A stretch of 64,000 bases of DNA from Octopus sinensis. Its lineage: Eukaryota. The DNA lies in the NCBI RefSeq assembly GCF_006345805.1, contig NC_043017.1, positions 21,700,001-21,764,000 of the forward strand, written 5' to 3'. Below the pieces are notes generated by a model. That model worked only from the letters and a program-made list of their open reading frames with translations. It was not told the origin of the DNA and did no database searches. The translations under genes were made by a program, and so were the position numbers. This document shows, piece by piece, positions 1 to 64,000 of the stretch (positions are counted from its first letter, which is position 1; every line of letters begins with the position of its first letter).

Positions 1-1230
1 GCACACATCCACACACATACATTGCATATATGGATACACACATATGTACACATCAATAGTTACATGTATGCATATATGCATACAATCGCATGCACAAATA
101 CATACATACATATATATACACACACAAATCCAGACATACGTCTAAACACAAACACATACAACCACAGGCCCACACACATACATAAACACACAAACATACA
201 TATACACACACATACGTACAACCGTATGCACACACATATACATACATACACACATACCCACACTTACATGTATGCATACATACAAGCATACATACTACCA
301 TATGCACAAACAAACATATATTCATACACACCAACATATGTAGACACACATGCATACATATACACATTCACTCTTATACACACACATGCAGATATTTATA
401 TACATACATATATATATATATACACACATGCATACAAATACACACCACACATATATATATATATATACACACACACGTCTCCTTAGTCACTCTCGTTTTC
501 TTTTTTGGTCACTTTGTTTTCCTCAAGTCACACACACACACACAGACACACACCAATTGAACACGTGTGTACATTAATATTCATGCTCTTGGTTACACAC
601 ACACACACACACATACACAAACACATTCATACAAACACTCGTACATGTATACACGTAGATATACACATTTGCCCAGAAACATTTGCTAATAAAGAATGCA
701 AAATATCAAAGTTGACACACACACACACACACACCACACACACACATACAGACACACACACACACATATAGACACACACACACACATACAGACACACACA
801 CACAGAGCAGTACAAAGCACATATGCACATACATGTGCACATATAATCCTATATAAACACACACAAGCATGCAGATGCATGCACACACACACACACACAT
901 GCACATACGCGTGTGCACATAAGCACACAAATGCAACCATGTCCTGAAGTGCATACACACATACGTATGCCAAACAAGGTAGAAAAACCCCAAAGTGAAA
1001 ACTTAGGAACACACACACACACACACACGTGTGCATGTAGACACATACGCACACATAGGCACACATACATTAGTATTCATACATAAACACATATAGGCAT
1101 ACACAAGCACGTACAAACACATAGATATAGACACATACACAGACACACGCACATGGTAACGAAGTGTGCTAAGATACAGAAACAATACTGCAAAGTGTCA
1201 TACACACACACACACACAACCAAACACACT
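1..1230. repeat. Degenerate (CA)n/(CATA)n microsatellite field
   Basis: Near-continuous CA/TA dinucleotide-derived sequence; the overlapping H/T/Y/I-rich and C/V-rich ORFs are its translations. Confidence 0.95.
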
Positions 1231-1836
1231 TTCACTTTCTCTTTTACCCCTCTCTCTCTCTTTTCCCCTTTCTCTTCTTTCTCTCTCTCTTTTCTCCCTC
1301 TCTCTCATTTCTCCCTCCTTCTCTTTTCTCCTTCCTTCTCTTATCCCTCTCTCTCTTCTCTTGGCTTCTCTTTTCTCTCTCCTTCTCTTTCCCCTTTCTC
1401 TTTTTTCTCTCTCTCTCTTTTCTCCTCCTTCTCTTTTCTCCTTCCTTCTCTTCCCCTCTTTCTTTTTTATCTCTCTCTCTCTCTCATTTCTCCTTCCTTC
1501 TCTTTTCTCCATCTCTCTCATTTCTCCCTCCTTCTCTTTCCCCCTTTCTCTCTTCTCTCTCTCTCTCTCATTTCTCTTGGCTTCTCTTTTCTCCCTCCTT
1601 CACTTTCCCCTTTCTCTCTTTTCTCTCTCTCTCTCTCTCTTTTCTCCTCCTTCTCTTTTCTCCTTCCTTCTCTTCCCCTCTTTCTTTTTTTATCTCTCTC
1701 TCTCTCTCATTTCTCCTTCCTTCTCTTCTCTCCCTCTCTCTCTTTTCTCCCTCGCTTCCTCTCATTTTCTTTAATTCCTTTCTTTTAACTCTCTGCCTCT
1801 GCGCCTGTCTGACCCTCTGTCTCTCTCTCTCTCTCT
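1231..1836. repeat. Polypyrimidine (CT-rich) tract with an internal ~220-bp duplication
   Basis: About 600 bp almost purely C/T; the block tctcttggcttctcttttctc...tttatctctctctctctctcatttctccttccttctct occurs twice (~1357-1505 and ~1573-1725). Confidence 0.9.
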
Positions 1837-2103
1837 ATCGTCTGCACATCTCTGCAATGAACATGCACACAGACACACACACACAACCACATTTGTTTAA
1901 GGTCCCAGTCATAAATCTATCAGCCCATACTGATACACACACACACACACACACAAATTACAAAGCACAAATAAATTCATATGCACAAATACACACACCA
2001 ATATATATTCACACACATTCATGCATACACACAATCAACAAACATTTGCATACACAATATACACACTTATTGACACAGACACACAAAAACACACATCAAG
2101 ACA

Positions 2104-2134
<31 letters not shown>

Positions 2135-2616
2135 GTACATACATATATACATACATAGATGCATGCAGAAAACTATCTTTCCTCCTATTTACACACACAC
2201 AACATACACACACATGTACCCTAGTAGTTGTGTGTGGATGTTTGTGTGTAAATGTGCATATAGATGCCTGCATATGCAATTTTCTTTTCACCTGCATTGC
2301 AATGTATGCACACATGTGCTGATAAGTAAACCCTAGTTCTATACACACACACACACACACATACGCGCATATCTACCTATCTTTCTATCTGTCTGTCTGT
2401 ATCTCTCAAACCTACAAGAGTAAATAAGAGAGACAGAGACAGGTAGAAACAAGGATTTGAATACTATGTAAATATTCTTTTCAAAAACTTTTCATTTAAT
2501 TTTTCCAAAATTTAATTGTTTTCCATTCTTACAGTTGAAAAAGTCTCAATAACTGAAACCAGTAATGAAACCGGTACTCAATGTCTGGAACTCAGAATCT
2601 TGGGGTTAGTATACCT

Positions 2617-2687
2617 GGGCATATGGTGTAGTGGTTAAGAGCACGGGCTACTAACCCCAAGATTCTGAGTTCGAATCTAGGCAATAA

Positions 2688-2765
<78 letters not shown>

Positions 2766-2803
2766 TAATAATAATAATTGATAATGATAATAATAATAAT
2801 AAC

Positions 2804-2834
<31 letters not shown>

Positions 2835-2985
2835 TCGAAAAATACCTTAGGAATGAGAACCCAAGTTCGAAATTTCCCTAAGACACCTGATGAAGGCTGG
2901 GGGGTATATCAGCTGAAATGTTGTGTTAACAACAAACAAGATGAGGACAAATATCTATCAAATGTAAATAATGTAAATAACGTAT
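2617..2985 (+). mobile_element. tRNA(Ser-like)-headed SINE with internal (AAT)n and hammerhead-bearing tail, copy 1
   Basis: A box tggtgtagtgg, anticodon-arm-like gggctactaaccc, B box gagttcgaatc, then (AAT)n, then gacac-CTGATGA-a-ggctg..cagct-GAAA-tg-tt-gtgtt; a homologous copy lies at 44581-44858. Confidence 0.85.
2882..2927 (+). ncRNA. Minimal type-I hammerhead ribozyme motif
   Basis: Stem I gacac/gtgtt, core CTGATGA 2887-2893, stem II ggctg/cagct, GAAA 2915-2918, stem III reduced to a 2-nt TG (ancestral CG inferred). Confidence 0.65.
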
Positions 2986-3219
2986 ATAAATATATATATA
3001 TGATATAATATAATATAATATAAATAATATATATATGCCTATATACATACATATATGTACATACCTATATATATATATATATGTATATATACATGCATAT
3101 ATGGGTACAGGACACCAAAAACACGTGAACAAAATGAGAAAGAAGACAGGCAACATCAAGAACATTCCCTTCATCTGTTGTTCCCTGTTTCATCTACTCC
3201 TCGTTTCAATATATATATA

Positions 3220-3250
<31 letters not shown>

Positions 3251-3496
3251 ATTTTGAATATATTTACCACCAGATAACTAAAATTATACTTGCTACTGAA
3301 GGGTTAAAATCATACCAAAACATTGGGTCTTGTGGTCTGCTGATGTTGCTTGCAGCTTGGGTTGATGTATTCTTTTTCAATATAAAATCTATTGAGAGAA
3401 ATTTTTCTCTGAAACAAATTCTTGCTGTGAGTGCATTTCCTGTTCTAATGTACAACAACATGTTAAGAATATATGCACACATCTCTATAAATGCAT

Positions 3497-3530
<34 letters not shown>

Positions 3531-3816
3531 CACAATGCATATTCATTAACTAATTGTAGTTATTGGACAGTCGTGGCTAGAGTTGATGCTGTGAAATTTA
3601 CTACTTCACTGGTATGTGTATTCTTCATCCTGTACAAAGGGAAACAATATCAGCCTCGGCGGGATTTCCATACAATATGCAAAAAGTCGTAGCAAATACC
3701 ATAAGGTATTTTGTCTAATACACTCACCAGTTTTATCATCAACCACATACTCATATACGTGCATGGTTAACATGTGTATATAAGATATATGTGTGTGTGT
3801 GTGTATTTGTGAATGG

Positions 3817-3859
<43 letters not shown>

Positions 3860-4444
3860 TATATATCTACAATTTATATGTATGCCTATGTGGATGTATA
3901 TATATATATATATATATACTCACATATTCATACACACACACACATATATATATAGTGCATTGTTTTATGAAACAATAACAGAAAAGAGAAGAGATATATG
4001 CTTGCATATATAGTGTGAGTATGTGTGTGTGTTTGTGTTTACACACACACACACACAAACACACACATACAAACACATATACACACACATACTTATGCAT
4101 GTACATACACATATAATATATATATACATACACACAAGAATATGCCTGCCTCTTCTCTTTTCGGTTGACGCTTTATTACCTGCAAGATCCTTTTGATGTC
4201 ATATCAACTCCCTGTTTCTCCCTATCATACGAGTGAGTGTATATACATGAGTATGAATATTTTGGTGTGTTTGTGTATCCACGTGTGCATGCATGCGTGT
4301 AAGCCCATTCGCATATTCTTGATGGTACATTCAGATAGCTAAATATATGTGCATGTGTGTGCATGTATGCATGTTGATGTATATGGATGGAACTGTATTT
4401 AAATACACATGCACAGATAAGATGAAAGGATTTAGAGACATGCT

Positions 4445-4873
4445 GGCACAGGCATGGCAGTGTGGCAAGAAGCTTGCTTCCCAACCACATGGTTCTGGGT
4501 TCAGTCCCACTGTGTGGCAATATGTGCAACTGTCTTCTGCTATAGCCTCAAGCTAACCAAAGCCCAGTGAGTGGACTTGGTAGGTGGAAACTGAACGAAG
4601 CCTGTCATATATATATGTGTATGTATGTATATTTCTGTGTGTATGTCTATGTGTCCGTGTTTGTCACCCCCCTCCACTGCTTGACAACTGGTGTTGGTGT
4701 GTTTATGCCCCTGTAACTAAGCAGTTCAGCAAAAGAGATTGATAGAATAAGTACTGGTCTTGAAAGAAAAATATAAGTACTGGGGTTGATATATTGGAAG
4801 AACAAAGAAAGAAAATTCTCCAAAGGGGTGCTCCAGCATGGTAACTGTCTAATGACTGAAACAAGTAAAAGAT
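4445..4873 (+). mobile_element. Octopus-type tRNA/CORE-like SINE (family A)
   Basis: Head ggcacaggcatggc..gggttcagtcccactg, internal GT microsatellite, tail ggtgctccagcatgg..tgactgaaacaagtaaaaga; more than 15 homologous copies in the window. Confidence 0.9.
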
Positions 4874-4916
4874 GTATGAATTAGACTTTAACTCGAATGT
4901 ATCTTCACTTGGACAG

Positions 4917-4948
<32 letters not shown>

Positions 4949-4969
4949 GCAAGCTTACAAATATACAAT

Positions 4970-5097
4970 ATTCTTTTCTAATCTAGGCAAAAGGCGCAAC
5001 ATTTTTGGGGAGCAGGGGCCAGTTGATTAGATCGATTCCAGTGCGCAACTGGTACTTAATTTATCGACCCCGAAAGGATGAAAGGCAACGTCGACCA
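4970..5097 (-). mobile_element. SINE family B fragment
   Basis: Reverse complement contains gcctttcatcctttcggggtcgataaattaagtaccagtt, the central domain shared by the family B copies. Confidence 0.85.
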
Positions 5098-5498
5098 TGG
5101 TAATAAACGAGTGAAGAACGAATATATAGTGTGTGTGTATTTGGCAAATAAAGAAAAAGATCATCCTGAAATATAACAATATGTTTCAACACAAATTCAT
5201 AAACATATGAATACACACACATACACATGCATATATATACACACATATATACATATATGTATATGAAGATATATATATATTTATATATATATATATTTAT
5301 TTATTTATATATATATATTTATCTATCTCTATATATATATATGTATATGAAGATATATATATATTTTTATATATATATATATATATATTTATTTATTTAT
5401 ATATATATGTATATGAAGATATATATATATATATTTTTATATATATATATATACTTATTATTTATATATATATGCATATGAAGATATATATATATATA

Positions 5499-5536
<38 letters not shown>

Positions 5537-5539
<3 letters not shown>

Positions 5540-5729
5540 CGGAGATGTACTTGCATAGCAAGTGATTTGATCTGAGATTGTGTGCTGGAATGAAAACAAT
5601 TGCAGCGTGGAAGGTGTTTGTAAGCCATTCAAGAAACACACAAAAGCCGTTCGATTCACTTCAACATTAAGTTTAATTTGTCAAAATATTTTCGTCGCTA
5701 TAAGACCGCGACCTGATCACTGACAAAAT
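5537..5729 (-). mobile_element. Short non-coding element with G3:C8-variant hammerhead, copy 1
   Basis: About 190 bp homologous to 36925-37124 (opposite strand); 3' end abuts (TA)n; HHR topology at 5677-5727. Confidence 0.8.
5677..5727 (-). ncRNA. Hammerhead-like motif with swapped core (GUGAUCA)
   Basis: Minus strand reads TTTGTCA GTGATCA G GTCGC ggtcttata GCGAC GAAA ATAT TT TGACAAA: 7-bp stem I, 5-bp stem II, palindromic stem III. Confidence 0.65.
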
Positions 5730-6603
5730 GGCATTCAATCAAATAATAATATATATATGCATATATGTGTGTGTGTATGCATATATGGGTACAGGACATC
5801 ACCAACAGTAAACAACAGGAAATACGAAAACAAATGAGTTCAATATGCAAATAACGAGAGAAACAAATAGAAAACAGGACAAGTAACATAAAGAACGACC
5901 CTTCATCAGTTGTTGATTGTCTATCTACTCCTCATTTCGAGCATATAACTACATGAATATTACCCCAGAAATTAGTAATTTTCTTAAGATACAGAAATAA
6001 TACAGATAATGAAATATCATTTGATTCCTTGTTAAGAGAATTTCAAATAGGAGATATCTTAATTGCTTTCTCCTACATGTTTGGTCTTGTAACTCCTATT
6101 AGTAAATGAAACACATGTAATGGTGAAGAAATAATACGAAAAACCTTTCCAATCTCTTCTTTTGATATGTGTGTTTGTGCGTGTGTATGTGTGTGTGTGT
6201 GTGTGTGTAAGTGTTGCAAAATATGTATAAATATAGATGATGTTATTATAAACATGATCTGATGTAGACACACATCTAATCAGCAACTAATCTAATAAAT
6301 ACTTTGGGGCTCCTGCCATTTCAGTTGCAGTCATGATTAGCCGAGGGTGAATCTTGAATAGATTGTCATTTCCTTGAAACGTACACACATGCATACACAC
6401 GCACACACAGACACACGTGCAAATACACACCCGCATATATAAATATATATGTATATATACATATAACTACATATATGTATAAATATATATACATGCCTTT
6501 ATTTCTCTGTGTGTGTGTGTGTGTGAGTCAACATCCTCGTTATCTTCATTGAACTAACTTACAATTACTTTATATCATTGAATAATCTCAAGATACACAA
6601 AAT

Positions 6604-6641
<38 letters not shown>

Positions 6642-6731
6642 CACGCATGCATATATAATATAACATTATATATATAGAATATAATATATATAATACATAC
6701 ACACATATATATATGTATATATGTATTCATG

Positions 6732-6767
<36 letters not shown>

Positions 6768-6839
6768 TGTCTATGTATGTATGTATGTATGTATATATAT
6801 ATATATGTGTGTATGTATGTATGTATGTATGTATGTATG

Positions 6840-6889
<50 letters not shown>

Positions 6890-7161
6890 TGTATGTATGT
6901 GTGTGTTGTGAAAAATTATGAATAGGAGATTCTACACATTTTTCAATGTTTATTACTTTTGCAACTTCTATCTTGATATGAAAAACGTGTAACATGGAAT
7001 TGGAAATCTACAAAATGTTCCAATCATCTGCTTAGATACACACACACATATATATGCACACACATATACACCCATCCATCCATACATACATACATACATC
7101 TACATGCACACACACACATATACACACAGATACAAGTACACGCACATGTATACATGCTGGC

Positions 7162-7204
<43 letters not shown>

Positions 7205-7212
7205 TATATATA

Positions 7213-7267
<55 letters not shown>

Positions 7268-7565
7268 AATGTGGTTTAATAGAAAAATGGAGATTAGAAA
7301 CAGTTGTGAGGCAGACAATATATCTTGCACTTTAAAGTTGACTTTGTTTTATCATTTAAGTTCAGATCCCACCAGGATAGGCCCTGCCTTTCAAATTCCT
7401 ACGGTCGATCGATAATATATATGCCAATCAAGTACACAGGATGGTTTAATTAATAATAACGATTCTACCCTGCTTCCTGGATCTTTGTTAGAAATCTATA
7501 TTTTAGGAATCAAATGGAAATTTAGGGAAAAGGTGAGGAGAAGGGGAAGTGAAGGAGAGATAAAA

Positions 7566-7616
<51 letters not shown>

Positions 7617-7809
7617 AATGAGTAGGAAGATAGGTTACGTGGGAGTAATAGGTTGGTTGGTGGGTGGGTGGGTGGGTTATAAACAAATACTTTGTGGTAG
7701 GAGTAAGACGATGGGAAGGAGTGGGAGGAAGCAGATGAAAGGAAGAAGGGCGAATCTGGTGAAAGAAGGTAAAAGGACACGGGTCATGTGGAGAAAGAGG
7801 GGGACGAAC

Positions 7810-8810
7810 ACACACATGCACACATATGCACACTTACGCACACATGCACACACACACACAGACACACATACACCTATGTGTGCACAGACATGTAAGCACA
7901 CAAACACATCATGTGTGCATGTGTTTAATACAAACATGCATTCTCACATGCATGTACACACACATACATACATGCATGCACACATACATAGTAACACATA
8001 TACATACATATGCACATAAACACATACATACATATGTACAACAGGCACACTCATAGATAGCACGCACATTCATACACAACACACACACGCACACACACAC
8101 ATATTCACTCATGGACAACACACACACCCATCAATAAACATGTGTACACAACATGCACACTGATACACACACATATACACAGCACACACACATTCATCTA
8201 CATAAGAACACATGCACATATGCACATGTATGTGCATACACATGCACACATACATGCATGCACAATTTACATGTAAACACATTCGTGCACATAAGTGCAT
8301 ACGCATGCATGCACACATGCAGAGATGTGCACAGTAAATACAGATGCATGACACACCACACATGCATAACACACACATAGCAAAATGGGCACTCACACAC
8401 AGGTACACTTGCATACACAAATATGCATGCACACACATGTATCCATATACACACATGCACATACATATATGTATATAAGCATGTACAACACATATATGCA
8501 TAATACACACATATACATGCTTACACATATGCATGCACATGCACACACACCTCACACACACACATATATATATAAACACACACATGCAAAACGCACACAA
8601 ACACACACACACAAAGATACACATGCACACAACACACACACATGCACACAACACACACACATGCACACAACACACACACATGCACACAACACACACACAT
8701 GCACACAACATGCACACAACACACACACATGCAAACAACACACACACATGCAAACAACACACACACACTTTCACATACATACTCATGCACACACACACAC
8801 ACACACACAA
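7810..8810. repeat. (CA)n-derived microsatellite/minisatellite field
   Basis: CA/CATG repeats including ~17-bp units cacaacacacacacatg at ~8625-8765. Confidence 0.9.
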
Positions 8811-9627
8811 AGCAATAGGAGGAAAGGGAAGAGAGAGGTTAAACAGAAATACCAGGGAGGGTGTGAAAGAAACAGACATGAATGAAAGAGGGGGCAAAGT
8901 GACAAGTAGTTGTTTTGACAAGGAGAGGAAAGATTTGGACCCAGGGTGGGGATAGAAATTAAGATGGTGGGAGGAGATTGGGAAACAGAAGTGGGAGGAG
9001 ATTATATGAAAGATACGAATCAGGAGGATTCTAGATCAGCAAAGAAAAGACGCAGAGTTTGTTGCTGTTGTTGTTTAACCCTAGGTAAGGCTTGATTGAG
9101 AAAACCTTTGATGAGACTATTTTAGGTACAATCATCAGAAACTTTTAATTTCCCAGGCCTAATAGAACCTCGGTTATGACATCCTGTGTACTGCTCTTTT
9201 TAAAGAGAAACAAGATAGGATTTGAGAAGGGTTTTGCTGCTATTTCTCGCAATTCTATTTGACCTTGTAGAAGCAGGTTCTCTTCATGGGTTGAGGAAAA
9301 TAAGAGGGGGAGTGGTTAATACAAGTAGGAGGGTAAAGTGTCCCAAGTGAAATTGAGAAAGGGGACATAGACTGGTTAGGGAAATAAGGATTAGGGTTGT
9401 AGAATTAGGGGGTAATAAGAAGGAGAGAAAGTGCAAGTAAGATTATACATGCATATCTATCTATTTACATATATACATATATATATATATTCTTTTACCT
9501 TTTATTTGTTTCAGTCATTTCACTGTGGCCATGCTGGAGCACTACCTTTCGTCAAGCAAATCAACTCCATTCTTTGTAAGCCTAGTCCTCATTCTATCAG
9601 TTGCTTATATATATATGTGTGTGTGTG

Positions 9628-9670
<43 letters not shown>

Positions 9671-9749
9671 CCTTAAAATCCTTAAAAATGTTTTAGCCCG
9701 AAACCACGGCCATGCTGGGGCACCACCGCTGTCCAAAAAAGCTATCACC

Positions 9750-9817
9750 TGCGTCGGCCGGGAGTCGAACCCAGATCAACTGCATGGAAGGCAACCATGC
9801 TAACCGTTACACACACC
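9750..9817 (-). pseudogene. tRNA-Gly(TCC) pseudogene / SINE head
   Basis: Minus strand GGTGTGTGTAACGGTTAGCATGGTTGCCTTCCATGCAGTTGATCTGGGTTCGACTCCCGGCCGACGCA matches metazoan tRNA-Gly(TCC) as I recall it. The first ~5 nt of the acceptor stem are replaced by (TA)n; a T6 tract follows 9 nt downstream (9735-9740). Confidence 0.85.
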
Positions 9818-9892
9818 TATATATATATATACATAATATATATAATATGTATATATATATATATATATACATACATATATATATTATATATA

Positions 9893-9924
<32 letters not shown>

Positions 9925-10009
9925 ATATATATATATATACATATATACATACATATATATAATACATATATATATATATATATATATATACATACATATA
10001 TATATATAT

Positions 10010-10044
<35 letters not shown>

Positions 10045-10344
10045 CTACATATATATATATATATATATATATACATACATATATATATATTATATATATA
10101 TATTATATATATATATACATACATACATATATATATTATATACATACATATATATATACATACATACATATATATATATATACATACATATATATATACA
10201 ACATACATACATATATATATATATACATACATATATATATACATACATACGTACATATATATATACATACATACATACATATATATATACATACATATAT
10301 ATATATATTATATATATATATATATACATACATATATATTATAT

Positions 10345-10392
<48 letters not shown>

Positions 10393-10410
10393 CATGTATA
10401 TGTATGTATG
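9818..10410. repeat. Long (TA)n/(TACA)n microsatellite
   Basis: About 600 bp of TA/TACA repeats. Confidence 0.95.
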
Positions 10411-10815
10411 TATGAATAAATAGAGACAAAGACAAGAGAAGACAAAAAATGCAGAGAAGATGGTCAGAAACAGATAAAGCACACACACCAAGTTAACAAT
10501 AATCATGAGGTGGGAATAGGGAGTCAGAAAAAATTGGCATATAAAGGGGGAAAAAAAAGGGGGCCAGCAGACAAGGTTTGGGTTGGCGAGGTCAGCTGGC
10601 TCAATATAAAAAATATTAATGGAGTGAAGCGATATTAATAATTGGTATGTCTGGAACAGGAGATGAATGGAATGTATTGTGGTTTGTGTCGAAAAGATAG
10701 GTGATGTATAGGAATGGCAAGAGGAGATTCTTGTATAGCTGTCTGCTTTATTATCTATATAATTGTATTTACGTGTTTCAGTAAGTTGATATATATGTGT
10801 ATGTGTGTATATATA

Positions 10816-10865
<50 letters not shown>

Positions 10866-10918
10866 CATACATACACACATATATATATATATACATACAT
10901 ACATACATATATATATAT

Positions 10919-10961
<43 letters not shown>

Positions 10962-11029
10962 TATACATGTATATATATATATATATAGGTGTGTGTGTGT
11001 GTATCGTTGAAACACTCCTGTCACAACCT

Positions 11030-11073
11030 GGGACCTTGAAGACTACTTTAATGCAAGAAAGTATACTAGTCCC
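11030..11073 (+). ncRNA. Degenerate minimal hammerhead-like motif
   Basis: GGGAC cTTGAAGA ctactttaatgcaa GAAA GTATAC TA GTCCC: stem I GGGAC/GTCCC and palindromic stem III; stem II is decayed. Confidence 0.4.
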
Positions 11074-11284
11074 TTAATATTTGATATCCAATATTTCATC
11101 TATTCAATAAGACAATAAATACTTCATTTCATTTTACTGTGTATACTATTTATACTATATATTCTATATTCTACATTAATATCATAAAGAATATAAATAA
11201 AACAAAAAATAGAGTTGGAATTCCTTTGAATAATATATATAGGTATATATGTACATATATATTTATATATATCGGTGTGTGTGA

Positions 11285-11600
11285 ATATGGTGGTTGTCTA
11301 CTCCTTATGCAAAGTTTGACCACCTCCTGTATGGCATCTGATGTGACTTTTTAAACCAGACAATGTTCTGAAAAGACACACCCATAGATTGCATATTCGA
11401 TATGGACCACCAAGAGTTGCAGATAAGTTCTCATTTTTGTAGATCTTAAAATGTCTTTTGAGTTCTCCGTTAGATTTGCAAACCTTCTGGCATGCATTGC
11501 ACTGAAAGGTGTGCACAAACATATAGGCAGAATAGTTGGTGGAGGTTCGTTTTCCATGGGTGTGCAAATGAGATTTGAGCCCTGCAAAAATAAAGGCATG
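11285..11600 (-). pseudogene. Degenerate C2H2 zinc-finger fragment, probably the 3' end of a LINE ORF
   Basis: FQCNACQKVCKSNGELKRHF and CNLWVCLFRTLSGLKSHIRCH, plus AGLKSHLHTH; no splice or start context, and GLKSH-type fingers are typical of some RTE-clade C-termini. Confidence 0.55.
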
Positions 11601-11630
11601 GTCTATCACAAATTGTGCATATATATATGA

Positions 11631-12110
11631 GATAGTATGTTGTCAACTTAATGTGATTGTCCCATGAAAGGGAAGAATGCTACCATTATTTAGCCCTAGG
11701 ACACACCGTTTCCTGTCGAACTTGACACATTTCCTGTGTCTTTATGTTTTCAAAGTGGAGACAAGCATCTCCACCCAGCAAAGCCAGCATCCAGAGACTA
11801 GTTTCAGGGTCATTGCTCATCATCAGTCTGGAGTAGCATGGCTTGCTAGCTGTCGATGCCTATCTGCCTCTGAAAACATATATATTTCAAGTGAAATATA
11901 TTCATCGATTTTTTTGAAAATAGAAATAATACATTGTAACATAAGTATACGGTAAATGTGTCAAGTCCAACAGGAAACGGTGTTTCCTAGGGCTAAATAA
12001 CAGTATCATTCTTCCCTTTCATGGGACTGTCATATAAGTTGACAACATACTATCAACTTTATCATGCTGCTACTGCATAAATCTCTCTGAGAGATTTAGA
12101 AATGTATTAT
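11631..12110 (-). mobile_element. Fold-back element with long inverted arms and central hammerhead, copy 1
   Basis: Arms gatagtatgttgtcaactta...ttgacacattt (11631-11732) pair with aaatgtgtcaag...taagttgacaacatactatc (11954-12054); homologous to 60472-60826. Confidence 0.85.
11790..11832 (-). ncRNA. Minimal hammerhead motif (canonical core)
   Basis: Minus strand TCCAGA CTGATGA tgagcaatgaccct GAAA CTAG TC TCTGGA. Confidence 0.65.
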
Positions 12111-12375
12111 TCATATATATATATATAAAATTTATATGGCTGACAGTTTACAATGTTTTACCAAAAAGGAAAACTATTATTGTCACTAAATATGCCAAGG
12201 GTGTTAGACACACCTACATTGCTAGAAATAAGAGCTGAAATGCTCTAATGCTGTAGTCAAAGCACATATTTGCACACTGACAGCAATTATAATCATCCAA
12301 CAACATCATTTGAGAATTCCATACACTGACATCAGATCGGCAATTTTCATATATATATATTAATACTCATAAATA

Positions 12376-12547
12376 GGTGCAGGAGTGGCTGTGTGGTAAG
12401 TAGCTTGCTTACCAGCCACATGATTCCAGGTTCAGTCCCACTGCCTGGCACCTTGGGCAAGTGTCTTCTACTATAGCTTTGGGCCAACCAAATCCTTGTG
12501 AGTGGATTTGGTAGACGGAAACTGAAAGAAGCCCCTCATATATATGA

Positions 12548-12618
<71 letters not shown>

Positions 12619-12803
12619 CTTGTGCATTTGTGTTTGTCGCCCCAACATCGCTTGACAACTGATGGTAGTGTGTTTATGTTCCCGTAATTTAGTGGTTCAG
12701 CAAAAAGAGACCGATATACTAAAAACCATAGCAGAAACACCCAGACCATTCAAGTGAAAGCAGTGCTCCAGCATGGCCTTAGCCACCATGATGGTTAAAA
12801 CAA
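12376..12803 (+). mobile_element. SINE family A
   Basis: Head ggtgcaggagtggctgtgtggtaag, CORE-like ccttgggcaagtg, tail gtgctccagcatggcc. Confidence 0.9.
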
Positions 12804-13609
12804 ACCAACACCAGTCATGTCAAATTATGGTAGCAGGGATAAACATAAAGACATTCACACACACACAAACACACACAATATGCACATATATACAAAAGGC
12901 TTCCACACAGTTTCCATCAACCAAATTCACTCAGAAACATTGGTCAACTGACGACTTTTTAGTAGAAAGCACCTGCCCAAGTTGTCACACAGTGGGACAG
13001 AACCTGAAACCACACACTTGCAAACCAAGCTTCTTGTGTCTGTCTGCATATATATATATATGTATGTATACAGCCATCATGTTTGTGTCTGTATGTGTGT
13101 ATATATATATATATGTATATATATTACACAGTTTCCTCTTGAAATATATGCATACAAAACAACCGTCTGTCATATTCAAAGATCCTGAAACACATCCAAG
13201 CAAAATACTAAATATTGCCAATGAGATCGTTTCTGTTGGCATTTGCAGAGCAGGTTTGCAGACGATTGCTAACTGAATCAATACCAGTATCACCTCCTCC
13301 TCTTCTTCTTCTTCTTCTTCTTCCTCCACCTCCTTCACCTCCTCTTCTTCTTCTTGTCCCTTCTCTTTCTTCTTCTTGTCCCTTCTCTTTCTTCTTCTTC
13401 TTCTTCTTCTTCCTCCTCTCCCTCCTCTCCTTCTTCTTCTTCTTCTATCGACTTGTGTTGGGCACTGACACAGATGCACCACACTTCTCTTTAATTACCA
13501 GACTGGTGTGGCAATGTTCTAAAATTATCTCTTCAAAAGCTAATAATACCTGCGTTTCCTACTCCTTTGTGGTTACTATTCACTATGATAATGATAATAA
13601 TAATAATAA

Positions 13610-13815
13610 TAGTTTCAAATTTTGCCACAAGGCCAGCAATTTTGGGGGAGGGGATGAGTCGATTATATTGACCCCAGTACACAACTGGTACTTAATTTAT
13701 CTACCCAGAAAGCAAAGTCGACCTCAGCAGAATTTGAACTCAGAATGTAGCGATGGGCAAAACACCTCTAAGTATTTCATCCGTCATGCTAATGATTCTG
13801 CCATCTTGCTGCCTT
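13610..13815 (-). mobile_element. SINE family B
   Basis: Reverse complement of ggcagaatcattagc..ttctgagttcaaattctgctgaggtcgactttgc..aagtaccagttg with an (ATT)n tail. Confidence 0.85.
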
Positions 13816-14831
13816 AATGTGATAATAATAATAATAAGTTTGAAGATATATGGTTCAGTGGTGAGGCACACACATACGCACACACACACACAGACACACA
13901 CACATAAATGTATACATACATGCATATATCAACAATAAGAATTATAAGGAGTATTATGATTACCTGAAAGCAAATCAGTAAACGTCTTGGAGTAATTCCT
14001 TACTATTTATAATGTGTGTGTGTGTGTGTGTATATATATATACATACATTTATGTGCATATATATATATATGTATATATACACACACATATATATATAAT
14101 GTAGGTAGGGTTATAATTCACCCTCTATTGGAAGAATTTCTAATAGGAGATATTCCTTACATGTTTACTCTATATGTAATATTTTGTAACACCTATTAGT
14201 AAATGAAACATGTATAATGATGAATAAATAATATTAAAATACTTTTGCAGCTTCCTCTTTTGATACACACACACACAATGCACATATATAAATCCTGTAA
14301 TCCCGCATCTTTCTAGAAGTGTACACACACGCACCCAGATTGTTGCATTGTGTTTTCAGTGTTGGCTAACATACAACAAGCATTGTAAAGAAATATTAAA
14401 AATATTAAAGAAGGAAGCAATATTACTTCTGCTTAAGGCTTCGTACCATAATTCACCAGAGTTTCCTTTACATAATTAACGATTATGTCTGCAGTCTTAT
14501 AAGGTGTGTTGCTTAATACAATCAGTTTGGACTGTAAAACACCATTCTTCCAGTCAAAGTACAAAATAATTACAGGAAGCAATACTTTATTGAGTTGTGA
14601 TTACCCCCACCCCACCCCACCTGTAGCAATTCCACAATGTTCTTGGTTTCATTTCTTCATGGTTTTGCTGAAGAAGCATTAACAGAATGCAATGCAAAGA
14701 CCAAATTAATACTTACATCTTTTGTTCAACCATCAAAAAACTAACTTCCTTGCTACATTAGAATCAGAGACGGCCTTTTTAAACAGTGGCAGATTAACAG
14801 TTGATGTTCACGAAAATTTTAGAGTGTTTAA

Positions 14832-14939
14832 CCTTTAGCACACTGTAAGTGTATCATGTCACTGTATGAGATTTCTTTCCTGTAGTAACAGGGCAATGCC
14901 AGGGGAAACAATTCTAGAGAAAATGCAGTGTGCTAAAGC
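14832..14939. mobile_element. 108-bp TTAA-flanked MITE (piggyBac-like)
   Basis: TTAA|CCTTTAGCACACTG ... CAGTGTGCTAAAGC|TTAA; 13/14 terminal inverted repeat. Confidence 0.7.
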
Positions 14940-15241
14940 TTAATATGAAATGCTTAAGTACCTTCTACAGCAGTGACAACATCGTCAGATTTTTTTCACC
15001 TAGTTGTCAAAAATATTAATAAATAAAATCAAATTTGTCAGTTTTATAAATGAGTCCACTTTTTGAACTGCTTCTGTGTGCTTATCCAAATTTCCATGCA
15101 TGCTTGGGAATTATGAATGCCCTTAGTTACCTCAGAACTGTATGCTCGCGGTTCTCCCACTAAACACAGCATTTTCCCATTCCTCTCTGCTTCTATTACA
15201 CTGTAGCTGTCTGCCCCACAACTCTACAGTGATTTTTTAAA

Positions 15242-15465
15242 ATGCCGGTGGCACATAAAAGGCACCCTGCATTCTCTGTAGAGTGGTTGGCATTAGGAAG
15301 GGCATCCAGTTGTAGAAACGATGTCACTACAGACACTTGGAGTCTGGACAGCTTTCCAGCTGGCCAGCTCCAGTCAAACCGTCCAACCCATGCCAGCATA
15401 GAAAGAAAAAGACGTTAAATGATGATGATCATCATGAAGATGATGATGATGATGATGATAATGAT
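15242..15465 (+). mobile_element. Family C retroelement 3' end with (GAT)n tail
   Basis: ggcacataaaaggcacc..gagtggttggcattaggaagggcatccag..ccatgccagcat..gttaaatgatgatg; copies at ~26900, 39675, 55150(-) and 60163. Confidence 0.85.
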
Positions 15466-16015
15466 AATTTGGACATTTTTATTCATGGTGGTTGAACACA
15501 CCATTTTATGCTCCGGGGGCAAGTGTAACAAATTTTAAGCTGCAGCTATGGTAACAAGAGACAAACCCAAAATACAGACGAATGTAAAATACTGTCACTG
15601 CAAGTTAAAAATTGACCGAAGACAGGTCACTATCATAGATGTCAATATATATAAATAACAGGGTTAAAAATCTGCTGAAATTACAGTATACATTTAATGT
15701 ACATCATATATATGTATGCAATTTATGGTTGTAAAAGTACACAGTAAGTGAGAAAGAAAAAAAAAGAGAAAAACATCGTGCTGTATGCAACTGAATAACA
15801 AAGAAAAGCAAGTTATACAATATTTGCTAATTCTAAAATCTGTTGGCAGTAAAATTCACAAGGTTTTTTTTTTTCTTTTTGATACGCATACACTGCTGAA
15901 AGTAAATGAGATCTGCATGGTTTTTCACCTCCTCTCTCGCTCTCACTCCCTCATGCACACACACACACACACACACACACATGCACGCACACACATTCAT
16001 ACAGTTTTTTTCTCA

Positions 16016-17095
16016 AGCTGGCAGAATTGATAGAAAATTGTAAAATGTGCTGTATATTAATTTTTTCTGGCTCTTTATATTCTGAGCTCAAATCCTACAG
16101 GTGTCTTTCATCCCACAAGGGGCAATAAAATGAGCTATTTTAACTTTTTCTGGCTCTATATTCTGAGCTCAAATCCTGCTGGTGACTTTTAACCCTTTAA
16201 GGGGCAATAAAATGAGCCATATTAATTTTTTCTGGCTCTTTATATTCTGAGCTCAAATTCTGCTGGTATCTTTCATCCCACAAGGGGCAATAAAATGAGC
16301 TATATTAATTTTTTCTGGCTCTTTATATTCTGAGCTCAAATCCTGCTGGTGTCGTTCATCCCTTAAGGGGCAATAAAATGAGCCATATTAATTTTTTCTG
16401 GCTCTTTATATTCTGAGCTCAAATTCTGCTGGTATCTTTCATCCCACAAGGGGCAATAAAATGAGCTATATTAATTTTTTCTGGCTCTTTATATTCTGAG
16501 CTCAAATCCTGCTGGTGTCGTTCATCCCTTAAGGGGCAATAAAATGAGCCATATTAATTTTTTCTGGCTCTTTATATTCTGAGTTCAAATCCTGCTGGTG
16601 TCTTTCATCCCTTAAGGGGCAATAAAATGAGCTATATTAATTTTTTCTGGCTCTATATTCTGAGTTCAAATCCTGCTGGTGTCTTTCATCCCTCAAGGGG
16701 CAATAAAATGAGCTATATTAATTTTTTCTGGCACTATATTCTGAGTTCAAATCCTGCTGGTGTCTTTCATCCCTTAAGGGGCAATAAAATGAGCTATATT
16801 AATTTTTTCTGGCACTATATTCTGAGTTCAAATCCTGCTGGTGTCTTTCATCCCTTAAGGGGCAATAAAATGAGCTATATTAATTTTTTCTGGCACTATA
16901 TTCTAAGTTCAAATCCTGCTGGTGTCTTTCATCCCTTAAGGGGCAATAAAATGAGCTATATTAATTTTTTCTGGCTCTATATTCTGAGTTCAAATCCTGC
17001 TGGTGTCTTTCATCCCTTAAGGGGCAATAAAATGAGCTTGATGTAAATGATTTCCCGTCTAAACTTCTGGCTTTGTGCTTAAATCAGAAACAATT
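16016..17095 (+). repeat. 12-unit 81-83 bp tandem array amplified inside a family B SINE
   Basis: caataaaatgag recurs at 16123, 16205, 16288, 16371, 16454, 16537, 16620, 16701, 16782, 16863, 16944 and 17025; the SINE head agctggcagaat precedes the array and the SINE tail ctggctttgtgcttaaatcagaaacaatt follows it. Confidence 0.95.
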
Positions 17096-17171
17096 GTCAG
17101 AAGTTTATCATTATGAAGGAGGCTGAAATTCTGAACTTTTGAAGAAATGAAAAAGGGGATTTCTAGATCTA

Positions 17172-17322
17172 GGTGCAGGCACGGCTGTGTGGTAAGAGGT
17201 TTAGTTTCAAACCACATGGCGCTGGGTTCAGTCCCAATGTATAGGCAAGTGTCTTCTACTTTAACTTTGGGCTGACCAAAGCCTTGTGAGTGGATTTTGT
17301 AGATGGAAACTGAAAGAAGCCT
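17172..17322 (+). mobile_element. SINE family A head
   Basis: ggtgcaggcacggctgtgtggtaag..gggttcagtccca..aaactgaaagaagcc. Confidence 0.85.
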
Positions 17323-17389
17323 GAGCTGCCCACTCATTGGTTCATAACCAATTGTATGTGCAGAAATATGGGTATTGAGTGCATTGTGA

Positions 17390-18800
17390 ATGTGTGTGTG
17401 CTTGTGTGTGTGTGTGTGTGTGTGTGTGCCTGTGTGTGTTGGTGTGTGTGTGTGTATGTGTGCCTGTGTGTGCATATGAATGTATGTTGTGTTTGTGTGT
17501 GTGCCTGTGTGCACGTATGAATGTGCATGCATGTATGTGTGTTTGCGTGTGTGTGTGTGTGTGTGCCAGTGTGTGCGTGTGTGTGTGTGTGCTGGTGTGT
17601 GCATATGAATGTGCATGCATGTGTGTGTGTGTGCCTGTGTGTGCATGTGTGTGTGTTTGTGTGTGTGTGTGTGCATATGAATGTGCATGCATGTGTTTGC
17701 GTGTGTGTACGTGCCGGTGTGTGCATATGAATTTGCATGTGTATGTGTGTGTGTCTTTATGGGCATGTATATATATATACTCACACATGTGTATGTATGT
17801 GTTTATACATTAAACCATCAGTCTGTATGTGAGAAAGTGTGAATAATAGGCAAAACAATAGCATATGCAAATGTATATGTGTGTGTATAGGCTGGTGATT
17901 ATTTACATGTATGCAAGCATGTGTGTATGTGTGCATATGTGTTTGCATATGTGTCTATGTGTGTGTGTCTGTGTTTGTATATGAGACTATGTGTGTGTAA
18001 TATGCAAATGTATATGTGTGTGTATAGGCTGGTGATTATTTACATGTATGCAAGTGTGTGTGTGTATGTGTGTATATGTGTTTGCATGTGTCTATGTGTG
18101 TGTGTATGTCTGTGCTTGTATATGAGACTATGTGTGTGTATGTGTATGTCTGTGCTTGTATATGAGACTATGTGTGTGTATGTGTGTGTGTATTTATATG
18201 TGTGTGTGTGTGTGCATATGAATGTGCATGCATGTGTTTGCGTGTGTGTACGTGCCGGTGTGTGCATATGAATTTGCATGTGTATGTGTGTGTGTGTCTT
18301 TATGGGCATGTATATATATATACTCACACATGTGTATGTATGTGTTTATACATTAAACCATCAGTCTGTATGTGAGAAAGTGTGAATAATAGGCAAAACA
18401 ATAGCATATGCAAATGTATATGTGTGTGTGTATAGGCTGGTGATTATTTACATGTATGCAAGCATGTGTGTATGTGTGCATATGTGTTTGCATATGTGTC
18501 TATGTGTGTGTGTCTGTGTTTGTATATGAGACTATGTGTGTGTAATATGCAAATGTATATGTGTGTGTATAGGCTGGTGATTATTTACATGTATGCAAGT
18601 GTGTGTGTGTATGTCTGTGCTTGTATATGAGACTATGTGTGTGTATGTGTGTGTGTGTGTGTGTGTATGTCTGTGCTTGTATATGAGACTATGTGTGTGT
18701 ATGTGTATGTCTGTGCTTGTATATGAGACTATGTGTGTGTATGTGTGTGTGTATTTATATGTGTGTGTGTGTGTGTGTGTGCGTGTGTTTGTTTGTATGT
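17390..18800. repeat. GT-rich microsatellite field with nested duplications (~541-bp offset)
   Basis: Block gtgcatatgaatgtgcatgcatgtgtttgcgtgtgtgtacgtgccgg..taaaccatcagtctg..aggcaaaacaatagc occurs at ~17671 and ~18212; ataggctggtgattatttacatg occurs four times. Confidence 0.9.
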
Positions 18801-19433
18801 GAGCGAAGGGGATGAAAAGAGAGGTGTTAATAGATGTCTTCTTTCAATGGAGTCATTATTATGGATGTTTAACTTCACATCAGAGACATCAGACATGTGT
18901 TAATGACTGTCTGCATTTGAGTGTGAGAGAGCAGAGAGAGAGAGGGAGTAAAATAGACAGGAGAGGCAGAGAGAAGAAGAGAGAGAGAGAGAGAGAGAGA
19001 GGGGGAGTGAGGAAAATAGATAGGAGAGGCAGAGAGAAGAGGAAAGAGAAGGAAAAGAGGGAGGGAGAGACAAATACGCAGAGAGAGGAAAAAGATGTCA
19101 ATGAACAGTTTTTCAGTGAAGAGAATACAGAAGTCAGGTTCATTGTCTTCAGTTTGTTTTGAATTGTATAAAGTCACACTCACACACACACACACACCCA
19201 CACACACACACACACACATTCATATAAGCAGACAGGGAGGCAAATACACAATCACATATATCACACAATTATAAGCTGAATGCAAATATCGGGTGTGTGT
19301 GTGTGTGTGTGCGTGTGTGTGAATGTGTGTGTGTGTATGAGCATAGCCTAGACATATTCTTACATATGCACACAGAAAGATATAATCATATATGTGTGTG
19401 TGTATAATATATGTGCGTGTATGTGTATATATA

Positions 19434-19481
<48 letters not shown>

Positions 19482-19991
19482 TACATATATATATAAGCGT
19501 ATGTGTGTGTATGTATATATATATAGATAGATAGATATAGATAGGCATACACATGTATGAAGATATATATGTATATATATGTATTGCATATATGTGTGTG
19601 TGTGTGGATGTTACTAATGTATATATATATATAATATATATATATATATACATAGAGAGACACAGAGATTCACAAACATACAAGCACACATCTACTGACG
19701 TGTGCACACACACACACACACATGTACGCATATATACACACGTACACATGCACACATATTCATAAGGTGAAAAAAATATGTTATACACAAATGCATGTTA
19801 TATAAGGTACCAAAGCATAATCTGATATAAAAGTGAATTCTTGGAGTCAAGTGAAAAGGTACGTTTTATGTAACAATAATTTAGCGTCTGTGAAAGTTTT
19901 GCCTGTTGGCTAATCATGACTACTCAAGAAATAGATTCTCAGTGTTTGATACAATATATACAGACATATACTCACACACACACCCACACAT

Positions 19992-20137
19992 GTTATACGA
20001 ATGCCTTTTTTACCCAACTTATGGATTTTTAAATGACTTACACACACACACTGACTTACACACACACCCACACATGTGTGTGTGTGTGTAAGTCATTTAA
20101 AAATCCATAAGTTGGGTAAAAAAGGCATTCGTATAAC
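19992..20137. repeat. Perfect ~60-bp inverted repeat with short spacer
   Basis: gttatacgaatgcc..aaatgacttacacacacacac (19992-20051) is the exact reverse complement of 20078-20137. Confidence 0.95.
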
Positions 20138-20151
20138 TGTCAATAGAGTGG

Positions 20152-20367
20152 ATACATTACCTGAAGTGTACAGCATTATATGTCCATTACTGCAGATCTT
20201 CCTAATTGGTTTCCGACCAGGGATTCCATATCGGCTACCTCTGATGAGTACAAGGTTACATAATTGGATTGTTACCTAACGCTCTGTTGAATCCCTGGCA
20301 CAAAACCAATTGGTGAGTTCGGCCAACCGTACTGTATATATAATACTGTACACTTCAGATAATATAT
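20152..20367 (+). mobile_element. TIR-bounded element with a degenerate internal hammerhead core
   Basis: 30-bp inverted ends (20152-20181 / 20338-20367, 3 C/T mismatches); CTGATGA at 20241, decayed stem II gtacaagg/cctggcac, then aaaa-ccaattgg. Confidence 0.65.
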
Positions 20368-20379
20368 ATATAAATATAT

Positions 20380-20505
20380 AGGTTGACTTTGCCTCTCGTC
20401 CTTTCAGGGCCAATAAATTAAGTGCCAGTTGTGTACTGGAGTCAATCTAATCAACTGGCCCCTTCCCCAAAAATTTCAGGCCTTGTGCCTAGAGTAGAAC
20501 AGAAT
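20380..20505 (+). mobile_element. SINE family B 3' half
   Basis: ggttgactttgcc..aaattaagtgccagtt..aaaatttcaggccttgtgcctagagtagaa. Confidence 0.85.
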
Positions 20506-20552
20506 ATATATATATATATATATATACTATATAAAATATATATATATATAAA

Positions 20553-20750
20553 GTTAATCCAAACAAGAAAGCACAAAAAAACACAACAACGCTAGGACGT
20601 GGAACAAATATAGTATTATTGGATGCTCAGGAAAGAAGGAGGGTTTAACGTTTCGAGCGGAGCTCTTCGTCGGAAACATAGGAGAAGGAAAGATCCAGAG
20701 AGGGAAGACAGAGGAAAAAAAATCGCCAACGGTACAGACGAGGTCACATT
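20553..20750 (-). mobile_element. Short element with hammerhead motif (U4C core)
   Basis: Minus strand 20677-20643 reads GTTT CCGACGA A GAGC tcc GCTC GAAA CG TT AAAC; the 3' end abuts (TA)n. Confidence 0.7.
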
Positions 20751-21990
20751 TATATATATATATGTATAGTTCAAATTTATAGAAGACAAAATACAAAGAC
20801 AGACATGGGAACAAGTAAGTGTATTAGTTTGACACTTGAGAAGAATGTTAAAGTCATTGATGTTTCAAGTATATACCCTTCAACAGAGAGGATTGAGAGT
20901 ATTAAAAAATGGAGAGGGAACATAAAAAAAGAGGAGAGAGAAAAAAATTGTTGGGAATAACAGTTTAACATGTTGAAAATGTGTGTATATATATATATAT
21001 GTATAATAAATATATAGACAGCCAATAATATAAGTGTGTGTCTGTGATCATTCCAAGGTGTATCTCATGGATACACCTTATATTTCTGGGGTCTTAGAGG
21101 ATTTCTGATTTTTCAACATCAGATGCTCCTCAAACCTGATAGCCTTGTTGGTCACGTGGTCATGTGATATTATTTCCCAGTGTCTTTAAATATGGGTTTA
21201 GTCACTTCTAATAATTTGGTGGCTGCTAACCTCTGAAGAACCAAAACAAACTTTGGACATCACAACCTCCATTCTGATGGTGGATGATTTCATGCAATTT
21301 CATCTTTTCCATTTGCAGTCCGCAAACCCCAGACATATCTAAGTTTCATATTTAATGACGCTGTTACAGAAATGAGAAATTAATTAATGTAGAATACAAT
21401 TATGTATATTATATAACTAATTAAACATTTATGAACGAAATGAACACGTATTTACACAGCTCATTTGTCAATAAACGAACGCATAATATGAATCAATGAA
21501 CAATACTGAAAATCAAATAATAATAATAATAATAATAACAATATTATCATTATTATTATTATTATTATGATTATTATTATTATTATATTATTATTATTAT
21601 TAATATTATTATTGCTATATTATATTCTAGTCATGTCCTGATATTCAATTTGGTGGCAGAAGCAAACGTAACTGTTTCCTGAATCTCATGTATAACACAG
21701 CCACTTCACAAAAAGCCTGTGCAGAATTTACAATCATTTTGAAGCAGACAACGATATGTTATATAATGCAATGGTAAGCTTCATTTTGCCAGGCCTTCCC
21801 GGTATAGATAAAAGCATTAGTCTTTGTTCATATATACTGAGTCCCTGTTTGTGTGTAAAGGATCTTCCTAATAATCCCTTGAAGTAATCATGTCATGTAT
21901 TTAAACATAGCCACCTAACAATCCGTAAGTTAGAAAGAAACAGGCATTCATATATTTGTCAACAGAGTGGGTATATTAATCTTTATTCTC

Positions 21991-22119
21991 TATAGTATCA
22001 TAGATCCATTTCAGCCTATTTTACATCTGATGAGTACTGTTTTTTGCTGTCATCTAGTTATGTAATTTGTATGTGAAACCATTTCGTAAAATCAGCTGAA
22101 ATAGATCTGTAATACTGTA
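21991..22119 (+). mobile_element. Hairpin element with degenerate hammerhead core
   Basis: Arms tatagtatcatagatccatttcagcctattttac / gtaaaatcagctgaaatagatctgtaatactgta enclose CTGATGA (22027) and GAAA (22075). Confidence 0.55.
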
Positions 22120-22122
22120 CAG

Positions 22123-22157
<35 letters not shown>

Positions 22158-22491
22158 CTATAATTATAATTTAGGGTATCTAAGAGATACCAACACGCTG
22201 GAAATAGCAGCCAAAACTCGACTCTAAGACCACATTAAATGTTCATACAGCTGTATGAACATATATATATATGGTTGTGAAAGATTTATTTCTAGAAAGA
22301 AAATGATGATATTTGATGCATAGAAATGCTTAGATGGTAAATGTTTTTCCTTTCCAAATTTATTCCTGTCGAATTTTATCCGTTATTTTTGTGGTTTACA
22401 GAACCTAGCTGTTCTTTCTAATGTGTTGAATTCATGTAAAGTGGATTCCTTATGTGTATAAATATACACTAATTCGTATGACTAATATATA

Positions 22492-22637
22492 TGGTTGTGT
22501 GGTAAGAAGTTTGCTTTCTTCCAGTCTCATGGTTTTGGGTTCAGTCCCCCTTGGGTAAATGTCTTTTTCTACAGTACAGGCTGACCAAAGCATTCTAAGG
22601 GGATTTGGTCGTTGGAAAATGAAAAAAGCCCATTGTA

Positions 22638-22682
<45 letters not shown>

Positions 22683-22935
22683 GTGTTTGAGTGTCAGTAT
22701 ATACATATTTGTGTATGTATATCTATGTGTGTTTATGTTGGTCTCCTACCATCACTTGACAGCTGGTGATGGTTTCTTTACATCCCAGGGACTTAGCAGT
22801 TTGGCAAAAAGAAACCAATAACAAATTAAGAAAATAAAATAAGTCCTGGGGTCAATATGTTCAAGCAAAACCCTTCGAGGCAGTGCACCAGCATGGCCAC
22901 AGTTCAATGACTGAAACAAGTATAAGAATAAAACA
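22492..22935 (+). mobile_element. SINE family A (diverged)
   Basis: Head, GT microsatellite and tail gcagtgcaccagcatggccacag..tgactgaaacaag. Confidence 0.85.
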
Positions 22936-24420
22936 GTAAATTATCCAGTATAAATCCACTGTGCACAAACACCTCAAAACTAAATAGACAGCTCTTGTTT
23001 TTGAAAGTTTTATTTCTAGAAAGAAAATAATGATATTTGATGCATTGAAATGCTTAACTTGGATTTAGTAGACAAGCCTTATGCATAATACATTAACAAG
23101 CTCAAAGCATGAGATAGTGTCAACAGAAATAAAAATTGTATAAGGAGAAATGTCTATTTACTTTTGACATGTCTGTGTATATCTAGATACACCAGTCCAT
23201 TTTGTTATTTTTTTCCAGTCTTTAATGCCAAACTTTATCTGTTAGTGAGAGAGTCTCCTCACAGACATTCAACTGACTTTACACACACACCCACACACAT
23301 CAAGTCACTTAGATTTGCATTAAATATTTCAATTCCTGATAATATCTTAAATGAAGAAAATAAATTCTTTTTTCAAGATTATAATTTCAATAGAATTATC
23401 GACAAGTTATCTGATCAACTCTACAATTAATTGCTGGTCTACTCTTTATTATTTTTTTCTCATTTACATATCTATCTATCTATCTAACTATCTATCTACC
23501 TACCTACCTACCTACCTACCTACCTACCTACCTACCTTTCTGTCTATCTATCTCTCTGTCTATCTATCTATCCATCTGTTTATCTATCCATCTGTCTGCC
23601 TGTCTGTCTATCTTTCTATATGTGTGTGTGTGTGTATCCGTAGATTTTCAATTTTTCTATTCACTTCTGTTGCATTATAATTAGGTTTGTACATTGTCTA
23701 AATATTTAATATACAGAACACAAATACTTAATTGTGTGTATGTGTGTGCCTGTGTGTGCATGTGTGTGTGTGTGTGTGCTTTAAGTCCAATATTTCATTA
23801 AGGACCGGGTTATTTCACTTTACTAGTTTACAAAGTTTATATGCCTTTGATAAATATTTACTTCATCTTTCATCTGCCTGAAGTTGATCAAACAGCTATT
23901 TAATCAAGCACTGTGCGTTGATAAAACTGACTGCATCTTCAAATAAAATGCCTCTGGTTCAACTTTCAAGATTAACTTTGTGTTTCATCCATAAGATAAA
24001 TACCAGTTACCAACTGGGATCAATGTAACTGACTGTACCCTCGAAGGAGTGTACACCAACCTTATATCCCATAATTAAAACATGGAAGTTATAACTTTCA
24101 TTCTAAGATACAAACATTACATTTGAAATGATATTCAATTAAAAGCTTCCATCAAAATTTCTTATCAATTTGTGATCCAAATATCAGAATAATAATGGTT
24201 TCATATTTTGGCATAAGGCCAGCAATTTCAGTGGCCAGAGGTAATTCGATTACATTGACTCCAGTAATTAACAGGTATTTATTGTAGTGACCCCGAAAGG
24301 ATGACAGGTAAAGTCAATTAATAATGAGAATTATTTTACTAAATTTCATCATTTTCAAAATTGAGACAAATTGTACTTAAACAGAAAAATGAAGGATTAT
24401 TTAGATGAGGTTGATGAAAT

Positions 24421-24575
24421 TTGAGTGGATGCTGAAATGCTCCTGGCTTAGGGTAAAAGAAAATACCAGAGGATCAGTTAATTATGATTTTATTCAACAT
24501 ATTCCCTTCTCAGATTCACACACTTATTGCAGTGGTCCTTCAGTTTTTCTAAGCCCTGTAAAAGAACTCGGAAGG
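24421..24575 (-). mobile_element. Mariner-derived MITE fragment
   Basis: Minus strand encodes LQGLEKLKDHCNKCVNLRREYVE*, a mariner transposase C-terminus; homologous to 54179-54347; followed by a family B SINE at ~24578-24725. Confidence 0.75.
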
Positions 24576-26003
24576 CATTGAGCTGGCAGAATTGTTAGCA
24601 CACCGGGCAAAATACTTAGCATCATTTCATCAATTTTTATGTTCTGAGTTCAAATTCTACTGAGGTCAACTTTTTTTTCATCCTTTCAGGGTCAATAAAA
24701 TAAGTACCAGCTGAATACTTGGGTTGAAACCAGTCTTACTAAAACCATTCCTGCTTACATTTGTAAAGAAATGTACAGTCTTTATGTCACAATTAATTTA
24801 TTTTTAGTGATCAAAAAAATAGACAGATTGAGTTAAATAACTTTTCTGTTATTAAGTTTGATAAAAAAATAAAAAAATTTGGAACATGACTTACAGAAAA
24901 CTTCCGACACAATTTTATTAGAAAAGTTTGAACTAAAAGAAAAACGTTTTGAAGTAGACAGGTTTTGTATCGTTGAACCAGCATTGGCGTCAAGAGTAAT
25001 ATCAGAGGGAGTTTCATGCAGGTTTCATGTCAAAAACATGTTAGGCATCTCGGAATTTCTTTCATTGTCTTGAATACATTTCAGGTCTGTGGATTTGTAA
25101 GAAATCAATATTAAGAAAGTTGTGTAAAGTTTCTTATGTAGTTCAGTGCTGGTCATTTGCATGAGATTTTAGTGAGTGTGAGTGTGTGTGTGTGGGGGGG
25201 GGAGATGTGCTTAGACAGAAATACCAAATGTGTTTTGACATTGTGAGATAGCTATAAATGAGTGTCACTGTCACACAAGTGGTGTCATTTACTACAAGTC
25301 CTCCATGGAAACATGTCCAGCAAAGGGCAAATATAGCTTTACCAGGAAACAAAAGAAGGTTGGGAACAGGAAGAGCATCAGGTTGTAGAAAACCTGCTTC
25401 AACGAATCCTCGCTCATGCAAGCAAAGAAAAGTGGATATCAAGACAATGTTGTTGATGATGGTGATATCAGTTAAAGCCATCCCTGACCACATTTCTAAA
25501 GAAATGTACAGTATTGGTGGTGGTGATGATGATGATGATGATGATGGCACTGGTTGAGGTGGTGGTGGTGGTGGTGGTGGTGATGTAGATAACATCCATT
25601 TCTCTCATTAATTTGATATTCAGTTATGGGGGGAAAATGATAACCTGGATCTCACCTAGTCTAAGACTATGTAAACATCAAATAATAAAATGTCTGATGA
25701 TGATAGGTAACAATCAAAACTAAATTCAAAATGTTGTGCAATTATTAAAGAATGTGATGTAATTAAGCGTCAATATGAATAATGCAAATATAAACTGCAA
25801 AGATGAGGTTGGAAGTCCTGGTAATTATAATTTGATTAACCAAAATTTGTCTCAGACGTTCTGACATTTAATTCATTTATAAGAATACATCATAGCTATT
25901 TCATAATTATCAAAATAATTATAATTATGTCCTAATTAGCAATCGGTATAACATTTGTTTATGTATATACAAAAACACAGATTGGCACTCACAGTAATAT
26001 TTC

Positions 26004-26487
26004 AATATTTTGTCTGAGAGAAGGCGGCAAGCTGGCAGAAATGTTAGAACGCTAGTCAAAATGCTTAGCGGTATTTTGCCTGTCTTTACAGTCTGAGTTC
26101 AAAGTTCTGCCAGGGTTGACTTTGACTTTCATCCCTTTGGGGTTGATAAATTAAGTACCAGTTGCGTACTGGGGTCAATCTAATCGACTGGCCACCTCCC
26201 CTAAAATTTCAGGACTTGTTCCTAGAGTAGAAAAGAATATTTTGTCTGAGAGAAGGCGGCAAACTGGCAGAAATGTTAGAATGCCAGTCGAAATGCTTAG
26301 AGGTATTTTGCCTGCTTTTACGTTCTGAGTTCAAAGTTCTGCCAAGGTTGACTTTGACTTTCATCCCTTTGGGGTTGATAAATTAAGTACCAGTTGAGTA
26401 CTGGGTCGATCTAATCAACTAGGCCCCCCTCTCCCAAAATTTCGGGCCTTGTGCCAAGAGTAGAAAAGAATATTTTATCCGAGAGAA
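26004..26487 (+). mobile_element. Tandem dimer of full-length family B SINE with three copies of the target site
   Basis: aatattttgtctgagagaa at 26004 and 26236, a variant at 26469; two ~213-bp SINE copies lie between them. Confidence 0.9.
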
Positions 26488-27394
26488 ATTTCTCAAAGAA
26501 ACTAATATATTAACAAAACACAGAGCTCACCCAGACTGTCATTTTTGGATCCACACCCAAAATATTCCAAGTGTAATGACCTACCATTAATGTTCCGGAC
26601 AAGCTCTGTGTTTTTATGTCTTTTTTAACAGGAAAGATCTTTGAAAAGTCTCTCGGGAACAAAATATCACAGCTAGCTCCATCCACCCAGACACCCCATC
26701 ACCTCTTTTTTTACTCTCTTATGAGCTCCCTATCACCCCCTTTCTGCTAGATGAGGAGTAACTATGGTATGCTTCTCCAGCAAAAAAATTGTTCTGTTCT
26801 GGGGTCCCTTCTCTAAAACTTTACCTCTCTCTATTCCTCATCTCCTAGCATAAGGCCATCTCTCTCAGGGTTCATAGTATTATAAGCTATATGGCAACTC
26901 CACTAGTGTTGGTGCCATGAGAAAAGCACCCAGTACATGCTGTAAAATGGTTGGCATTTGGAAGGGCATCCACTTATTAGAAACCCAGTCAAAGTGGGCA
27001 CTGGAGCACAATGCAGTCCTTGGAACCATCACATCCTATCAGACCATCAAATCCATGCTAACATGGAACATAGTTAAATGATGATGGTGATGATGATGAT
27101 GATGATATGCTATAAACTTTATATAACATCATTAATTCAATCTAATGCTGTTTCTAATCTCATGTCAATCTATTTAATGTGGACTTATCTCCTAATTGGT
27201 TTAATGTAGTTTAATTGTTAATTAAGTATTTACAGCAGTATTATTTAACAGAATAATTAACATACATGTAAACGTATCTATTTAAGTGTTAGAATAATTT
27301 AACTGATTTGCGTGTTCTCTCCTCGTGACATGCAATTAAGCTGACTTTCAACAGAATGGTCCACACACTGGGACAAACACATTGAGACACTGTG

Positions 27395-27712
27395 AAGACG
27401 TGTAGCTTAGTAGTTAGAGTACTTGGCTCACGATTGTAAGTTCATGAGTTCAATTCCCAGTGGCATCATGTCTTTGAGTAAGACACTTTATTTTACATTG
27501 CACTTGTCCACTCAGCTGGTAAAAATGTGTTGTATCTGTAATTCAAAGGGGCCAGCCTTGTCACATTTTGTGCCACACTGAATTTCCCTGAGAACTATGT
27601 TACGGGTACTTGTGTCTTGGAGCACTCAGCCACTTGCATGTTAATTTCATGAGCGGGCTGTTCCTTTGATCTGATCAACTAGAACACTCATAGTTGTAAC
27701 CGATGGAGTGCT
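27395..27712 (+). mobile_element. tRNA-derived SINE family D
   Basis: A box tagcttagtagttag, B box gagttcaattcc, body ttcaaaggggccagccttgtcacatt; copies at 46140-46470(-), 47145-47375 and 47979-48207. Confidence 0.85.
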
Positions 27713-27864
27713 GAGACATGTGCTGTCACCCAAATGTTTTACAAAAGAGGAAAGTGAAACTGGATTATGTCGTGGTGGATATCCTTGCTATTGAGTCAGG
27801 TGCCACCACCACCACCACCATTTGTTTATATATATATATATATATAGATAGATATATATATATA

Positions 27865-27987
27865 TAGTTGAAATTTACAGAAAAACAAAAGACAAAGACA
27901 GGTGTATAAACAACAAGCAGGTGTATTAGTTTGATGTTCAGGAAGGTGAGAAAGTCTTTTATGTTTCAAGCCTATGCTCTTTAACAC
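27865..27987 (-). mobile_element. Truncated copy of the A6U-hammerhead element
   Basis: Reverse complement matches 42995-43116 (gagcataggct.gaaac.taaaagactttctcaccttcctga..); the 3' end abuts (TA)n. Confidence 0.75.
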
Positions 27988-28863
27988 TTATATATATATA
28001 TATGTCTGTATGCATGTATCCCTTATCAGGGAATAGAGTAGGTAAAATCCAGGCTACATATGTTTCAAAGCTAGCATATATAGCTATATAGTATATATAT
28101 ATATATATATAGCATATGTAGTTATGTGCATTCAGTGTTTTCATATAAATATGTATTTTAATGAAAATCCTTAAAAAATTGTAGCTGATCTTAATATGAA
28201 TCTCATATATATTTTAAAAATATTTAGATTTAATTTACTAAATGTTTCCCTGTTATTTTACACATGCAAAATATACATATTTACACAGGCTAACACATGC
28301 ACATACCATCATCAGCTTTAGCTATAAGCATTCCTATTACACACACACACATATCTACATATATATACATATATATATACACACATACACATCTACACAC
28401 ATACATATGCACACACAGATACTCATATATATATATACACACACAAATGCCTTTATATTCATTAATACATAAATATTTAAAATGACAAATGTATTTTCGC
28501 AAATTGATATGCAAATTTCAATTCAGAAATATTCCACTATATCTGAGACTATCATTACAATCTAAGACAAGATTTATTAATTTTCTTCCTTTCTTCCCAA
28601 AACCCAATGAAACTCAATGTTTCTTCATTATTCTTCCAAAACTTTGAAATTTCCTTTTCATTTCATTTCCTATAAAATCTGATAGTTTTGACAGGAAAAT
28701 GATAGCGTATAGAAAATTCTATTCTTTTATTTTCTTATTCATTTCATTCATTAGATCTTGGCCATGCTGGGGCATTTCCTTGAAGAGCTAAATCTGAGTA
28801 GCACTTTAAACTAAGTATCACTTTAAGCTAAGCTGAGTATCACTTTTAACTGCATCTGGTAGT

Positions 28864-29174
28864 AAGTGGAGGCACATGGCCTAGTGGTTAGAGCAGCGGA
28901 CTTGCGGTTGAGGGATCGCGGGTTCGAATCTCAGACCCGACGATGTGTGTATTTATGAGCGAAACACCTAAGCTCCACGTGGCTCCAGCAGAAGGTTAAT
29001 GGTGAAACTTCTGCTGACTCTTTCGCCACAACTTTCTTTCACTCTTTATTCCTGCATCTTGCAGCTCACCTGCAATGGACCGGCGTCCCATCCAGGTGGG
29101 GAACCTATACACCAAGAAACTGGGAAACCGGCCCTTATGAGCCAGGCATGGCTCAAGAAGGAACAAACAACAAA
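28864..29174 (+). mobile_element. Full-length tRNA-derived SINE family F with 12-bp TSD
   Basis: TSD gcatctggtagt at 28852-28863 and 29175-29186; A box tggcctagtgg, B box gggttcgaatc; (AAC)n tail. Confidence 0.92.
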
Positions 29175-29942
29175 GCATCTGGTAGTGGGGCTCCGAATCG
29201 GAAGTTCCAGAGCTATGAACAGTGTGGAACCATCTCTTAAAACACTTTGGTGTCTAGGTTTACTCAACCTTGTTCAGTAGCACTTGTCCATGTCCCAGCT
29301 ATGGATAAATTAGTATTTAAGGGCTTGTGTACCTATGTATTTGAACACTGGATCTGGCAGACTCTGCAGGGGAAATTTTCATGTTTCAACAGAGAAGCAG
29401 ATAGCTGCAGCAATGCATTGTAAAGACCAGGGAGTAAAACGACATAACAAAGACATCTTTGTCATCTGCTGCATCTGTCTCCATCCCCTCTCATCTTGTC
29501 CTGGTTTTGCCAATGGATTGATGATGATCATGGATGAGAGAGTGTTATCGATGATGCACAACTCTTCTTCACTTTAAACAAATGGAATCACAATCTTACA
29601 ATCAGGAGTCCAATATACTAACGACTCAGCCAGGTGGCTCCACTTTGAGAGGCTGTGCTTTACAGCTGGATGCCCTTCTTGGTGGGAACCAATTTGATTA
29701 GTTACCTTCTGCAACCAGAGCTAGATTAAGACCCATAGAAGCCCTAAGCACTTAAAAGATGTTGGTGCTCCCTTATATATGAAATTAAAAAATATAAACA
29801 ATAATAAACTAAAAAATAAATTATTTTCAAATTCAAAACAAAACTCACAAAAAGATGGGAAATAATGTTTATTTTTCTATACTTCCATTTTTTATATATT
29901 TGAAGAGTTTTCTCCAAATTCTTTTAATTGGAAAACTTTTAT

Positions 29943-30133
29943 TCTTATATTCTTTTACTGGTTTCAGTCTTTTGACTGCGGCCATGCTGGAGCACCACCT
30001 TAAGTCATACAAATCAACCCAGGACTTATTTTTTGTCAGCCTCCTACTTATTCTATCGGTCTCTTTTGCCAAACTGTTAAGTTACAGGTTGTCAAGCGGT
30101 GGGGGGTGGGGACAAACACAGACACACAAACAT

Positions 30134-30173
<40 letters not shown>

Positions 30174-30328
30174 GATGGACTTCTTTCAGTTTCCATATAC
30201 CAAATCCACTCTCAAGACTTTGGTCAGCCCAAGGTTGCAGTGAAAGACATTTTCTCGAGGTACTACACAGTTTAACTGAACCCAGAACCATGTGGTTGGG
30301 AAGCAAGCTTCTTACCACACAGCCACAC
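29943..30328 (-). mobile_element. SINE family A
   Basis: Reverse complement of the family A head, body and tail. Confidence 0.9.
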
Positions 30329-31154
30329 CTGATCAAATTCTCAAAATTAATCTTACACAACACATCCGCTTCTATAGTTAGTAGCGACAAGATGTTCCAA
30401 ATATCATTTTAGCAAATTTAAAATTATTTCTTTTGTACTATAAACCATCTACCATTTCTGTGATCCCCTATTTCCCTTGGAGCCCTAAGCACATTCATAT
30501 ATTGTTAAATGGTTAACCCAGCACTACCTGCAACAGAGAAAGATATAGTATACTCTACTTATTCCAAACAGCCAAAATAATCAGTAAACATTGTTTAAAC
30601 TCAAGCCATTCATAACAAACTTTGTAATTTCCATATATTTCTATACACAAGTATCTTTTATCCATGCAAAATTGCAATTATAGATCTAGCAAGAAGGTGC
30701 ACATAGCATTATGTAAGTTTACTGTAAGCTTTTATAGACAGAAACCCCAGCATAATTATATATATAGAGAGAGAGATACTGCAACAGTGTTGTCACAAGT
30801 TTTACAAATATTATGTTTCACTGAGTGTCTTTACTGCATGAACTGGTAATCTTAACCAGCAGAGTTTCTCGTGGGTTTGTATTAAGTTATTTAATTAATG
30901 GCGCTTCGTACTAACAACAGATACATAGCGATAGGGAAATGGCTAAAGGAAAGGAAATGTGTATGCACACATGCACACACATACACATGCACAAAATCAC
31001 ACCAAAATCAACATGTTACCAATAGAGAATTGAAGCTGATATGTATGTGTGTGTGCGTGTGTGTGTGTGTGCATGTATGTGTGTGTATACACATGTACAC
31101 ATATACAAGTGTGCATGTGTATGTAAATATATATGTGTGTGTGTGTTTGTGTAC

Positions 31155-31186
<32 letters not shown>

Positions 31187-32132
31187 TTATATATATATAC
31201 ATATATATGTATGTATATTTATGAATATATATATAAATGCACATACACACACATATATACATATAAAGCAGAGAGAAATTAATGCCCACACTTGTTGATA
31301 TATACGTGTGTGTGTGTGTGTGTATACATATATGCATATATATTTAATTTATATATATAGTTCAATTATATATACTGTATGCACACAAATATATGCTCAA
31401 ACACACACACACACACACACACACATATGAAATCTCATGAAGTACAAACATAAAAATTCCCCCTTCTCCACCACAACCACCACCACCACCACCACCACTA
31501 TCCCCATCACCACCACTATCTCCATCACCACCACCACCATTTCTGGCATACAAGTACAGTATAATTTATTGCTTCTGAGATTTCTTCACAAATAAAGCAG
31601 ATGTTAAGAAAGATGCTGAAGGGAACTGTGTGACAGTTACATGAACATTGCTTGCAGTAATAATAATGGCCCATCAGGTGACCAGCATCCAGCAGAGTTT
31701 TACAGATTAGCCATATTTTTATGGCCACTGCTTCATCGGAAATTAAACATAGCAGGCTTTTCTCGACGGTTCTTATATCGATTTTGAAAATTCTGCAAAA
31801 GAGCCAAGCTTTTGTTGCTCTGAATCGCAGACAAACAAACTTGTTGGCTTGGAAGTCAGTCCAGCAGCCTTTGAGTTTGAAATGTTCTCTCTAGCTTTGT
31901 TTTGCTTTGTTTGTTTGTTTGTTTGTTTAATTTCATTGTTATTATTATTGTTATTTGTTGTTGTTGTTGTTGTTGTTGTGCAGGTTTAACTTGTGCAGAG
32001 TCGCGAAAAAAAAAAAGAAAGATAGGGAAAAAAATACTTCGATAGAGGAAACTTTGGTGCAAGTCACAGCACTAAAGGATAAAATTCAGAATAAAATACC
32101 TGGTAAAAGAACTAGGAAGTTATATATGAAAA

Positions 32133-32480
32133 GTGGCTGAGTGGTAAGAAGCTTGCTTCCTGATCATGTGGTTCTGGGTTCAGTCCCACTGCATAGTACC
32201 TTGGGCTAACTGAAAAGCCATGGGAGGGAACTGGAAGACAGAACCTGAAAGAAACCTGTTGTATATGCATGTATAAACCTATGTATGTGTGTTTATGTTT
32301 GTTTCTCACAATACTTTAACAATCGGTGTTGGTTTGCTTGCATTCCTGTGACTTAGCAGTTTGACAAAAGAGACTGATAGAATAAATATCGGACTTAAAA
32401 GTAATAAGTGTTGGGGTTGATTTGGTAGACTAAATTCTTGAAGGTGGTGTGCAGTCCAATGACTCAAATGCATAAAAGGA
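32133..32480 (+). mobile_element. SINE family A (diverged)
   Basis: gtggctgagtggtaagaagcttgcttcc..gggttcagtcccactg..gactgatagaataa. Confidence 0.8.
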
Positions 32481-33329
32481 AATGGAACAAATGTGTGTAT
32501 GTGTGTGTGTGCACACGCGTGTATTTGTGTATATATGTGTGTTTATGTTTTTGCCTATGTGTGTGCATATGCTTGTTTATTTGTGTGTGTGTCTGTGTGT
32601 GTATGCATGTGTGTTTTTTTTGTGCGTATGTGTGTTTATTTGTGTATGCATTTGTCAGTATGTATGTGTTTATCTGTGAGCATGTCTGTGTGTGTATACA
32701 TGTTTGTGTCTGTATGTGTGTGTGTTTTTCAGTGTGTATGTGTTTATTTGTGAGTGTGCATGTGTGTTTATCTGAGTGTGTATGTGTATGTTTGTGTCAG
32801 TGTGTGTGTATGTGTGTTTGTCTCTCTGTGTCTCTTTGCTTCGATGGTGTGCAACTGTTGTAAACAAGCATCACCTTCATACTAGCAGTGTCGTTTATTT
32901 CTAGTCTCCCATGGAGAACATATCTAACCATGGGGGAGAATATTTCTTTGCCTGGAAATAGACGAGGGTTGACAACAGGAAGAGCATCATTCACAGAAAA
33001 TCCATTTCAATGTCCCATACATGCATTATGACTTCTATAAATGCCAAAGGAACCATCATCATCATCATCATTATCATTTTAATGTCAACTTTTTCATTCT
33101 TGCATGGGTTAGATAGAGTTTACTATAACAGATCTCCGATATTTGGATGCCCTTCCTGTCACCAGCTGGTACTTTATTTATATCAAGCCTGTAAGGATGA
33201 AAGGCAAAGTTGACTCCAGTGGAATTTGAACTCACAATGCTAAGAGGTGGAAGAAAGACCATTACCATTTTGTCTGATGTGGTAACAATTCTGCCAACTC
33301 TGCAAAAATAATGTAACTGGGATATATGC

Positions 33330-33870
33330 AATTAAATAACAGAAGAATGTGGAGCAAAAATCAAAAGAACGAATGAGATAGCTAGAAAGTTATTTGGAAA
33401 TAAAAAAATAGCAACCAGACTAACATCACAAAACATTATTATGGAAACCATAGAGAAAAAAAAAAGAAATGCTTAAAATGCTATATATGGTCTTTGGTAG
33501 TAACGGAAGGTGAAACATGGATATTAACAAAAGTATTATCAAATAGATTAGAAACCTTTGTGATGTGGGTGTATAAAAGAGTTCTGAGAATGGCATGGAG
33601 ATGAAGTGATGAAGTACTTAGAATGATAAAAACTAAGAAAATTAATAGTAGACACCATCAAAGAGATGAAATTGAAAATGTTCTGGACACCTAATTAGGA
33701 GAAATGGTTCATGGAGAGTATAAAGAAGAAATGGGTTAGAATGAAGAATATGTGAGATAGTGAGGAGATGGCATCAAATGTTGGACTGGCTTAGAATGTA
33801 GAGAATGTATAAATGTTAAAGGACAGTGGTGGTAGATGGAAGTGGGTGGGATATCGTATGCAACCTGCTG
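33330..33870 (+). pseudogene. Degenerate RTE-clade LINE ORF2 3' fragment
   Basis: Frameshifted segments KCYIWSLVVTEGETWILTK, RLETFVMWVYKRVLRMAWR, EVLRMIKTK and GHLIRRN, typical of the post-RT region of RTE/BovB elements. Confidence 0.75.
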
Positions 33871-33930
33871 GGAGTGGACACTACCTAATGGTGTAGGGCT
33901 GTATGTGTGTGTGTGTATCGTGGTGTATTG

Positions 33931-34064
33931 CAGCTGTGTAGTAAGAAGCTTGCTTCCCAATCACATGGTTCTGGGTTCAGTGCCACCGTGTGGCACCTTG
34001 AGGAGCAAAAGCTGATCAAAGCCTTGTGAGTGAATTTAGTAAATGGAAACTGAAAGAAGCCCAT

Positions 34065-34106
<42 letters not shown>

Positions 34107-34329
34107 CATTTATGTCTGCGTTTGTTCCCCTGCCACTGTTGCTGTGTTTACATCTCCACAACTTAGCTGTTCAGCAAAACAAGACCAATAGAATAAATAC
34201 TAGACCCTAAGGCAAAAAAATAAAAAGAAAGAAAAATCCTGGGGATGATTTGTTTGACTAAAACCTTTCAAGGCAGTGCCCCAGCATGGCCACAGCCAAA
34301 ATGGCTGAAATAAGGAAAGAATAAAAGAT
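33931..34329 (+). mobile_element. SINE family A
   Basis: Head, (GT)n and tail ggcagtgccccagcatggccacag. Confidence 0.88.
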
Positions 34330-34489
34330 ATGCATGTCATGTAGGTTTGGTGATACAAACAGAAAAGTAGAACTCAAAGCAGGAACACTACATAATGTCC
34401 AGTCCAGGACGCAGACCCTCAACCAAACCAATGACCACAAGCCTAACACACACACACACAATAATCCAATGAGGAAATAGGCTGTTCAA

Positions 34490-34998
34490 ATCACTCATCA
34501 TTATCATTGTTTGACCGTGGTCGAGACAATGGAATTTACCATGCTACGCCAGACTTCACGGTCCATCATGGCATTACGGAGGTCCTGTTGCTGGATGCCT
34601 GTATCCCTGGGGATTACATCAGGGTAGGTGACTGTGCGCCCTCTGGTATTGCAAGTAGATGGCTTCCAGAGGAGAAGAGTAGAAATTGCCTCGTTTTCAG
34701 CTCTACAACAATGTCCAGAAAATTGGACTCTCCTACCTTTCACAAGAGATAGTACAGGTGGTAGTTTCCCATATATTTGCATTTTGGTTGGATGGCGCTT
34801 CCACGAGAGATTTTGAGCTCTCATAAGGAGGCGAGTGTAGGTTCCATCCAATCGCCTCTCAAGCTTCTTTGATAACGTCCAGGTTTCTGAGCCATATAGT
34901 AGAATTGGTTCGACTGTGGTTTTGAAGATTTCAAGTTTGAAGTCTCTACTTAGATTTGATGACCAGATCTTATGCATGTCATTACAGGCTGACCAGGC
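34490..34998 (-). pseudogene. 5'-truncated RTE-type LINE, ORF2 C-terminus
   Basis: 157-aa ORF with PILLYGSETWTLSKKLERRLDGTYTRLLMRAQNLSW and GHCCR..LLLWKP..MMDREVWR motifs; the stop is followed by a (TGA)-like tail. Confidence 0.9.
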
Positions 34999-35288
34999 TC
35001 ACTAGAGTACAGTACTCATCAATGAAACCAATGGAAAGTACGTTACATATCTTATGGAGGAGTCGTGGTTAAAGATAAATAGGATGCAATTGGTCAAGAA
35101 ACACCAGGACTTACAAACACATATAACTTACAGAAAATAGCACTACTAGGCACTGCACACATCCTATGCAAAACACTTTCAATACAGTAACCATAAGAGC
35201 ATCACAGCAAACCACAGCACATACCCAAGGCACACAGAGCTGAGCTCGGTAGTGAAGTGAAAGCACGCTATAAAAATAAAACTACTGA

Positions 35289-35315
35289 ATAATAATAATA
35301 ATAATAATAATAATG

Positions 35316-35353
<38 letters not shown>

Positions 35354-35465
35354 CATAATAATAATAATAATAATAATAATGATGATAATAATAATGATTT
35401 CTTTTATTCATTATTATTATTTTAAACTCGACAAAGACAGGCTTGCTGTTGAAATATTGTTCAAC

Positions 35466-35505
<40 letters not shown>

Positions 35506-35742
35506 GTTATTATTATTATTATTATCATTAAATGCATTATACAAAAATATTGAAATGATGATGATAATAATAATGATTTCTTTTATTCATTATTATTATT
35601 TTAAACTCGACAAAGACAGGCTTGCTGTTGAAATACTGTTCAACCAGTATTATTATTATTATTATTATTGTTGTTGTTGTTATTATTATTATCATTATTG
35701 TTGTTATTATTATCTTTAAATGCATTATACAAAAATATTGAA
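35289..35742. repeat. Tandem duplication of a ~75-bp core flanked by complementary (AAT)n and (TAT)n
   Basis: gatttcttttattcattattattattttaaactcgacaaagacaggcttgctgttgaaata at ~35396 and ~35575. Confidence 0.9.
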
Positions 35743-36606
35743 AATATTGCGGAAGCCTGCAGTCAATAATCCACTCTAGTCTCTTCATTAGCTGTCTTAA
35801 CTAGAAAACAGTCTGATAACAACCACACCTACGTATTTGTATAAGTTTACTGAAGTTTTTTAATGATGTTGATGATGTTTTTCTCTGTGATGGTGGTGGT
35901 GGTGATGAAGCTGGCTGTAGTAACGGTGGTGTCGGTGGTGGTGGTGATAATTGTGTTGACAAACATGATGACGATGTTGATGATAATGGTGATAGGGGTA
36001 ACCATAGTGATAGTGATGATGATGATGGTGGTCAGTGGTGGGCGAGGATATAATGACAATCAACTTTTTTTCACCAAATATTTAGAATGTACAGAATTTT
36101 TTTAGATAATGAACTGTAGTTGGAAGTTATGTCTAATCATTGGTTGACTCGATAGGGATCGACCTAGGGCTAAACAACAACAACAACAACAAAAACAACA
36201 TGAATCCACCACCTTTGCAGAATTGTACCTTCCTGGGGTCTCTCAGGATATCTTTTAGTGTTCATCTCTTCCTTCTTTCAGTCATTAGACTGTGGCCATG
36301 CTGGAGCACAGCCTCAAAGAACTTTCAGCTGAAAGAATCAACCCCAGGACTTATTTTCTTTAAGTTTGTTACTTATTCTATCAGTCTTTTTTTGCTGAAC
36401 TGCTAAGTTACAGGGCTGCCATGCAGTGGAACTGAACCTGGAACCATACGGTTAAAAAGTAAAAAGTAAACTTCTTACCACACAGCCATGCCTGAACCTA
36501 TACATATTTCAAATATAGTTCATGTCTTTCATTATAAATTTCCCTCATTATACAAATTTTTATCATTATCCCTACCATCACCACCATCCTCACAAAATGT
36601 ATTTTT

Positions 36607-36871
36607 TATTCTTTTACTTGTTTCAGTCATTTGACTACAGCCATACTGGAGCACTGCCTTTAGTCGAACAAGTCAACCCTAGGACTTATTCTTTGTAAGC
36701 CTAGTACTTATTCTACTGATCTCTTTTGCCTAACTTAGTTACTAAGTTACAGGAATATAAACACACCAGCATTGGTTGCAAAGTGATGGTGGGGGTCAAA
36801 CATAGATACACAAATACATACATACATATATACATATACATACATATATATATATACATACATATATATAT

Positions 36872-36917
<46 letters not shown>

Positions 36918-37311
36918 GTATGCAGCACGGATTTTTGTCAGTGAACAGGTCGCTGTCTTAAAGTGATGAAAATATTTTGACAAATTAAGCTTAAATGTTG
37001 AAGTGAATTGAACGGCTTTTGTGTGTTTCTTAAATGGCTTACAAACACCTTCACGCTGCAATTGTTTTCGTTTCAGCACACGTTCTCAGATCAAATCACT
37101 TGCTATGCATGTACATCTCCGTAATATATATATATATATGCATGTATGTATGTATATATGATGGGCATCTTTCAGTTTCTGTCAACCAAGTCCACTCACA
37201 AGGCTTTGGTTGATCCAAGGCTATAGCAGAAGATACATGACTAAGGTGCCATGCAGTGGGACTGAACCAGGAACCATGTAGTTTGGAAGCAAGCTTTTTA
37301 CCACACAGCCT
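36607..37311 (-). mobile_element. SINE family A split by a nested hammerhead element
   Basis: Tail 36607-36830 and head 37160-37311 are separated by (TA)n containing the insert 36925-37124. Confidence 0.85.
36925..37124 (+). mobile_element. Short element with G3:C8-variant hammerhead, copy 2
   Basis: 36934-36984 reads TTTGTCA GTGAACA G GTCGC tgtcttaaa GTGAT GAAA ATAT TT TGACAAA; homologous to 5537-5729. Confidence 0.8.
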
Positions 37312-37574
37312 TGCTCACACTTACAGCTTTTTTTGTTCAAGCTGTATTGCAGAACATGAAGATTATCTAGATATCTTGTGACAAATACTTTATCACAAGC
37401 ATGAAAGCCGTAATTTCTTACCATTTATGGGTACCGAACTCACAGACAAGTGAGCTGAACTATTAGAACCAGTCTGAGAATGAAGACACTTTGAGTAATC
37501 CCAGAATCCCAGAGAACAGAGATAAGTAAAGAGAAAATGGAAGAGAGAATGTATTATGTGAATGCATACATATA

Positions 37575-37739
37575 GGCGCAGGAGTGGCTGTGTGGTAAGG
37601 AGCTTGCTTCCCAACTACATGGTTCCAGGTTCATTCCCACTGCGTGGCACCTTGGGCAATTGTCTTTTACTATAGCCTCGGGTCAACCAAAGCCTTGTGA
37701 GTGGATTTGGTAAACAGAAACTGAAAGAAGCCCGTTGTA

Positions 37740-37783
<44 letters not shown>

Positions 37784-37998
37784 GTGTGTATATGTTTGTG
37801 TGTCTGTGTTTGTCCCCTCAACATCGCTTGAGGTGTGTTTATGTCTCCGTAACTTAGCGGTTTGGCAAAAGAGATCGATAGAATAAGTACTAGGCTTCCG
37901 AAGAATAAGCCCTGGGGTCGATTTGCTCGACTAAAAGGCAGTGCTCCAGCATGGCCACAGCCAAATGACTGAAACAGGTAAAAGAGTAAAAGAGTAAA
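37575..37998 (+). mobile_element. Full-length SINE family A
   Basis: ggcgcaggagtggctgtgtggtaag through ggcagtgctccagcatggccacag..(taaaagag)n. Confidence 0.93.
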
Positions 37999-38019
37999 AA
38001 TATATATATATATATATAT

Positions 38020-38247
38020 ATTTCTTTATTGCCCACAAGGGGCTAAACATAGAGGGGACAAACAAGGACAGACAACCGGATTAAGTCGATTACATCGACC
38101 CCAGTGCGTAACTGATACTTTATTTATCGACCCTGAAAGGATGAAAGGCAAAGTCGACCTCGGCAGATTTTGAACTCAGAACGTAGCAGCAGACGAAATA
38201 CTGCTAAACATTTCGCATGGCGTGCTAACGACTCTGCCAGATCGCCG

Positions 38248-38248
<1 letters not shown>
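38020..38248 (-). mobile_element. Family B SINE with an alternative 3' tail
   Basis: Family B head and central domain, but the tail is ctgtccttgtttgtcccctctatgtttagccccttgtgggcaataaaga. Confidence 0.88.
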
Positions 38249-38304
<56 letters not shown>

Positions 38305-38363
38305 ACACACACACACATAAATATATATACACATATATATATGATTAATATATATTGGCTAAA

Positions 38364-38730
38364 CAACAACATGGTTCCGGGTTCAGTCCCACTGCATGGC
38401 ACCTTGGGCAAGTGTCTTCTACTATAGCCTCGGGATGACCAAAGCCTTGTGAGTGGATTTGGTAGACGGAAACTGAAAGAAGCCTGTCGTATATATGTAT
38501 ATATATATATGTGTGTGTGAGTTTGTGTGTCTGTGTTTGTCCCCCCAACATTGCTTGGTGGTGTGTTTACGTCCCCGTAACTTAGCGGTTCAGCAAAAGA
38601 GACCGATAGAATAAGTACTAGGCTTACGAAGAATAAGTCCTGGGGCCGATTTCCTCGACTAAAGGTGGTGCACCAGCATGGCCGCAGTCAAATGACTGAA
38701 ACAAGTAAAAGAGTATAAAAATAAAAGAGT
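38364..38730 (+). mobile_element. SINE family A (5'-truncated)
   Basis: acatggttccgggttcagtcccactg through tgactgaaacaagtaaaagag. Confidence 0.92.
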
Positions 38731-38874
38731 AATATATATATGAAATTAATATAGAGAGCTGTGTGCAATGTAATACCCAAAAGGAAAACTACAATTGTCA
38801 CTAAATGTGAATAAGGGTGTCAGAACACCTACAATGCTAGAAATAAGAGCTAAAAATGCTCTAATACTGTAGTT

Positions 38875-39184
38875 CACCGTGATCACTGTGACCGACCAGG
38901 TCATCAGATGTTGTTACACATCGCTGGTCACAATGCGCTTCACATTGTTTTAGCCTTCAAATGATGCCACCCCGCTGGCTAAGCGAGCAGGCCAACAGAA
39001 GAAAGAGTGAGAGAAAGTTGTGGCGAAAGAGTACAGCAGGGATCGCCACCACCCCTGCCGGAGCCTCGTGGAGCTTTAGGTGTTTTCACTCAATAAACAC
39101 TCATAACGCCCGGTCTGGGAATCGAAACCGCGATCCTACGACCTCGAGTCCGCTGCCCTAATCACTAGGCCATTGTGCCTCCAC
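38875..39184 (-). mobile_element. tRNA-derived SINE (family F relative) with 12-bp TSD, inserted in an older repeat
   Basis: TSD aatactgtagtt (38863-38874) / aatacagtagtt (39185-39196); the uninterrupted host repeat is seen at ~12160-12300. Confidence 0.9.
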
Positions 39185-39674
39185 AATACAGTAGTTAAAG
39201 CACATAATTGTACACGTGTATTGACAGGGACTGTAATCACCTGAAAACATCGGTGATATATATATAGATATGTGTGTGCATGTGTATGTATATATATACT
39301 TACATACATGCTTATAAGCTCTGTATGCTCACAAAGATCAAATAATGTCAACAGTTCCACCATCAATTTGTTCCCCTCCTTGCTCTTCTTCCCACCATCA
39401 TCATCATCATCTTTGTAAACAATAGTAGTAATAGCAGGAATAAGTCTATACACATCTCTAATTCTTAGATCAAGCTGTGTAGACAAGAAGGATTTGATAT
39501 TAAAATACAGATGTTGCTGTCGGCTATTATTTTGTGTTGCGGTCTTTATTATTGCCATTACAGACGGCGACATTTCATGGAGGAAAAAATAAAATAGAAA
39601 AAAATAAACCCAAAACAACTAAAAAAATCATAAATAAAACTTCAAAATTAGTCACTGATGCTTCGAGAATTATC

Positions 39675-39870
39675 TGGCACCTGTGCGGGTGGCACGTAAA
39701 AAGCACCCACTACACTCACGGAGTGGTTGGCGTTAGGAAGGGCATCCAGCTGTAGAAACATTGCCAGATAAGACTGGAGCCTGGTGCAGCCTTCTGGCTT
39801 CCCAGATCCCCGGTCAAACCGTCCAGCCCATGCTAGCATGGAGAACAGACGTTAAACGATGATGATGATG
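39675..39870 (+). mobile_element. Family C element 3' end
   Basis: ggcacgtaaaaagcacccactacactcacggagtggttggcgttaggaagggcatccag..gttaaacgatgatgatg. Confidence 0.9.
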
Positions 39871-40624
39871 TTCTATCAGCACAACACTTATGTACACACA
39901 TATGCACACATGTCCACCTGTGCACATGCACACACCTCACACAGGCACAAAAACACATGCACACATACATACAAACATAAATGCACACACTAACATATTC
40001 TTCCTTTCTTTTACTGTTTTATTTAATCAATTGTTTGATTAAATTCCTCATGAGTTGTTGCTGAGAATGGCTGCTATCCAATGAGTAACACCAGTAAAAA
40101 AATATAATATAAAAAAGATGTCTCTTTTTTGTTTCAGGCATTGGACTGTGGTCATGCTGGGGCATTTCTGTGTCAGGTTTAATCCAACATACTGATGTTT
40201 GTACTTTTTTTAAGAAAAAATTTTGTTACTTATTCTATCGGTGTATCTGACAGAATACCAAGTCACAGTGATGTAAACAAACCAACATCAGATGTCAGGC
40301 AGTAAGGCAAGGAGAGAGGCAACACACAGAAACACACACACACACACATATATACACACACACACAGAAATATGCTTGAGGCATATTTGAATCTACAAGA
40401 GAGCCAGTCACTGTATTTTGTCTTTGAGAAAATACATCAAGTCAGTTCACAACATCCTCTTACCAGACTGTTGCACCCATGCATTTCAAAGTGGCTATCT
40501 CCTCTTCAGCAGCAGACATTACAAACTGACAAGAGATAGATCCCTGATATCACATCCTCATCATAGTTCAATGACTGGTTGTTCTATTCAGCAGCTCACC
40601 ATAAATAAAATACAAGGCAACAAT

Positions 40625-40714
40625 GCTAACAGCCATATCACGTTTAAAGCCGGCCCTCATTTGATCACCAGAGTTAAGCAACGTCAAGCCTTGTAAGCAC
40701 TTAGATTGGTGACT
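40625..40714 (+). pseudogene. 5S rRNA-derived sequence (3'-truncated)
   Basis: gctaacagccatatcacgtttaaagc..tgatcaccagagttaagcaacgtc..acttagattggtgac aligns with 5S rRNA nt ~1-90, including box A (AGTTAAGC) and a box C-like segment. Confidence 0.85.
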
Positions 40715-41099
40715 ACTTGTTTCAGTCATTACACAGTGGCCATGCTGGAGCACCACCTTTTAGTCGAGCAAATTGACACCAGGATTTATTCTTTGTAAGC
40801 CTTGTACTTATTCTATCGGTCTCTTTTGCCGAACCACTAAGTTACAGGGACGTAAACACACCAGCATCGGTTGTCAAGCGATGTTGGGGGGACAAACACA
40901 GACACACAAACATATACACACACATATATATATATACATATATATGATGGGCTTCTTTCAGTTTCTGCCAACCATATCCACTCACAAGGCTTTGGTCGGC
41001 CCGAGGCTATAGTAGAAGACACTTGCCCAAGGTGCCATGCAGTGGGACTGAACCCGGAACCATGTGGTTCCTAAGCAAGAAAATTACCACACAGCCACT
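40715..41099 (-). mobile_element. Full-length SINE family A
   Basis: Reverse complement of the family A consensus. Confidence 0.92.
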
Positions 41100-41687
41100 T
41101 GATAATTTTTTTTTTGTTGCTATCTTACAGTGACATAAACACACCAATACTGGTTCTCAAGTAGTAGTGGGGGACAAATATATAGATGAAAATAATTTAT
41201 TTTTAACCCCTGACTTTAAATTAGAAAAAAAGCTATGAATAACACCATATAAATAAATTGTTTTGGAAAGAAAAAGACAAAGGTTGCTCATATCCAAAAA
41301 TGGGTTTTTAACCAATTATTTATATTTATTTATATCGTTTCAATTATTTCAAGCTCCCTCAAGGTTTCTAAATTCTAACTATATATGCATATACATACAC
41401 ACAAACACACATACATACAAATATATGTAGATGCACATGCACAAATATATATGTCGATGTACACGTGCATGCACATAGTGGTGTTGAGATAACAAAATGT
41501 TTCGGTGTACGATATCAGCTCTTATAATTGATATTGTACAATGAATTATCTTGCTCTTTTGTATTAATTTCCAGTCTTCACACAATAACTCAACTCTGAA
41601 TAATTCCTAAATGGCCACTGATAATATGACATAGCAGCAATACACACACACACACATGCACATACGTATGCATATATACACACACAG

Positions 41688-41725
<38 letters not shown>

Positions 41726-41764
41726 GTATAAACACATACATCTACACATACTTTTACTCTTTCC

Positions 41765-41831
<67 letters not shown>

Positions 41832-42010
41832 TATATACAAAATACTTATATGTACATATACATATGAATATATATATACATATGTATATATGCTCATACA
41901 TACATATATATATGCACATACTATATATAAAATTGTATGTATAAGCATGTGTATGTATGGTGTATATATATATATATATATATACAGACACAGTTATATC
42001 TATGTGTGTG

Positions 42011-42044
<34 letters not shown>

Positions 42045-42902
42045 TATATACATACACACACACACATATATATATTTATATTTATTTATGCGTGTGTGTA
42101 GGTGTGTGTGCCTATAATAAAAACTACTTCTATGAAATCTTCCTTGTCCATTGTTATTTCTAGTTGATAAGATGTTCAGATATACAAATAATAAATCTCT
42201 CGTCAATGCTTCAATGCTGAAAGCAGAATATTACAAGATTCGAAATAATAACAGTGATAGAGACAAATGACTTTGCCATCACGTCTATAGAATTGTCACA
42301 TATAACATTACAGATCGCATCTTCCGAAAGCTGCTGCCTTAGATTTTGAAAAGCAAACAGATTTCTTGTATTTAGTTGTTCATTATGGCTATCGTTATTG
42401 TTGCCATTATTGCCGTAGTCATCGTAATGCTTGTGGGGAGAAATTTTCCGTTTCCTTTCTTCCATTCTAATGGCGATTTGCAGTGTTGGTAGACAGATAA
42501 AAGTTGGTCTTTAATGAAGGAACAGAGGTAGTGGAGATTCATAGCTGTAGATATATTCATTGTAGTTGTGAATAGTTTAAGGCCACAATGATCTGAGTTC
42601 AAATCCAACAACAGCACTGCATAATTTTTTTTCTTCTTTTATTCTTGTATTTGTTTCAGTCATTTGACTGTGGCCATGCTGGAGCACAGCCTTAAAGGAT
42701 TTTAGTAGAAGAAATCACCCCCAGGACTTTGTAAGCCTCGTACTTATTGTATCGATTTTCTTTGCTAAACCACTAAATTATGGGGATGTAAACACACCAG
42801 CATTGGTTGTCAAGTGATGGTGGGAGGCCAATACTGACACAAAGAGTCACACATATATACATACTTATATACACACACACACAGATACACACATATATAT
42901 AT

Positions 42903-42934
<32 letters not shown>

Positions 42935-42954
42935 TGACTGCTAGCTTCAAAAGC

Positions 42955-43116
42955 TTTTTTTATTCTCTCTCTGTTTATTTCCTCATGTTTCTTTCTGTTG
43001 AAGAGCATAGGCTCGAAACGTAAAAGACTTTCTCACCTTCCTGAGCATTAAACTATACACCTGTTTGTTGTTTATACATCTGTCTTCGTCATTTGTTTTT
43101 CTGTAAATTTCAACTA
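42955..43116 (+). mobile_element. Short element with hammerhead motif (A6U core)
   Basis: 42990-43027 reads TCTTT CTGTTGA A GAGC atag GCTC GAAA CG TA AAAGA; relatives at 27865-27987(-) and ~20770-20900(-). Confidence 0.7.
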
Positions 43117-43310
43117 TCATCATCATCATCATCATCCTCATCATCGTTTAACGTCTGTTTTCCATGGGTTGGACGGTTCGACTAGAGGTTGAGTTTGCTT
43201 TCCATCCATTCAGGGTCGATAAACTAAGTACCAGTGAAAGACTGGGGTCAACATAATCAACTAGTCCCCTCCTGCAAAATTTCAGGCCTTGTGCCTATAG
43301 TAGAAAGGAC

Positions 43311-43353
<43 letters not shown>

Positions 43354-43984
43354 AAATAAAATTCAATTACATTTTGCAGAAAAGTAATAGTTCCCATCAT
43401 GCTTTGCAACAAGGAATTTTAATAATTCCCCTTCCATGATGCAATTCAGTTATAAAAACATTTCCCAAACTCAGACTCCGGCAGAAACTTTAAAATGTAA
43501 TAGCCATCACTTACACTTGTCAAACCACACACACACATGCATGCATGCACACAGCTATTTTTTTTTCCCAGTATATCCCTGAGACAAACTGTCAGACATT
43601 TGACAAAACAAACATGGTTTGATTTCCTCTGTGACTCAACTTTCATTTTCTGCTGTCGACCAGGGAAATTAGTTTTTTTGCTACATTTTATTGAAAAACT
43701 ATCTCAATCTCCAAACACATGAAACAACACAAAGAGAACCAATTAGGGAGTCTCTATGTGGCTTCTCAATCTGCTAGAAACAGCAGCCATATTTCTTCTG
43801 ATCTATGAGTGTCAAATATATGTATGTCTTGTGAATAAAAATGACCCATGGCAATGCTTAAGTTCAGCTCCCATCTCAGTTTTAGAAAAAAAAATTTATT
43901 AATAATTTTTTTTCTCCTATTTGAAAATGTTTTGTGAAAGATATTTCGCTTACATGCCTTCCCTCATGGTGCTTGGTTAAGATT

Positions 43985-44110
43985 TGTGATTTCAATTGCG
44001 TGACTGCTTATTTTTAGATTAAGATTGTAGGGTAGGTGTGAGAGGCTGGATCTGGCCAGTTTGAACATAAAACAGGTCAGATATAGCCAGTTTAAATGCA
44101 AAATGGTTGA
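43985..44110 (-). mobile_element. Fragment of the piggyBac-like MITE family
   Basis: Reverse complement matches ctgttttatgttcaaactgaccagatccaggctctcacacctaccctacaat of 51061-51112. Confidence 0.8.
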
Positions 44111-44580
44111 GTATAAAAAGATTAAGGGCTGCAACACTCCGGTGCTCCAGATGGCTTTAATAATCAACAGATGACAGAATGCAGAATTCGACTAATGAAA
44201 ATCTTTGCTGTGACCTCCCACTTTTGGTTAATGCTGTGGTGGATGCTCCCAGGCAAGAAGTGAGCTGGTCCACTACTAATAAACAGTGGACTGATACAAT
44301 CAGTAAGGGCAGTCGGCGAAGGTACACCGTTCGGACCAGTCCCATAGAGATGACATAATACATTGGCATCATGGGATATATCAGTGGTGACAAAGGTTCG
44401 GACAATATCGCCATTGGGACATATCAGTTAACAAGGTAGGAAGGTGACAGCTGAAACAACTTGCTGGATAGAGACTGAAATACCCAGAGTAACTTTCCTG
44501 CAAAGTCATCACCTTGGAATGATCCATGAGTTGAAGTCTTGGTGTCTTTTGAAACTGTTCGGGACTATGCCATATGCCCA

Positions 44581-44858
44581 GGGACATATGGCATAGTGGT
44601 TAAGAGTGCGGACTACTAACCCCAAGATTCCGAGTTCGATTCCAGGTAGTGACCTGAATAATAATAATGATGATAATAATAATAATAATAGTAATAATGA
44701 TAATAATAACAACAACATCGCCCCAAGACACCTGATGAAGGCTGGAATGTATATCAGATGAAACATTGGGTTAACAACAAACAAGATGAAGACAAATATC
44801 TGTCAAATGAAAATAATGTAAATATGGTACATAATTCCTCATTTCTTAAATATAGAAC
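44581..44858 (+). mobile_element. tRNA(Ser-like)-headed SINE with (AAT)n and hammerhead tail, copy 2
   Basis: Homologous to 2617-2985; HHR at 44727-44772 reads gacac CTGATGA a ggctg..cagat GAAA ca tt gggtt. Confidence 0.85.
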
Positions 44859-45295
44859 AGGAAATTAAGTGTTTTTGTTCAAGAACACAGTGCATCACCC
44901 TGTCCAGGAAATGAAACCACAATCTTACGATCATGAGTCCAACGCACTAAGCATTAAGCCACCAAATATATTTACAACTCAGTCATGAGACTTAGAGAAA
45001 ACAACAAGAAAATAAAATAAAAAAAGACAGAAAATAAAACCGAAATCAATGTTTCTTAGGATGAATACAGAATAATTGTAAGTAATATCATGTTTCCACT
45101 TGAAAACAGTTGTAGTCTATGGCTGATCCTGGACAGTATCGGATAAAATAGCATATTATTTTCTATCACGTGAACTCTAAACATATTTCACTGGCCTACA
45201 TCTGATATCTATCTAGCTATCTATCTATCTATCTATCTATCTACCCATTTATCTATCTATCTATATATTTATATGTATATAAATATGTATATATC

Positions 45296-45327
<32 letters not shown>

Positions 45328-45580
45328 GATATTTATATATATATATATGCATATGTACAAACACATGTATATATATATACATATATATATATGTGCATGT
45401 GTGTGCATATGTATGTATATGGATGTATGAATATGTATAATGTATATGTACATATATTTATACACACTCCCCTCTCCCACATATAAATATATAGATGCAC
45501 ACACCCATTTATATATACATTTCTGCATGTGCACCTATGCCTGTATATACATATATGTGTGTGTGTGTGTGTGTGTATAA

Positions 45581-45624
<44 letters not shown>

Positions 45625-46139
45625 ATATGTATGTAAGTATGTATGTATGTACATATGTGTATATATGCATAAGTCGTGAGTAAGGATGTGTTGGTGGGTT
45701 TTCAACATCATAAAAAGCAAAAAAAAAACAGAAAAAATTTTAAAATAAGAAAGCAAAAGAAAATCCGGTTTTGGATCCAGTTCCCAAGTAAGATTACTCC
45801 ATTTATTTAGAGCTGGATTCTAACCTAGATATTCTATTCCTCATGTGAATTGGATCATAAAAACCTTGTAAAAACCAACAGAACCGAGGGAAGACAAGAT
45901 AATAGGAAAATATCAGATCAACTGTTTATTCAGTTTTTTTCTAGGGTTTTGTTTTTGTTTTTCTGGTATTGTTGCTTTTATTCTAAGGAGATAATTATAA
46001 AATAACAACAACAGTTGTAAGCACCATCGCTGTCATCATCGTTATTGTCATCCCCACCAGATGCACTACCAGCACCGTCATCATTGTTACCATGGAAATC
46101 ATCATCATCATCACCAATGGTATCAAATGACTAAAAAAA

Positions 46140-46470
46140 AGTAAAACTGGTTCTCTGTTGGTTATAACAATTAGGGTTTCAGTTAATCTTAATTGACAGA
46201 ACAGCCTGCTCATGAAAATATCAGGCACGTGGCTGAGTACTCCACAGACACATGTACACTCATGGTAGTTCCCAGGGAGATTCCGCGTGATGCAGAATGT
46301 GGGAAAAGCTGGCCCCTTTGAATTACTGGTACAACTCAGTTTTGCTAGCTGAGTGAACTGGAGTAACACGAATTAAAGTGTCTTGCTTAAGGATACAATG
46401 TACTGCACAGAATTGAACTCATGGCCTTATGATCATGAGCCAAACACCCTAACCACTAAGCCACGTGCTT
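46140..46470 (-). mobile_element. SINE family D
   Basis: Reverse complement of gcacgtggcttagtggttagggtg..gagttcaattc..ttcaaaggggccagc. Confidence 0.85.
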
Positions 46471-46761
46471 TCATATTCATCATGACTTCCGCCATCATCA
46501 CCACCACTGCCACCACCACAAACACAATCATCACTAGCATTAGCATCATCATCATCCTCATCATCATCACCATCACCATCATCATCACCATCATTATCAA
46601 CATCATCATCCTCACTGCCACTACCATCAACAGTTGTTATCATCATCACTACCACCATCACTAGCATCAGCAACACCATCATCGTTATAACTGACCTTAT
46701 TTTCATCATCATCATCGTCATCACCATCATCACTACCATCCCCACTGATAGTTACATTACC

Positions 46762-46792
<31 letters not shown>

Positions 46793-48835
46793 CCACCACC
46801 ATTGTGATTGATATTGTTATAAACATTATTAGAATCGTTATTACAATTTGTATTCACAATGATAGCAAATGTTGGCATTAAGCCACAAATTTCTTTAACG
46901 AGGAAGGAATCTAATCACTAAAGTAAACTCGATTACTGCAGCATAAAAGTGGCACTTATTTTACTAACCCCGGAGGGATGAAAATTTAAGCCAACTTTAG
47001 CCAGATTTGAACTCAGAATGGAGAGGAACACAGCTGAGTACTTCTAGGCATTCCGCACAGCAATTTCAGTACCTGAGACTCGTTAGTTAAATAACAATTA
47101 AATTGGATAATGGATTTGCAGAATTAATAGAGATTGGTGTGATTACATGTGGGTCAGTGGTTAGGGTATTTGGCTAGTGATTGTAAGGTTGTGAGTTCAA
47201 TTCACAGTGGTGCATTGTGTCCTTGGGCAAGACACTTTATTTCACATTGTTCGCAATGAGTTCTACCTGTAATTCAAAGCCTTGTCACATTCTGTGTCAC
47301 ACTGAATCTCTCTGTTAAGAGTACACATCTGTGGAATACTCAACCACTTGCATGTTAATTTTATGAGCAAGCTGTGACATAGTGCTAGTTAGAACTTGGT
47401 GCAAAATGCCTTGTAGTATTTAGTTACAGTCCTTCACACTCTGGTTTCAAATCCCACTGAGGTCAACAGTGCCCTTTTATAAGTGATAAAATAAAATTAC
47501 TAGTTAAGTAATCCCTCACCATGTCATTGTTTATTAATTAAGCTTACGTCAATTCCTCCGTGTTGTTTTGCATTTATGATAAAATAGATATATACAAATA
47601 ATAAAAACAATTTTAAAAAATATACAATACAGTATTGTTTCTACATCACAGATTTTCGCCTATCTTGAGTGTTTTGGAACATAACACCCACGATAGTGAA
47701 GGGATTATTGGCCTTACCACCTCTGGTCAAACAATCTGACCCATGCCAGCATGGAAAACGGACGTTAAGAGATGGTGATGATGACGACGATGACGAGGAG
47801 GAGGGGAGATGATAGCGGTAGCTTGGCCCTTCCTTTTATCTCTGTTTATGTCTCGCAAGTTTCGTGGCAGCCTCATGAGTGCCAATAACACAAAAATGGA
47901 GAAAAGAAAAGCATGCAGGGGACTCTGTAAAGTGCTTGAAGGATTAGGAAGGGCATCCAACTGCAGAAAACCAGTGGACAGTGGTTAGGGTATTTGGCTA
48001 GCGATTGTAAGGTTGTGAGTTCAATTCACAGTGGTGGATTGTGTCCTTGGGCAAGACACTTTATTTCACATTGCTCACAATGAGTTCTACCTGTGATTCA
48101 AAGGGGTCAGCCTTGTCACATTCTGTGTCACACTGAATCTCTCTGTTAAGAGTACACATCTGTGGAATACTCAACCACTTGCATGTTAATTTTATGAGCA
48201 GGCTGTGACATAGTGCTAGTTAGAACTTGGTGTAAAATGCCTTGTAGTATTTTGTTACAGTCCTTCACACTCTGGCTTCAAATCCCTCTGAGGTCAACAA
48301 GCCAAAGGTGACACAGGTGCCCGATAAATCCCTGCAGCTCACCAGTTCTGTGGTTAAACTGTCCAACTCGCACCAAACATAGAAAGCAGATGCAGACGTT
48401 AAACGATGATGCACAGACACCAATGACTAACTCCTACTTAGTTTATATTTCACTGATGTTTGAGGGGGAGGTCATGTGACCAGAATAAGTATGATAATAG
48501 TAAACACTCAGATGTAATGCTTACAGTCTCCATGACTACAACATGAGCATCAGCATCAGCATCATCAACATCATCATCGTCATTATCATGATTGTGTTTC
48601 TCAGAGTGTAGAATATTAAAAGAATGGCTCTGACGTTGCAGCAGACCACAAGACCACAGATCTAGAATTTTGGCTGCTACCATAAATCTTCTGATGTATA
48701 TCACCTGCAAGAATATGGTGGAACAACAATTAATTATATATTCCTAGCAGATGTAAGCATACACACAGAAACATATTTGTTGTATGTGTATATGTAGACA
48801 TACATACATACATACACACATACACACACACACAT

Positions 48836-48875
<40 letters not shown>

Positions 48876-48972
48876 TCAATATAGGGTGGCAAAAAAATTT
48901 TGTAGAATTTTTTTGCCACCAGCGGCCTAGTGGGAAAAAATTAAATAGTCATAGACCATTTTTAAGTTCAAC

Positions 48973-49103
48973 ATCACAATCAAGGAACGGCCATAATAGG
49001 CCATTCACCCACTAGAAATAACAGCCAAAAGCTTCAACCGCGGTTGAAGCCTTTGGCTGTTATTTCTAGTGGGTGAATGGCCTATTATGGCCGTTCCTTG
49101 ATT

Positions 49104-49108
<5 letters not shown>
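48973..49108. repeat. 136-bp spacerless palindrome (one mismatch)
   Basis: 68-bp arms centred on caaccg|cggttg (49040/49041); the only mismatch is 49030 A vs 49051 C. Confidence 0.97.
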
Positions 49109-49109
<1 letters not shown>

Positions 49110-49142
<33 letters not shown>

Positions 49143-49216
49143 GTACATACATATATGCAGAGATATAGACATGAATACATGCATAACATACATATATACA
49201 TACACACACACATATC

Positions 49217-49259
<43 letters not shown>

Positions 49260-49952
49260 ATGTATGTATGTATGTATACACACACACACACACACACATA
49301 TATATAGGTGTGTGTGTATCTATACACAGGCATCTACATGCATTTATATGTGAGAGAGAGAAATAATGGTGGATATTTCTGTAGATTATATATATAATTT
49401 TCTCTGGCTATGTCTATAAATGAAGTATATGTGCGTATGTGTATATATACACACACACACACACACACATTCAGACAGGCGTTCACAAGAGGTTGGCTGG
49501 CAATACATAATTAGTCTTTCGTTATCTTTTTTTTTGGTTAGTTACATCGCATTTTACCTTTAATAATACATCACAATATATTTTTATGTTGTGTTTTCTT
49601 TTGATATTTACTCAGTTTTTCATTTTTTGCTTTTGTTTATAGCCAATATTTTTTTTTTGTCCTCAGCCTTTACAGAACATTTCCATACATTTTATAGTAT
49701 CACGTTATGTTATTTTTCGTGTAACTTCAATAGTACACTATGTTCCACTGGTTAAGATAATTAGTAATATTTTTTCCTATTGTTTTCCCTGATTATATTT
49801 ATTTGTCCGTTTTTCTCTGTTCTAATTTGGTCATTTTCTTTATATATATATATATATTATATATATATATATATACACGTACATACATATATGCAGAGAT
49901 ATAGACATGAATACATGCATAACATACATATATACATACACACACACATATC

Positions 49953-49995
<43 letters not shown>

Positions 49996-50590
49996 ATGTA
50001 TGTATGTATGTATACACACACACACACACACACATATATATAGGTGTGTGTGTATCTATACACAGGCATCTACATGCATTTATATGTGAGAGAGAGAAAT
50101 AATGGTGGATATTTCTGTAGATTATATATATAATTTTCTCTGGCTATGTCTATAAATGAAGTATATGTGCGTATGTGTATATATATACACACACACACAC
50201 ACATTCAGACAGGCGTTCACAAGAGGTTGGCTGGCAATACATAATTAGTCTTTCGTTATCTTTTTTTTTTTGTTAGTTACATCGCATTTTACCTTTAATA
50301 ATACATCACAATTTTTTTTTATGTTGTGTTTTCTTTTGATATTTACTCAGTTTTTCATTTTTTGCTTTTGTTTATAGCCAATATTTTTTTTTTGTCCTCA
50401 GCCTTTACAGAACATTTCCATACATTTTATAGTATCACGTTATGTTATTTTTCGTGTAACTTCAATAGTACACTATGTTCCACTGGTTAAGATAATTAGT
50501 AATATTTTTTCCTATTGTTTTCCCTGATTATATTTATTTGTCCGTTTTTCTCTGTTCTAATTTGGTCATTTTCTTTATATATATATATAT
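49110..50590. repeat. Near-identical ~736-bp tandem duplication bounded by (TA)n
   Basis: acgtacatac at 49141 and 49877; tcattttctt at 49831 and 50566; differences are mostly homopolymer or microsatellite lengths. Confidence 0.95.
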
Positions 50591-50916
50591 ATATACATAT
50601 AATTGTTTTCTTTGAATACTAAATCTACTAGACAGCTGGTGTTGTAATTACCATTGTGATAGCCAGCTGGTATTTGATTTATTCCGCCCTTAAAATTTTT
50701 GTCTCCTATTCCTAGAAATGATAATAAAGGTAGTCTTTTGTAGTAATGTTTAAATTACAGACCCTCCGTAATAAATCATCTTTGTTTGCTAACAGAATTA
50801 TCCCTGCAAAACAGCAGTTGTTGCTTCCATTCAGAGGATTTCAGGACATTCCAGTTTGGTTAGATTTATAATGTAGAGAGTGTATTCAACACAACTGGTA
50901 ACAATTTTTGTATTCT

Positions 50917-51395
50917 TCAAGAAGAATGGTATTAAAAGTTTGGTCATGACACCACTCAAGAAGAATGGTGTCAAAGTATGAATTGTATTGAATTATTTGA
51001 TAATGATACCATTTAACCCTTTAGTATCTAAACCGGCCATATCCGGCCAAAATAGTTAATCTGTTTTATGTTCAAACTGACCAGATCCAGGCTCTCACAC
51101 CTACCCTACAATGTTATTCTACATTAAGTAATTACACCATCAAGATCTTGAAGATATGAGAAAATGCATGATTAATTCAAATCAATGGGAATCAAAAGGC
51201 ATTATGTTTGATAGAATAATCTGAACGCTAAAGGGTTAAGGAAGTATAAAAGTTTGAACGGTGTGAAAATTTTTTATCATTACACCAATTCAAGAAAAAT
51301 AGTATCAAGGTTTGAATGGTATCAAAAGCTTTATTATTGGTACCATTCAAAAACAAAAATGGTATCAAAGTTTAAAGGGAATGAAAATATTTGAG
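50917..51395. repeat. Old ~56-bp minisatellite interrupted by a MITE
   Basis: Recurrent tcaagaagaatggtatcaaagtttgaa...accat units at ~50917, 50956, 51290 and 51346. Confidence 0.7.
51017..51235. mobile_element. 219-bp piggyBac-like MITE
   Basis: TTAA|CCCTTTAG ... CTAAAGGG|TTAA (TSDs at 51013-51016 and 51236-51239). Confidence 0.85.
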
Positions 51396-52021
51396 CTCCA
51401 TTTCAATTTTGCTTTTATTTTTGTATCTCTTTGTTGTAATTGTCATGTGATCTGATTCGAGACTGGGAGATAAATACAACAACTGCATTTTGATAGAGTC
51501 ATGCTGACAATTTATAGCACACATGTACTGTAACATTCACATTCATTTCACTGCTTTCACATTCCTCCTCTTGTACCATGAGAGGTGAATCCAAATATCC
51601 TATAACCATCATCTATTTCTCTCCTTTTCCAACTGGGGGTAGCCATTTCTCTCCTCTTACAGCCAGATACCTGCACCAATCCCTCTGTCATACTCTTGCC
51701 TCTCAACACCTGACATAAAACATCTCCTTCGATACCCCACCCCCATCAGTTAAGCTACTTAGTGATCTCACAAGTACTGCTGACATGAGAAGGCACCCAG
51801 AACACTCTGCAAAGGGGCTGGTATTAAGAAGGGCTTCCAGCTATAGAAACCATGCCAAAACAAATAGTGGAGCTTAACTCAGTTCTGTGACTTGTACGAG
51901 TGACAGATTCATTTTCAGCAAACATTCTTGTGAAGAGAATGTTTAAACATGGCAATGCAATTTAAAACATAATCACTGCAAGAATGAATTCTCAATGCAG
52001 GTACTTACATAAAAGGTAGAG

Positions 52022-52093
52022 CATGGTGGCAGGTCAGATGAGCTGACCTTGCGGGCAGGATCCGACCTGTGAACCACAGCTTGGTGGCCCCTG
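52022..52093. mobile_element. Possible hAT-Charlie-like MITE remnant
   Basis: gcgggcaggatccgacctgtg..ttggtggcccctg resembles Charlie/MER5-type right ends; TSD unclear. Confidence 0.4.
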
Positions 52094-52247
52094 CTCTAAG
52101 TTCAAATTCTACTGAGGTCAACTTTGCTTTTCAACTTTCTGGGGATAATAAAATAAGTACCAGTTGAACACTGGGGTCGATGTAATCATCTTAAACCTTC
52201 TCTTCAAATTACTGGTCTTGTGAAAATATTTGCAACTATCATTATTA

Positions 52248-52408
52248 GCTTACAGCCATATCACATTGCACCGTCAAGCCTATTTAGAACTTAGATGGAT
52301 GACAGCTTGGGAAACCTAGGTGCTGTAAGCATCTCACATCTGAAAGGGGGTGCTCCAGCATGGTCCCAGCTTTTGGTTGAATTCAGTAAAAGATCAAAGA
52401 TAAAAGAT
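52248..52408 (+). mobile_element. 5S rRNA-headed SINE (SINE3-like) with the family A tail
   Basis: Internally deleted 5S with perfect helix I GCTTACAGC (52248-52256) / GCTGTAAGC (52322-52330) and box C-like tagatggatgac, followed by ggggtgctccagcatgg..(aaagat)n. Confidence 0.8.
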
Positions 52409-53445
52409 GACCAGCACCAATGAAATCAATGAAGGCATGGCTTAGTGCATAACCAGAGACGAATAATGACCAGCCGATGAGATGAGCATCCACACACTCC
52501 CTGTCAACCCAGTTTTACTCACAAATTTGGAATCAACCTGAAATTACAATAAAACTCATTTAAGAAACCAAACAGTGATATCAAACCCAATACCTCAGAG
52601 TTGCAAATCGATCTTCCTACCCATTTCACGGTATTATTATACATTAGTAAACTCACAGATACAAACATAGTGACATTGTTACGGCTTTTGTAAAACCTGG
52701 TAATTAGTCTCCACACTTTTACATTGGACCTACTGTGATGATGGAGATGATTTACTCAAGTTTTTGAAATACGTATAAACCATAGTCACTCAGGGGAGAT
52801 GCCATATTTTGACTCAAAACAGAGAGAAAAGTTGACATGCATTCACAAGTCTGTCTCAGTTGCTCTTTTCATTAGCATTACAAAGCAAACTTCAACAAGT
52901 CTCAACAAAATGAATACATAAATTTAAACACACACACACATACTCACACACAAACACACATAAACTACTGCGATGTCCCAGTACACTGCAAAAACAATCA
53001 ATCTTTTACACACCATTAAACAGAAACACACTAAAAGCTATAGATTTTTTTATTAGCTACACTAAAATTCTATCCTTCAACTCTTCGCAATGAACATTTT
53101 AACAAGCTATTAAAACTGTGTGGCCTTGATTAATTTCATTGTCTTTTAAATTTCATTTCGGAAAAACTTGATTAAGGAAAAATAAAATAAATTAAAACAA
53201 TTTATATATATATATAAGTATGTATATGTGTGTGTATATATATATACATATATAAGATATATATATATAGATATACATGGATATATATGAATATATATAT
53301 ATATATATACATATGTATATGTGCACATACACACACACATATATATATATACATATATATAAATACATGTATATATATGCATACATATATATATATATAG
53401 AGAGAGAGAAAGAGAGACTTGTTGACTCCAACTTTCTCAATTATG

Positions 53446-53479
<34 letters not shown>

Positions 53480-53846
53480 TATATGACAAATGATAATTAT
53501 TATTTATACAAAGAGATAATTTTTGTAATTGATCATTTGATCAGTTTTAAATTGATTTTGCTCGTCAAATTGCTAACACCCTCCCCACCTTTTTGCAAGA
53601 GAACAAAGTCTACAGTGAATAAAACTCCTCGCAATAGTTTATTCTTATTCATTTTTAAAAACTGAAATTTATTCAACTGTCAACGTTGTGTATTTGTCTG
53701 CTACAACATTGGGACAGTGGTGGACAAGTGGTTAGAACATTAAGACATAACAAATGGTAATAAATATGGAGAGTTTGAATCCAGTCTATTAAAATACAGC
53801 GCTGCATTGTAAATATGGTTTTGTGAAAGCTTACAAAGGGTGCTGT

Positions 53847-54175
53847 GAAGGTGCATGGCTCAGTGGTTAGAGCATCGGGCTTACAATCATGAGGTAGTGA
53901 GTTCGATTCCTGGAATGGGCTGTGTGTTGTGTTCTTGACCAAGACACTTTTCCTCAGGTTGCTTGAGCTCACTCAGTTGTAGAAATGAGTTGCAATGTGA
54001 CTGATGCTGAGCTGTATCGGCCATTGTTTTTTCCCTTGGATAACATTGGTAACAAGGAGAGAGGAGATTGGTATGCATGGGCGACTGCTGGTCTTCCATA
54101 AACAACCGTACCTCGGAGGGGAACTTTCTAGGTGCAATCCCAAGATCCTTCATGACCAAAATGGGTTTTGACCCT
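53847..54175 (+). mobile_element. tRNA-derived SINE family E
   Basis: A box tggctcagtgg, B box gagttcgattcc, unique body ending gggaactttctaggtgcaatccc. Confidence 0.85.
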
Positions 54176-54178
54176 TTA

Positions 54179-54347
54179 CAAGGGGTGCTGAAATGTCCTA
54201 TGATTTTATGCAACATATTCCCTTCTCTGATTCACACACTTATTGCACCAGTTCTTCAGTTCTTCTAAGCCCTGTAATAGAACATGGAAGGTTGGTCCTC
54301 CAACCTTCCAATACCCTTAAAGCCAGGAACTTTTTAGCACAACCTTG
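54179..54347 (-). mobile_element. Mariner-derived MITE
   Basis: Imperfect TIRs caaggggtgctgaaatgtcct / aggaactttttagcacaaccttg around a transposase C-terminal remnant (NKCVNQRREYV). Confidence 0.75.
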
Positions 54348-55149
54348 TTCTTTTAGAATAGCTGAACCATATGTCTAAATGTTGTTGGAGTTAACTACAA
54401 GGGTTGGCATCTGGAAGGGTATCTGGTAGTAAAACACTGCCTCAAAAAAAGACAAGCAATACAAGAAATACAATCCAATCCAACTCATGCCAGAATGAAA
54501 AGGCAGACTTAAGAATAACGACGATGATGGTGATGATGATGACGACGACGACGACGACGATGATGATAATGATAATGATGATGTTGATGATGACGATGTT
54601 GATAATGAGGATGATGTTGACAATGATGGTGATGATGACGACGATGACGATAATGACGATGATGATGATGATGATGATGATGATTATCTTGACGATATTG
54701 ATGATATTTTTTATGACTTACTAAGTGAAGAATAGAAAGAGCAGGGCAGGAGCCATAAGATTTTACTATCTCTGGACCAATGTCTGTGAATCTAGCATGT
54801 CTCACAAATAAGAAACATTAAAAACCAACGGTATTAACAACATAACATGACATATCGTTATTAAAAACATAACATATTGTATTAACAATGTAACAAAATG
54901 AGTCACATTCTGATAATAATAATTTTGAGAGAAAAAGAAACCAAAACAAAAAATGAATAATTAAAATAGGGCAGATGTGGCTGTGTGTTAAAGAAGCTTG
55001 CTTTGCAATACGGTGGTTTTGGGTTCAGTCCCACTGTACACCACCTTAGGCAAGTGACTTCTGCTATATTTCCAGGCTGACCAATCACTTGTGAGTGAAT
55101 TTGGTTGAAAAAAGGAGTATAGAAAGAAGCTCATCCTGTATTTCGTCAT

Positions 55150-55572
55150 CATCTTCTTCATCGTCCTTTAACATCTGTTTCCCATGCTGGCATGGGCAGG
55201 ATGGTTTGAGAGAAGTTGGCAGAGCCAGGAGGTGCATCAGGTTCCATTGTCTGTTTGGACATGGTCTCTACTGCTGGATGCCCTTCCTAACACCAACCAC
55301 TTTACAGAGTGTACAGGGTGCTTTTTTTGTACATGGTATCAATACCAATGCTTTCTATATGGCATCAGCAAATGTTTTGTACATGGCACCAGCATCAATG
55401 TTTTCTTTTACATGGCATCAGTATCAATGTCTTTTACTTGGCTCCAGCATCAGTTTTTTTTTTTACATGGTACCACCATCAGTGTTTTTTACATGGCACC
55501 AGTACCTTTGTTTTTTACTTGATGCCAGCATCACTGATTCTTATGTGGCATCCAGCACCAGTGTGTTTTACA
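55150..55572 (-). mobile_element. Family C element with ~10 degenerate 24-25 bp internal repeats
   Basis: Units tttacatggcaccagcatcagtgt repeated at 55327-55570 next to ctggatgcccttcctaacaccaaccac. Confidence 0.8.
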
Positions 55573-57063
55573 GTGGTATCGACTGTGACAGAGTCACCAA
55601 CTAATTTGCAAGACAAAAACCTCTCAAGCTGGAGGTGGGAGTCGTATTAAGTGTGGTGGCTTTGTGTCAGCTGTGGAAACCTTGCCAAAACAGACATAGA
55701 AACTGGTGCAACCCTCTAAATTGTCTCGTTGAAATGTGCAGCAATGATGGTGTGTGTGCGTGTATTTCTCCCTCTCTCCTTGTCTTGACATTGGATGATT
55801 GTCAGAAAAGAGTGTCATCACCATACAAGCAAAGTCCCTCGTTTCCAGTCTTCTGCGAAAAACTTATCAGGCCATGGGGAAACACAGGCTTTGCTACAAG
55901 ATCAGCAATTCCAGGAGAAGTGGGTAAGTCGATTACATCGACCCCAGTCCTCAACTGATACTTTTTTTATCAACCCTGAAAGGATGAAAGGTAAAGTTGA
56001 CCTTGGCTGTGTTTGAACACAGAACATAAAGATTGAAGAAAGCATTTCGCCCAATGTGCTAACGATTCGGCCAGCTTGCCACCCCAAGACCATGGAGAAA
56101 CATTACCTTGATTGAAAATAGGGCATGGGTTGGTCACATGAAGGGCATCCAGCCATGCAAAATCTACTTTGATGATTTCTGAATCACCTATGCAAAATCT
56201 ACTTTGATGACTTCTGAATCACCCATGCAAACATAGAGAAGTGTATGTTAAATCAACGATAACGAAGAAGATGATGAGGAGGAATGCATAATTTTTGGAG
56301 GGTACATTTAGTTGTTATTTCAAGCAGGCTGATTAACAGTATAAGGGCTCCATCTTGACAGAAGAGGCAAGAAGTGAGTGAAGCCATCATAAATACATAT
56401 GTGAAAATTCAATGTGTGGAGACAAGTGAGTCAGGGATTGTTTACAAGTGTCAACACAATGTGGCAAAGAGAAGAGAAGGAAGGAACTGTCTGATGGAGA
56501 TGACAGCTGAGTCTCCTTAAAAAGTGGTTCCACTGAAATAACATGGGAACAATATTGTAATCTGGTCTCTCCTTGACAATTCCAAACAGAGAGAGAAAGA
56601 GAAGATGAGAGGGAAACACAGACAGATAACAAACACACACACACACCGATGGAATATATATATATATATATTATATCATATTATATATTTTATATGCATA
56701 TATAATATATGAATTATATATTATACTTATGTATATAATATATATATGTGTGTGTCTATATATATATTATGTAATAAATATACAGAGAAATATTATATGC
56801 AATATATATATATATATATATATATTTCTTATTTGTATTATTTCATATATACATATAAGTAATATATATATATATATATATGAAAATGATGAGAGGAAAG
56901 TGTAAATAAAGAATTTATTAAGTTTGGAGTTTGGTGATGAAATATATAAAACAATAAAACTGAATAACTTTAACCATACACATGTCCCCATTTATATATA
57001 CATATAAATACATATATATATATACTTACATATACATGGTTATACACATGCTCACACACACTA

Positions 57064-57117
<54 letters not shown>

Positions 57118-57470
57118 CACACAGACATAAACATACATTTATCACGTATCATATAGATACATGTAGACAGAAACAAAAGTAAAACTAAAAGCAGACAAGA
57201 AAAGATATTTAAAAAAATATAAAAATTAAAAGACGTCTGAATTTTGACACAAAAACTAAAAAGCTGGTATATTCTGACAGGAAGCCTGTCATAGAAGAAC
57301 CAAAACTGTCTTCAAATGTGTTGAAAAGAAACAGTCGTTATATTGAAAAGAAAGGGAAAATGACCTGTGTAAGGCTCGACAAATTCCAAGGAAGGAAAAT
57401 AAAATTGCAGCAGACAATTGTGAAAAAAAAAGTGAATAAATAAATAAAATAGGTAATATGGATAAAAATG

Positions 57471-57964
57471 GGCATGGCTGTGTGGATAAGGAGCTGACTT
57501 TGCAACTATGATGATGTGGGTTCAATCCCACAGTGTGGCTTCTTGGGTGAATGTCTTTTAATATAGCCCTGGGCCAACCAATGCCTTGTGAGGGAAGTTG
57601 GTGGGTGGAAATTATGTAGAAGCCAGTTGTGTGTGCAGGATTGGCTGTGAGGTTAAGAAGTTCTTTTTGCAACCATATGGCTTTGGGTTCAGTCCCACTA
57701 TCCAGTACATTGGGCAAGTGTCGTTCTCTATAACTTCAGATAAACCAATGCTATATGAATGAAAATGGTAGATGGAAACTGCGTAAAGCCCACTGCTTAT
57801 GCAGACTTTACTGTGTGATTAATAAGCTTGCTTTGCAAGCATGGTGTTTCCAGTTCAGTCCCACAGTCCAGCATCTTGGGTAAACACCTTCTATGATACC
57901 CTGAGACTGACAAAGGTCCTGTGAGCGAATGTGGCAGAGTGAAACTGTGTAGAAGCCTTTCATA

Positions 57965-57998
<34 letters not shown>

Positions 57999-58063
57999 CA
58001 CACACACACACACACATACACACACACATACATACATATATATATATATAGATATATATATGC

Positions 58064-58113
<50 letters not shown>

Positions 58114-58350
58114 ATGTATACATATATATAAGCATGTCTTTGTATGTGTGAATCTTCGTGCTTGTGTCTGTCTCTTGATAACTGGTGGTGGTTTGTTTAT
58201 ATCCCAATAAATTAGTGTTTCAGCTAAAGAGACTGAGACTCGAAAATAAAATAAGTACCGGGGCGGGGGTCAGTTCGTTCAACTAAAACCATTCCAGACA
58301 GTGCTCCAGCATGGCTGCACTGAATGACTGGAAGAGATGAGAGATAAAGA
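57471..58350 (+). mobile_element. Family A SINE with three tandem heads
   Basis: The head unit (..ctgtg..taag..gggttca.tcccac..aaact..agaagcc) starts at ~57471, ~57640 and ~57808; a single tail lies at 58150-58350. Confidence 0.8.
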
Positions 58351-58980
58351 TAAATAGAGACATGAGTATTTCTTCATTTGATGTCTCCAAAGACAAGATG
58401 TCAGTTGAATTAGAAAAACATTTTGGTTTCTATTTAAGAATGTCTGAGATTTTGGAATAAAATTGTCCTAGTACATGATGAATATCTTAGTATATACACA
58501 AACATACATGTGTATGTGTGTGTATGTGTGTGTGTGTGTTGTGTGTGTGTGTATGTATACATATATATAAGCATGTCTTTGTATGTGTGAATCTTCGTGC
58601 TTGTGTCTGTCTCTTGATAACTGGTGGTGGTTTGTTTATATCCCAATAAATTAGTGTTTCAGCTAAAGAGACTGAGACTCGAAAATAAAATAAGTACCGG
58701 GGCGGGGGTCAGTTCGTTCAACTAAAACCATTCCAGACAGTGCTCCAGCATGGCTGCACTGAATGACTGGAAGAGATGAGAGATAAAGATAAATAGAGAC
58801 ATGAGTATTTCTTCATTTGATGTCTCCAAAGACAAGATGTCAGTTGAATTAGAAAAACATTTTGGTTTCTATTAAGAATGTCTGAGATTTTGGAATAAAA
58901 TTGTCCTAGTACATGATGAATATCTTAGTATATACACAAACATACATGTGTATGTGTGTGTATGTGTGTGTGTGTGTGTG
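58090..58980. repeat. Near-identical ~439-bp tandem duplication bounded by (GT)n
   Basis: agcatgtctttg at 58131 and 58570; one 1-nt indel in the unique part. Confidence 0.95.
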
Positions 58981-59661
58981 TTTATTATGTTTTGTGATTT
59001 TTATGAAACTACATAAAAATGGTTCTTTTTGAAATTATTAAAACATCTTTAAAATTTATTTATATATTTAGTGGTAAGTCTATGTTTTAACCTGATTCTT
59101 ACATATATGTGTTTTTAGATCTAAACAAATTATATTCCATACATACACACAAAGCTACTAAACTATACACCCATGCATACACACAGACATACATTCTTAA
59201 ACGTTTGTGTTTGCTTACACACACATGGATATACATATATATTTCAGTTGATAGATAGCTATGTATATACATATGCATATAAAAATGTATATACATTGTT
59301 GTATATTTGATTATGTATATTTACATATATGTACATAAATGTCTACATAATTTATCTATATGGTTATGTATATATGAATATGTACATGAGCAGGTGTATT
59401 GATCTAGCTTGCACAACATCGCTCTACACTTAAACTACATATATGAATTATATAGACCTTATATGTATATGTATATATGTATATAAACATCATCACCATA
59501 TATATATCTATATATATGTGTGTGTGTATACATATATGTACATATGTATGTACGTATGTATGTATGTATGTATGTGTATGTATTATATATATGTATGTAT
59601 GTATATATATATATATATATATATGTAGGTATATATGTATATATGTATATTTATATGTATG

Positions 59662-59696
<35 letters not shown>

Positions 59697-59707
59697 GTTT
59701 GTATATA

Positions 59708-59738
<31 letters not shown>

Positions 59739-60162
59739 GTGTGTGCGTGCGTGCGTGCATACGTGTGTGTGTAGTAATTTAATTGGACAGATGCTGCAAA
59801 AATTTAAAGATCAGTTTTAGCAATGGGTTAAAGTTTATTTTCTGTCTGCAGTGACAACATCAGCAATCTATCAGGAATCTGGGATAAAGAAGAAAAAACC
59901 GTTTTGAACAAATGACTTTTGACTCGACTCTCATGTTGTTACATAGATCTATGTGTGATGTTTTGATATTTATGTGGATTTTAACATACATGTATGCATA
60001 GACATAGAATTGCATGTATATATATATATGTATTCAGGAATAGGCTATTAGTATATATAACGGCTGCAGTTTTATATATTTACACACACATATGCATGTG
60101 TGTGTGTGTGTGTACATATATATATATCATCATCATCATCATCATCATGATATATATGCACG

Positions 60163-60415
60163 TAAGTGCCGGTGGCACATAAAAAGCACCATCCGTTCGT
60201 GGCCGTTTGCCAGCTCTGTCTGGCACCTGTGTGGGTGGCACGTAAAAAGCACCCACTACACTCACGGAGTGGTTGGCGTTAGGAAGGGCATCCAGCCGTA
60301 GAAACACTGCCAGATTTGACTGGGCCTGGTGCAGCCTTCTGGCTTCACAGACCCCAGTAGAACCGTCCAACCCATGCTAGCATGGAAAACGGACGCTAAA
60401 CGATGATGATGATGA

Positions 60416-60420
<5 letters not shown>
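60163..60420 (+). mobile_element. Family C element 3' end
   Basis: gtgccggtggcacataaaaagcacc..gaagggcatccagcc..ctaaacgatgatgat. Confidence 0.9.
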
Positions 60421-60468
<48 letters not shown>

Positions 60469-60471
60469 AGT

Positions 60472-60826
60472 ATTACATTTCTAAATATCTCAGGGAGATA
60501 TAAACAGCAGTGGTATGATAGAGTCAACTTAATGTGACAGTCCCATAAAGGGAATCAAACTACTGCTATTTAACCCTAGGAAGCATTAATGCTTCCTGTC
60601 AGTCTTGACACATTTCCTGTGTCCTTATGTTTACAAGGCCTAGACAAGCATCTCCAACTACCAGGCCATGCTACTCCAGACTGATGACAAGCAAGACTCA
60701 GAAACTAGTCTCTGGATGTAGGCTTAGCTGGGTGGGGGTGCTTGTCTCCCCCTTGTAAACATAAGGACACAGGAAATGTGTCAAGGCTGACAGGAAGCGT
60801 TGATGCTTCCTAGGGCTAAATAGCAT
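60472..60826 (+). mobile_element. Fold-back element with central hammerhead, copy 2
   Basis: Arms 60565-60667 / 60721-60825; 60675-60716 reads TCCAGA CTGATGA caagcaagactca GAAA CTAG TC TCTGGA. Confidence 0.85.
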
Positions 60827-61145
60827 TATGCACCACTTCCTTCATATCTTCATCTGTAGGCAATCGACGAACTTGTAAACCATTTTTGAGCAGTTTAAAG
60901 ATATGATAGTTGGAAGGGGTAGGATCTGGGCTGTAGGTAGGGTTTACCAGCACCTCAAAACCCAATTGGTCAATAGTTTCAATGGTCTGGATGACCGTAT
61001 GGGGCGTGCAATGTTATGCAACAACAAAACTTTCTTTGACAATAGGCTTCAGCATTTGGTGTAAATTGCTAGCTTCAGTTTGTTTGCCAGCAAAACACTA
61101 TATCTTTCACTGTTAAGCATAGACCCCTTTTCCAGAGAAATCAGA
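60826..61145 (-). pseudogene. Mariner transposase fragment
   Basis: LISLEKGSMLNSERYSVLL..KKVLLLHNIARP / PHTVIQTIETIDQLGFEVLVNPTYSPDPTPSNYHIFKLLKNGLQVRRLPTDEDMKEVVH: degenerate HDNARPH and YSPDLAPSDY motifs, with a stop and a frameshift. Confidence 0.9.
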
Positions 61146-61973
61146 CTCCTGCTCTTTGTTCTTCTTTGGTGCACATTGCTAGTGGAGCAGCCCTGCTTAC
61201 ACTGTAAAGCCAGAAATAAAAATGGTGTGATCAGGCTCATACTTTGATCACATGACCACAATAATATTAACTATGAGCATGCATCTTCAGAAAGCAGTGT
61301 GACAATAATGAAGATATGTTATGACAAAAGTACGGATAATTTTTGACTTCCTCTCGTATATTGAGTTCTAACACTCAGTTATTTGTAAGGCAAACCTTAA
61401 GCAAAGTAATATAGACAAACAGATAGCCTGACAGACAAATAGATATTAACATATGTATGCTTAAAATGAAGAAACTTCTAATGACATACGCATGTAGCAA
61501 TCTGTATTTTATATATATCATAATCCCTGAATACATAGAGAAATAAATAAGTGAAAAATTACAATCACTTCCCACTAAAACCCTCCCCTTATATACGCCA
61601 TTCAAACAAAAATCACAAATACCAACAGTTTTTCTATGATTATTTCTGAGCTGAGTTTAAAGTAGCTGATCATTTTCTTTGCTACATTTTAGAAAGGCAA
61701 GTGTAACAATACAAAATATTAAAACAAATAATAATAATAATAATAATATAATAATAATAATATAATAATAATAATAATAATGATAATAATAATAATAATA
61801 GAATATTCAATTTTTTTTTAATGCTGCTATCTGCCATTCCAATAGCAGCTAAAATCATGGTACTTCTGGATAAATGTTTACAGAAGAAATAATAATCTCA
61901 ATATCTGTATGAGCGATCAAAGGACAACACATATAGATTTAAAGAAAGAGAAAACAAGAAAAGATAATGTAGA

Positions 61974-62025
<52 letters not shown>

Positions 62026-62191
62026 GTATATATATACATACATACACACACACACACATATATGTATATATTTATGTAACTATATATATATGTATAAATA
62101 TATGTATGCATTGAGAGATAGATAAATAGAAAGATACACAAACACATATAAATACTTGCGTGTTTATACATATTTATATGTATGTGTGTAT

Positions 62192-62229
<38 letters not shown>

Positions 62230-63643
62230 AAAATTAGGAATAAGTTTTTAAGTTATGTTTTACTTGTTTTAAATTTCACAATATTTAAAAGTATTTTAAA
62301 TGTTTAAAAAAGGAAAAAAAAAATATTTTAAATCTTTGTCATGTTTCTATTTTTTTTAATTTTCTGTATAGTTTACAAACGTAAATTTTTATAAATCCTT
62401 GAATAAATGTGAAAACAAAAGTAAAAAGGAAAAAGGAAAGTAAATCTATCGGATTTTGAAGTGAAGAATTCATGTCATGATTACCATAGAACAAGATGAT
62501 AGAGGGCTTTTACATAAAGGTGCTAAAAGCAGCACGTTCGAAAGTACTTGGCCGATAAAACCACTACTTCACAAGCTCATATAAAATTAGCCAGAAATTT
62601 TTTTTCTGCGTTGATCCACTTTTTTTCCGTTTTTCACAAAGCCTTAAAATTCAATTGAAATTTCAAAGACCATAGTAGTAGTAATAATAATAATAATAAT
62701 AGTGGCAACAACAACAATGATGAATTTAAATAAAAGTCCTTTTCAGTCAATAAATTCTTTTTGAATTAGATAGGAGATAAAAATCATCCACACAACAATA
62801 AATTCTTGAAACGAAATGAAAGAATGAAAGAGCTAAAAAAAAAAAAAAAAAAGAAATGTAAAGAATGGAGAAAGAAAACAAAAAAAAATTTTTTGTGTGT
62901 GTACGTATATTCACACACACACATGCACCATGCACACATTCACATATATGCATGTATATATTTACATAAAAAAAAAAACGAAATATATAAAGCTAAACCA
63001 TCAGCAAAAATTTCAAACTTTAAACAATGTAATAAAAATGGAAAATTTCAGTGATGAAATTTACAGACATACTAAGTGTAACGAAAATAAATGTTACAAA
63101 AGAAAACAAAAACAAAAGAAAAATAGAGGAACTACTACTACTACTACTACTAATACCACCACAACCACCACCACCACCACCACTACTACTAATAATAATA
63201 ATGATGATAGAAGCAGCAGCAGCAGCAGAAAAGTATGCTATGGAAAACAGTATATAGTCAACAAAAGCTCTCTGCAAAATTCTACAAAACCAAAGCAGAA
63301 AAGAAAAAAAAAATGGAATTAAACTGTCTTGGAAAAATGTTTCAGTTCTTAATTACAGAAGTAATTAACATTAGACCATAATTTTTCCATGTTTACTTTT
63401 TACTAAGTGAAAACAAAGTGCACACACACACAAAGTTGGAAAGAGGGAGAAAAAGACAGATAGCAATAATAAAGGGACAAATAATAAATTGAAGAAAACT
63501 CAAAGCAAGAACTGTAAACTACCACTGAAAATGCATTGCGGGACATGCTTCAAATCTGATAATGATATATCAGTGATATGCTATTATCAATATTATCAAT
63601 ACATGACAGACAGACAGGCAGACAGATAGATGCATGTATACTA

Positions 63644-64000
63644 TATTCTTTTACTCTTTTACTTGTTTCAGTCATTTGACTGCGGCCATGCTGGAGCACC
63701 ACCTTTAGTCGAGCAAATCGACCCCGGGACTTATTCTTTGTAAGCCCAGTACTTGTTCTCTCGGTCTCTTTTGCCAAACCACTAAGTGACGGGGATGTAA
63801 ACACACCAGCATCGGTTGTCAAGCAATGCTAGTGGGACAGACACAGAGACACACAAACACACACACACACACATACATATATACATATATACGACAGGCT
63901 TCTTTCAGTTTCCGTCTACCAAATCCACTCACAAGGTTTTGGTCAGCCTGAGGCTATAGTAGAAGATACTTGCCCAGGGTTTCACGCAGTGGGATTGAAC
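63644..64000 (-). mobile_element. SINE family A (runs off the window)
   Basis: Reverse complement of the family A tail and body. Confidence 0.92.

Follow-up and report, generated by a model that had tools for sequence, protein, structure and literature searches.

Minimal hammerhead-shaped motifs in short Octopus sinensis repeats and a G3-C8 core variant adjoining a Penelope-like ORF start

Minimal type-I hammerheads are an already published feature of Penelope-like elements (PLEs). The motifs described by Cervera and de la Pena (2014; PMC4209133) share with those analysed here a short stem I, an extra base after A9, a G10.1-C11.1 pair and a palindromic stem III, and they likewise occur mostly as single scattered motifs of many families tied to truncated PLEs. 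That study reports the core covariation U3-A8, whereas one octopus family (family B) reads G3-C8; in its Figure S3, which includes no cephalopod, G3-C8, A6U or U4C appears in 0 of 56 rows. The highest numbers it gives are about 4,000-9,000 per genome, and the density seen in octopus suggests ten times more. The Octopus vulgaris repeat paper describes 31 recently active PLE families, and the words hammerhead and ribozyme are absent from its text.

The Poseidon PLE of Anolis carolinensis (Frangieh et al. 2024; PMC11167929) shares with family B a hammerhead at the junction of pseudo-LTR and ORF, an AT-rich target, copy 3' ends about 100 nt inside the ORF and insertion of the whole uncut motif. 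Poseidon carries the ATG inside the motif and has a C3-G8 core, with G3-C8 present only as an engineered rescue, whereas in family B the ATG lies 55-56 nt past the predicted cut site and the element ends at about +93; relatives of family B also possess a zinc-finger linker that Penelope/Poseidon elements lack. Neptune/Nematis-type EN+ PLEs (Craig et al., 10.1101/2021.04.23.441226), in which the (TA)n target bias is tied to the linker, share with the long relatives of family B the RT, the Cx2-5CxxC linker and GIY-YIG, as well as (TA)n targets. Penelope pseudo-LTRs (pLTRs) of Adineta vaga (PMC3846280) provide published counterparts for an inverted head-to-head pLTR, a one-sided tail and solo pLTRs with first codons (codons 1 to 12-22 there). 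In both comparisons DKG reads DKSG, and clade likeness is judged by motifs and domain order.

The SINE-like schistosome elements SM-alpha and Sj-alpha (PMC6765202, PMC8490949) share with octopus family A a Pol III-type head and a type-I hammerhead; SM-alpha has a canonical active motif in a tandem setting, whereas family A combines a PLE-type minimal motif with internal (AAT)n, single copies and 5' inverted duplicates. Non-LTR retrozymes (PMC7229834; 10.64898/2026.07.22.740005) are also short non-coding repeats with type-I hammerheads and kinship to PLE pseudo-LTRs; their defining traits are canonical motifs in tandemly arranged units and circular RNAs, a combination not seen here.

We analysed a 64,000-nt stretch of the Octopus sinensis genome (the window) with a strict descriptor comprising stems I and II, GAAA, a self-complementary stem III and UH in type-I order, using 300 block-wise dinucleotide shuffles of the window as control. 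Five intact hammerhead folds were found against a shuffle mean of 0.147 and a maximum of 2, with at least five in 0 of 300 shuffles, so the motifs exceed chance expectation, although the initial annotation overstated them. G3-C8 cores counted alone gave 2 against 0.007, and canonical cores with a CTAG palindrome and a broken stem II gave 2 (11826 and 60681) against a shuffle mean of 0.003. Because the descriptors were written after the sites had been seen and repeat copies are non-independent, these figures overstate significance somewhat. Rfam reported no hammerhead in the window at gathering score, and none in two targeted scans. This silence, the tuning of the descriptors and the failure of two proposed sites (2532 and 20241) would fit chance matches in AT-rich repeats, yet the observed counts were reached in 0 of 300 shuffles, the reversed window gave 0 descriptor matches, and the family B motif lies just upstream of a PLE ORF start, the published place of PLE hammerheads. 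Chance is accordingly a highly improbable account, and for families A to E it was rejected on the shuffle controls and the PLE protein match.

The scattered hammerhead-shaped motifs are real and likely represent decayed end pieces of PLEs, a known phenomenon. With good confidence, we read them as minimal hammerhead folds in short repeats, likely solo pseudo-LTRs of several PLE families, family B having probably arisen from an internal RT start on uncut RNA.

Table. Features of the window (1-based positions; C3 and G3, core position 3).
Feature	Position	Strand	Basis
Family B copy 1 (B1), likely solo PLE pseudo-LTR; ~13 nt of family 5' end missing; (TA)n at 3' end	5538..5729	-	92% over 192 bp to copy 2; loose contig ends at 5728-5729
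B1 minimal type-I hammerhead fold, G3-C8 core (G3 5720, C8 5715)	5677..5727	-	Descriptor; lowest-energy fold, z -2.6
PLE ORF codons 1-31, running to B1 3' end	5536..5628	-	27/30 residues match start of O. sinensis XP_029654200.2
Family B copy 2 (B2), whole, between two (TA)n runs	36920..37125	+	Alignment to copy 1
B2 minimal hammerhead fold, G3-C8 core (G3 36941)	36934..36984	+	Descriptor; z -2.8; alignment
Family A copy 1 (A1)	2617..2985	+	tRNA-like head 2617-2691 (A-box-like 2624, B-box-like 2669), (AAT)n 2692-2833, hammerhead-bearing tail
A1 minimal hammerhead fold, canonical CUGAUGA core (C3 2887)	2882..2927	+	Descriptor; 1 found, 1/300 shuffles
24-nt repeat of A1 head bases 2649-2672 in inverted, head-to-head orientation	2588..2611	-	24/24 matches; 2/2000 control windows as high
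Family A copy 2 (A2)	44582..44860	+	tRNA-like head 44582-44656, (AAT)n, decayed hammerhead (C3 44732)
Family C copy 1, hammerhead-like centre (11790-11832, C3 11826; stem II broken) between inverted arms	11631..12110	-	(TA)n on both sides
Family C copy 2, hammerhead-like centre (60675-60716, C3 60681; stem II broken) between inverted arms (77% over 279 bp)	60471..60829	+	Alignment, descriptor
Family D copy, hammerhead fold 42990-43027, core CUGUUGA (A6U)	42935..43114	+	Descriptor
Family D copy, decayed, 5' end cut inside core	27867..27987	-	92% over 120 bp to 42996-43114
Family D copy, divergent, decayed	20769..20900	-	nhmmer E 9.8e-7
Family E copy (distantly related to D), CCGACGA core (U4C) in hammerhead fold 20643-20677, (TA)n both sides	20548..20755	-	Descriptor
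Decayed hammerhead-like motif, 5-bp G+C-rich stem I, extra base before core, GTATAC palindrome, stem II broken	11030..11073	+	Relaxed descriptor
Borderline fold-back; CTGATGA (22027) and GAAA present, 2-nt register shift, palindrome lacking	22000..22112	+	Relaxed descriptor
Long fold-back, central CTGATGA (20241), no GAAA box; not confirmed as hammerhead	20158..20361	+	Alignment

The initial annotation had listed eight complete type-I hammerheads, by positions that mark a stem end rather than core position 3. All eight sites exist, with position 3 at 2887, 36941, 42995, 44732 and 60681 on the plus strand and at 5720, 11826 and 20673 on the minus strand; the strict descriptor is passed by five (2887, 5720, 20673, 36941 and 42995), and site 2887, where a C-to-T change leaves G-U pairs, is the only one joining a canonical core to both stems. 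The five intact cores comprise one CUGANGA (2887), two GUGANCA (G3-C8), one CCGACGA and one CUGUUGA. Canonical CUGANGA recurs with a broken stem II at 11826, 44732 and 60681, while families B, D and E deviate from it. Positions 3 and 8 form a Watson-Crick pair in all five intact sites. Folding z-scores are modest (-0.5 to -2.8), and within families of two to four copies each, stem compensation amounted to one double-changed pair in the D/E alignment, with 139 of 500 shuffles as high.

Both window copies of family B carry the G3-C8 core. The B1 motif has a 7-bp stem I, a 5-bp stem II closed by G10.1-C11.1, an extra base after A9 and an ATAT palindrome; its lowest-energy fold contains stems I and II, and the predicted cut falls after U17, at 5684. 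The stems of B1 and B2 differ by C-to-T changes only, all wobble-compatible, two of which leave G-U pairs in stem II of B2. Family B carries a natural core variant with the paired letters swapped, for which self-cleavage is predicted; a natural G3-C8 hammerhead was not found in the literature searched.

Protein homology connects family B to PLEs. The 31-residue frame of B1 gave a single match among 1.84 billion representatives, residues 1-26 aligning with residues 1-26 of an Octopus bimaculoides protein (E 3e-4), and the start of XP_029654200.2 is identical to B2 at 22 of 24 residues, the B2 frame opening with an ATG at 37034 and then suffering a 1-nt deletion. XP_029654200.2, a model chimeric with a methyltransferase, overlaps O. 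vulgaris protein fragments that match 29 unnamed proteins of 680-1222 aa (best, 195/473 identical). Among these relatives, YVDD is present in 29, YGLRKDHK in 28 and Cx2-5CxxC, as a linker before GIY-YIG, in 25 (motif labels partly from 10.1101/2021.04.23.441226); the octopus fragments end upstream of the linker region. Pfam detected RVT_1 in 5 and GIY-YIG in 4 of the 29 aligned relatives, with RT preceding the nuclease and all scores below curated cut-offs. No full-length octopus PLE was seen as a single piece; through this chain of overlapping proteins, the family B pseudo-LTR appears to run into the start of an ORF whose relatives carry telomerase-like RT and C-terminal GIY-YIG motifs. No PLE link was obtained for the other window families by tblastn with 33 proteins of one PLE lineage, and the 370-bp tail of a related PLE held no hammerhead by descriptor. 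The PLE link drawn in the initial annotation is carried by protein homology for family B and supported by inverted arms and a one-sided extension for family C; for families A, C and D/E, as for the 11030 motif, we infer PLE origin from build only.

Under the preferred reading, the enzyme of the family B element would nick (TA)n DNA, uncut RNA would be reverse-transcribed from an internal start near codon 31, and RT would run back to the RNA 5' end. The internal start, the uncut template and protein-assisted cleavage are proposed by analogy with the Anolis PLE, whose RT starts 111-118 nt into the ORF at an AT-rich target and uses uncut RNA (PMC11167929). (TA)n flanks many elements on both sides and is for this reason better read as target than as tail or element end, as it had been described. 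Family B is more simply explained as the solo pseudo-LTR remnant of an autonomous PLE than as the non-autonomous element previously proposed. Since G3-C8 is predicted to preserve the 3-8 tertiary pair, slow cutting would be expected of the motif when it is dimeric or assisted by the protein that the element encodes. The single copies scattered about are probably silent, most of them decaying.

Population data came from contigs of four runs with four organism labels. C8 showed no reversion in any run, as the sole G>C change among those listed at 8% or more lies at position 6123, and G3 showed none in three of the four (no C>G change there, among the changes listed). In the remaining run, two C>G places come without location. 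Depth over the core bin is only 6-16% of that of the next bin, and copies with another core are possibly under-counted among the changes listed. The loose contig ends at 5728-5729 carry 13 identical letters in all four runs, equal to the start of B2, and the contig tables point to a shared family 5' end about 13 nt before stem I. Opposite-strand joints to 5728-5729, head-to-head, and go-back joints occur at single-locus depth, consistent with inverted truncated copies and partial tandems; neither was found at the two window copies. From the same tables, a copy number of 10^4-10^5 is likely, summed depth itself being no copy number.

The variant cores (G3-C8, A6U and U4C) could instead be dead relics, changes that drifted to fixation in a master element, with the 3-8 complementarity arising by chance. 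Hammerhead mutants leave Anolis PLE insertion in vitro unaffected (PMC11167929), Naiad PLEs spread without hammerheads, A6U is uncompensated in the family D copies retaining the site, and 8 of 9 Xenopus retrozyme dimers failed to cleave (10.64898/2026.07.22.740005). Family B, however, exchanges both partners of a known tertiary pair while keeping the rest of the core, G10.1-C11.1, both stems and the palindrome; C8 is unreverted in four organisms, and the engineered C3G/G8C double change partly restores cleavage (PMC11167929). We regard loss of function as unlikely, though far from negligible. The broadest proposal is tentative and itself rather doubtful: that a natural G3-C8 hammerhead became fixed in a single Neptune-type PLE lineage and still works at tens of thousands of loci in octopus genomes, alongside a tRNA-headed SINE with a Penelope pseudo-LTR tail. 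If it were true, standard descriptors would miss the G3-C8 loci, and family A would be a SINE that owes its copying to Penelope-type rather than LINE enzymes.

Family A alone has a true non-autonomous build. Head precedes tail in both copies, each tail follows a head, and the other 9 of the 11 (AAT)n arrays have neither part; at site 44732 the hammerhead of 2887 recurs in decayed form (88% over 85 bp). Both heads contain A- and B-box-like motifs, with no TTTT run before the hammerhead. A copy-specific inverted duplicate adjoins the 5' end of the head in both copies (for A2, 13 nt at 44564-44576 repeating the start of the head, 13/13 matches) and in none of nine other elements. These features would fit a rival reading in which the short elements are non-autonomous retroelements, transcribed from their own internal promoter and mobilised in trans by PLE enzymes as SINEs are by LINEs, an account that suits family A best and may extend to family B, given its common 5' end and very high contig depth. 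Against this, it draws on two family A copies, neither ARAGORN nor Rfam recognises a tRNA in the head, and the tail has no PLE protein link, the family A open frame matching only a WD40 gene model at E 0.9. An ATT-preferring PLE nuclease (PMC11167929) could also have inserted twice behind the (AAT)n tail of a SINE; alternatively, a LINE might have propagated a single chimera. Mobilisation in trans is a serious contender that falls somewhat short of even odds, and family A is possibly a Penelope-mobilised SINE.

Family C displays head-to-head inverted arms and a one-sided tail, typical of PLEs, one arm of copy 1 being about 55 nt longer than the other. Its outer arms match at 50/56 within each copy versus 41-45/53 between copies. 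The two centres combine a canonical core, a CTAG palindrome and a 6-bp stem I, with one (11826) and no (60681) stem II closing pairs. Head-to-head inverted copies were not found at family D/E copies.

The initial annotation had also offered a retrozyme-like nature as an alternative to PLE mobilisation, in which case hammerheads would cut tandem transcripts into monomers that circularise and re-insert. In line with this, non-coding repeats of 120-480 bp carry type-I motifs whose stem III is palindromic, contigs show a small number of single-locus head-to-tail joints, and retrozymes are akin to PLE pseudo-LTRs. The window, however, holds no hammerhead tandem; same-family copies lie 15 to 49 kb apart, whole uncut motifs sit inside elements whose ends are not at the cut site, the beginning of a PLE ORF closes the family B element, and the one tandem array (16041-17038) has no hammerhead descriptor match. 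We consider a retrozyme origin improbable and retain the pseudo-LTR reading.

The repeat families had been described as unrelated, but D and E are mutually related (E 3e-5). The G3-C8 swap, the ORF start, the tRNA-like head and the decayed copy at 20769-20900 (minus strand) were absent from the earlier description. As for its five decayed sites, 2532 fails every descriptor and is not repeated elsewhere in the window, 20241 likewise stays unconfirmed, and 22027 is accepted only if the palindrome is waived and a 2-nt offset allowed. The 11030 motif, single-copy in the window, satisfies a relaxed descriptor that includes a 6-nt palindrome (1 found, 0/300 shuffles), and 27950 is upheld by its homology to site 42995.

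We surveyed the window, whose G+C content is 28-41% and of which simple repeats occupy ~14,300 of 64,000 bases, with a written descriptor of the minimal type-I hammerhead comprising stem I, the seven-base core, stem II, GAAA, a self-complementary stem III and UH. The descriptor accepted every Watson-Crick combination at 3-8 and tolerated a single mismatch in the core, and 300 block-wise dinucleotide shuffles of the window served as its control. Five sites passed (2887+, 5720-, 20673-, 36941+ and 42995+, numbered by core position 3) versus a mean of 0.147 in the 300 shuffles, none of which reached five, with descriptors tuned post hoc on known sites and repeat copies that are not independent. 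The motifs proposed in the initial annotation thus exceed chance. Only 2887 among the five has the canonical core.

The individual site calls held in part. Of eight sites described as complete, five are intact by the descriptor; 11826- and 60681+ combine a CTAG palindrome, a 6-bp stem I and a canonical core without stem II, and 44732+ is a decayed copy of 2887. Among five sites described as decayed, 27950 stands by homology, 11030 by a relaxed descriptor and 22027 is borderline. Two were dropped: 20241 is without GAAA and 2532, considered as a U3-A8 motif, passes no descriptor, its stem I breaking after two pairs. With one further decayed copy (table), the window holds five intact folds and five to six credible decayed motifs per 64 kb. 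The motifs are real and of a known kind, and had been counted too generously.

Folding z-scores were -2.6 and -2.8 for the two family B motifs; those of five other motifs ranged from -0.5 to -1.6. At gathering score, the only Rfam match in the window was the tRNA; the E-value scan gave no hammerhead among the best 150 of 605 matches, which microsatellites dominated, and two targeted Rfam scans of the window returned nothing relevant. In dimer cofolding the active-type dimer was not the lowest-energy form, but since folding ignores tertiary contacts, nothing is drawn from this result.

Hammerhead repeat families and other features of the window
Feature	Position	Strand	Remarks
Family A, two copies	2617-2985; 44582-44860
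Family B, copy B1	5538-5729	-
Family B, copy B2	36920-37125	+
Family C, copy C1	11631-12110
Family C, second copy	60471-60829
Family E	20548-20755
Decayed hammerhead copy	20769-20900		additional to the initial annotation
tRNA-Gly(TCC)	9751-9821	-	sole gene called (ARAGORN; Rfam 9758-9812); flanked by (TA)n runs
Fold-backs	20158-20361; 22000-22112		CTGATGAGTAC central, similar arm ends
Near-perfect inverted repeat	19992-20137		(CA)n/(GT)n loop; adjoins the 20241 fold-back
Zinc-finger frame	11298-11642	-	C2H2 matches, directly behind C1
Family F	5787-5944; 3103-3210	-	high-depth repeat; contigs run past 5944
Tandem array	16041-17038		~12 units of 81-83 bp
DUF6451 frame	34504-34998	-	164 codons
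SINE-like repeats, examples	4445-4880; 12371-12722; 38358-38725; 40714-41100		up to 17 overlapping self-matches
Tandem duplicate	49299-49840; 50035-50575		540-bp block, microsatellite spacers

Masked self-BLAST and nhmmer defined the repeat families, with two copies each of A, B and C, three of D and one of E, a distant D relative, alongside single motifs. Distances between hammerhead copies of one family are 15 to 49 kb, except for the neighbouring D4 and E, and the same searches revealed none in tandem in the window. Retrozymes are defined by tandems (PMC7229834; 10.64898/2026.07.22.740005); in contrast, the window families are scattered, and the earlier label "retrozyme-like" is not supported. 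The suggestion that elements end in a (TA)n tail likewise falls, since such runs are present at both sides of many elements.

The D core carries A6U and the E core U4C, changes for which low activity (A6) and reduced activity (U4C) have been reported (Perreault et al., PMC3088659). In the four-copy D/E alignment stem II is paired in 16 of 16 cells, with covariation that is not significant.

Metazoan genomes are described as each containing thousands of single minimal motifs, weakly active even as dimers and with U3-A8 as a natural covariation (Cervera and de la Pena, PMC4209133), a pair also named by Perreault et al. (PMC3088659). Many decayed minimal PLE hammerheads in an animal genome, the bulk of the present finding, are already known. 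Among cephalopods, a giant squid paper gives 235 Rfam hammerheads, and an O. vulgaris repeat paper leaves hammerheads unmentioned (PMC13282606). No octopus hammerheads were found in the literature searched; Lunse et al. 2017 or Arkhipova et al. 2017 may list some.

Family B provides the link to Penelope-like elements (PLEs). Both copies share the order hammerhead, 55-56 nt, ATG, 31 codons and (TA)n, the B2 frame being shifted by a 1-nt deletion after the ATG. Among 1.84 billion representative proteins, the 31-residue B1 frame had a single match, to residues 1-26 of an uncharacterised O. bimaculoides protein, which as query returned O. vulgaris fragments and the O. sinensis model XP_029654200.2. 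The first 30 residues of this model are identical to B1 at 27 places, and identity of the window frame to its best Octopus matches is 83-92%, which places the DNA in octopus or near it. In XP_029654200.2 the PLE N-terminus is followed by a methyltransferase domain, likely through a gene-model chimera, although exonisation may also account for it.

One O. vulgaris fragment led to 29 unnamed proteins of 680-1222 aa, all with YVDD and 28 with YGLRKDHK; 25 contain a Cx2-5CxxC pattern, in one case within the nuclease. When 27 of these long proteins were aligned with two octopus proteins, Pfam placed RVT_1 in five of the 29 members and GIY-YIG in four, RT first, all below curated cut-offs. This RT, linker and GIY-YIG build is shared with the Neptune and Nematis PLEs of Craig et al., whose linker is described as associated with (TA)n targeting (10.1101/2021.04.23.441226). 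A PDB search gave no match for one relative, and a profile yielded one weak match, to a bacterial RT (E 5.8e-5). The protein atlas held no useful match for the short protein and linked the longer one to unnamed rotifer-rich clusters at 0.96-0.97; no full-length octopus PLE protein was found in the protein searches. Protein homology identifies family B as an end piece of a Penelope-like element. The PLE origin, one of two initially proposed for the whole population, is shown for B, with no PLE protein match for family C (tblastn) or for the family A frame (protein search).

In both B copies position 3 is G and position 8 is C, the usual C3-G8 pair exchanged, in a register fixed by the 7-bp stem I. 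The tested stretch is present in sequencing runs of five organism labels, and contigs from four runs (labels A, B, C and E) were aligned to 5545-6160 at 80% likeness, so that reversion to G8 would read G>C at 5715 and reversion to C3 would read C>G at 5720. G>C changes (at least 8%) occurred at one place in three runs, row 6123, and at none in the fourth, leaving C8 without reversion in all four runs. C>G changes were absent from three runs and occurred at two places in run X1, outside the variant rows listed. Among the rows listed (all but 15), variants within the motif affect two positions in loop II and one in stem I, the latter giving a U-G pair; depth in the bin containing the core was 6-16% of that in the next bin.

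Summed contig depth over the B element was 0.2 to 3.2 million versus 3 to 69 for single contigs, a sum that, by the tool's own warning, is no copy number. Two copies per 64 kb, if representative, correspond to ~90,000 for a genome size of 2.8 Gb, as derived from PMC13282606. Depth ratio and window density both point to 10^4-10^5 B copies. Behind 5728-5729, loose ends in all four runs have 13 letters in common, equal to the first letters of B2, and diverge beyond them, indicating that most sampled B copies begin there. Opposite-strand joints to 5728-5729 from 5635, 5645, 5668 and 5697 each have the depth of a single locus and represent inverted, truncated B copies arranged head-to-head. Loose ends at 5668 also display a divergent B subfamily with an apparently different stem II 3' strand, the only strand in view.

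The predicted cut site, after U17, is internal to the element, and hammerhead cleavage is therefore rejected as the maker of the element ends. In the Anolis PLE, the one active PLE system, the hammerhead is reported to be dispensable for insertion, reverse transcription to begin 111-118 nt into the ORF at an AT-rich target, and the main template to be uncut RNA, with cleavage requiring protein (PMC11167929). By analogy, if the RNA started within the pseudo-LTR, the PLE end repeat, copying from ORF base 93 would give a 205-bp product with the whole motif, corresponding to B. Solo pseudo-LTRs of Adineta also include first codons, and recombination or deletion was proposed as their origin (PMC3846280); B copies may have arisen in the same manner. 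The fixed B ends fit the internal-initiation model and would then represent a large sample of its products.

Within the literature searched, G3-C8 is known as an engineered variant only (PMC3884650, PMC11167929), and in Anolis C3G/G8C partly rescues the cleavage that single mutants abolish (PMC11167929). No natural G3-C8 was found in that literature; Lunse, Weinberg and Breaker 2017 or Arkhipova et al. 2017, or their supplements, may have it. What appears new is a natural G3-C8 core, with predicted cleavage, in an animal PLE family whose copy number is likely very high. A 3-8 double exchange fixed across several species would provide natural evidence of selection on the catalytic fold. CUGANGA-based scans overlook the B motif, which may rank among the commonest ribozyme-shaped motifs of octopus DNA.

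Viral contigs contained no match to the B or A DNA patterns, and PLE-related loci occurred neither there nor in phages. Six metagenome pattern matches were unrelated AT-rich sequence, and none of 31 viral matches to the G3-C8 pattern passes the descriptor. Prokaryote assemblies held two PLE-related loci on bacterial MAG contigs (L007 11-2683 and L008 4001-4861), neither of which passes the descriptor; these contigs are probably animal host contamination. Near 2545-2575, the L007 tail has a GC hairpin resembling a decayed motif, which fails the descriptor.

Both copies of family A have a 75-bp head whose motifs resemble A and B boxes; (AAT)n follows and then, across a junction common to the two, the hammerhead tail. 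Head and tail never occur apart, and nine of eleven (AAT)n arrays are without either. The head has a third, weak match at 53854 (E 0.03) and receives no tRNA call from ARAGORN or Rfam; no four-T run lies upstream of the motif. Directly upstream of each copy is its own inverted head duplicate (24/24 and 13/13 matches), compared with 2 and 18 of 2000 control windows and none of nine other elements. Being copy-specific, these duplicates suggest, on two copies only, a joint movement of head and tail through PLE-type insertion.

Also new is family A as a candidate PLE-mobilised tRNA SINE; the literature searched yielded no tRNA SINE ending in a PLE tail. In schistosome SINE-like elements a Pol III promoter is likewise coupled to a hammerhead (PMC6765202, PMC8490949). 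In O. vulgaris, 893 of 900 recently active SINE families are given as unclassified (PMC13282606), and if A is a PLE-mobilised SINE, some unclassified octopus families may have a non-LINE partner. SINE-like repeats are abundant window-wide, and the descriptor detected no hammerhead in them.

In family C the motif is central between long inverted arms. The inner 30 nt cluster by side (25/30 left-left and right-right, 19-22 across) and the outer 56 nt by copy (50/56 within a copy, 41-45 of 53 from copy to copy). The arms of C1 are unequal, one exceeding the other by ~55 nt. This layout is consistent with an inverted pseudo-LTR that has a tail on one side. In the flanks, tblastn and the ten stop-free frames scanned gave LINE-like remnants only; the zinc-finger frame behind C1 is a likely LINE end. 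The two fold-backs (table) have a C-like build with an incomplete motif.

Family F places a GAAA box ~25 nt before CTGATGA, the reverse of type-I order, and no closing stems were found in it. The tandem array gave no hammerhead match; its younger units are 98-99% alike and include a B-box-like piece. The DUF6451 frame resembles the C-terminal region of LINEs of the RTE type.

What the first reader, a model, noticed from the sequence alone, without database searches (positions are those of the whole stretch)
2617..2985. Chimeric SINE: tRNA Pol III head, (AAT)n linker and hammerhead tail
Seen: two dispersed copies (2617-2985 and 44581-44858) share a tRNA-Ser(GCT)-like head with A and B boxes, an internal AAT microsatellite and a tail containing a minimal HHR. 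Stem III reads TG in one copy and CA in the other, which implies an ancestral CG (palindrome AACGTT) decayed on opposite strands. Established: SINE tails normally come from the partner LINE that mobilises them. Inference: this is a SINE whose tail is a Penelope-type pLTR, so it may parasitise a PLE rather than a LINE, which would be unusual.
Basis: partly seen in the sequence, partly recalled or inferred. Interest (0 to 1): 0.8.

Follow-up and report, generated by a model that had tools for sequence, protein, structure and literature searches.

The report
tRNA-headed SINE riding Penelope retrotransposons
A very abundant short repeat in an octopus-like genome joins a tRNA-like promoter head to a hammerhead-ribozyme tail, and the ends of its copies suggest it is likely copied by Penelope-type retrotransposons rather than by the LINE elements that normally spread such repeats.

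Summary
Two copies (2617-2984, 44581-44858) share a tRNA-like head, an (AAT)n linker and a minimal type I hammerhead. Contigs of four public runs show a high-copy family and confirm the predicted CG in stem III.

(1) Both copies carry a short inverted self-copy at the 5' end.
(2) Family 3' ends fall at two sites about 62 and 93 nt after the ribozyme cut site, with no poly(A). This matches the optional 30-40 bp PLE 'tail'.
(3) The same hammerhead motif lies next to PLE RT/GIY-YIG frames in other animals, with the same two-ended geometry.

Four related tRNA-headed hammerhead elements without the microsatellite occur in animal-like DNA inside two GTDB assemblies; two of them carry the classic inverted truncated copy.

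Not shown: the autonomous partner, Pol III transcription, cleavage, and genome-wide head-tail linkage. The Ser(GCT) label is weak. Best reading: a Pol III-headed non-autonomous PLE (0.72). Schistosome SMalpha and non-autonomous PLEs are precedents, so this is a new variant of a known kind.

The parts
2588..2611 (-). Copy 1: inverted duplicate of its own head segment 2649-2672 (24/24); may extend to about 2581
   Evidence: (longest match in 6288 control stretches was 11 nt)
2617..2691 (+). Copy 1: tRNA-like head, A box 2624-2634, B box 2667-2677
2692..2830 (+). Copy 1: (AAT)n linker
2831..2984 (+). Copy 1: pLTR-like tail, short 3' class (ends 62 nt after the predicted cut site)
2882..2927 (+). 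Copy 1: minimal type I hammerhead (stem I 2882-2886/2923-2927, core 2887-2893, stem II 2895-2900/2909-2914, GAAA 2915-2918, predicted cut after 2922)
44564..44579 (-). Copy 2: fold-back inverted duplicate of its first bases (44564-44576 is the reverse complement of 44585-44597, 13/13)
   Evidence: (longest match in 6288 control stretches was 12 nt)
44581..44656 (+). Copy 2: tRNA-like head, A box 44589-44599, B box 44632-44642
44657..44713 (+). Copy 2: (AAT)n linker
44714..44858 (+). Copy 2: pLTR-like tail, long 3' class (includes the optional ~30 nt extension); lacks 38 nt present in copy 1
44727..44772 (+). Copy 2: decayed minimal hammerhead (core 44732-44738, GAAA 44760-44763, predicted cut after 44767; minority letters at 44758, 44765, 44769)

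Best explanation
This is a high-copy short repeat with a tRNA-like head, an (AAT)n linker and a hammerhead-bearing tail, and it is likely a non-autonomous Penelope-like element that borrows a PLE's reverse transcriptase and endonuclease. Shown: the anatomy, the high abundance, the inverted 5' pieces, two fixed 3' ends and the PLE-type hammerhead. Inferred steps: (1) Pol III starts at the head's GGG and reads through the unit, which has no T4 run, into the flank. (2) A PLE protein binds the pLTR-like tail in trans, nicks AT-rich DNA and starts reverse transcription inside the RNA at one of two sites about 62 or 93 nt past the hammerhead cut site, so no poly(A) or repeat tail is needed. (3) At the 5' end the enzyme folds back or restarts and leaves an inverted piece. 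(4) The hammerhead would cut only as a dimer through AACGTT. A cut would sever the head from the priming region, so uncut RNA is the likely template and the ribozyme is probably kept as part of the recognised fold. The internal promoter would free the element from the tandem layout that PLEs need for expression.
For: Inverted pieces: 24/24 and 13/13 against control maxima of 11 and 12 in 6288 stretches each. 10 of the 15 listed joints (16 in all) are opposite-strand, all with one side at the head start; 7 of them join the head to inverted tail pieces. 4 of 6 head-bearing elements have an inverted self-piece within 5 nt of the head. 3' ends: loose ends at 44820/44824 (309, 72, 16, 31 contigs) and 44858 (216, 65, 19, 28); depth falls about 80-600-fold after 44860; the flanks share little sequence (agreement 0.41-0.51). 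Six spurious translations of other copies diverge straight after the long end. Motif context: 46 of 127 loci with the same hammerhead motif have a tblastn hit to PLE ORFs, many ending about 70-90 nt upstream on the same strand (the six query loci match by construction). L011 carries RT plus GIY-YIG. Its family ends at 53-60 and 89-98 nt after the cut, like this element. Stems I and II covary across 36 motif families. Four related head+hammerhead elements without AAT occur in G001/G002, one with a 12 bp target duplication around an inverted+direct unit. No T4 on the sense strand in 6 of 6 head-bearing elements, while 28 of 36 motif families have T4 within 60 nt after the cut. Literature: PMC8557442 (passages) names the inverted 5' copy and the 30-40 bp tail as PLE features; PMC11167929 (parts 1-2 of 4) shows internal RT initiation at two sites that define the tail, ATT-biased cutting, and uncut RNA as the dominant template.
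Against: No autonomous PLE sharing this tail was found. 42 profile hits were all 34-179 aa, and none of the 16 scanned had an RT domain. A search of longer proteins found none. PLE fragments in G001/G002 have other ends. Seven of 28 PLE proteins were read in full and all 28 were pattern-scanned, with no tail-like N-terminus. The window's two arms duplicate head sequence and are not the classic truncated copy that contains the 3' end. Each joint rests on 1-2 contigs at 80% likeness, where the tool warns of repeat artefacts. The AAT linker was skipped, so head-tail linkage was not measured there (peak head/tail depth ratio 0.33-0.72). No clear target duplication in either window copy (6 and 5 nt). 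The T4 test is weak: shuffles lack T4 in 30-64% of cases, the six elements are related, and I set one end just before a T run. Transcription and cleavage are untested, and copy 2 does not fold as a hammerhead.
Confidence: 0.72

Rival explanations
1. It is a PLE-mobilised short element, but the tRNA-like head is a passenger: transcription comes from Pol II read-through or a pLTR promoter.
For: No Pol III data; the heads are decayed and miss Rfam tRNA. Headless, tandem or inverted relatives exist. Contigs cannot show start sites.
Against: The 5' boundary is sharp at the head's GGG (loose ends at 44585 in 120, 25 and 15 contigs). The invariant columns among heads are mostly A/B-box residues. T4 is absent from the sense strand in 6 of 6 elements.
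Confidence: 0.12
2. It is an ordinary LINE-mobilised SINE that once captured a pLTR piece; a LINE recognises its 3' end.
For: SINEs are by definition LINE-dependent (PMC3531059, passages). LINEs are abundant in octopus (PMC13282606, part 1 of 3). Loose ends after 44858 start with a weak TATT-like consensus that could be a short repeat tail.
Against: No poly(A) or clear tandem tail, and two alternative fixed 3' ends. The last 40 nt matched only another hammerhead element in the window plus the fetched animal-like DNA. Duplicated inverted 5' copies are present.
Confidence: 0.08
3. Two separate elements: solo pLTRs repeatedly insert into the (AAT)n tail of a simple tRNA SINE, and the chimera does not move as one unit.
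For: PLEs favour microsatellites (PMC8557442, passages) and ATT cuts (PMC11167929). Linkage across the AAT could not be read. This may well be how the family first formed.
Against: Both window copies are linked, with the same 7-nt junction, and no solo head or tail was found in 64 kb. Seven joints put inverted tail directly against the head start. Relatives fuse head and tail with no microsatellite.
Confidence: 0.06

Closest known systems
Schistosome SMalpha / Sjalpha SINE-like elements
   Same: SINE-like unit, apparently Pol III-transcribed, with a type I hammerhead (PMC6765202 and PMC8490949, passages).
   Different: SMalpha is often tandem, its ribozyme frees copies from multimers, and single copies lose the promoter (PMC6765202, passage). 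Here the copies are dispersed, the promoter is at the 5' end, the hammerhead is the minimal PLE type, and the ends show PLE signatures. The passages I read name no mobilising enzyme for SMalpha.
Non-autonomous PLEs and solo pLTRs (Chlamydomonas MRC1; short heliconiine Penelope elements)
   Same: Short, non-coding, pLTR-like 3' part, PLE-type ends (PMC8557442 and PMC6685494, passages).
   Different: No tRNA-derived head is mentioned in the passages read, and their autonomous partners are known for Chlamys; here the partner was not found.
Animal non-LTR retrozymes
   Same: Type I hammerhead, proposed PLE derivatives (bioRxiv 10.64898/2026.07.22.740005, part 1 of 5 and passages; PMC7761336, passages).
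   Different: Defined as tandem repeats making circular RNA. This element is dispersed and monomeric with a Pol III-type head; 'tRNA' and 'polymerase III' do not occur in that preprint's text.
Helenus, Ajax and Cassandra
   Same: A small-RNA-derived promoter coupled to a non-LINE mobilisation system (PMC10886601, listing and passages; PMC12859917, passage).
   Different: Those use LTR-retrotransposon machinery; 'Penelope' does not occur in PMC10886601.
Octopus tRNA-derived SINEs of Ohshima and Okada 1994 (OR2 named in PMC4758252; OK and OR1 recalled)
   Same: tRNA-derived, abundant, octopus.
   Different: Could not be compared: paper not seen and SINEBase supplements not readable. This family may already be named without its hammerhead or PLE link having been noticed.

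Membership tests
SINE (SINEBase definition) | Short (<1 kb), interspersed, non-tandem | tested here: met
   278-368 nt, 42 kb apart, diverse flanks
SINE (SINEBase definition) | At least 100 copies | tested here: met
   1,457-11,324 contigs laid per run; summed depth 10^4-10^5 times that of the unique flank in two runs (a rough guide, not a copy number)
SINE (SINEBase definition) | At least 60% identity to a tRNA over 60 nt | tested here: inconclusive
   A/B boxes conserved; relaxed ARAGORN call for copy 1 only; no Rfam hit; no eukaryotic tRNA reference was found in the fetched loci
SINE (SINEBase definition) | Pol III transcription | not testable with these tools
   Only contigs were available; absence of T4 is a weak hint
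SINE (SINEBase definition) | 3' tail of simple repeats | tested here: not met
   Ends are fixed unique sequence; the simple repeat is internal
SINE (SINEBase definition) | Reverse transcription by a partner LINE | tested here: inconclusive
   No LINE match in the limited DNA held; no whole genome was available
Penelope-like element (non-autonomous) | Minimal type I hammerhead with palindromic stem III near the 3' end | tested here: met
   activity not tested
Penelope-like element (non-autonomous) | Optional 30-40 bp 3' tail | tested here: met
   Two end classes about 62 and 93 nt after the cut site, as in motif families next to PLE ORFs
Penelope-like element (non-autonomous) | Inverted copy adjacent at the 5' end | tested here: met
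   10 of 15 listed joints; 4 of 6 elements. The window's arms are short head fold-backs; the relatives show the classic form
Penelope-like element (non-autonomous) | 3' end shared with an autonomous RT/GIY-YIG element | tested here: inconclusive
   Only the hammerhead motif is shared with PLE-adjacent loci; no partner for the downstream tail
Non-LTR retrozyme | Tandem units, each with a hammerhead | tested here: not met
   Both window copies are single; one go-back joint among 15 listed. A related family does form short tandems
Non-LTR retrozyme | Circular RNA | not testable with these tools
   Contigs only
tRNA-Ser(GCT)-derived head | GCT anticodon and long variable arm | tested here: not met
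   Anticodon position reads ACT and there is no long arm

The most novel reading that the evidence does not exclude
A whole group of SINEs in octopus and related animals is mobilised by Penelope-like elements rather than LINEs: Pol III-driven, pLTR-tailed parasites, at roughly 10^4-10^5 copies for this family, with several lineages that differ in their tRNA-like heads and middles but keep one PLE recognition end. It would be a third SINE-style partnership beside LINE-SINE and the LTR-type Helenus/Ajax/Cassandra elements.
Probability: 0.62. Interest if true: 0.8.

Novelty: new variant of a known kind. Interest (0 to 1): 0.64.

Why it matters
SINEs are defined as parasites of LINEs. A large family that uses PLE machinery would break that rule and would explain part of the unclassified SINE load of octopus genomes (893 of 900 recently active SINE families were unclassified in PMC13282606, Table 1). 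It would also give a natural minimal substrate of about 150 nt for an open question: what a PLE protein recognises, whether it acts in trans, and what the hammerhead is for, given that uncut RNA was the dominant template in the one PLE tested in vitro.

Tried and rejected

An element-specific pattern found nothing in the metagenome or viral collections; the wider motif found nothing in the viral collection. Rfam gave no tRNA or hammerhead hit on either copy.

Idea that the tail encodes the start of a PLE ORF: one frame is open through both tails, but its hits are short spurious ORFs of other copies, a longer-protein search found none, and 28 PLE proteins lacked tail-like motifs. Not supported.

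tblastn of six PLE ORFs found no PLE fragment in the window. PLE fragments on G002:C16, G001:C139 and G001:C120 end in other sequence. A terminal-motif scan of G001/G002 gave one true hit and five unrelated ones.

The clustering of inversion breakpoints just 3' of the cut site was not used as evidence, because copy 2's mismatches at 44758-44769 can stop alignments there.

Earlier-findings look-ups returned nothing. PMC5785218 is not held. SINEBase supplements could not be read; they bear on whether the family is already named.

Full report
1. Observation. Two copies are present, at 2617-2984 and 44581-44858, both on the + strand. Heads are 84.8% identical over 79 nt and tails 87.7% over 114 nt. 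In the window neither part occurs alone, apart from one weak AT-rich hit with E 0.008. The order is head, (AAT)n of about 139 or 57 nt, a shared 7-nt junction, then the tail; copy 2 lacks 38 nt after the junction. Copy 1 folds as a minimal type I hammerhead (z -1.5, not significant by energy alone). Copy 2 does not. Rfam finds neither tRNA nor hammerhead in these decayed copies. ARAGORN calls copy 1 only at an 85% threshold, as Ser with anticodon ACT. There is no long variable arm, so the Ser(GCT) parentage is not supported and the parent tRNA stays open.

2. The family. No genome is held. Laying contigs of four runs on copy 2 placed 11,324, 2,715, 2,224 and 1,457 contigs. In two runs a contig spans the unique 5' flank with no difference, at depth 13.6 and 3.2, while summed depth in the element is 10^4-10^5 times higher (the tool warns this is no copy number). 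Majority letters restore the ribozyme: G at 44765 (64-87%), C at 44758 and T at 44769. A profile of the tail's translation hit 42 short spurious ORFs. Of the 10 looked up, the only named one is from Octopus bimaculoides, so the window is octopus-like.

(a) 5' inversions. 2588-2611 is the exact reverse complement of 2649-2672, and 44564-44576 of 44585-44597. The longest such match in 6288 control stretches was 11 and 12 nt. In one search, 10 of the 15 listed joints (16 in all) change strand, all with one side at 44564-44616; three go to the head and seven to the tail (44772-44815). Each rests on 1-2 contigs at 80% likeness.

(b) Two 3' ends. Loose ends (24 of 623 rows shown) pile up at 44820/44824 and at 44858. 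Reading the loose letters, the ends lie about 62 and 93 nt after the predicted cut site, in similar numbers (309 vs 216, 72 vs 65, 16 vs 19, 31 vs 28). Copy 1 is of the short class and copy 2 of the long class. Depth then drops about 80-600-fold. Flanks are AT-rich and share little sequence, and there is no poly(A); a weak TATT-like start cannot be excluded. Six of the protein hits reach the long end and all diverge straight after it.

(c) Literature. PMC8557442 (passages) lists an adjacent inverted 5'-truncated copy and a 30-40 bp tail as PLE features, the tail being one not seen in non-LTR TPRT. PMC11167929 (parts 1-2 of 4) shows that the tail lies between two internal RT start sites 111-118 nt into an ORF whose hammerhead cut is at +26, that cutting prefers ATT, and that uncut RNA is the dominant template.

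4. The hammerhead is of the PLE type. 46 of the 127 loci examined (125 metagenome, 2 GTDB; some overlap) have a tblastn hit to PLE ORFs, many ending about 70-90 nt upstream on the same strand. The six query loci match by construction. Of 19 ORFs scanned, 8 have RVT_1 and one of these also GIY-YIG. Across 36 motif families, free positions of stem I pair in 32, 24, 19 and 10 families against shuffled means of 15.5, 10.5, 10.8 and 10.2; stem II positions pair in 29, 20 and 19 against 13.7, 9.6 and 9.3. The three families with at least five members show clustered ends about 30-35 nt apart. The family of L011 (RT + GIY-YIG) ends at 53-60 and 89-98 nt after the cut. 22 of 84 hits have an inverted self-copy upstream, against 15 of 212 cross-family controls. 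This shows the type of the tail, not its source element.

5. Relatives. The two GTDB hits lie in animal-like DNA. Contig G002:C16 is chimeric, with GC about 0.64 for the first 255 kb and about 0.37 after. That DNA holds four elements with a homologous tRNA-like start, a 100-170 nt middle with no microsatellite, and a hammerhead tail: C16:334018(+), C16:348071(-), C52 and C340. Tails share the ribozyme and the motif after it, and most share a terminal motif (85% over 40 nt between copy 2 and L127). Heads share A/B-box residues. Two of the four carry the classic inverted truncated copy, including the long tail, abutting the head, and one unit has a 12 bp target duplication. The other six units checked, including both window copies, show only 5-7 nt. 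None of the six head-bearing elements has T4 on its sense strand, whereas 28 of 36 motif families do within 60 nt of the cut. This is a weak hint, because shuffles lack T4 in 30-64% of cases, the elements are related, and one end was set by me just before a T run.

6. Against and open. The autonomous partner was not found. Linkage across the AAT was skipped, where peak head/tail depth ratios are 0.33-0.72. The window's arms are head fold-backs rather than the classic form. Transcription, Pol III use and cleavage are untested; the run labelled RNA is a guess and only contigs were laid.

7. Mechanism (inferred). Pol III transcribes from the head through the unit into the flank. A PLE protein binds the tail in trans, nicks AT-rich DNA and primes internally at one of two sites. 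Fold-back or a second priming leaves the inverted 5' piece. The hammerhead can form stem III only as a dimer, and cleavage would separate the promoter from the priming region, so uncut RNA is the likely template. The family may have arisen when a pLTR inserted into the (AAT)n of a simple tRNA-derived repeat. Confidence 0.72. Rivals: passenger head 0.12, LINE partner 0.08, independent insertions 0.06.

8. Known systems and novelty. SMalpha/Sjalpha already combine a SINE-like Pol III unit with a hammerhead. Non-autonomous PLEs and retrozymes are known. Helenus and Ajax pair small-RNA promoters with LTR machinery. Ten paper searches listed no paper describing a tRNA-headed, PLE-mobilised SINE or a hammerhead SINE in octopus. 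The library lacks most subscription journals, and Repbase, Dfam, SINEBase sequences and Ohshima and Okada 1994 were not seen, so the family may already carry a name.

What I saw of each paper: PMC4209133 parts 1-2 of 4; PMC11167929 parts 1-2 of 4; PMC13282606 part 1 of 3 and supplement passages; the retrozyme preprint part 1 of 5 and passages; passages only for PMC8490949, PMC8967140, PMC8557442, PMC6765202, PMC10886601, PMC12859917, PMC4758252, PMC6685494, PMC3531059 and PMC7761336.

Verdict: real. It is built like a SINE and appears to move like a non-autonomous PLE, and it fails the classical SINE tail criterion. New variant of a known kind; interest 0.64.

Noticed in passing
window 11631-12137 and 60442-60829: A second hammerhead-motif repeat: the core (11788-11838 on -, 60669-60718 on +; palindrome ACTAGT in stem III) sits between long inverted arms, like a MITE-shaped element with a ribozyme in its loop. 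No tRNA-like head was seen.
   Followed up: partly
window 2588-2611: The inverted arm shares copy 1's own base at the one position in that stretch where copy 2 differs, so it was templated by this copy or its source, or later homogenised.
   Followed up: no
G002:C16 (L143-L169): A GTDB contig is chimeric: about 255 kb of GC 0.64 DNA joined to about 280 kb of animal-like GC 0.37 DNA with LINE and PLE fragments. G001 also holds animal-like contigs.
   Followed up: partly
G001:C32 8307-8763 and C214 47578-47954 (L175-L193): Tandem arrays of 34-72 bp units, each with a hammerhead-like core; retrozyme- or satellite-like.
   Followed up: no
L030, L066, L075, L037: Head-to-tail RT elements about 3.9-4.1 kb apart, with this hammerhead motif and an extra upstream ORF (373 aa in L030, no Pfam match) before an 835-880 aa RT frame.
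   Followed up: no
window 9751-9821 (-): tRNA-Gly(TCC)-like sequence directly beside a (TA)n-rich tract; gene, pseudogene or simple SINE head.
   Followed up: no
window 4449-4889, 12373-12722, 29936-30331, 37575-38015, 38364-38741, 40714-41099, 63644-64000 and others: A much more frequent, more diverged dispersed repeat family of about 400 bp; a natural control SINE.
   Followed up: no
window 16041-17038: Tandem array with a period of about 83 bp.
   Followed up: no
proteins P0016, P0019, P0024, P0026, P0035, P0041, P0042: Spurious ORFs show the related C52-type tail in 2-3 head-to-tail repeats, a pLTR-like partial tandem.
   Followed up: partly

What the first reader, a model, noticed from the sequence alone, without database searches (positions are those of the whole stretch)
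5677..5727. Natural G3:C8-swapped hammerhead core in a two-copy element (second copy 36934-36984)
Seen: both copies read TTTGTCA-GTGA(T/A)CA-G-GTCGC...G(C/T)GA(C/T)-GAAA-ATAT-TT-TGACAAA. The core is G3-U-G-A-N-C8-A instead of C3-U-G-A-N-G8-A, and the only core position differing between copies is the free position 7. Established: C3 and G8 form a tertiary Watson-Crick pair in the active HHR fold, and compensatory swaps can rescue activity. Inference: the double change, with intact stems I and II, suggests selection for catalysis. Standard CUGANGA searches would miss this family.
Basis: partly seen in the sequence, partly recalled or inferred. Interest (0 to 1): 0.8.

Follow-up and report, generated by a model that had tools for sequence, protein, structure and literature searches.

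The report
Swapped-core hammerhead in Penelope-like retroelement
Both 51-base copies are end fragments of a Penelope-like jumping gene whose thousands of copies carry a hammerhead-shaped RNA motif with two paired core letters swapped (G3:C8 instead of C3:G8); related elements in the same genome keep that pair with other letters, so it is likely a working, slow self-cutting RNA, though cutting is untested.

Summary
Observation confirmed, but copy 1 is on the minus strand and copy 2 on the plus. The motif is a minimal type I hammerhead (7-bp stem I, bulged G, 5-bp stem II, palindromic AAUAUU, U17). The "two-copy element" is the ~209-nt pLTR end of a Penelope-like element (PLE) with at least 6,155 motif matches in G000. 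A complete copy (L631) has the motif in both pLTRs, 4,361 nt apart, the first 92 nt before an RT + GIY-YIG ORF. G3:C8 is the family consensus. Homologous motifs in related families read C3:G8 (family B and 20 old copies with the same flanks) and U3:A8 (family C), with compensated stem II pairs; a distant PLE family reads A3:U8. That cross-family covariation, not the two-copy comparison, supports selection; inserted copies decay neutrally. Cleavage is untested, and copies show no 5' ends piled at the cut site. Rfam misses it. I found no natural G3:C8 in the papers I could search; Lünse 2017 was unreadable. This scan has noted G3:C8 before in phages and protist PLEs. New variant of a known kind.

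The parts
5537..5728 (-). Copy 1: solo, 5'-truncated pLTR end (element positions 17-209) of a Penelope-like element; 3' end abuts (TA)n
   Evidence: homology to both pLTRs of complete copy L631
5677..5727 (-). Minimal type I hammerhead: stem I 5727-5721/5683-5677; core G3-A9 5720-5714; bulged G 5713; stem II 5712-5708/5698-5694; GAAA 5693-5690; palindrome AATATT 5690-5685; U17 5684; predicted cut between 5684 and 5683
   Evidence: sequence, fold, descriptor; cut site inferred from hammerhead numbering
5539..5628 (-). First 30 codons of the element's RT-endonuclease ORF (MAYKHL...), carried inside the pLTR
   Evidence: same start at L631:3757
36920..37124 (+). Copy 2: solo pLTR end (element positions 4-209) within (TA)n; 1-nt deletion shifts the ORF-start frame
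36934..36984 (+). Minimal type I hammerhead, G3 36941, C8 36946, U17 36977; stem II with two G-U pairs from C>T decay; predicted cut between 36977 and 36978

Best explanation
The two motifs are retrotransposed pLTR-end fragments of a Penelope-like element whose minimal hammerhead has a natural G3:C8 core pair, and the motif likely cuts slowly after U17 when two copies pair through the AAUAUU palindrome, possibly helped by the element's protein. Shown: each pLTR holds the motif 92 nt before the AUG; the complete element has two same-strand motifs 4,361 nt apart; copies end at two fixed points ~57 nt apart within the first 30 codons and often carry an inverted partial copy (PLE tail and inversion). 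Inferred: a read-through RNA brings both motifs together; helix III forms between them; G3-C8 replaces C3-G8 and holds the 2'-OH of residue 8 in place; double cleavage would release a ~4.4-kb unit. Inferred: reverse transcription starts inside the ORF start and mostly copies uncut RNA, giving the abundant ~200-nt solo copies. The swap is one event in this family's ancestor; the window's copies are neutrally decaying passengers.
For: All other core letters canonical; bulge between 9 and 10.1, G10.1-C11.1 and palindromic linker as in PLE min-HHRs. pLTR-ORF-pLTR copy L631 and a 1,042-aa open frame in L624. Three families forming one clade (99/98; 45-61% protein identity) have G3:C8, C3:G8 and U3:A8, with compensated stem II pairs, 60 of 60 cells paired. 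20 older copies have C3:G8 with the same GTCA / GGTCGC flanks. A distant PLE family has A3:U8 (204 matches). 7 of 9 motif clusters in 1.14 Mb of fetched DNA are Watson-Crick at 3:8. The motif lies upstream of the AUG, so the main ORF does not constrain it. C3G/G8C partly rescues cleavage of a PLE hammerhead in vitro (PMC11167929).
Against: No cleavage data. Only 2 of 76 copies have a 5' end within 3 nt of the predicted cut; 43 of 76 contain the whole uncut motif. A longer palindromic duplex that sequesters A13/A14/U17 is predicted more stable than the double-hammerhead model (-32.4 against -27.0 kcal/mol; no tertiary terms). Covariation rests on three lineages; 245 of 500 shuffles reach the observed number of doubly changed pairs. 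Sister family B has C instead of A at position 9, so this clade tolerates core changes. Min-HHRs cleave weakly in vitro (PMC4209133), and cleavage was dispensable for insertion of the anole element PAc in vitro.
Confidence: 0.65

Rival explanations
1. The hammerhead fold is kept as a binding or folding site for the element's protein, or as a 5'-UTR control element; the 3-8 pair is needed for shape and cleavage is negligible.
For: No 5' ends piled at the cut; uncut RNA is the main template in PAc and its hammerhead cut only with protein present; A9C in family B; competing palindrome duplex.
Against: Catalytic-core letters (G12, G5, A6, A13, A14, U16.1) are invariant across the three families although flanks are about 50% alike; G3:C8 is known to retain partial activity in vitro.
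Confidence: 0.2
2. The motif is a dead relic: two chance substitutions in one master element happened to be complementary and were amplified.
For: The swap is a single event needing two transversions from C3:G8 or U3:A8; copy number is not independent evidence; copies decay neutrally.
Against: No other core decay; both stems intact with double-sided changes against sister families; family consensuses show four different pairs, all Watson-Crick; full-length open ORFs show recent activity.
Confidence: 0.12
3. The ~209-nt unit is a non-LTR retrozyme that spreads as a small circular RNA.
For: Size is near that of metazoan retrozymes; the two ends share a 6-nt inverted repeat.
Against: Only 2 head-to-tail junctions genome-wide, both split by (TA)n; the unit continues into a 3' UTR upstream and an ORF downstream.
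Confidence: 0.03

Closest known systems
Minimal type I hammerheads (min-HHR) in pLTRs of Penelope-like elements (Cervera and de la Pena 2014, PMC4209133)
   Same: Position in the pLTR; bulged base between 9 and 10.1; G10.1-C11.1; palindromic linker for dimers; U17 is common there (supplementary Fig. S3); most copies solo or in inverted pairs.
   Different: G3:C8 core. The 56 representatives in Fig. S3 have C3 or U3, and the only covariation named is U3-A8.
Hammerhead of PAc, a Poseidon PLE of Anolis (PMC11167929)
   Same: pLTR includes the ORF start; two RT start sites give a tail; genomic copies come from uncut RNA; engineered C3G/G8C partly rescues.
   Different: PAc is naturally C3:G8 and its ORF starts in stem II; here the motif is 92 nt upstream of the AUG, and the protein has a C-x3-C-x2-C linker of Neptune/Nematis type.
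Natural U3:A8 hammerhead variants (Perreault et al. 2011, PMC3088659)
   Same: Natural covariation of the 3-8 pair.
   Different: U3:A8 is two transitions from C3:G8 through a U-G wobble; G3:C8 is a purine-pyrimidine flip.
Non-LTR retrozymes (PMC7229834)
   Same: Short high-copy repeat with a type I hammerhead in an animal genome.
   Different: No tandem arrays; linked to its own RT-endonuclease ORF.

Membership tests
Minimal type I hammerhead of PLEs | Core U4 G5 A6 N7 A9, G12 A13 A14 A15.1, U16.1 H17 in order | tested here: met
Minimal type I hammerhead of PLEs | Literal consensus C3 and G8 (CUGANGA) | tested here: not met
   G3 in 43 of 45 and C8 in 39 of 46 sampled copies; no Rfam hammerhead match at E<=10
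Minimal type I hammerhead of PLEs | Watson-Crick complementarity of positions 3 and 8 | tested here: met
   G:C here, C:G and U:A in sister families
Minimal type I hammerhead of PLEs | Helices I and II, bulge 9/10.1, G10.1-C11.1, palindromic helix III linker | tested here: met
Minimal type I hammerhead of PLEs | Located in the pLTR of a PLE | tested here: met
   L631: motif in both pLTRs
Minimal type I hammerhead of PLEs | Self-cleavage 3' of H17 | not testable with these tools
   only assembled contigs were offered
Penelope-like element, endonuclease-bearing | One ORF with RT and C-terminal GIY-YIG endonuclease | tested here: met
   1,042-aa frame with RT motifs read by eye; Pfam GIY-YIG E 3.6e-4, below cut-off; no Pfam hit on two full family-A ORFs, RVT_1 E 0.002 on the family-B ORF
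Penelope-like element, endonuclease-bearing | pLTR direct repeats, inverted 5' partial copy, tail at one end, (TA)n targets | tested here: met
   ~650-nt pLTRs 94% alike; 39 of 76 copies with an inversion, 29 of those ending at 147-153; 71 of 93 ending at 209
Neptune versus Nematis clade | Placement with named reference elements | tested here: inconclusive
   C-x3-C-x2-C linker fits both (PMC8557442); no named references in the tree
Non-LTR retrozyme | Head-to-tail tandem repeats, no ORF | tested here: not met

The most novel reading that the evidence does not exclude
A recently active animal PLE relies on a catalytically competent G3:C8 hammerhead, and PLE families in one genome use all four Watson-Crick pairs at 3:8. 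G3:C8 and A3:U8 hammerheads would then be an overlooked class, and core swaps may tune cleavage rate or keep co-resident PLE families distinct.
Probability: 0.4. Interest if true: 0.7.

Novelty: new variant of a known kind. Interest (0 to 1): 0.52.

Why it matters
The C3-G8 tertiary pair was shown by crystallography and engineered swaps; in the papers I could read, the only natural covariation is U3:A8. Here homologous motifs give a natural series (C:G, U:A, G:C, and A:U in a distant family), ready for a rate comparison. It also bears on an open question, whether PLE hammerheads are selected for cleavage, and shows that CUGANGA descriptors and Rfam miss thousands of motifs, so some PLEs scored as lacking a hammerhead may have one. 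The effect on hammerhead chemistry is modest, since the swap was known to work partly in vitro.

Tried and rejected
Rfam: whole window swamped by microsatellite look-alikes, no hammerhead among the 150 of 536 rows listed; no hammerhead in the element alone. Retrozyme reading rejected. Five same-region copy pairs from C1 held no element ORF between them. PLEs found by GIY-YIG search next to family copies (L061, L062) are other families. No PLE ORF in the window. No PDB sequence match for the ORF. Sequencing runs: no RNA holder listed on record, contigs only, so nothing on expression, strand or RNA ends. No pile of 5' ends at the cut. Source of the GAG before ATG in 10 of 52 junctions not found. 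First tree attempt failed on two empty rows and was redone. IMG/VR: G3:C8 pattern 39 stretches, G3:G8 control 21, C3:G8 about 2,100 (estimate); 2 of 39 and 1 of 21 pass my stem test, so no enrichment; the 121 loci of the looser pattern were not examined. Paper searches gave no natural G3:C8. Lunse 2017 and Hammann 2012 were not held.

Full report
Observation. The quoted sequence is present at 5677-5727 on the minus strand and at 36934-36984 on the plus strand. It has the layout of a type I hammerhead: 7-bp stem I, G3 U4 G5 A6 N7 C8 A9, one bulged G, 5-bp stem II, GAAA, a palindrome AAUAUU from A15.1 to U16.1, and U17. Stems I and II are the predicted fold. A descriptor with positions 3 and 8 free finds only these two motifs in the window and 16 in 200 shuffled windows. 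Rfam finds no hammerhead in the element at E up to 10. The window shows no PLE ORF.

Family. G000 is a 2.72-Gb, microsatellite-rich genome. The 17-mer spanning the core has 6,155 exact matches (inverted partial copies count separately). A similar 21-nt pattern with a non-G at position 3 has 153, and none of the 100 listed has G8. I sampled 93 of the first 100 listed (all on contig C1) of 4,760 matches to a 3'-end tag, and merged 16 and 3 copies with shared junctions, leaving 76. G3 occurs in 43 of 45 copies covering it, C8 in 39 of 46, A7 in 44 of 46. Mismatch rates, with CpG and subfamily sites left out, are 15/429 in the core, 24/810 in stems and 245/6188 elsewhere: inserted copies are not under visible selection. 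In 4 of 4 laid runs (4 of 22 listed; coded organisms A-D; contigs only) no other letter reaches 5% at positions 3 or 8.

What the element is. 71 of 93 copies end at element position 209; 39 of 76 carry an inverted partial copy, 29 of which end at 147-153. This is the tail-and-inversion pattern described for PLEs (PMC8557442, passages; PMC11167929, passages and first part of the main text). Some copies extend 5' through a splice-acceptor-like stretch (inferred, untested) into a ~1-kb UTR and an ORF end. L631 (G000:C2:32068400-32078399) is complete: pLTRs at about 3155-3848 and 7492-8150, 94% alike; motifs at 3665 and 8026 on the same strand; AUG at 3757; ORF to 6968 with one frameshift. L624 has a 1,042-aa open frame with RT motifs read by eye, a C-x3-C-x2-C linker and a GIY-YIG end. 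Pfam support is weak. The linker fits Neptune or Nematis; I could not separate them. The ~209-nt unit is thus the end of the 5' UTR plus the first 30 codons, and the window's copies are solo truncated insertions in (TA)n.

Is the swap selected? Two related families lie in one clade with this one (A + (B + C), 99/98; 21 rows, midpoint root). At the same place behind the ORF, family B has C3:G8 (34 of 34 pattern matches; C at position 9 in most), family C has U3:A8 (16 of 17) and family A has G3:C8 (124 of 140). On an alignment of 10 motifs, all 60 cells of the 3-8 pair and five stem II pairs are paired, and three pairs change on both sides. These are only three lineages, and 245 of 500 shuffles reach that count of changed pairs. 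The canonical core in the same flanks, GTCACTGANGAGGTCGC, has 20 matches (control 1). All 20 were fetched; they are old, decayed relatives, 40-57% alike to family A over aligned columns, many with homologous stem II, GAAA and tail. C3:G8 is therefore the likely ancestral state, although I found these by asking for C3:G8. A distant PLE family has A3:U8 (204 matches within 2 mismatches). In 1.14 Mb of fetched DNA, 7 of 9 motif clusters are Watson-Crick at 3:8 and two are C:A, against 3 hits in 5 shuffles. The motif is outside the main ORF, so that ORF does not explain it.

Mechanism. Established: C3 pairs with G8, the 2'-OH of residue 8 is essential, and C3G partly rescues G8C (PMC8495972, passages); the same partial rescue was shown in a PLE hammerhead, which cut only with its protein present. 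Min-HHRs are built to work as dimers and cleave weakly (PMC4209133, abstract, results, discussion and supplement parts 1-2 of 3). Inferred: the two pLTR motifs of one transcript pair through AAUAUU and cut after U17, which would free a ~4.4-kb unit. Against strong activity: only 2 of 76 copies start near the cut while 43 hold the whole motif, as in PAc, and a longer palindrome duplex is predicted more stable than the active arrangement. I put weak but real, selected cleavage at 0.65, a non-cutting structural role at 0.2, a dead relic at 0.12 and a retrozyme at 0.03.

Novelty. Natural U3:A8 is published (PMC3088659, section 8). Ten searches gave G3-C8 only as an engineered variant (PMC3884650, passages). 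The 56 min-HHR representatives of Cervera have C3 or U3. I also saw passages of PMC7229834, PMC6765202, PMC11014351, PMC10085705 and PMC6155905, the first part of bioRxiv 10.64898/2026.07.22.740005, and a term search of one supplementary file of PMC8557442 (its hammerhead file S2 was not seen). Lunse et al. 2017, the largest survey of PLE hammerhead variants, and Hammann et al. 2012 were not readable and could hold G3:C8. Earlier notes of this scan report G3:C8 in phages and, with an extra core base, in protist PLEs; these are unchecked, but I found one convincing phage example myself (L376). What this case adds is an otherwise perfect core, high copy number, a complete host element and homologous C:G and U:A relatives. 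Verdict: new variant of a known kind, interest 0.52.

Noticed in passing
L076:5880-5919 (+); G000, 204 matches: A PLE family with an A3:U8 hammerhead-like motif (6-bp stem I, very short stem II, palindrome ACCGGT, C17) about 300 nt behind a GIY-YIG ORF; I did not search the literature for A3:U8 specifically.
   Followed up: partly
L221:1574-1623 and L221-L250, L633-L641: Sister family B, with long open ORFs, has C3:G8 but C at position 9 and a non-palindromic helix III linker; one copy has the canonical A9.
   Followed up: partly
L376 (IMGVR_UViG_3300032397_001285:16279-16428, minus strand): A full type I hammerhead with G3:C8 (stems of 4, 6 and 5 bp, C17) in a viral contig; L429 is a full-stem G3:G8 motif.
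   Followed up: partly
window 2879-2930 (+): A C3:G8 minimal-hammerhead-like motif in another repeat; it passed one descriptor but not the stricter ones.
   Followed up: no
L085, L087, L118 and 13 more loci on C1: 16 of 93 sampled matches share one identical inverted junction starting at element position 28, so one insertion was re-amplified inside another repeat.
   Followed up: no
L065/L070 and L071(-)/L072 families: The first has a C3:G8 motif about 500 nt behind the ORF; no motif was found within 2 kb behind the second, a candidate for a further core variant.
   Followed up: no
5' junctions of solo copies: 10 of 52 junctions read GAG before ATG instead of the element's own CAG or TAG; source unexplained (short spliced exon or template jump).
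   Followed up: partly
window 15995-17119: Tandem array of 81-83-nt units.
   Followed up: no
window 19997-20132: A long near-perfect hairpin (weak Rfam MIR6135 match, below cut-off).
   Followed up: no

Follow-up and report, generated by a model that had tools for sequence, protein, structure and literature searches.

Two hammerhead-tipped fold-backs in the genome of Octopus sinensis are probably Penelope-type insertions

Two fold-back insertions, each bearing a type I hammerhead motif at the tip of an inner hairpin, were found in the window (the whole 64,000-nt stretch of Octopus sinensis DNA that was analysed), and for both the probable source is a Penelope-type element (PLE) whose reverse transcriptase and GIY-YIG endonuclease acted on a short hammerhead-bearing RNA. 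The features of PLE insertions found here were: i) an inverted, 5'-truncated copy in head-to-head orientation; ii) a tail at one end; iii) an AT-rich or (TA)n target; iv) a sense hammerhead near the 3' end. What was observed directly is a fold-back built in two layers, a tail at one end only, flanking TA sequence and an inner hairpin whose pairing favours the ribozyme strand; the assignment to PLEs comes from two copies, whose 54-nt tail exceeds the published 30-40. Among the alternatives raised in an earlier note on this DNA, an inverted-pLTR derivative gave the best fit, and spread via RNA is likely.

The window is repeat-rich animal DNA (about 35% GC) with microsatellites, SINE-like repeats of families that look octopus-like, a LINE fragment and a mariner remnant, and no copy beyond these two was found in its 64 kb by BLAST or with a two-copy nhmmer profile. 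The hammerhead pattern hit 0 loci in prokaryotic genome contigs; a 20-mer of the arm hit 1 locus in prokaryotic and mobile collections, as a match of 20-22 nt alone where about 1.1 were expected by chance, and plasmid and phage collections gave no match. Other repeats of the window included tandem arrays of 81-83 nt (15995-17119, copies up to 99% identical), a degenerate inverted repeat (20152-20367; 79 nt at 75% identity, 63-nt gap), a LINE ORF fragment from downstream of the RT domain (34507-34998, minus; 243 relatives at E 1e-20 or better, some with PF00078) and near-identical local duplications (49299-49840 / 50035-50575 and 58151-58508 / 58590-58946), possibly tandem duplications or assembly artefacts. 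A tRNA-Gly called by ARAGORN and Rfam (9751-9821, minus) may be a SINE head, and beside copy 1 lies a decayed C2H2 zinc-finger frame (11301-11642, minus), which is below Pfam cut-offs and possibly a LINE 3' remnant.

Over their main block the two copies were alike at 166 of 199 nt, and the arms of copy 1 (11631-11748 vs 11938-12054) matched over 118 nt at 87% (BLAST). The fold-backs reached -201.7 and -242.2 kcal/mol (z -19.8 and -19.9), each value being matched by 0 of 100 shuffles. The earlier note had described arms of about 100 bp enclosing a hammerhead; the arms are real, but the hammerhead caps an inner, imperfect 138-nt hairpin, a 57-nt segment lies between this hairpin and the outer arm in copy 1, and the geometry is asymmetric, with ~54 nt of tail outside the inverted repeat and arms that end at differing points in each copy (Table 1). 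Indels specific to copy 1 were present in its outer left arm. Neither insertion contains an RT or GIY-YIG ORF, and on the ribozyme strand no ORF of at least 25 codons is common to both copies besides short arm-derived frames. The anole PLE has an ORF that starts at the ribozyme; a conserved counterpart was considered here and rejected, the 45-codon frame of copy 1 being missing in copy 2. At the foot of the copy 1 hairpin (11864-11890, minus) a TA-rich box and a pyrimidine-CAG motif, weaker in copy 2, look by eye only like pLTR promoter or splice-acceptor features.

Table 1. Parts of the two insertions (window positions; the strand is that of the hammerhead)
Feature	Positions	Strand	Remarks
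Copy 1, whole insertion	11629..12111	-	TA repeats at either side
Copy 1, one-sided tail	12058..12111	-	54 nt; 9-bp hairpin near 12078-12099; homologous to copy 2 60469-60522
Copy 1, outer left arm	11938..12057	-	read as inverted 5'-truncated copy of the unit's 3' part
Copy 1, middle segment	11881..11937	-	57 nt; missing from copy 2
Copy 1, inner hairpin (extended helix I)	11743..11880	-	138 nt
Copy 1, type I hammerhead	11790..11832	-	predicted cut after 11796
Copy 1, downstream (forward) outer arm	11629..11742	-	without tail
Copy 2, whole insertion	60469..60826	+	
Copy 2, one-sided tail	60469..60522	+	adjoins (TA)25 run at 60418-60468
Copy 2, outer left arm	60523..60625	+	~60561-60625 pairs with right arm, 64/68 columns
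Copy 2, inner hairpin	60626..60763	+	138 nt; gapless junction to outer arms
Copy 2, type I hammerhead	60675..60716	+	predicted cut after 60710
Copy 2, outer right arm	60764..60826	+	~53 nt shorter than in copy 1; abuts cut mariner remnant

Both hammerheads contain the core boxes CUGANGA and GAAA, with GUC as the NUH cleavage triplet. A type I descriptor (helix I of at least 4 Watson-Crick pairs, both core boxes and NUH, with helix II optional) found 3 sites on both strands of the 64 kb: the two copies, with 6 pairs in helix I and a palindromic helix III, and a third site, at 2887, with 4 pairs in helix I. Under dinucleotide shuffling (n = 200) sites with at least 6 pairs in helix I came to a mean of 0.005 per window; no shuffled site had a palindromic helix III. 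The motif thus exceeds chance in both copies, and the claim that each combines a hammerhead core with a fold-back was upheld. Moreover, two stretches were identical across copies, one of 23 nt that stops at A9 and one of 18 nt that starts with G12, which together take in the core and helices I and III; an unconserved core, combined with the termini and target-site duplications of a cut-and-paste transposon, was what the earlier note had named as speaking against its reading. A repeat pair with a tRNA-like head and an (AAT)n run (2617-2980 and 44582-44834) carries a minimal PLE-type hammerhead-like motif, with boxes at 2887 and 44732 and apparent CpG decay; no literature linking PLE, SINE, hammerhead, tRNA-derived and non-autonomous all together was found.

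In the open-ended helix I all 6 pairs form (probabilities 0.65-1.0), and the helix extends to 43 pairs retained in both copies, in a structure derived from these same sequences. Two of the 43 were altered on both sides and 6 on one side; the covariation shuffle control (138/500) is uninformative at two sequences. Helix III consists of 2 bp and a 2-nt loop, that is, a 6-nt palindrome with a self-duplex energy of -4.8 kcal/mol and a monomer pairing probability of 0. Helix II forms 2 of 4 pairs in each natural copy (U-U/G-C/A-C/G-C in copy 1 and C-A/A-C/A-U/G-C in copy 2), with a monomer pairing probability of at most 0.02. Combining the two decayed halves as the earlier note had proposed did give 4/4 pairs, while the opposite cross gave 1/4. 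The hybrid stem is not the sole reading, since the helix II bases of copies 1 and 2 match published PLE ones: the majority of Hydra PLEs have U-U there, and one PLE has C-A (supplement of PMC8557442). If basal U-U (copy 1) and C-A (copy 2) were original, a 3-bp stem with one A-C mismatch per copy would remain, and natural hammerheads with a 1-2-bp stem II and with U10.1-U11.1 or U-U starts have been described (PMC3088659). Counted by eye, 5 changes would be needed for CpG decay of a C-G-closed stem, 4 for the hybrid and 1 per copy for an original basal mismatch.

The Rfam hammerhead models, whose coverage of PLE-type variants may be incomplete, gave no match, whether the gathering score or an E value of up to 10 was applied, and only weak unrelated matches were found. 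The word "canonical" used in the earlier note therefore holds for the core boxes and for helices I and III, but not for helix II, which pairs 2/4 in each copy, and it found no echo in Rfam. An antisense CUGANGA box was absent from both copies. With one hammerhead per insertion, and with two of the four helix II pairs formed in either copy, cleavage by a lone copy is doubtful; single, helix-II-mismatched copies are probably weak or inactive, as judged from monomer pairing models, which leave tertiary contacts out of account. The bulge beside helix I may correspond, like the purine-A end of loop II, to positions through which the schistosome ribozyme makes its tertiary contacts. The metazoan type I motif, with helices of 6, 4 and 1-2 bp and a palindromic loop, is described as active as a dimer (PMC4209133), and so is the type I motif of ASBVd (PMC6155905). 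In source copies the hammerhead would probably process tandem precursors in this dimeric form.

The fold-back proved to consist of two layers. Zoning was based on an alignment of all four arms, with 68 outer columns common to both copies and 49 inner columns. In the outer zone, which includes a 3-nt indel mirrored in both copy 1 arms, 7 of 68 columns were split by copy and 0 by arm; in the inner zone the split followed the arm in 7 of 49 and the copy in 1 (Fisher test, p 0.0014 by column and 0.015 by event). Outer identity was 64/68 and 55/65 within copies and 52-54/68 across copies, the within-copy value of copy 1 (85%) being modestly above the cross-copy 76-79%. Inner identity was 39/47 between right arms and 35/49 between left arms, and 30/49 and 32/49 within copies. 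Because inner columns split by arm and outer columns by copy, the inner 138-nt hairpin was already imperfect when the copies inherited it; the outer arms appear younger than the split between the copies and to have been duplicated per insertion or sub-lineage. Homogenisation of the outer arms by DNA-level conversion could be an alternative.

The inner hairpin was biased toward the ribozyme strand: read on that strand, its mismatches were G-U rather than A-C at 12:1 (10:1 excluding shared sites, p 0.012), with the alignment ambiguous near the helix I bulge. Outer mismatches (7:6) had no such bias, and the difference between the zones was not significant (p 0.078). The inner consensus folded at -55.2 on the ribozyme strand vs -29.2 on the other; by copy, the asymmetry was strong in copy 1 (-64.7 vs -46.3) and small in copy 2 (-61.4 vs -58.7). 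The outer duplex of copy 2 also favoured the ribozyme strand (-113.6 vs -105.0). An A-to-I footprint on the arms, for which the earlier note had suggested looking, was sought in the sequence changes and rejected: A>G made up 1 of the 16 polarisable changes in the outer zone and 3 of the 14 in the inner zone, where C>T numbered 4.

These patterns bear on the proposal that the whole fold-back is a replicated rod RNA, viroid- or retrozyme-like, whose arms are kept paired by selection at the RNA level and which is reinserted whole. A transcript of either copy would indeed fold as a very stable rod, pairing selection would also yield changes mirrored in both arms of one copy, and the outer mismatches of copy 2 are 3 G-U to 1 A-C. 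However, inherited arm-specific differences, 7/49 in the inner zone, are 0/68 in the outer one, the outer G-U:A-C ratio and the single A>G of 16 lean against it, and each insertion has a single hammerhead, with a dimer-requiring helix III and no antisense core box. The junction differs between copies by 57 nt, and a rod would override the fold that a single arm with its tail makes by itself in copy 2 (z -4.5; weaker in the copy 1 equivalent, z -1.9), a folding that is similar in both polarities. We therefore judge the rod replicon suggested in the earlier note very unlikely. A read-through transcript would form a long duplex as a by-product, and the long rod itself appears to be a by-product of insertion. 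Viroid-like hammerhead rod RNAs such as ASBVd resemble the element in their rod fold, in their type I hammerhead and in the instability of its helix III, whereas the element consists of genomic insertions with one hammerhead in one polarity.

Both copies start at the same point against TA repeats, and ~54 nt there have no partner at the other end of the insertion, so the element has no terminal inverted repeats. TA repeats adjoin 3 of the 4 ends, which is weak evidence, since TA runs are common in this window. The far end of copy 1 also lies against TA repeats; target-site duplications (TSDs) are not callable in such low-complexity flanks, where a possible TA-rich duplication of ~11 nt was seen. 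No TSD was found in the flanks of copy 2. Its far end interrupts a remnant of a mariner transposase, which matches SETMAR at E 6e-12, and may be a deletion breakpoint; the shorter arm of copy 2 is thus no evidence of variable truncation. The checks of folding, termini and TSDs proposed in the earlier note hence gave very stable rods, but neither terminal inverted repeats nor a clean TSD in the TA sequence. The mariner remnant itself (60827-61370, minus) is internally deleted, with SETMAR and Mos1 matches and just one end inside the window; it was rejected as a partner of the element, this sole detected end being unrelated to the arms. An origin as a Helitron or Helentron was also rejected, the tail hairpin being AT-rich and lacking the CTRR end by which such elements are recognised.

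The same termini decide about a DNA origin. A non-autonomous foldback or MITE of Mutator/Foldback-like type, with long terminal inverted repeats and a TA target, might have captured a hammerhead-bearing PLE end and had its arms homogenised by conversion. The long inverted arms would suit it, as would the ~11-nt duplication around copy 1, and a TA-targeting Mutator-like family is described in plants (PMC4486113). MITEs and Foldback/Mutator elements are likewise short and non-coding, with an AT-rich target. The element differs from them in that its termini are not inverted repeats, ~54 nt lying outside the repeat on one side in both copies; in its unpaired arm inheritance; and in its conserved ribozyme core, identical with helices I and III although the copies are ~83% alike. 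The inner hairpin, moreover, is biased to the ribozyme strand, and conversion would be expected to even out the loop-proximal part first, yet it is there that asymmetry stays. Reading the element as a MITE accordingly fails, and we give this explanation very little weight.

The middle segment of copy 1 bears on the template. Two nt into this 57-nt segment, 11935-11925 duplicates, in element sense, the last 11 nt of the tail (12101-12111). The 11-mer occurs at just these two places in the window; when the segment was shuffled, it turned up in 4 of 5000 trials, and one or another 11-mer from the remaining element in 8 of 1000, the match having been spotted post hoc. It suggests that the forward unit of copy 1 begins with the tail's last 11 nt, as would be expected of a ~350-nt ORF-less tandem or circular template; the length (296 + 54) applies only if the match marks a unit junction. 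The natural 307-nt stretch had a fold z of -4.8. The segment also has a small hairpin near 11880-11901 and a 6-nt direct repeat on its flanks, and, given this repeat and the post hoc nature of the match, a repair insertion is a possible origin of the 57 nt. A DIRS-like internal complementary region was rejected, the 11-nt match having no partner for the other terminus and being absent from copy 2.

Such a repair origin would fit a sequence of events in which an ordinary PLE or retrozyme monomer was inserted first and the inverted arm was added later in each copy, via DNA-level fold-back or template-switch duplication seeded by the 138-nt quasi-palindrome. That would account for the copy-specific mirroring and for junctions at the hairpin base, and the 6-nt direct repeat flanking the segment is as in repair insertions. 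Yet two independent rearrangements would be needed, with loss of the forward-copy tail twice, and the inverted copy ends at the identical tail terminus against TA in both. Moreover, a third fold-back, of an unrelated family, has the same plan: 48871-49108 contains a 136-nt palindrome (134/136 self-complementary) with a one-sided extension of ~100 nt, lies between TA runs, lacks a hammerhead box in both orientations and looks young; its likeness to copies 1 and 2 is one of sequence layout. A later duplication thus stands a slight chance at best.

Published PLEs offer a closer comparison for the preferred reading as PLE insertions. PLE insertions are described with an inverted 5'-truncated copy, partial tandems, a tail of 30-40 bp at one end and microsatellite targets (PMC8557442); according to its supplement, octopus Hydra and Naiad PLEs prefer (TA)n, and Hydra-clade hammerheads are in sense, about 100-240 nt from the 3' end and mostly with U-U at the helix II base, and this clade prefers (TA)n as well. 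Here the predicted cut lies 167 nt before the arm end, as measured on the forward arm of copy 1, and about 220 nt before the tail end. PLEs are reported to make up 6.83% of Octopus vulgaris (PMC13282606). The EN+ PLEs (Hydra, Penelope/Poseidon and Neptune clades), as described in PMC8557442 and PMC3846280, share with the element the head-to-head inverted truncated copy, the one-sided tail and (TA)n, a junction palindrome, a sense type I hammerhead near the 3' end and a helix II base of U-U or C-A; unlike them, the element has no ORF or RT, and its tail measures 54 nt. Its junction palindrome is the ribozyme's own extended helix I, at 138 nt, whereas those given for rotifer PLEs are 18-38 bp (PMC3846280). 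No PLE ORF or partner pLTR was found, and short motifs of the element had no match among the octopus Hydra and Naiad consensus sequences compared in the supplement of Craig 2021 (PMC8557442).

Metazoan non-LTR retrozymes, as published in PMC7229834 and bioRxiv 10.64898/2026.07.22.740005, resemble the element in being non-coding, with a type I hammerhead that has a 6-bp helix I and a short palindromic helix III, with self-paired RNA, in their proposed PLE dependence and possibly in unit size, the inferred ~350 nt falling inside their 170-400-nt range and inside the 150-450 nt taken as criterion for such units. They are described as tandem or monomer units, probably moved by PLEs, and no inverted arm with tail appears in these published descriptions as compared; on the other side, the element has no tandem array or second hammerhead within the 64-kb window.

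The template RNA of the PLE insertions would run, in ribozyme sense, from an AT-rich leader through the 138-nt hairpin with the type I hammerhead at its tip to an arm of ~115 nt and a tail of ~54 nt. It may well have been a ~350-nt ORF-less tandem or circular unit, a reading that we place a little short of even; that it was the truncated 3' end (pLTR) of an autonomous PLE is somewhat less likely. By analogy with published PLE work, the enzyme would cut both strands of an AT-rich target, and two cDNAs would be primed from two start sites, at the tail end and at the arm end. In vitro, extension of both strands and two RT start sites bounding the tail have been reported for a PLE, the hammerhead being dispensable for insertion (PMC11167929). 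The tail-primed cDNA would halt near the hairpin base and give the inverted arm, while the other would traverse the ribozyme. We infer that the cDNA ends would then meet via the long helix I, as they can because its two strands are complementary; copy 2 would be the seamless outcome, a MITE-like fold-back with the hammerhead at the tip, and copy 1 an outcome in which a short spacer remained. Palindromes at head-to-head inverted PLE junctions have been attributed to self-priming on the antisense template (PMC3846280), and by analogy this is a possible junction mechanism here too.

Joining the tandem or circular template to this step yields a bolder reading, which we regard as rather unlikely and put forward tentatively: a ~350-nt protein-free element of retrozyme type whose genomic copies bear the full PLE insertion signature, with helix I as a built-in annealing patch for two target-primed cDNAs, so that an RNA element has turned MITE mimic. 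No description of a hammerhead-tipped MITE-like PLE derivative was found in the literature by title or abstract start; Repbase, Dfam or the Octopus repeat library may already contain the family. Should it be no more than a truncated pLTR, the element would be one ordinary case of an architecture already known. If the joint reading is true, the structure of the element would directly show retrozyme RNA being mobilised by PLE enzymes, a step so far proposed or inferred from phylogeny. Both the origin of PLE inverted repeats with a one-sided tail and the enzyme that moves animal retrozymes are stated to be open in the literature, and a short family whose junctions gather at a ribozyme hairpin that is conserved would let the PLE reaction be studied in many natural replicates and would supply the published in vitro assay with a small substrate. 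Repeat annotation would then class this RNA element as a DNA transposon, and some "MITEs" of TA-rich animal genomes may derive from RNA.
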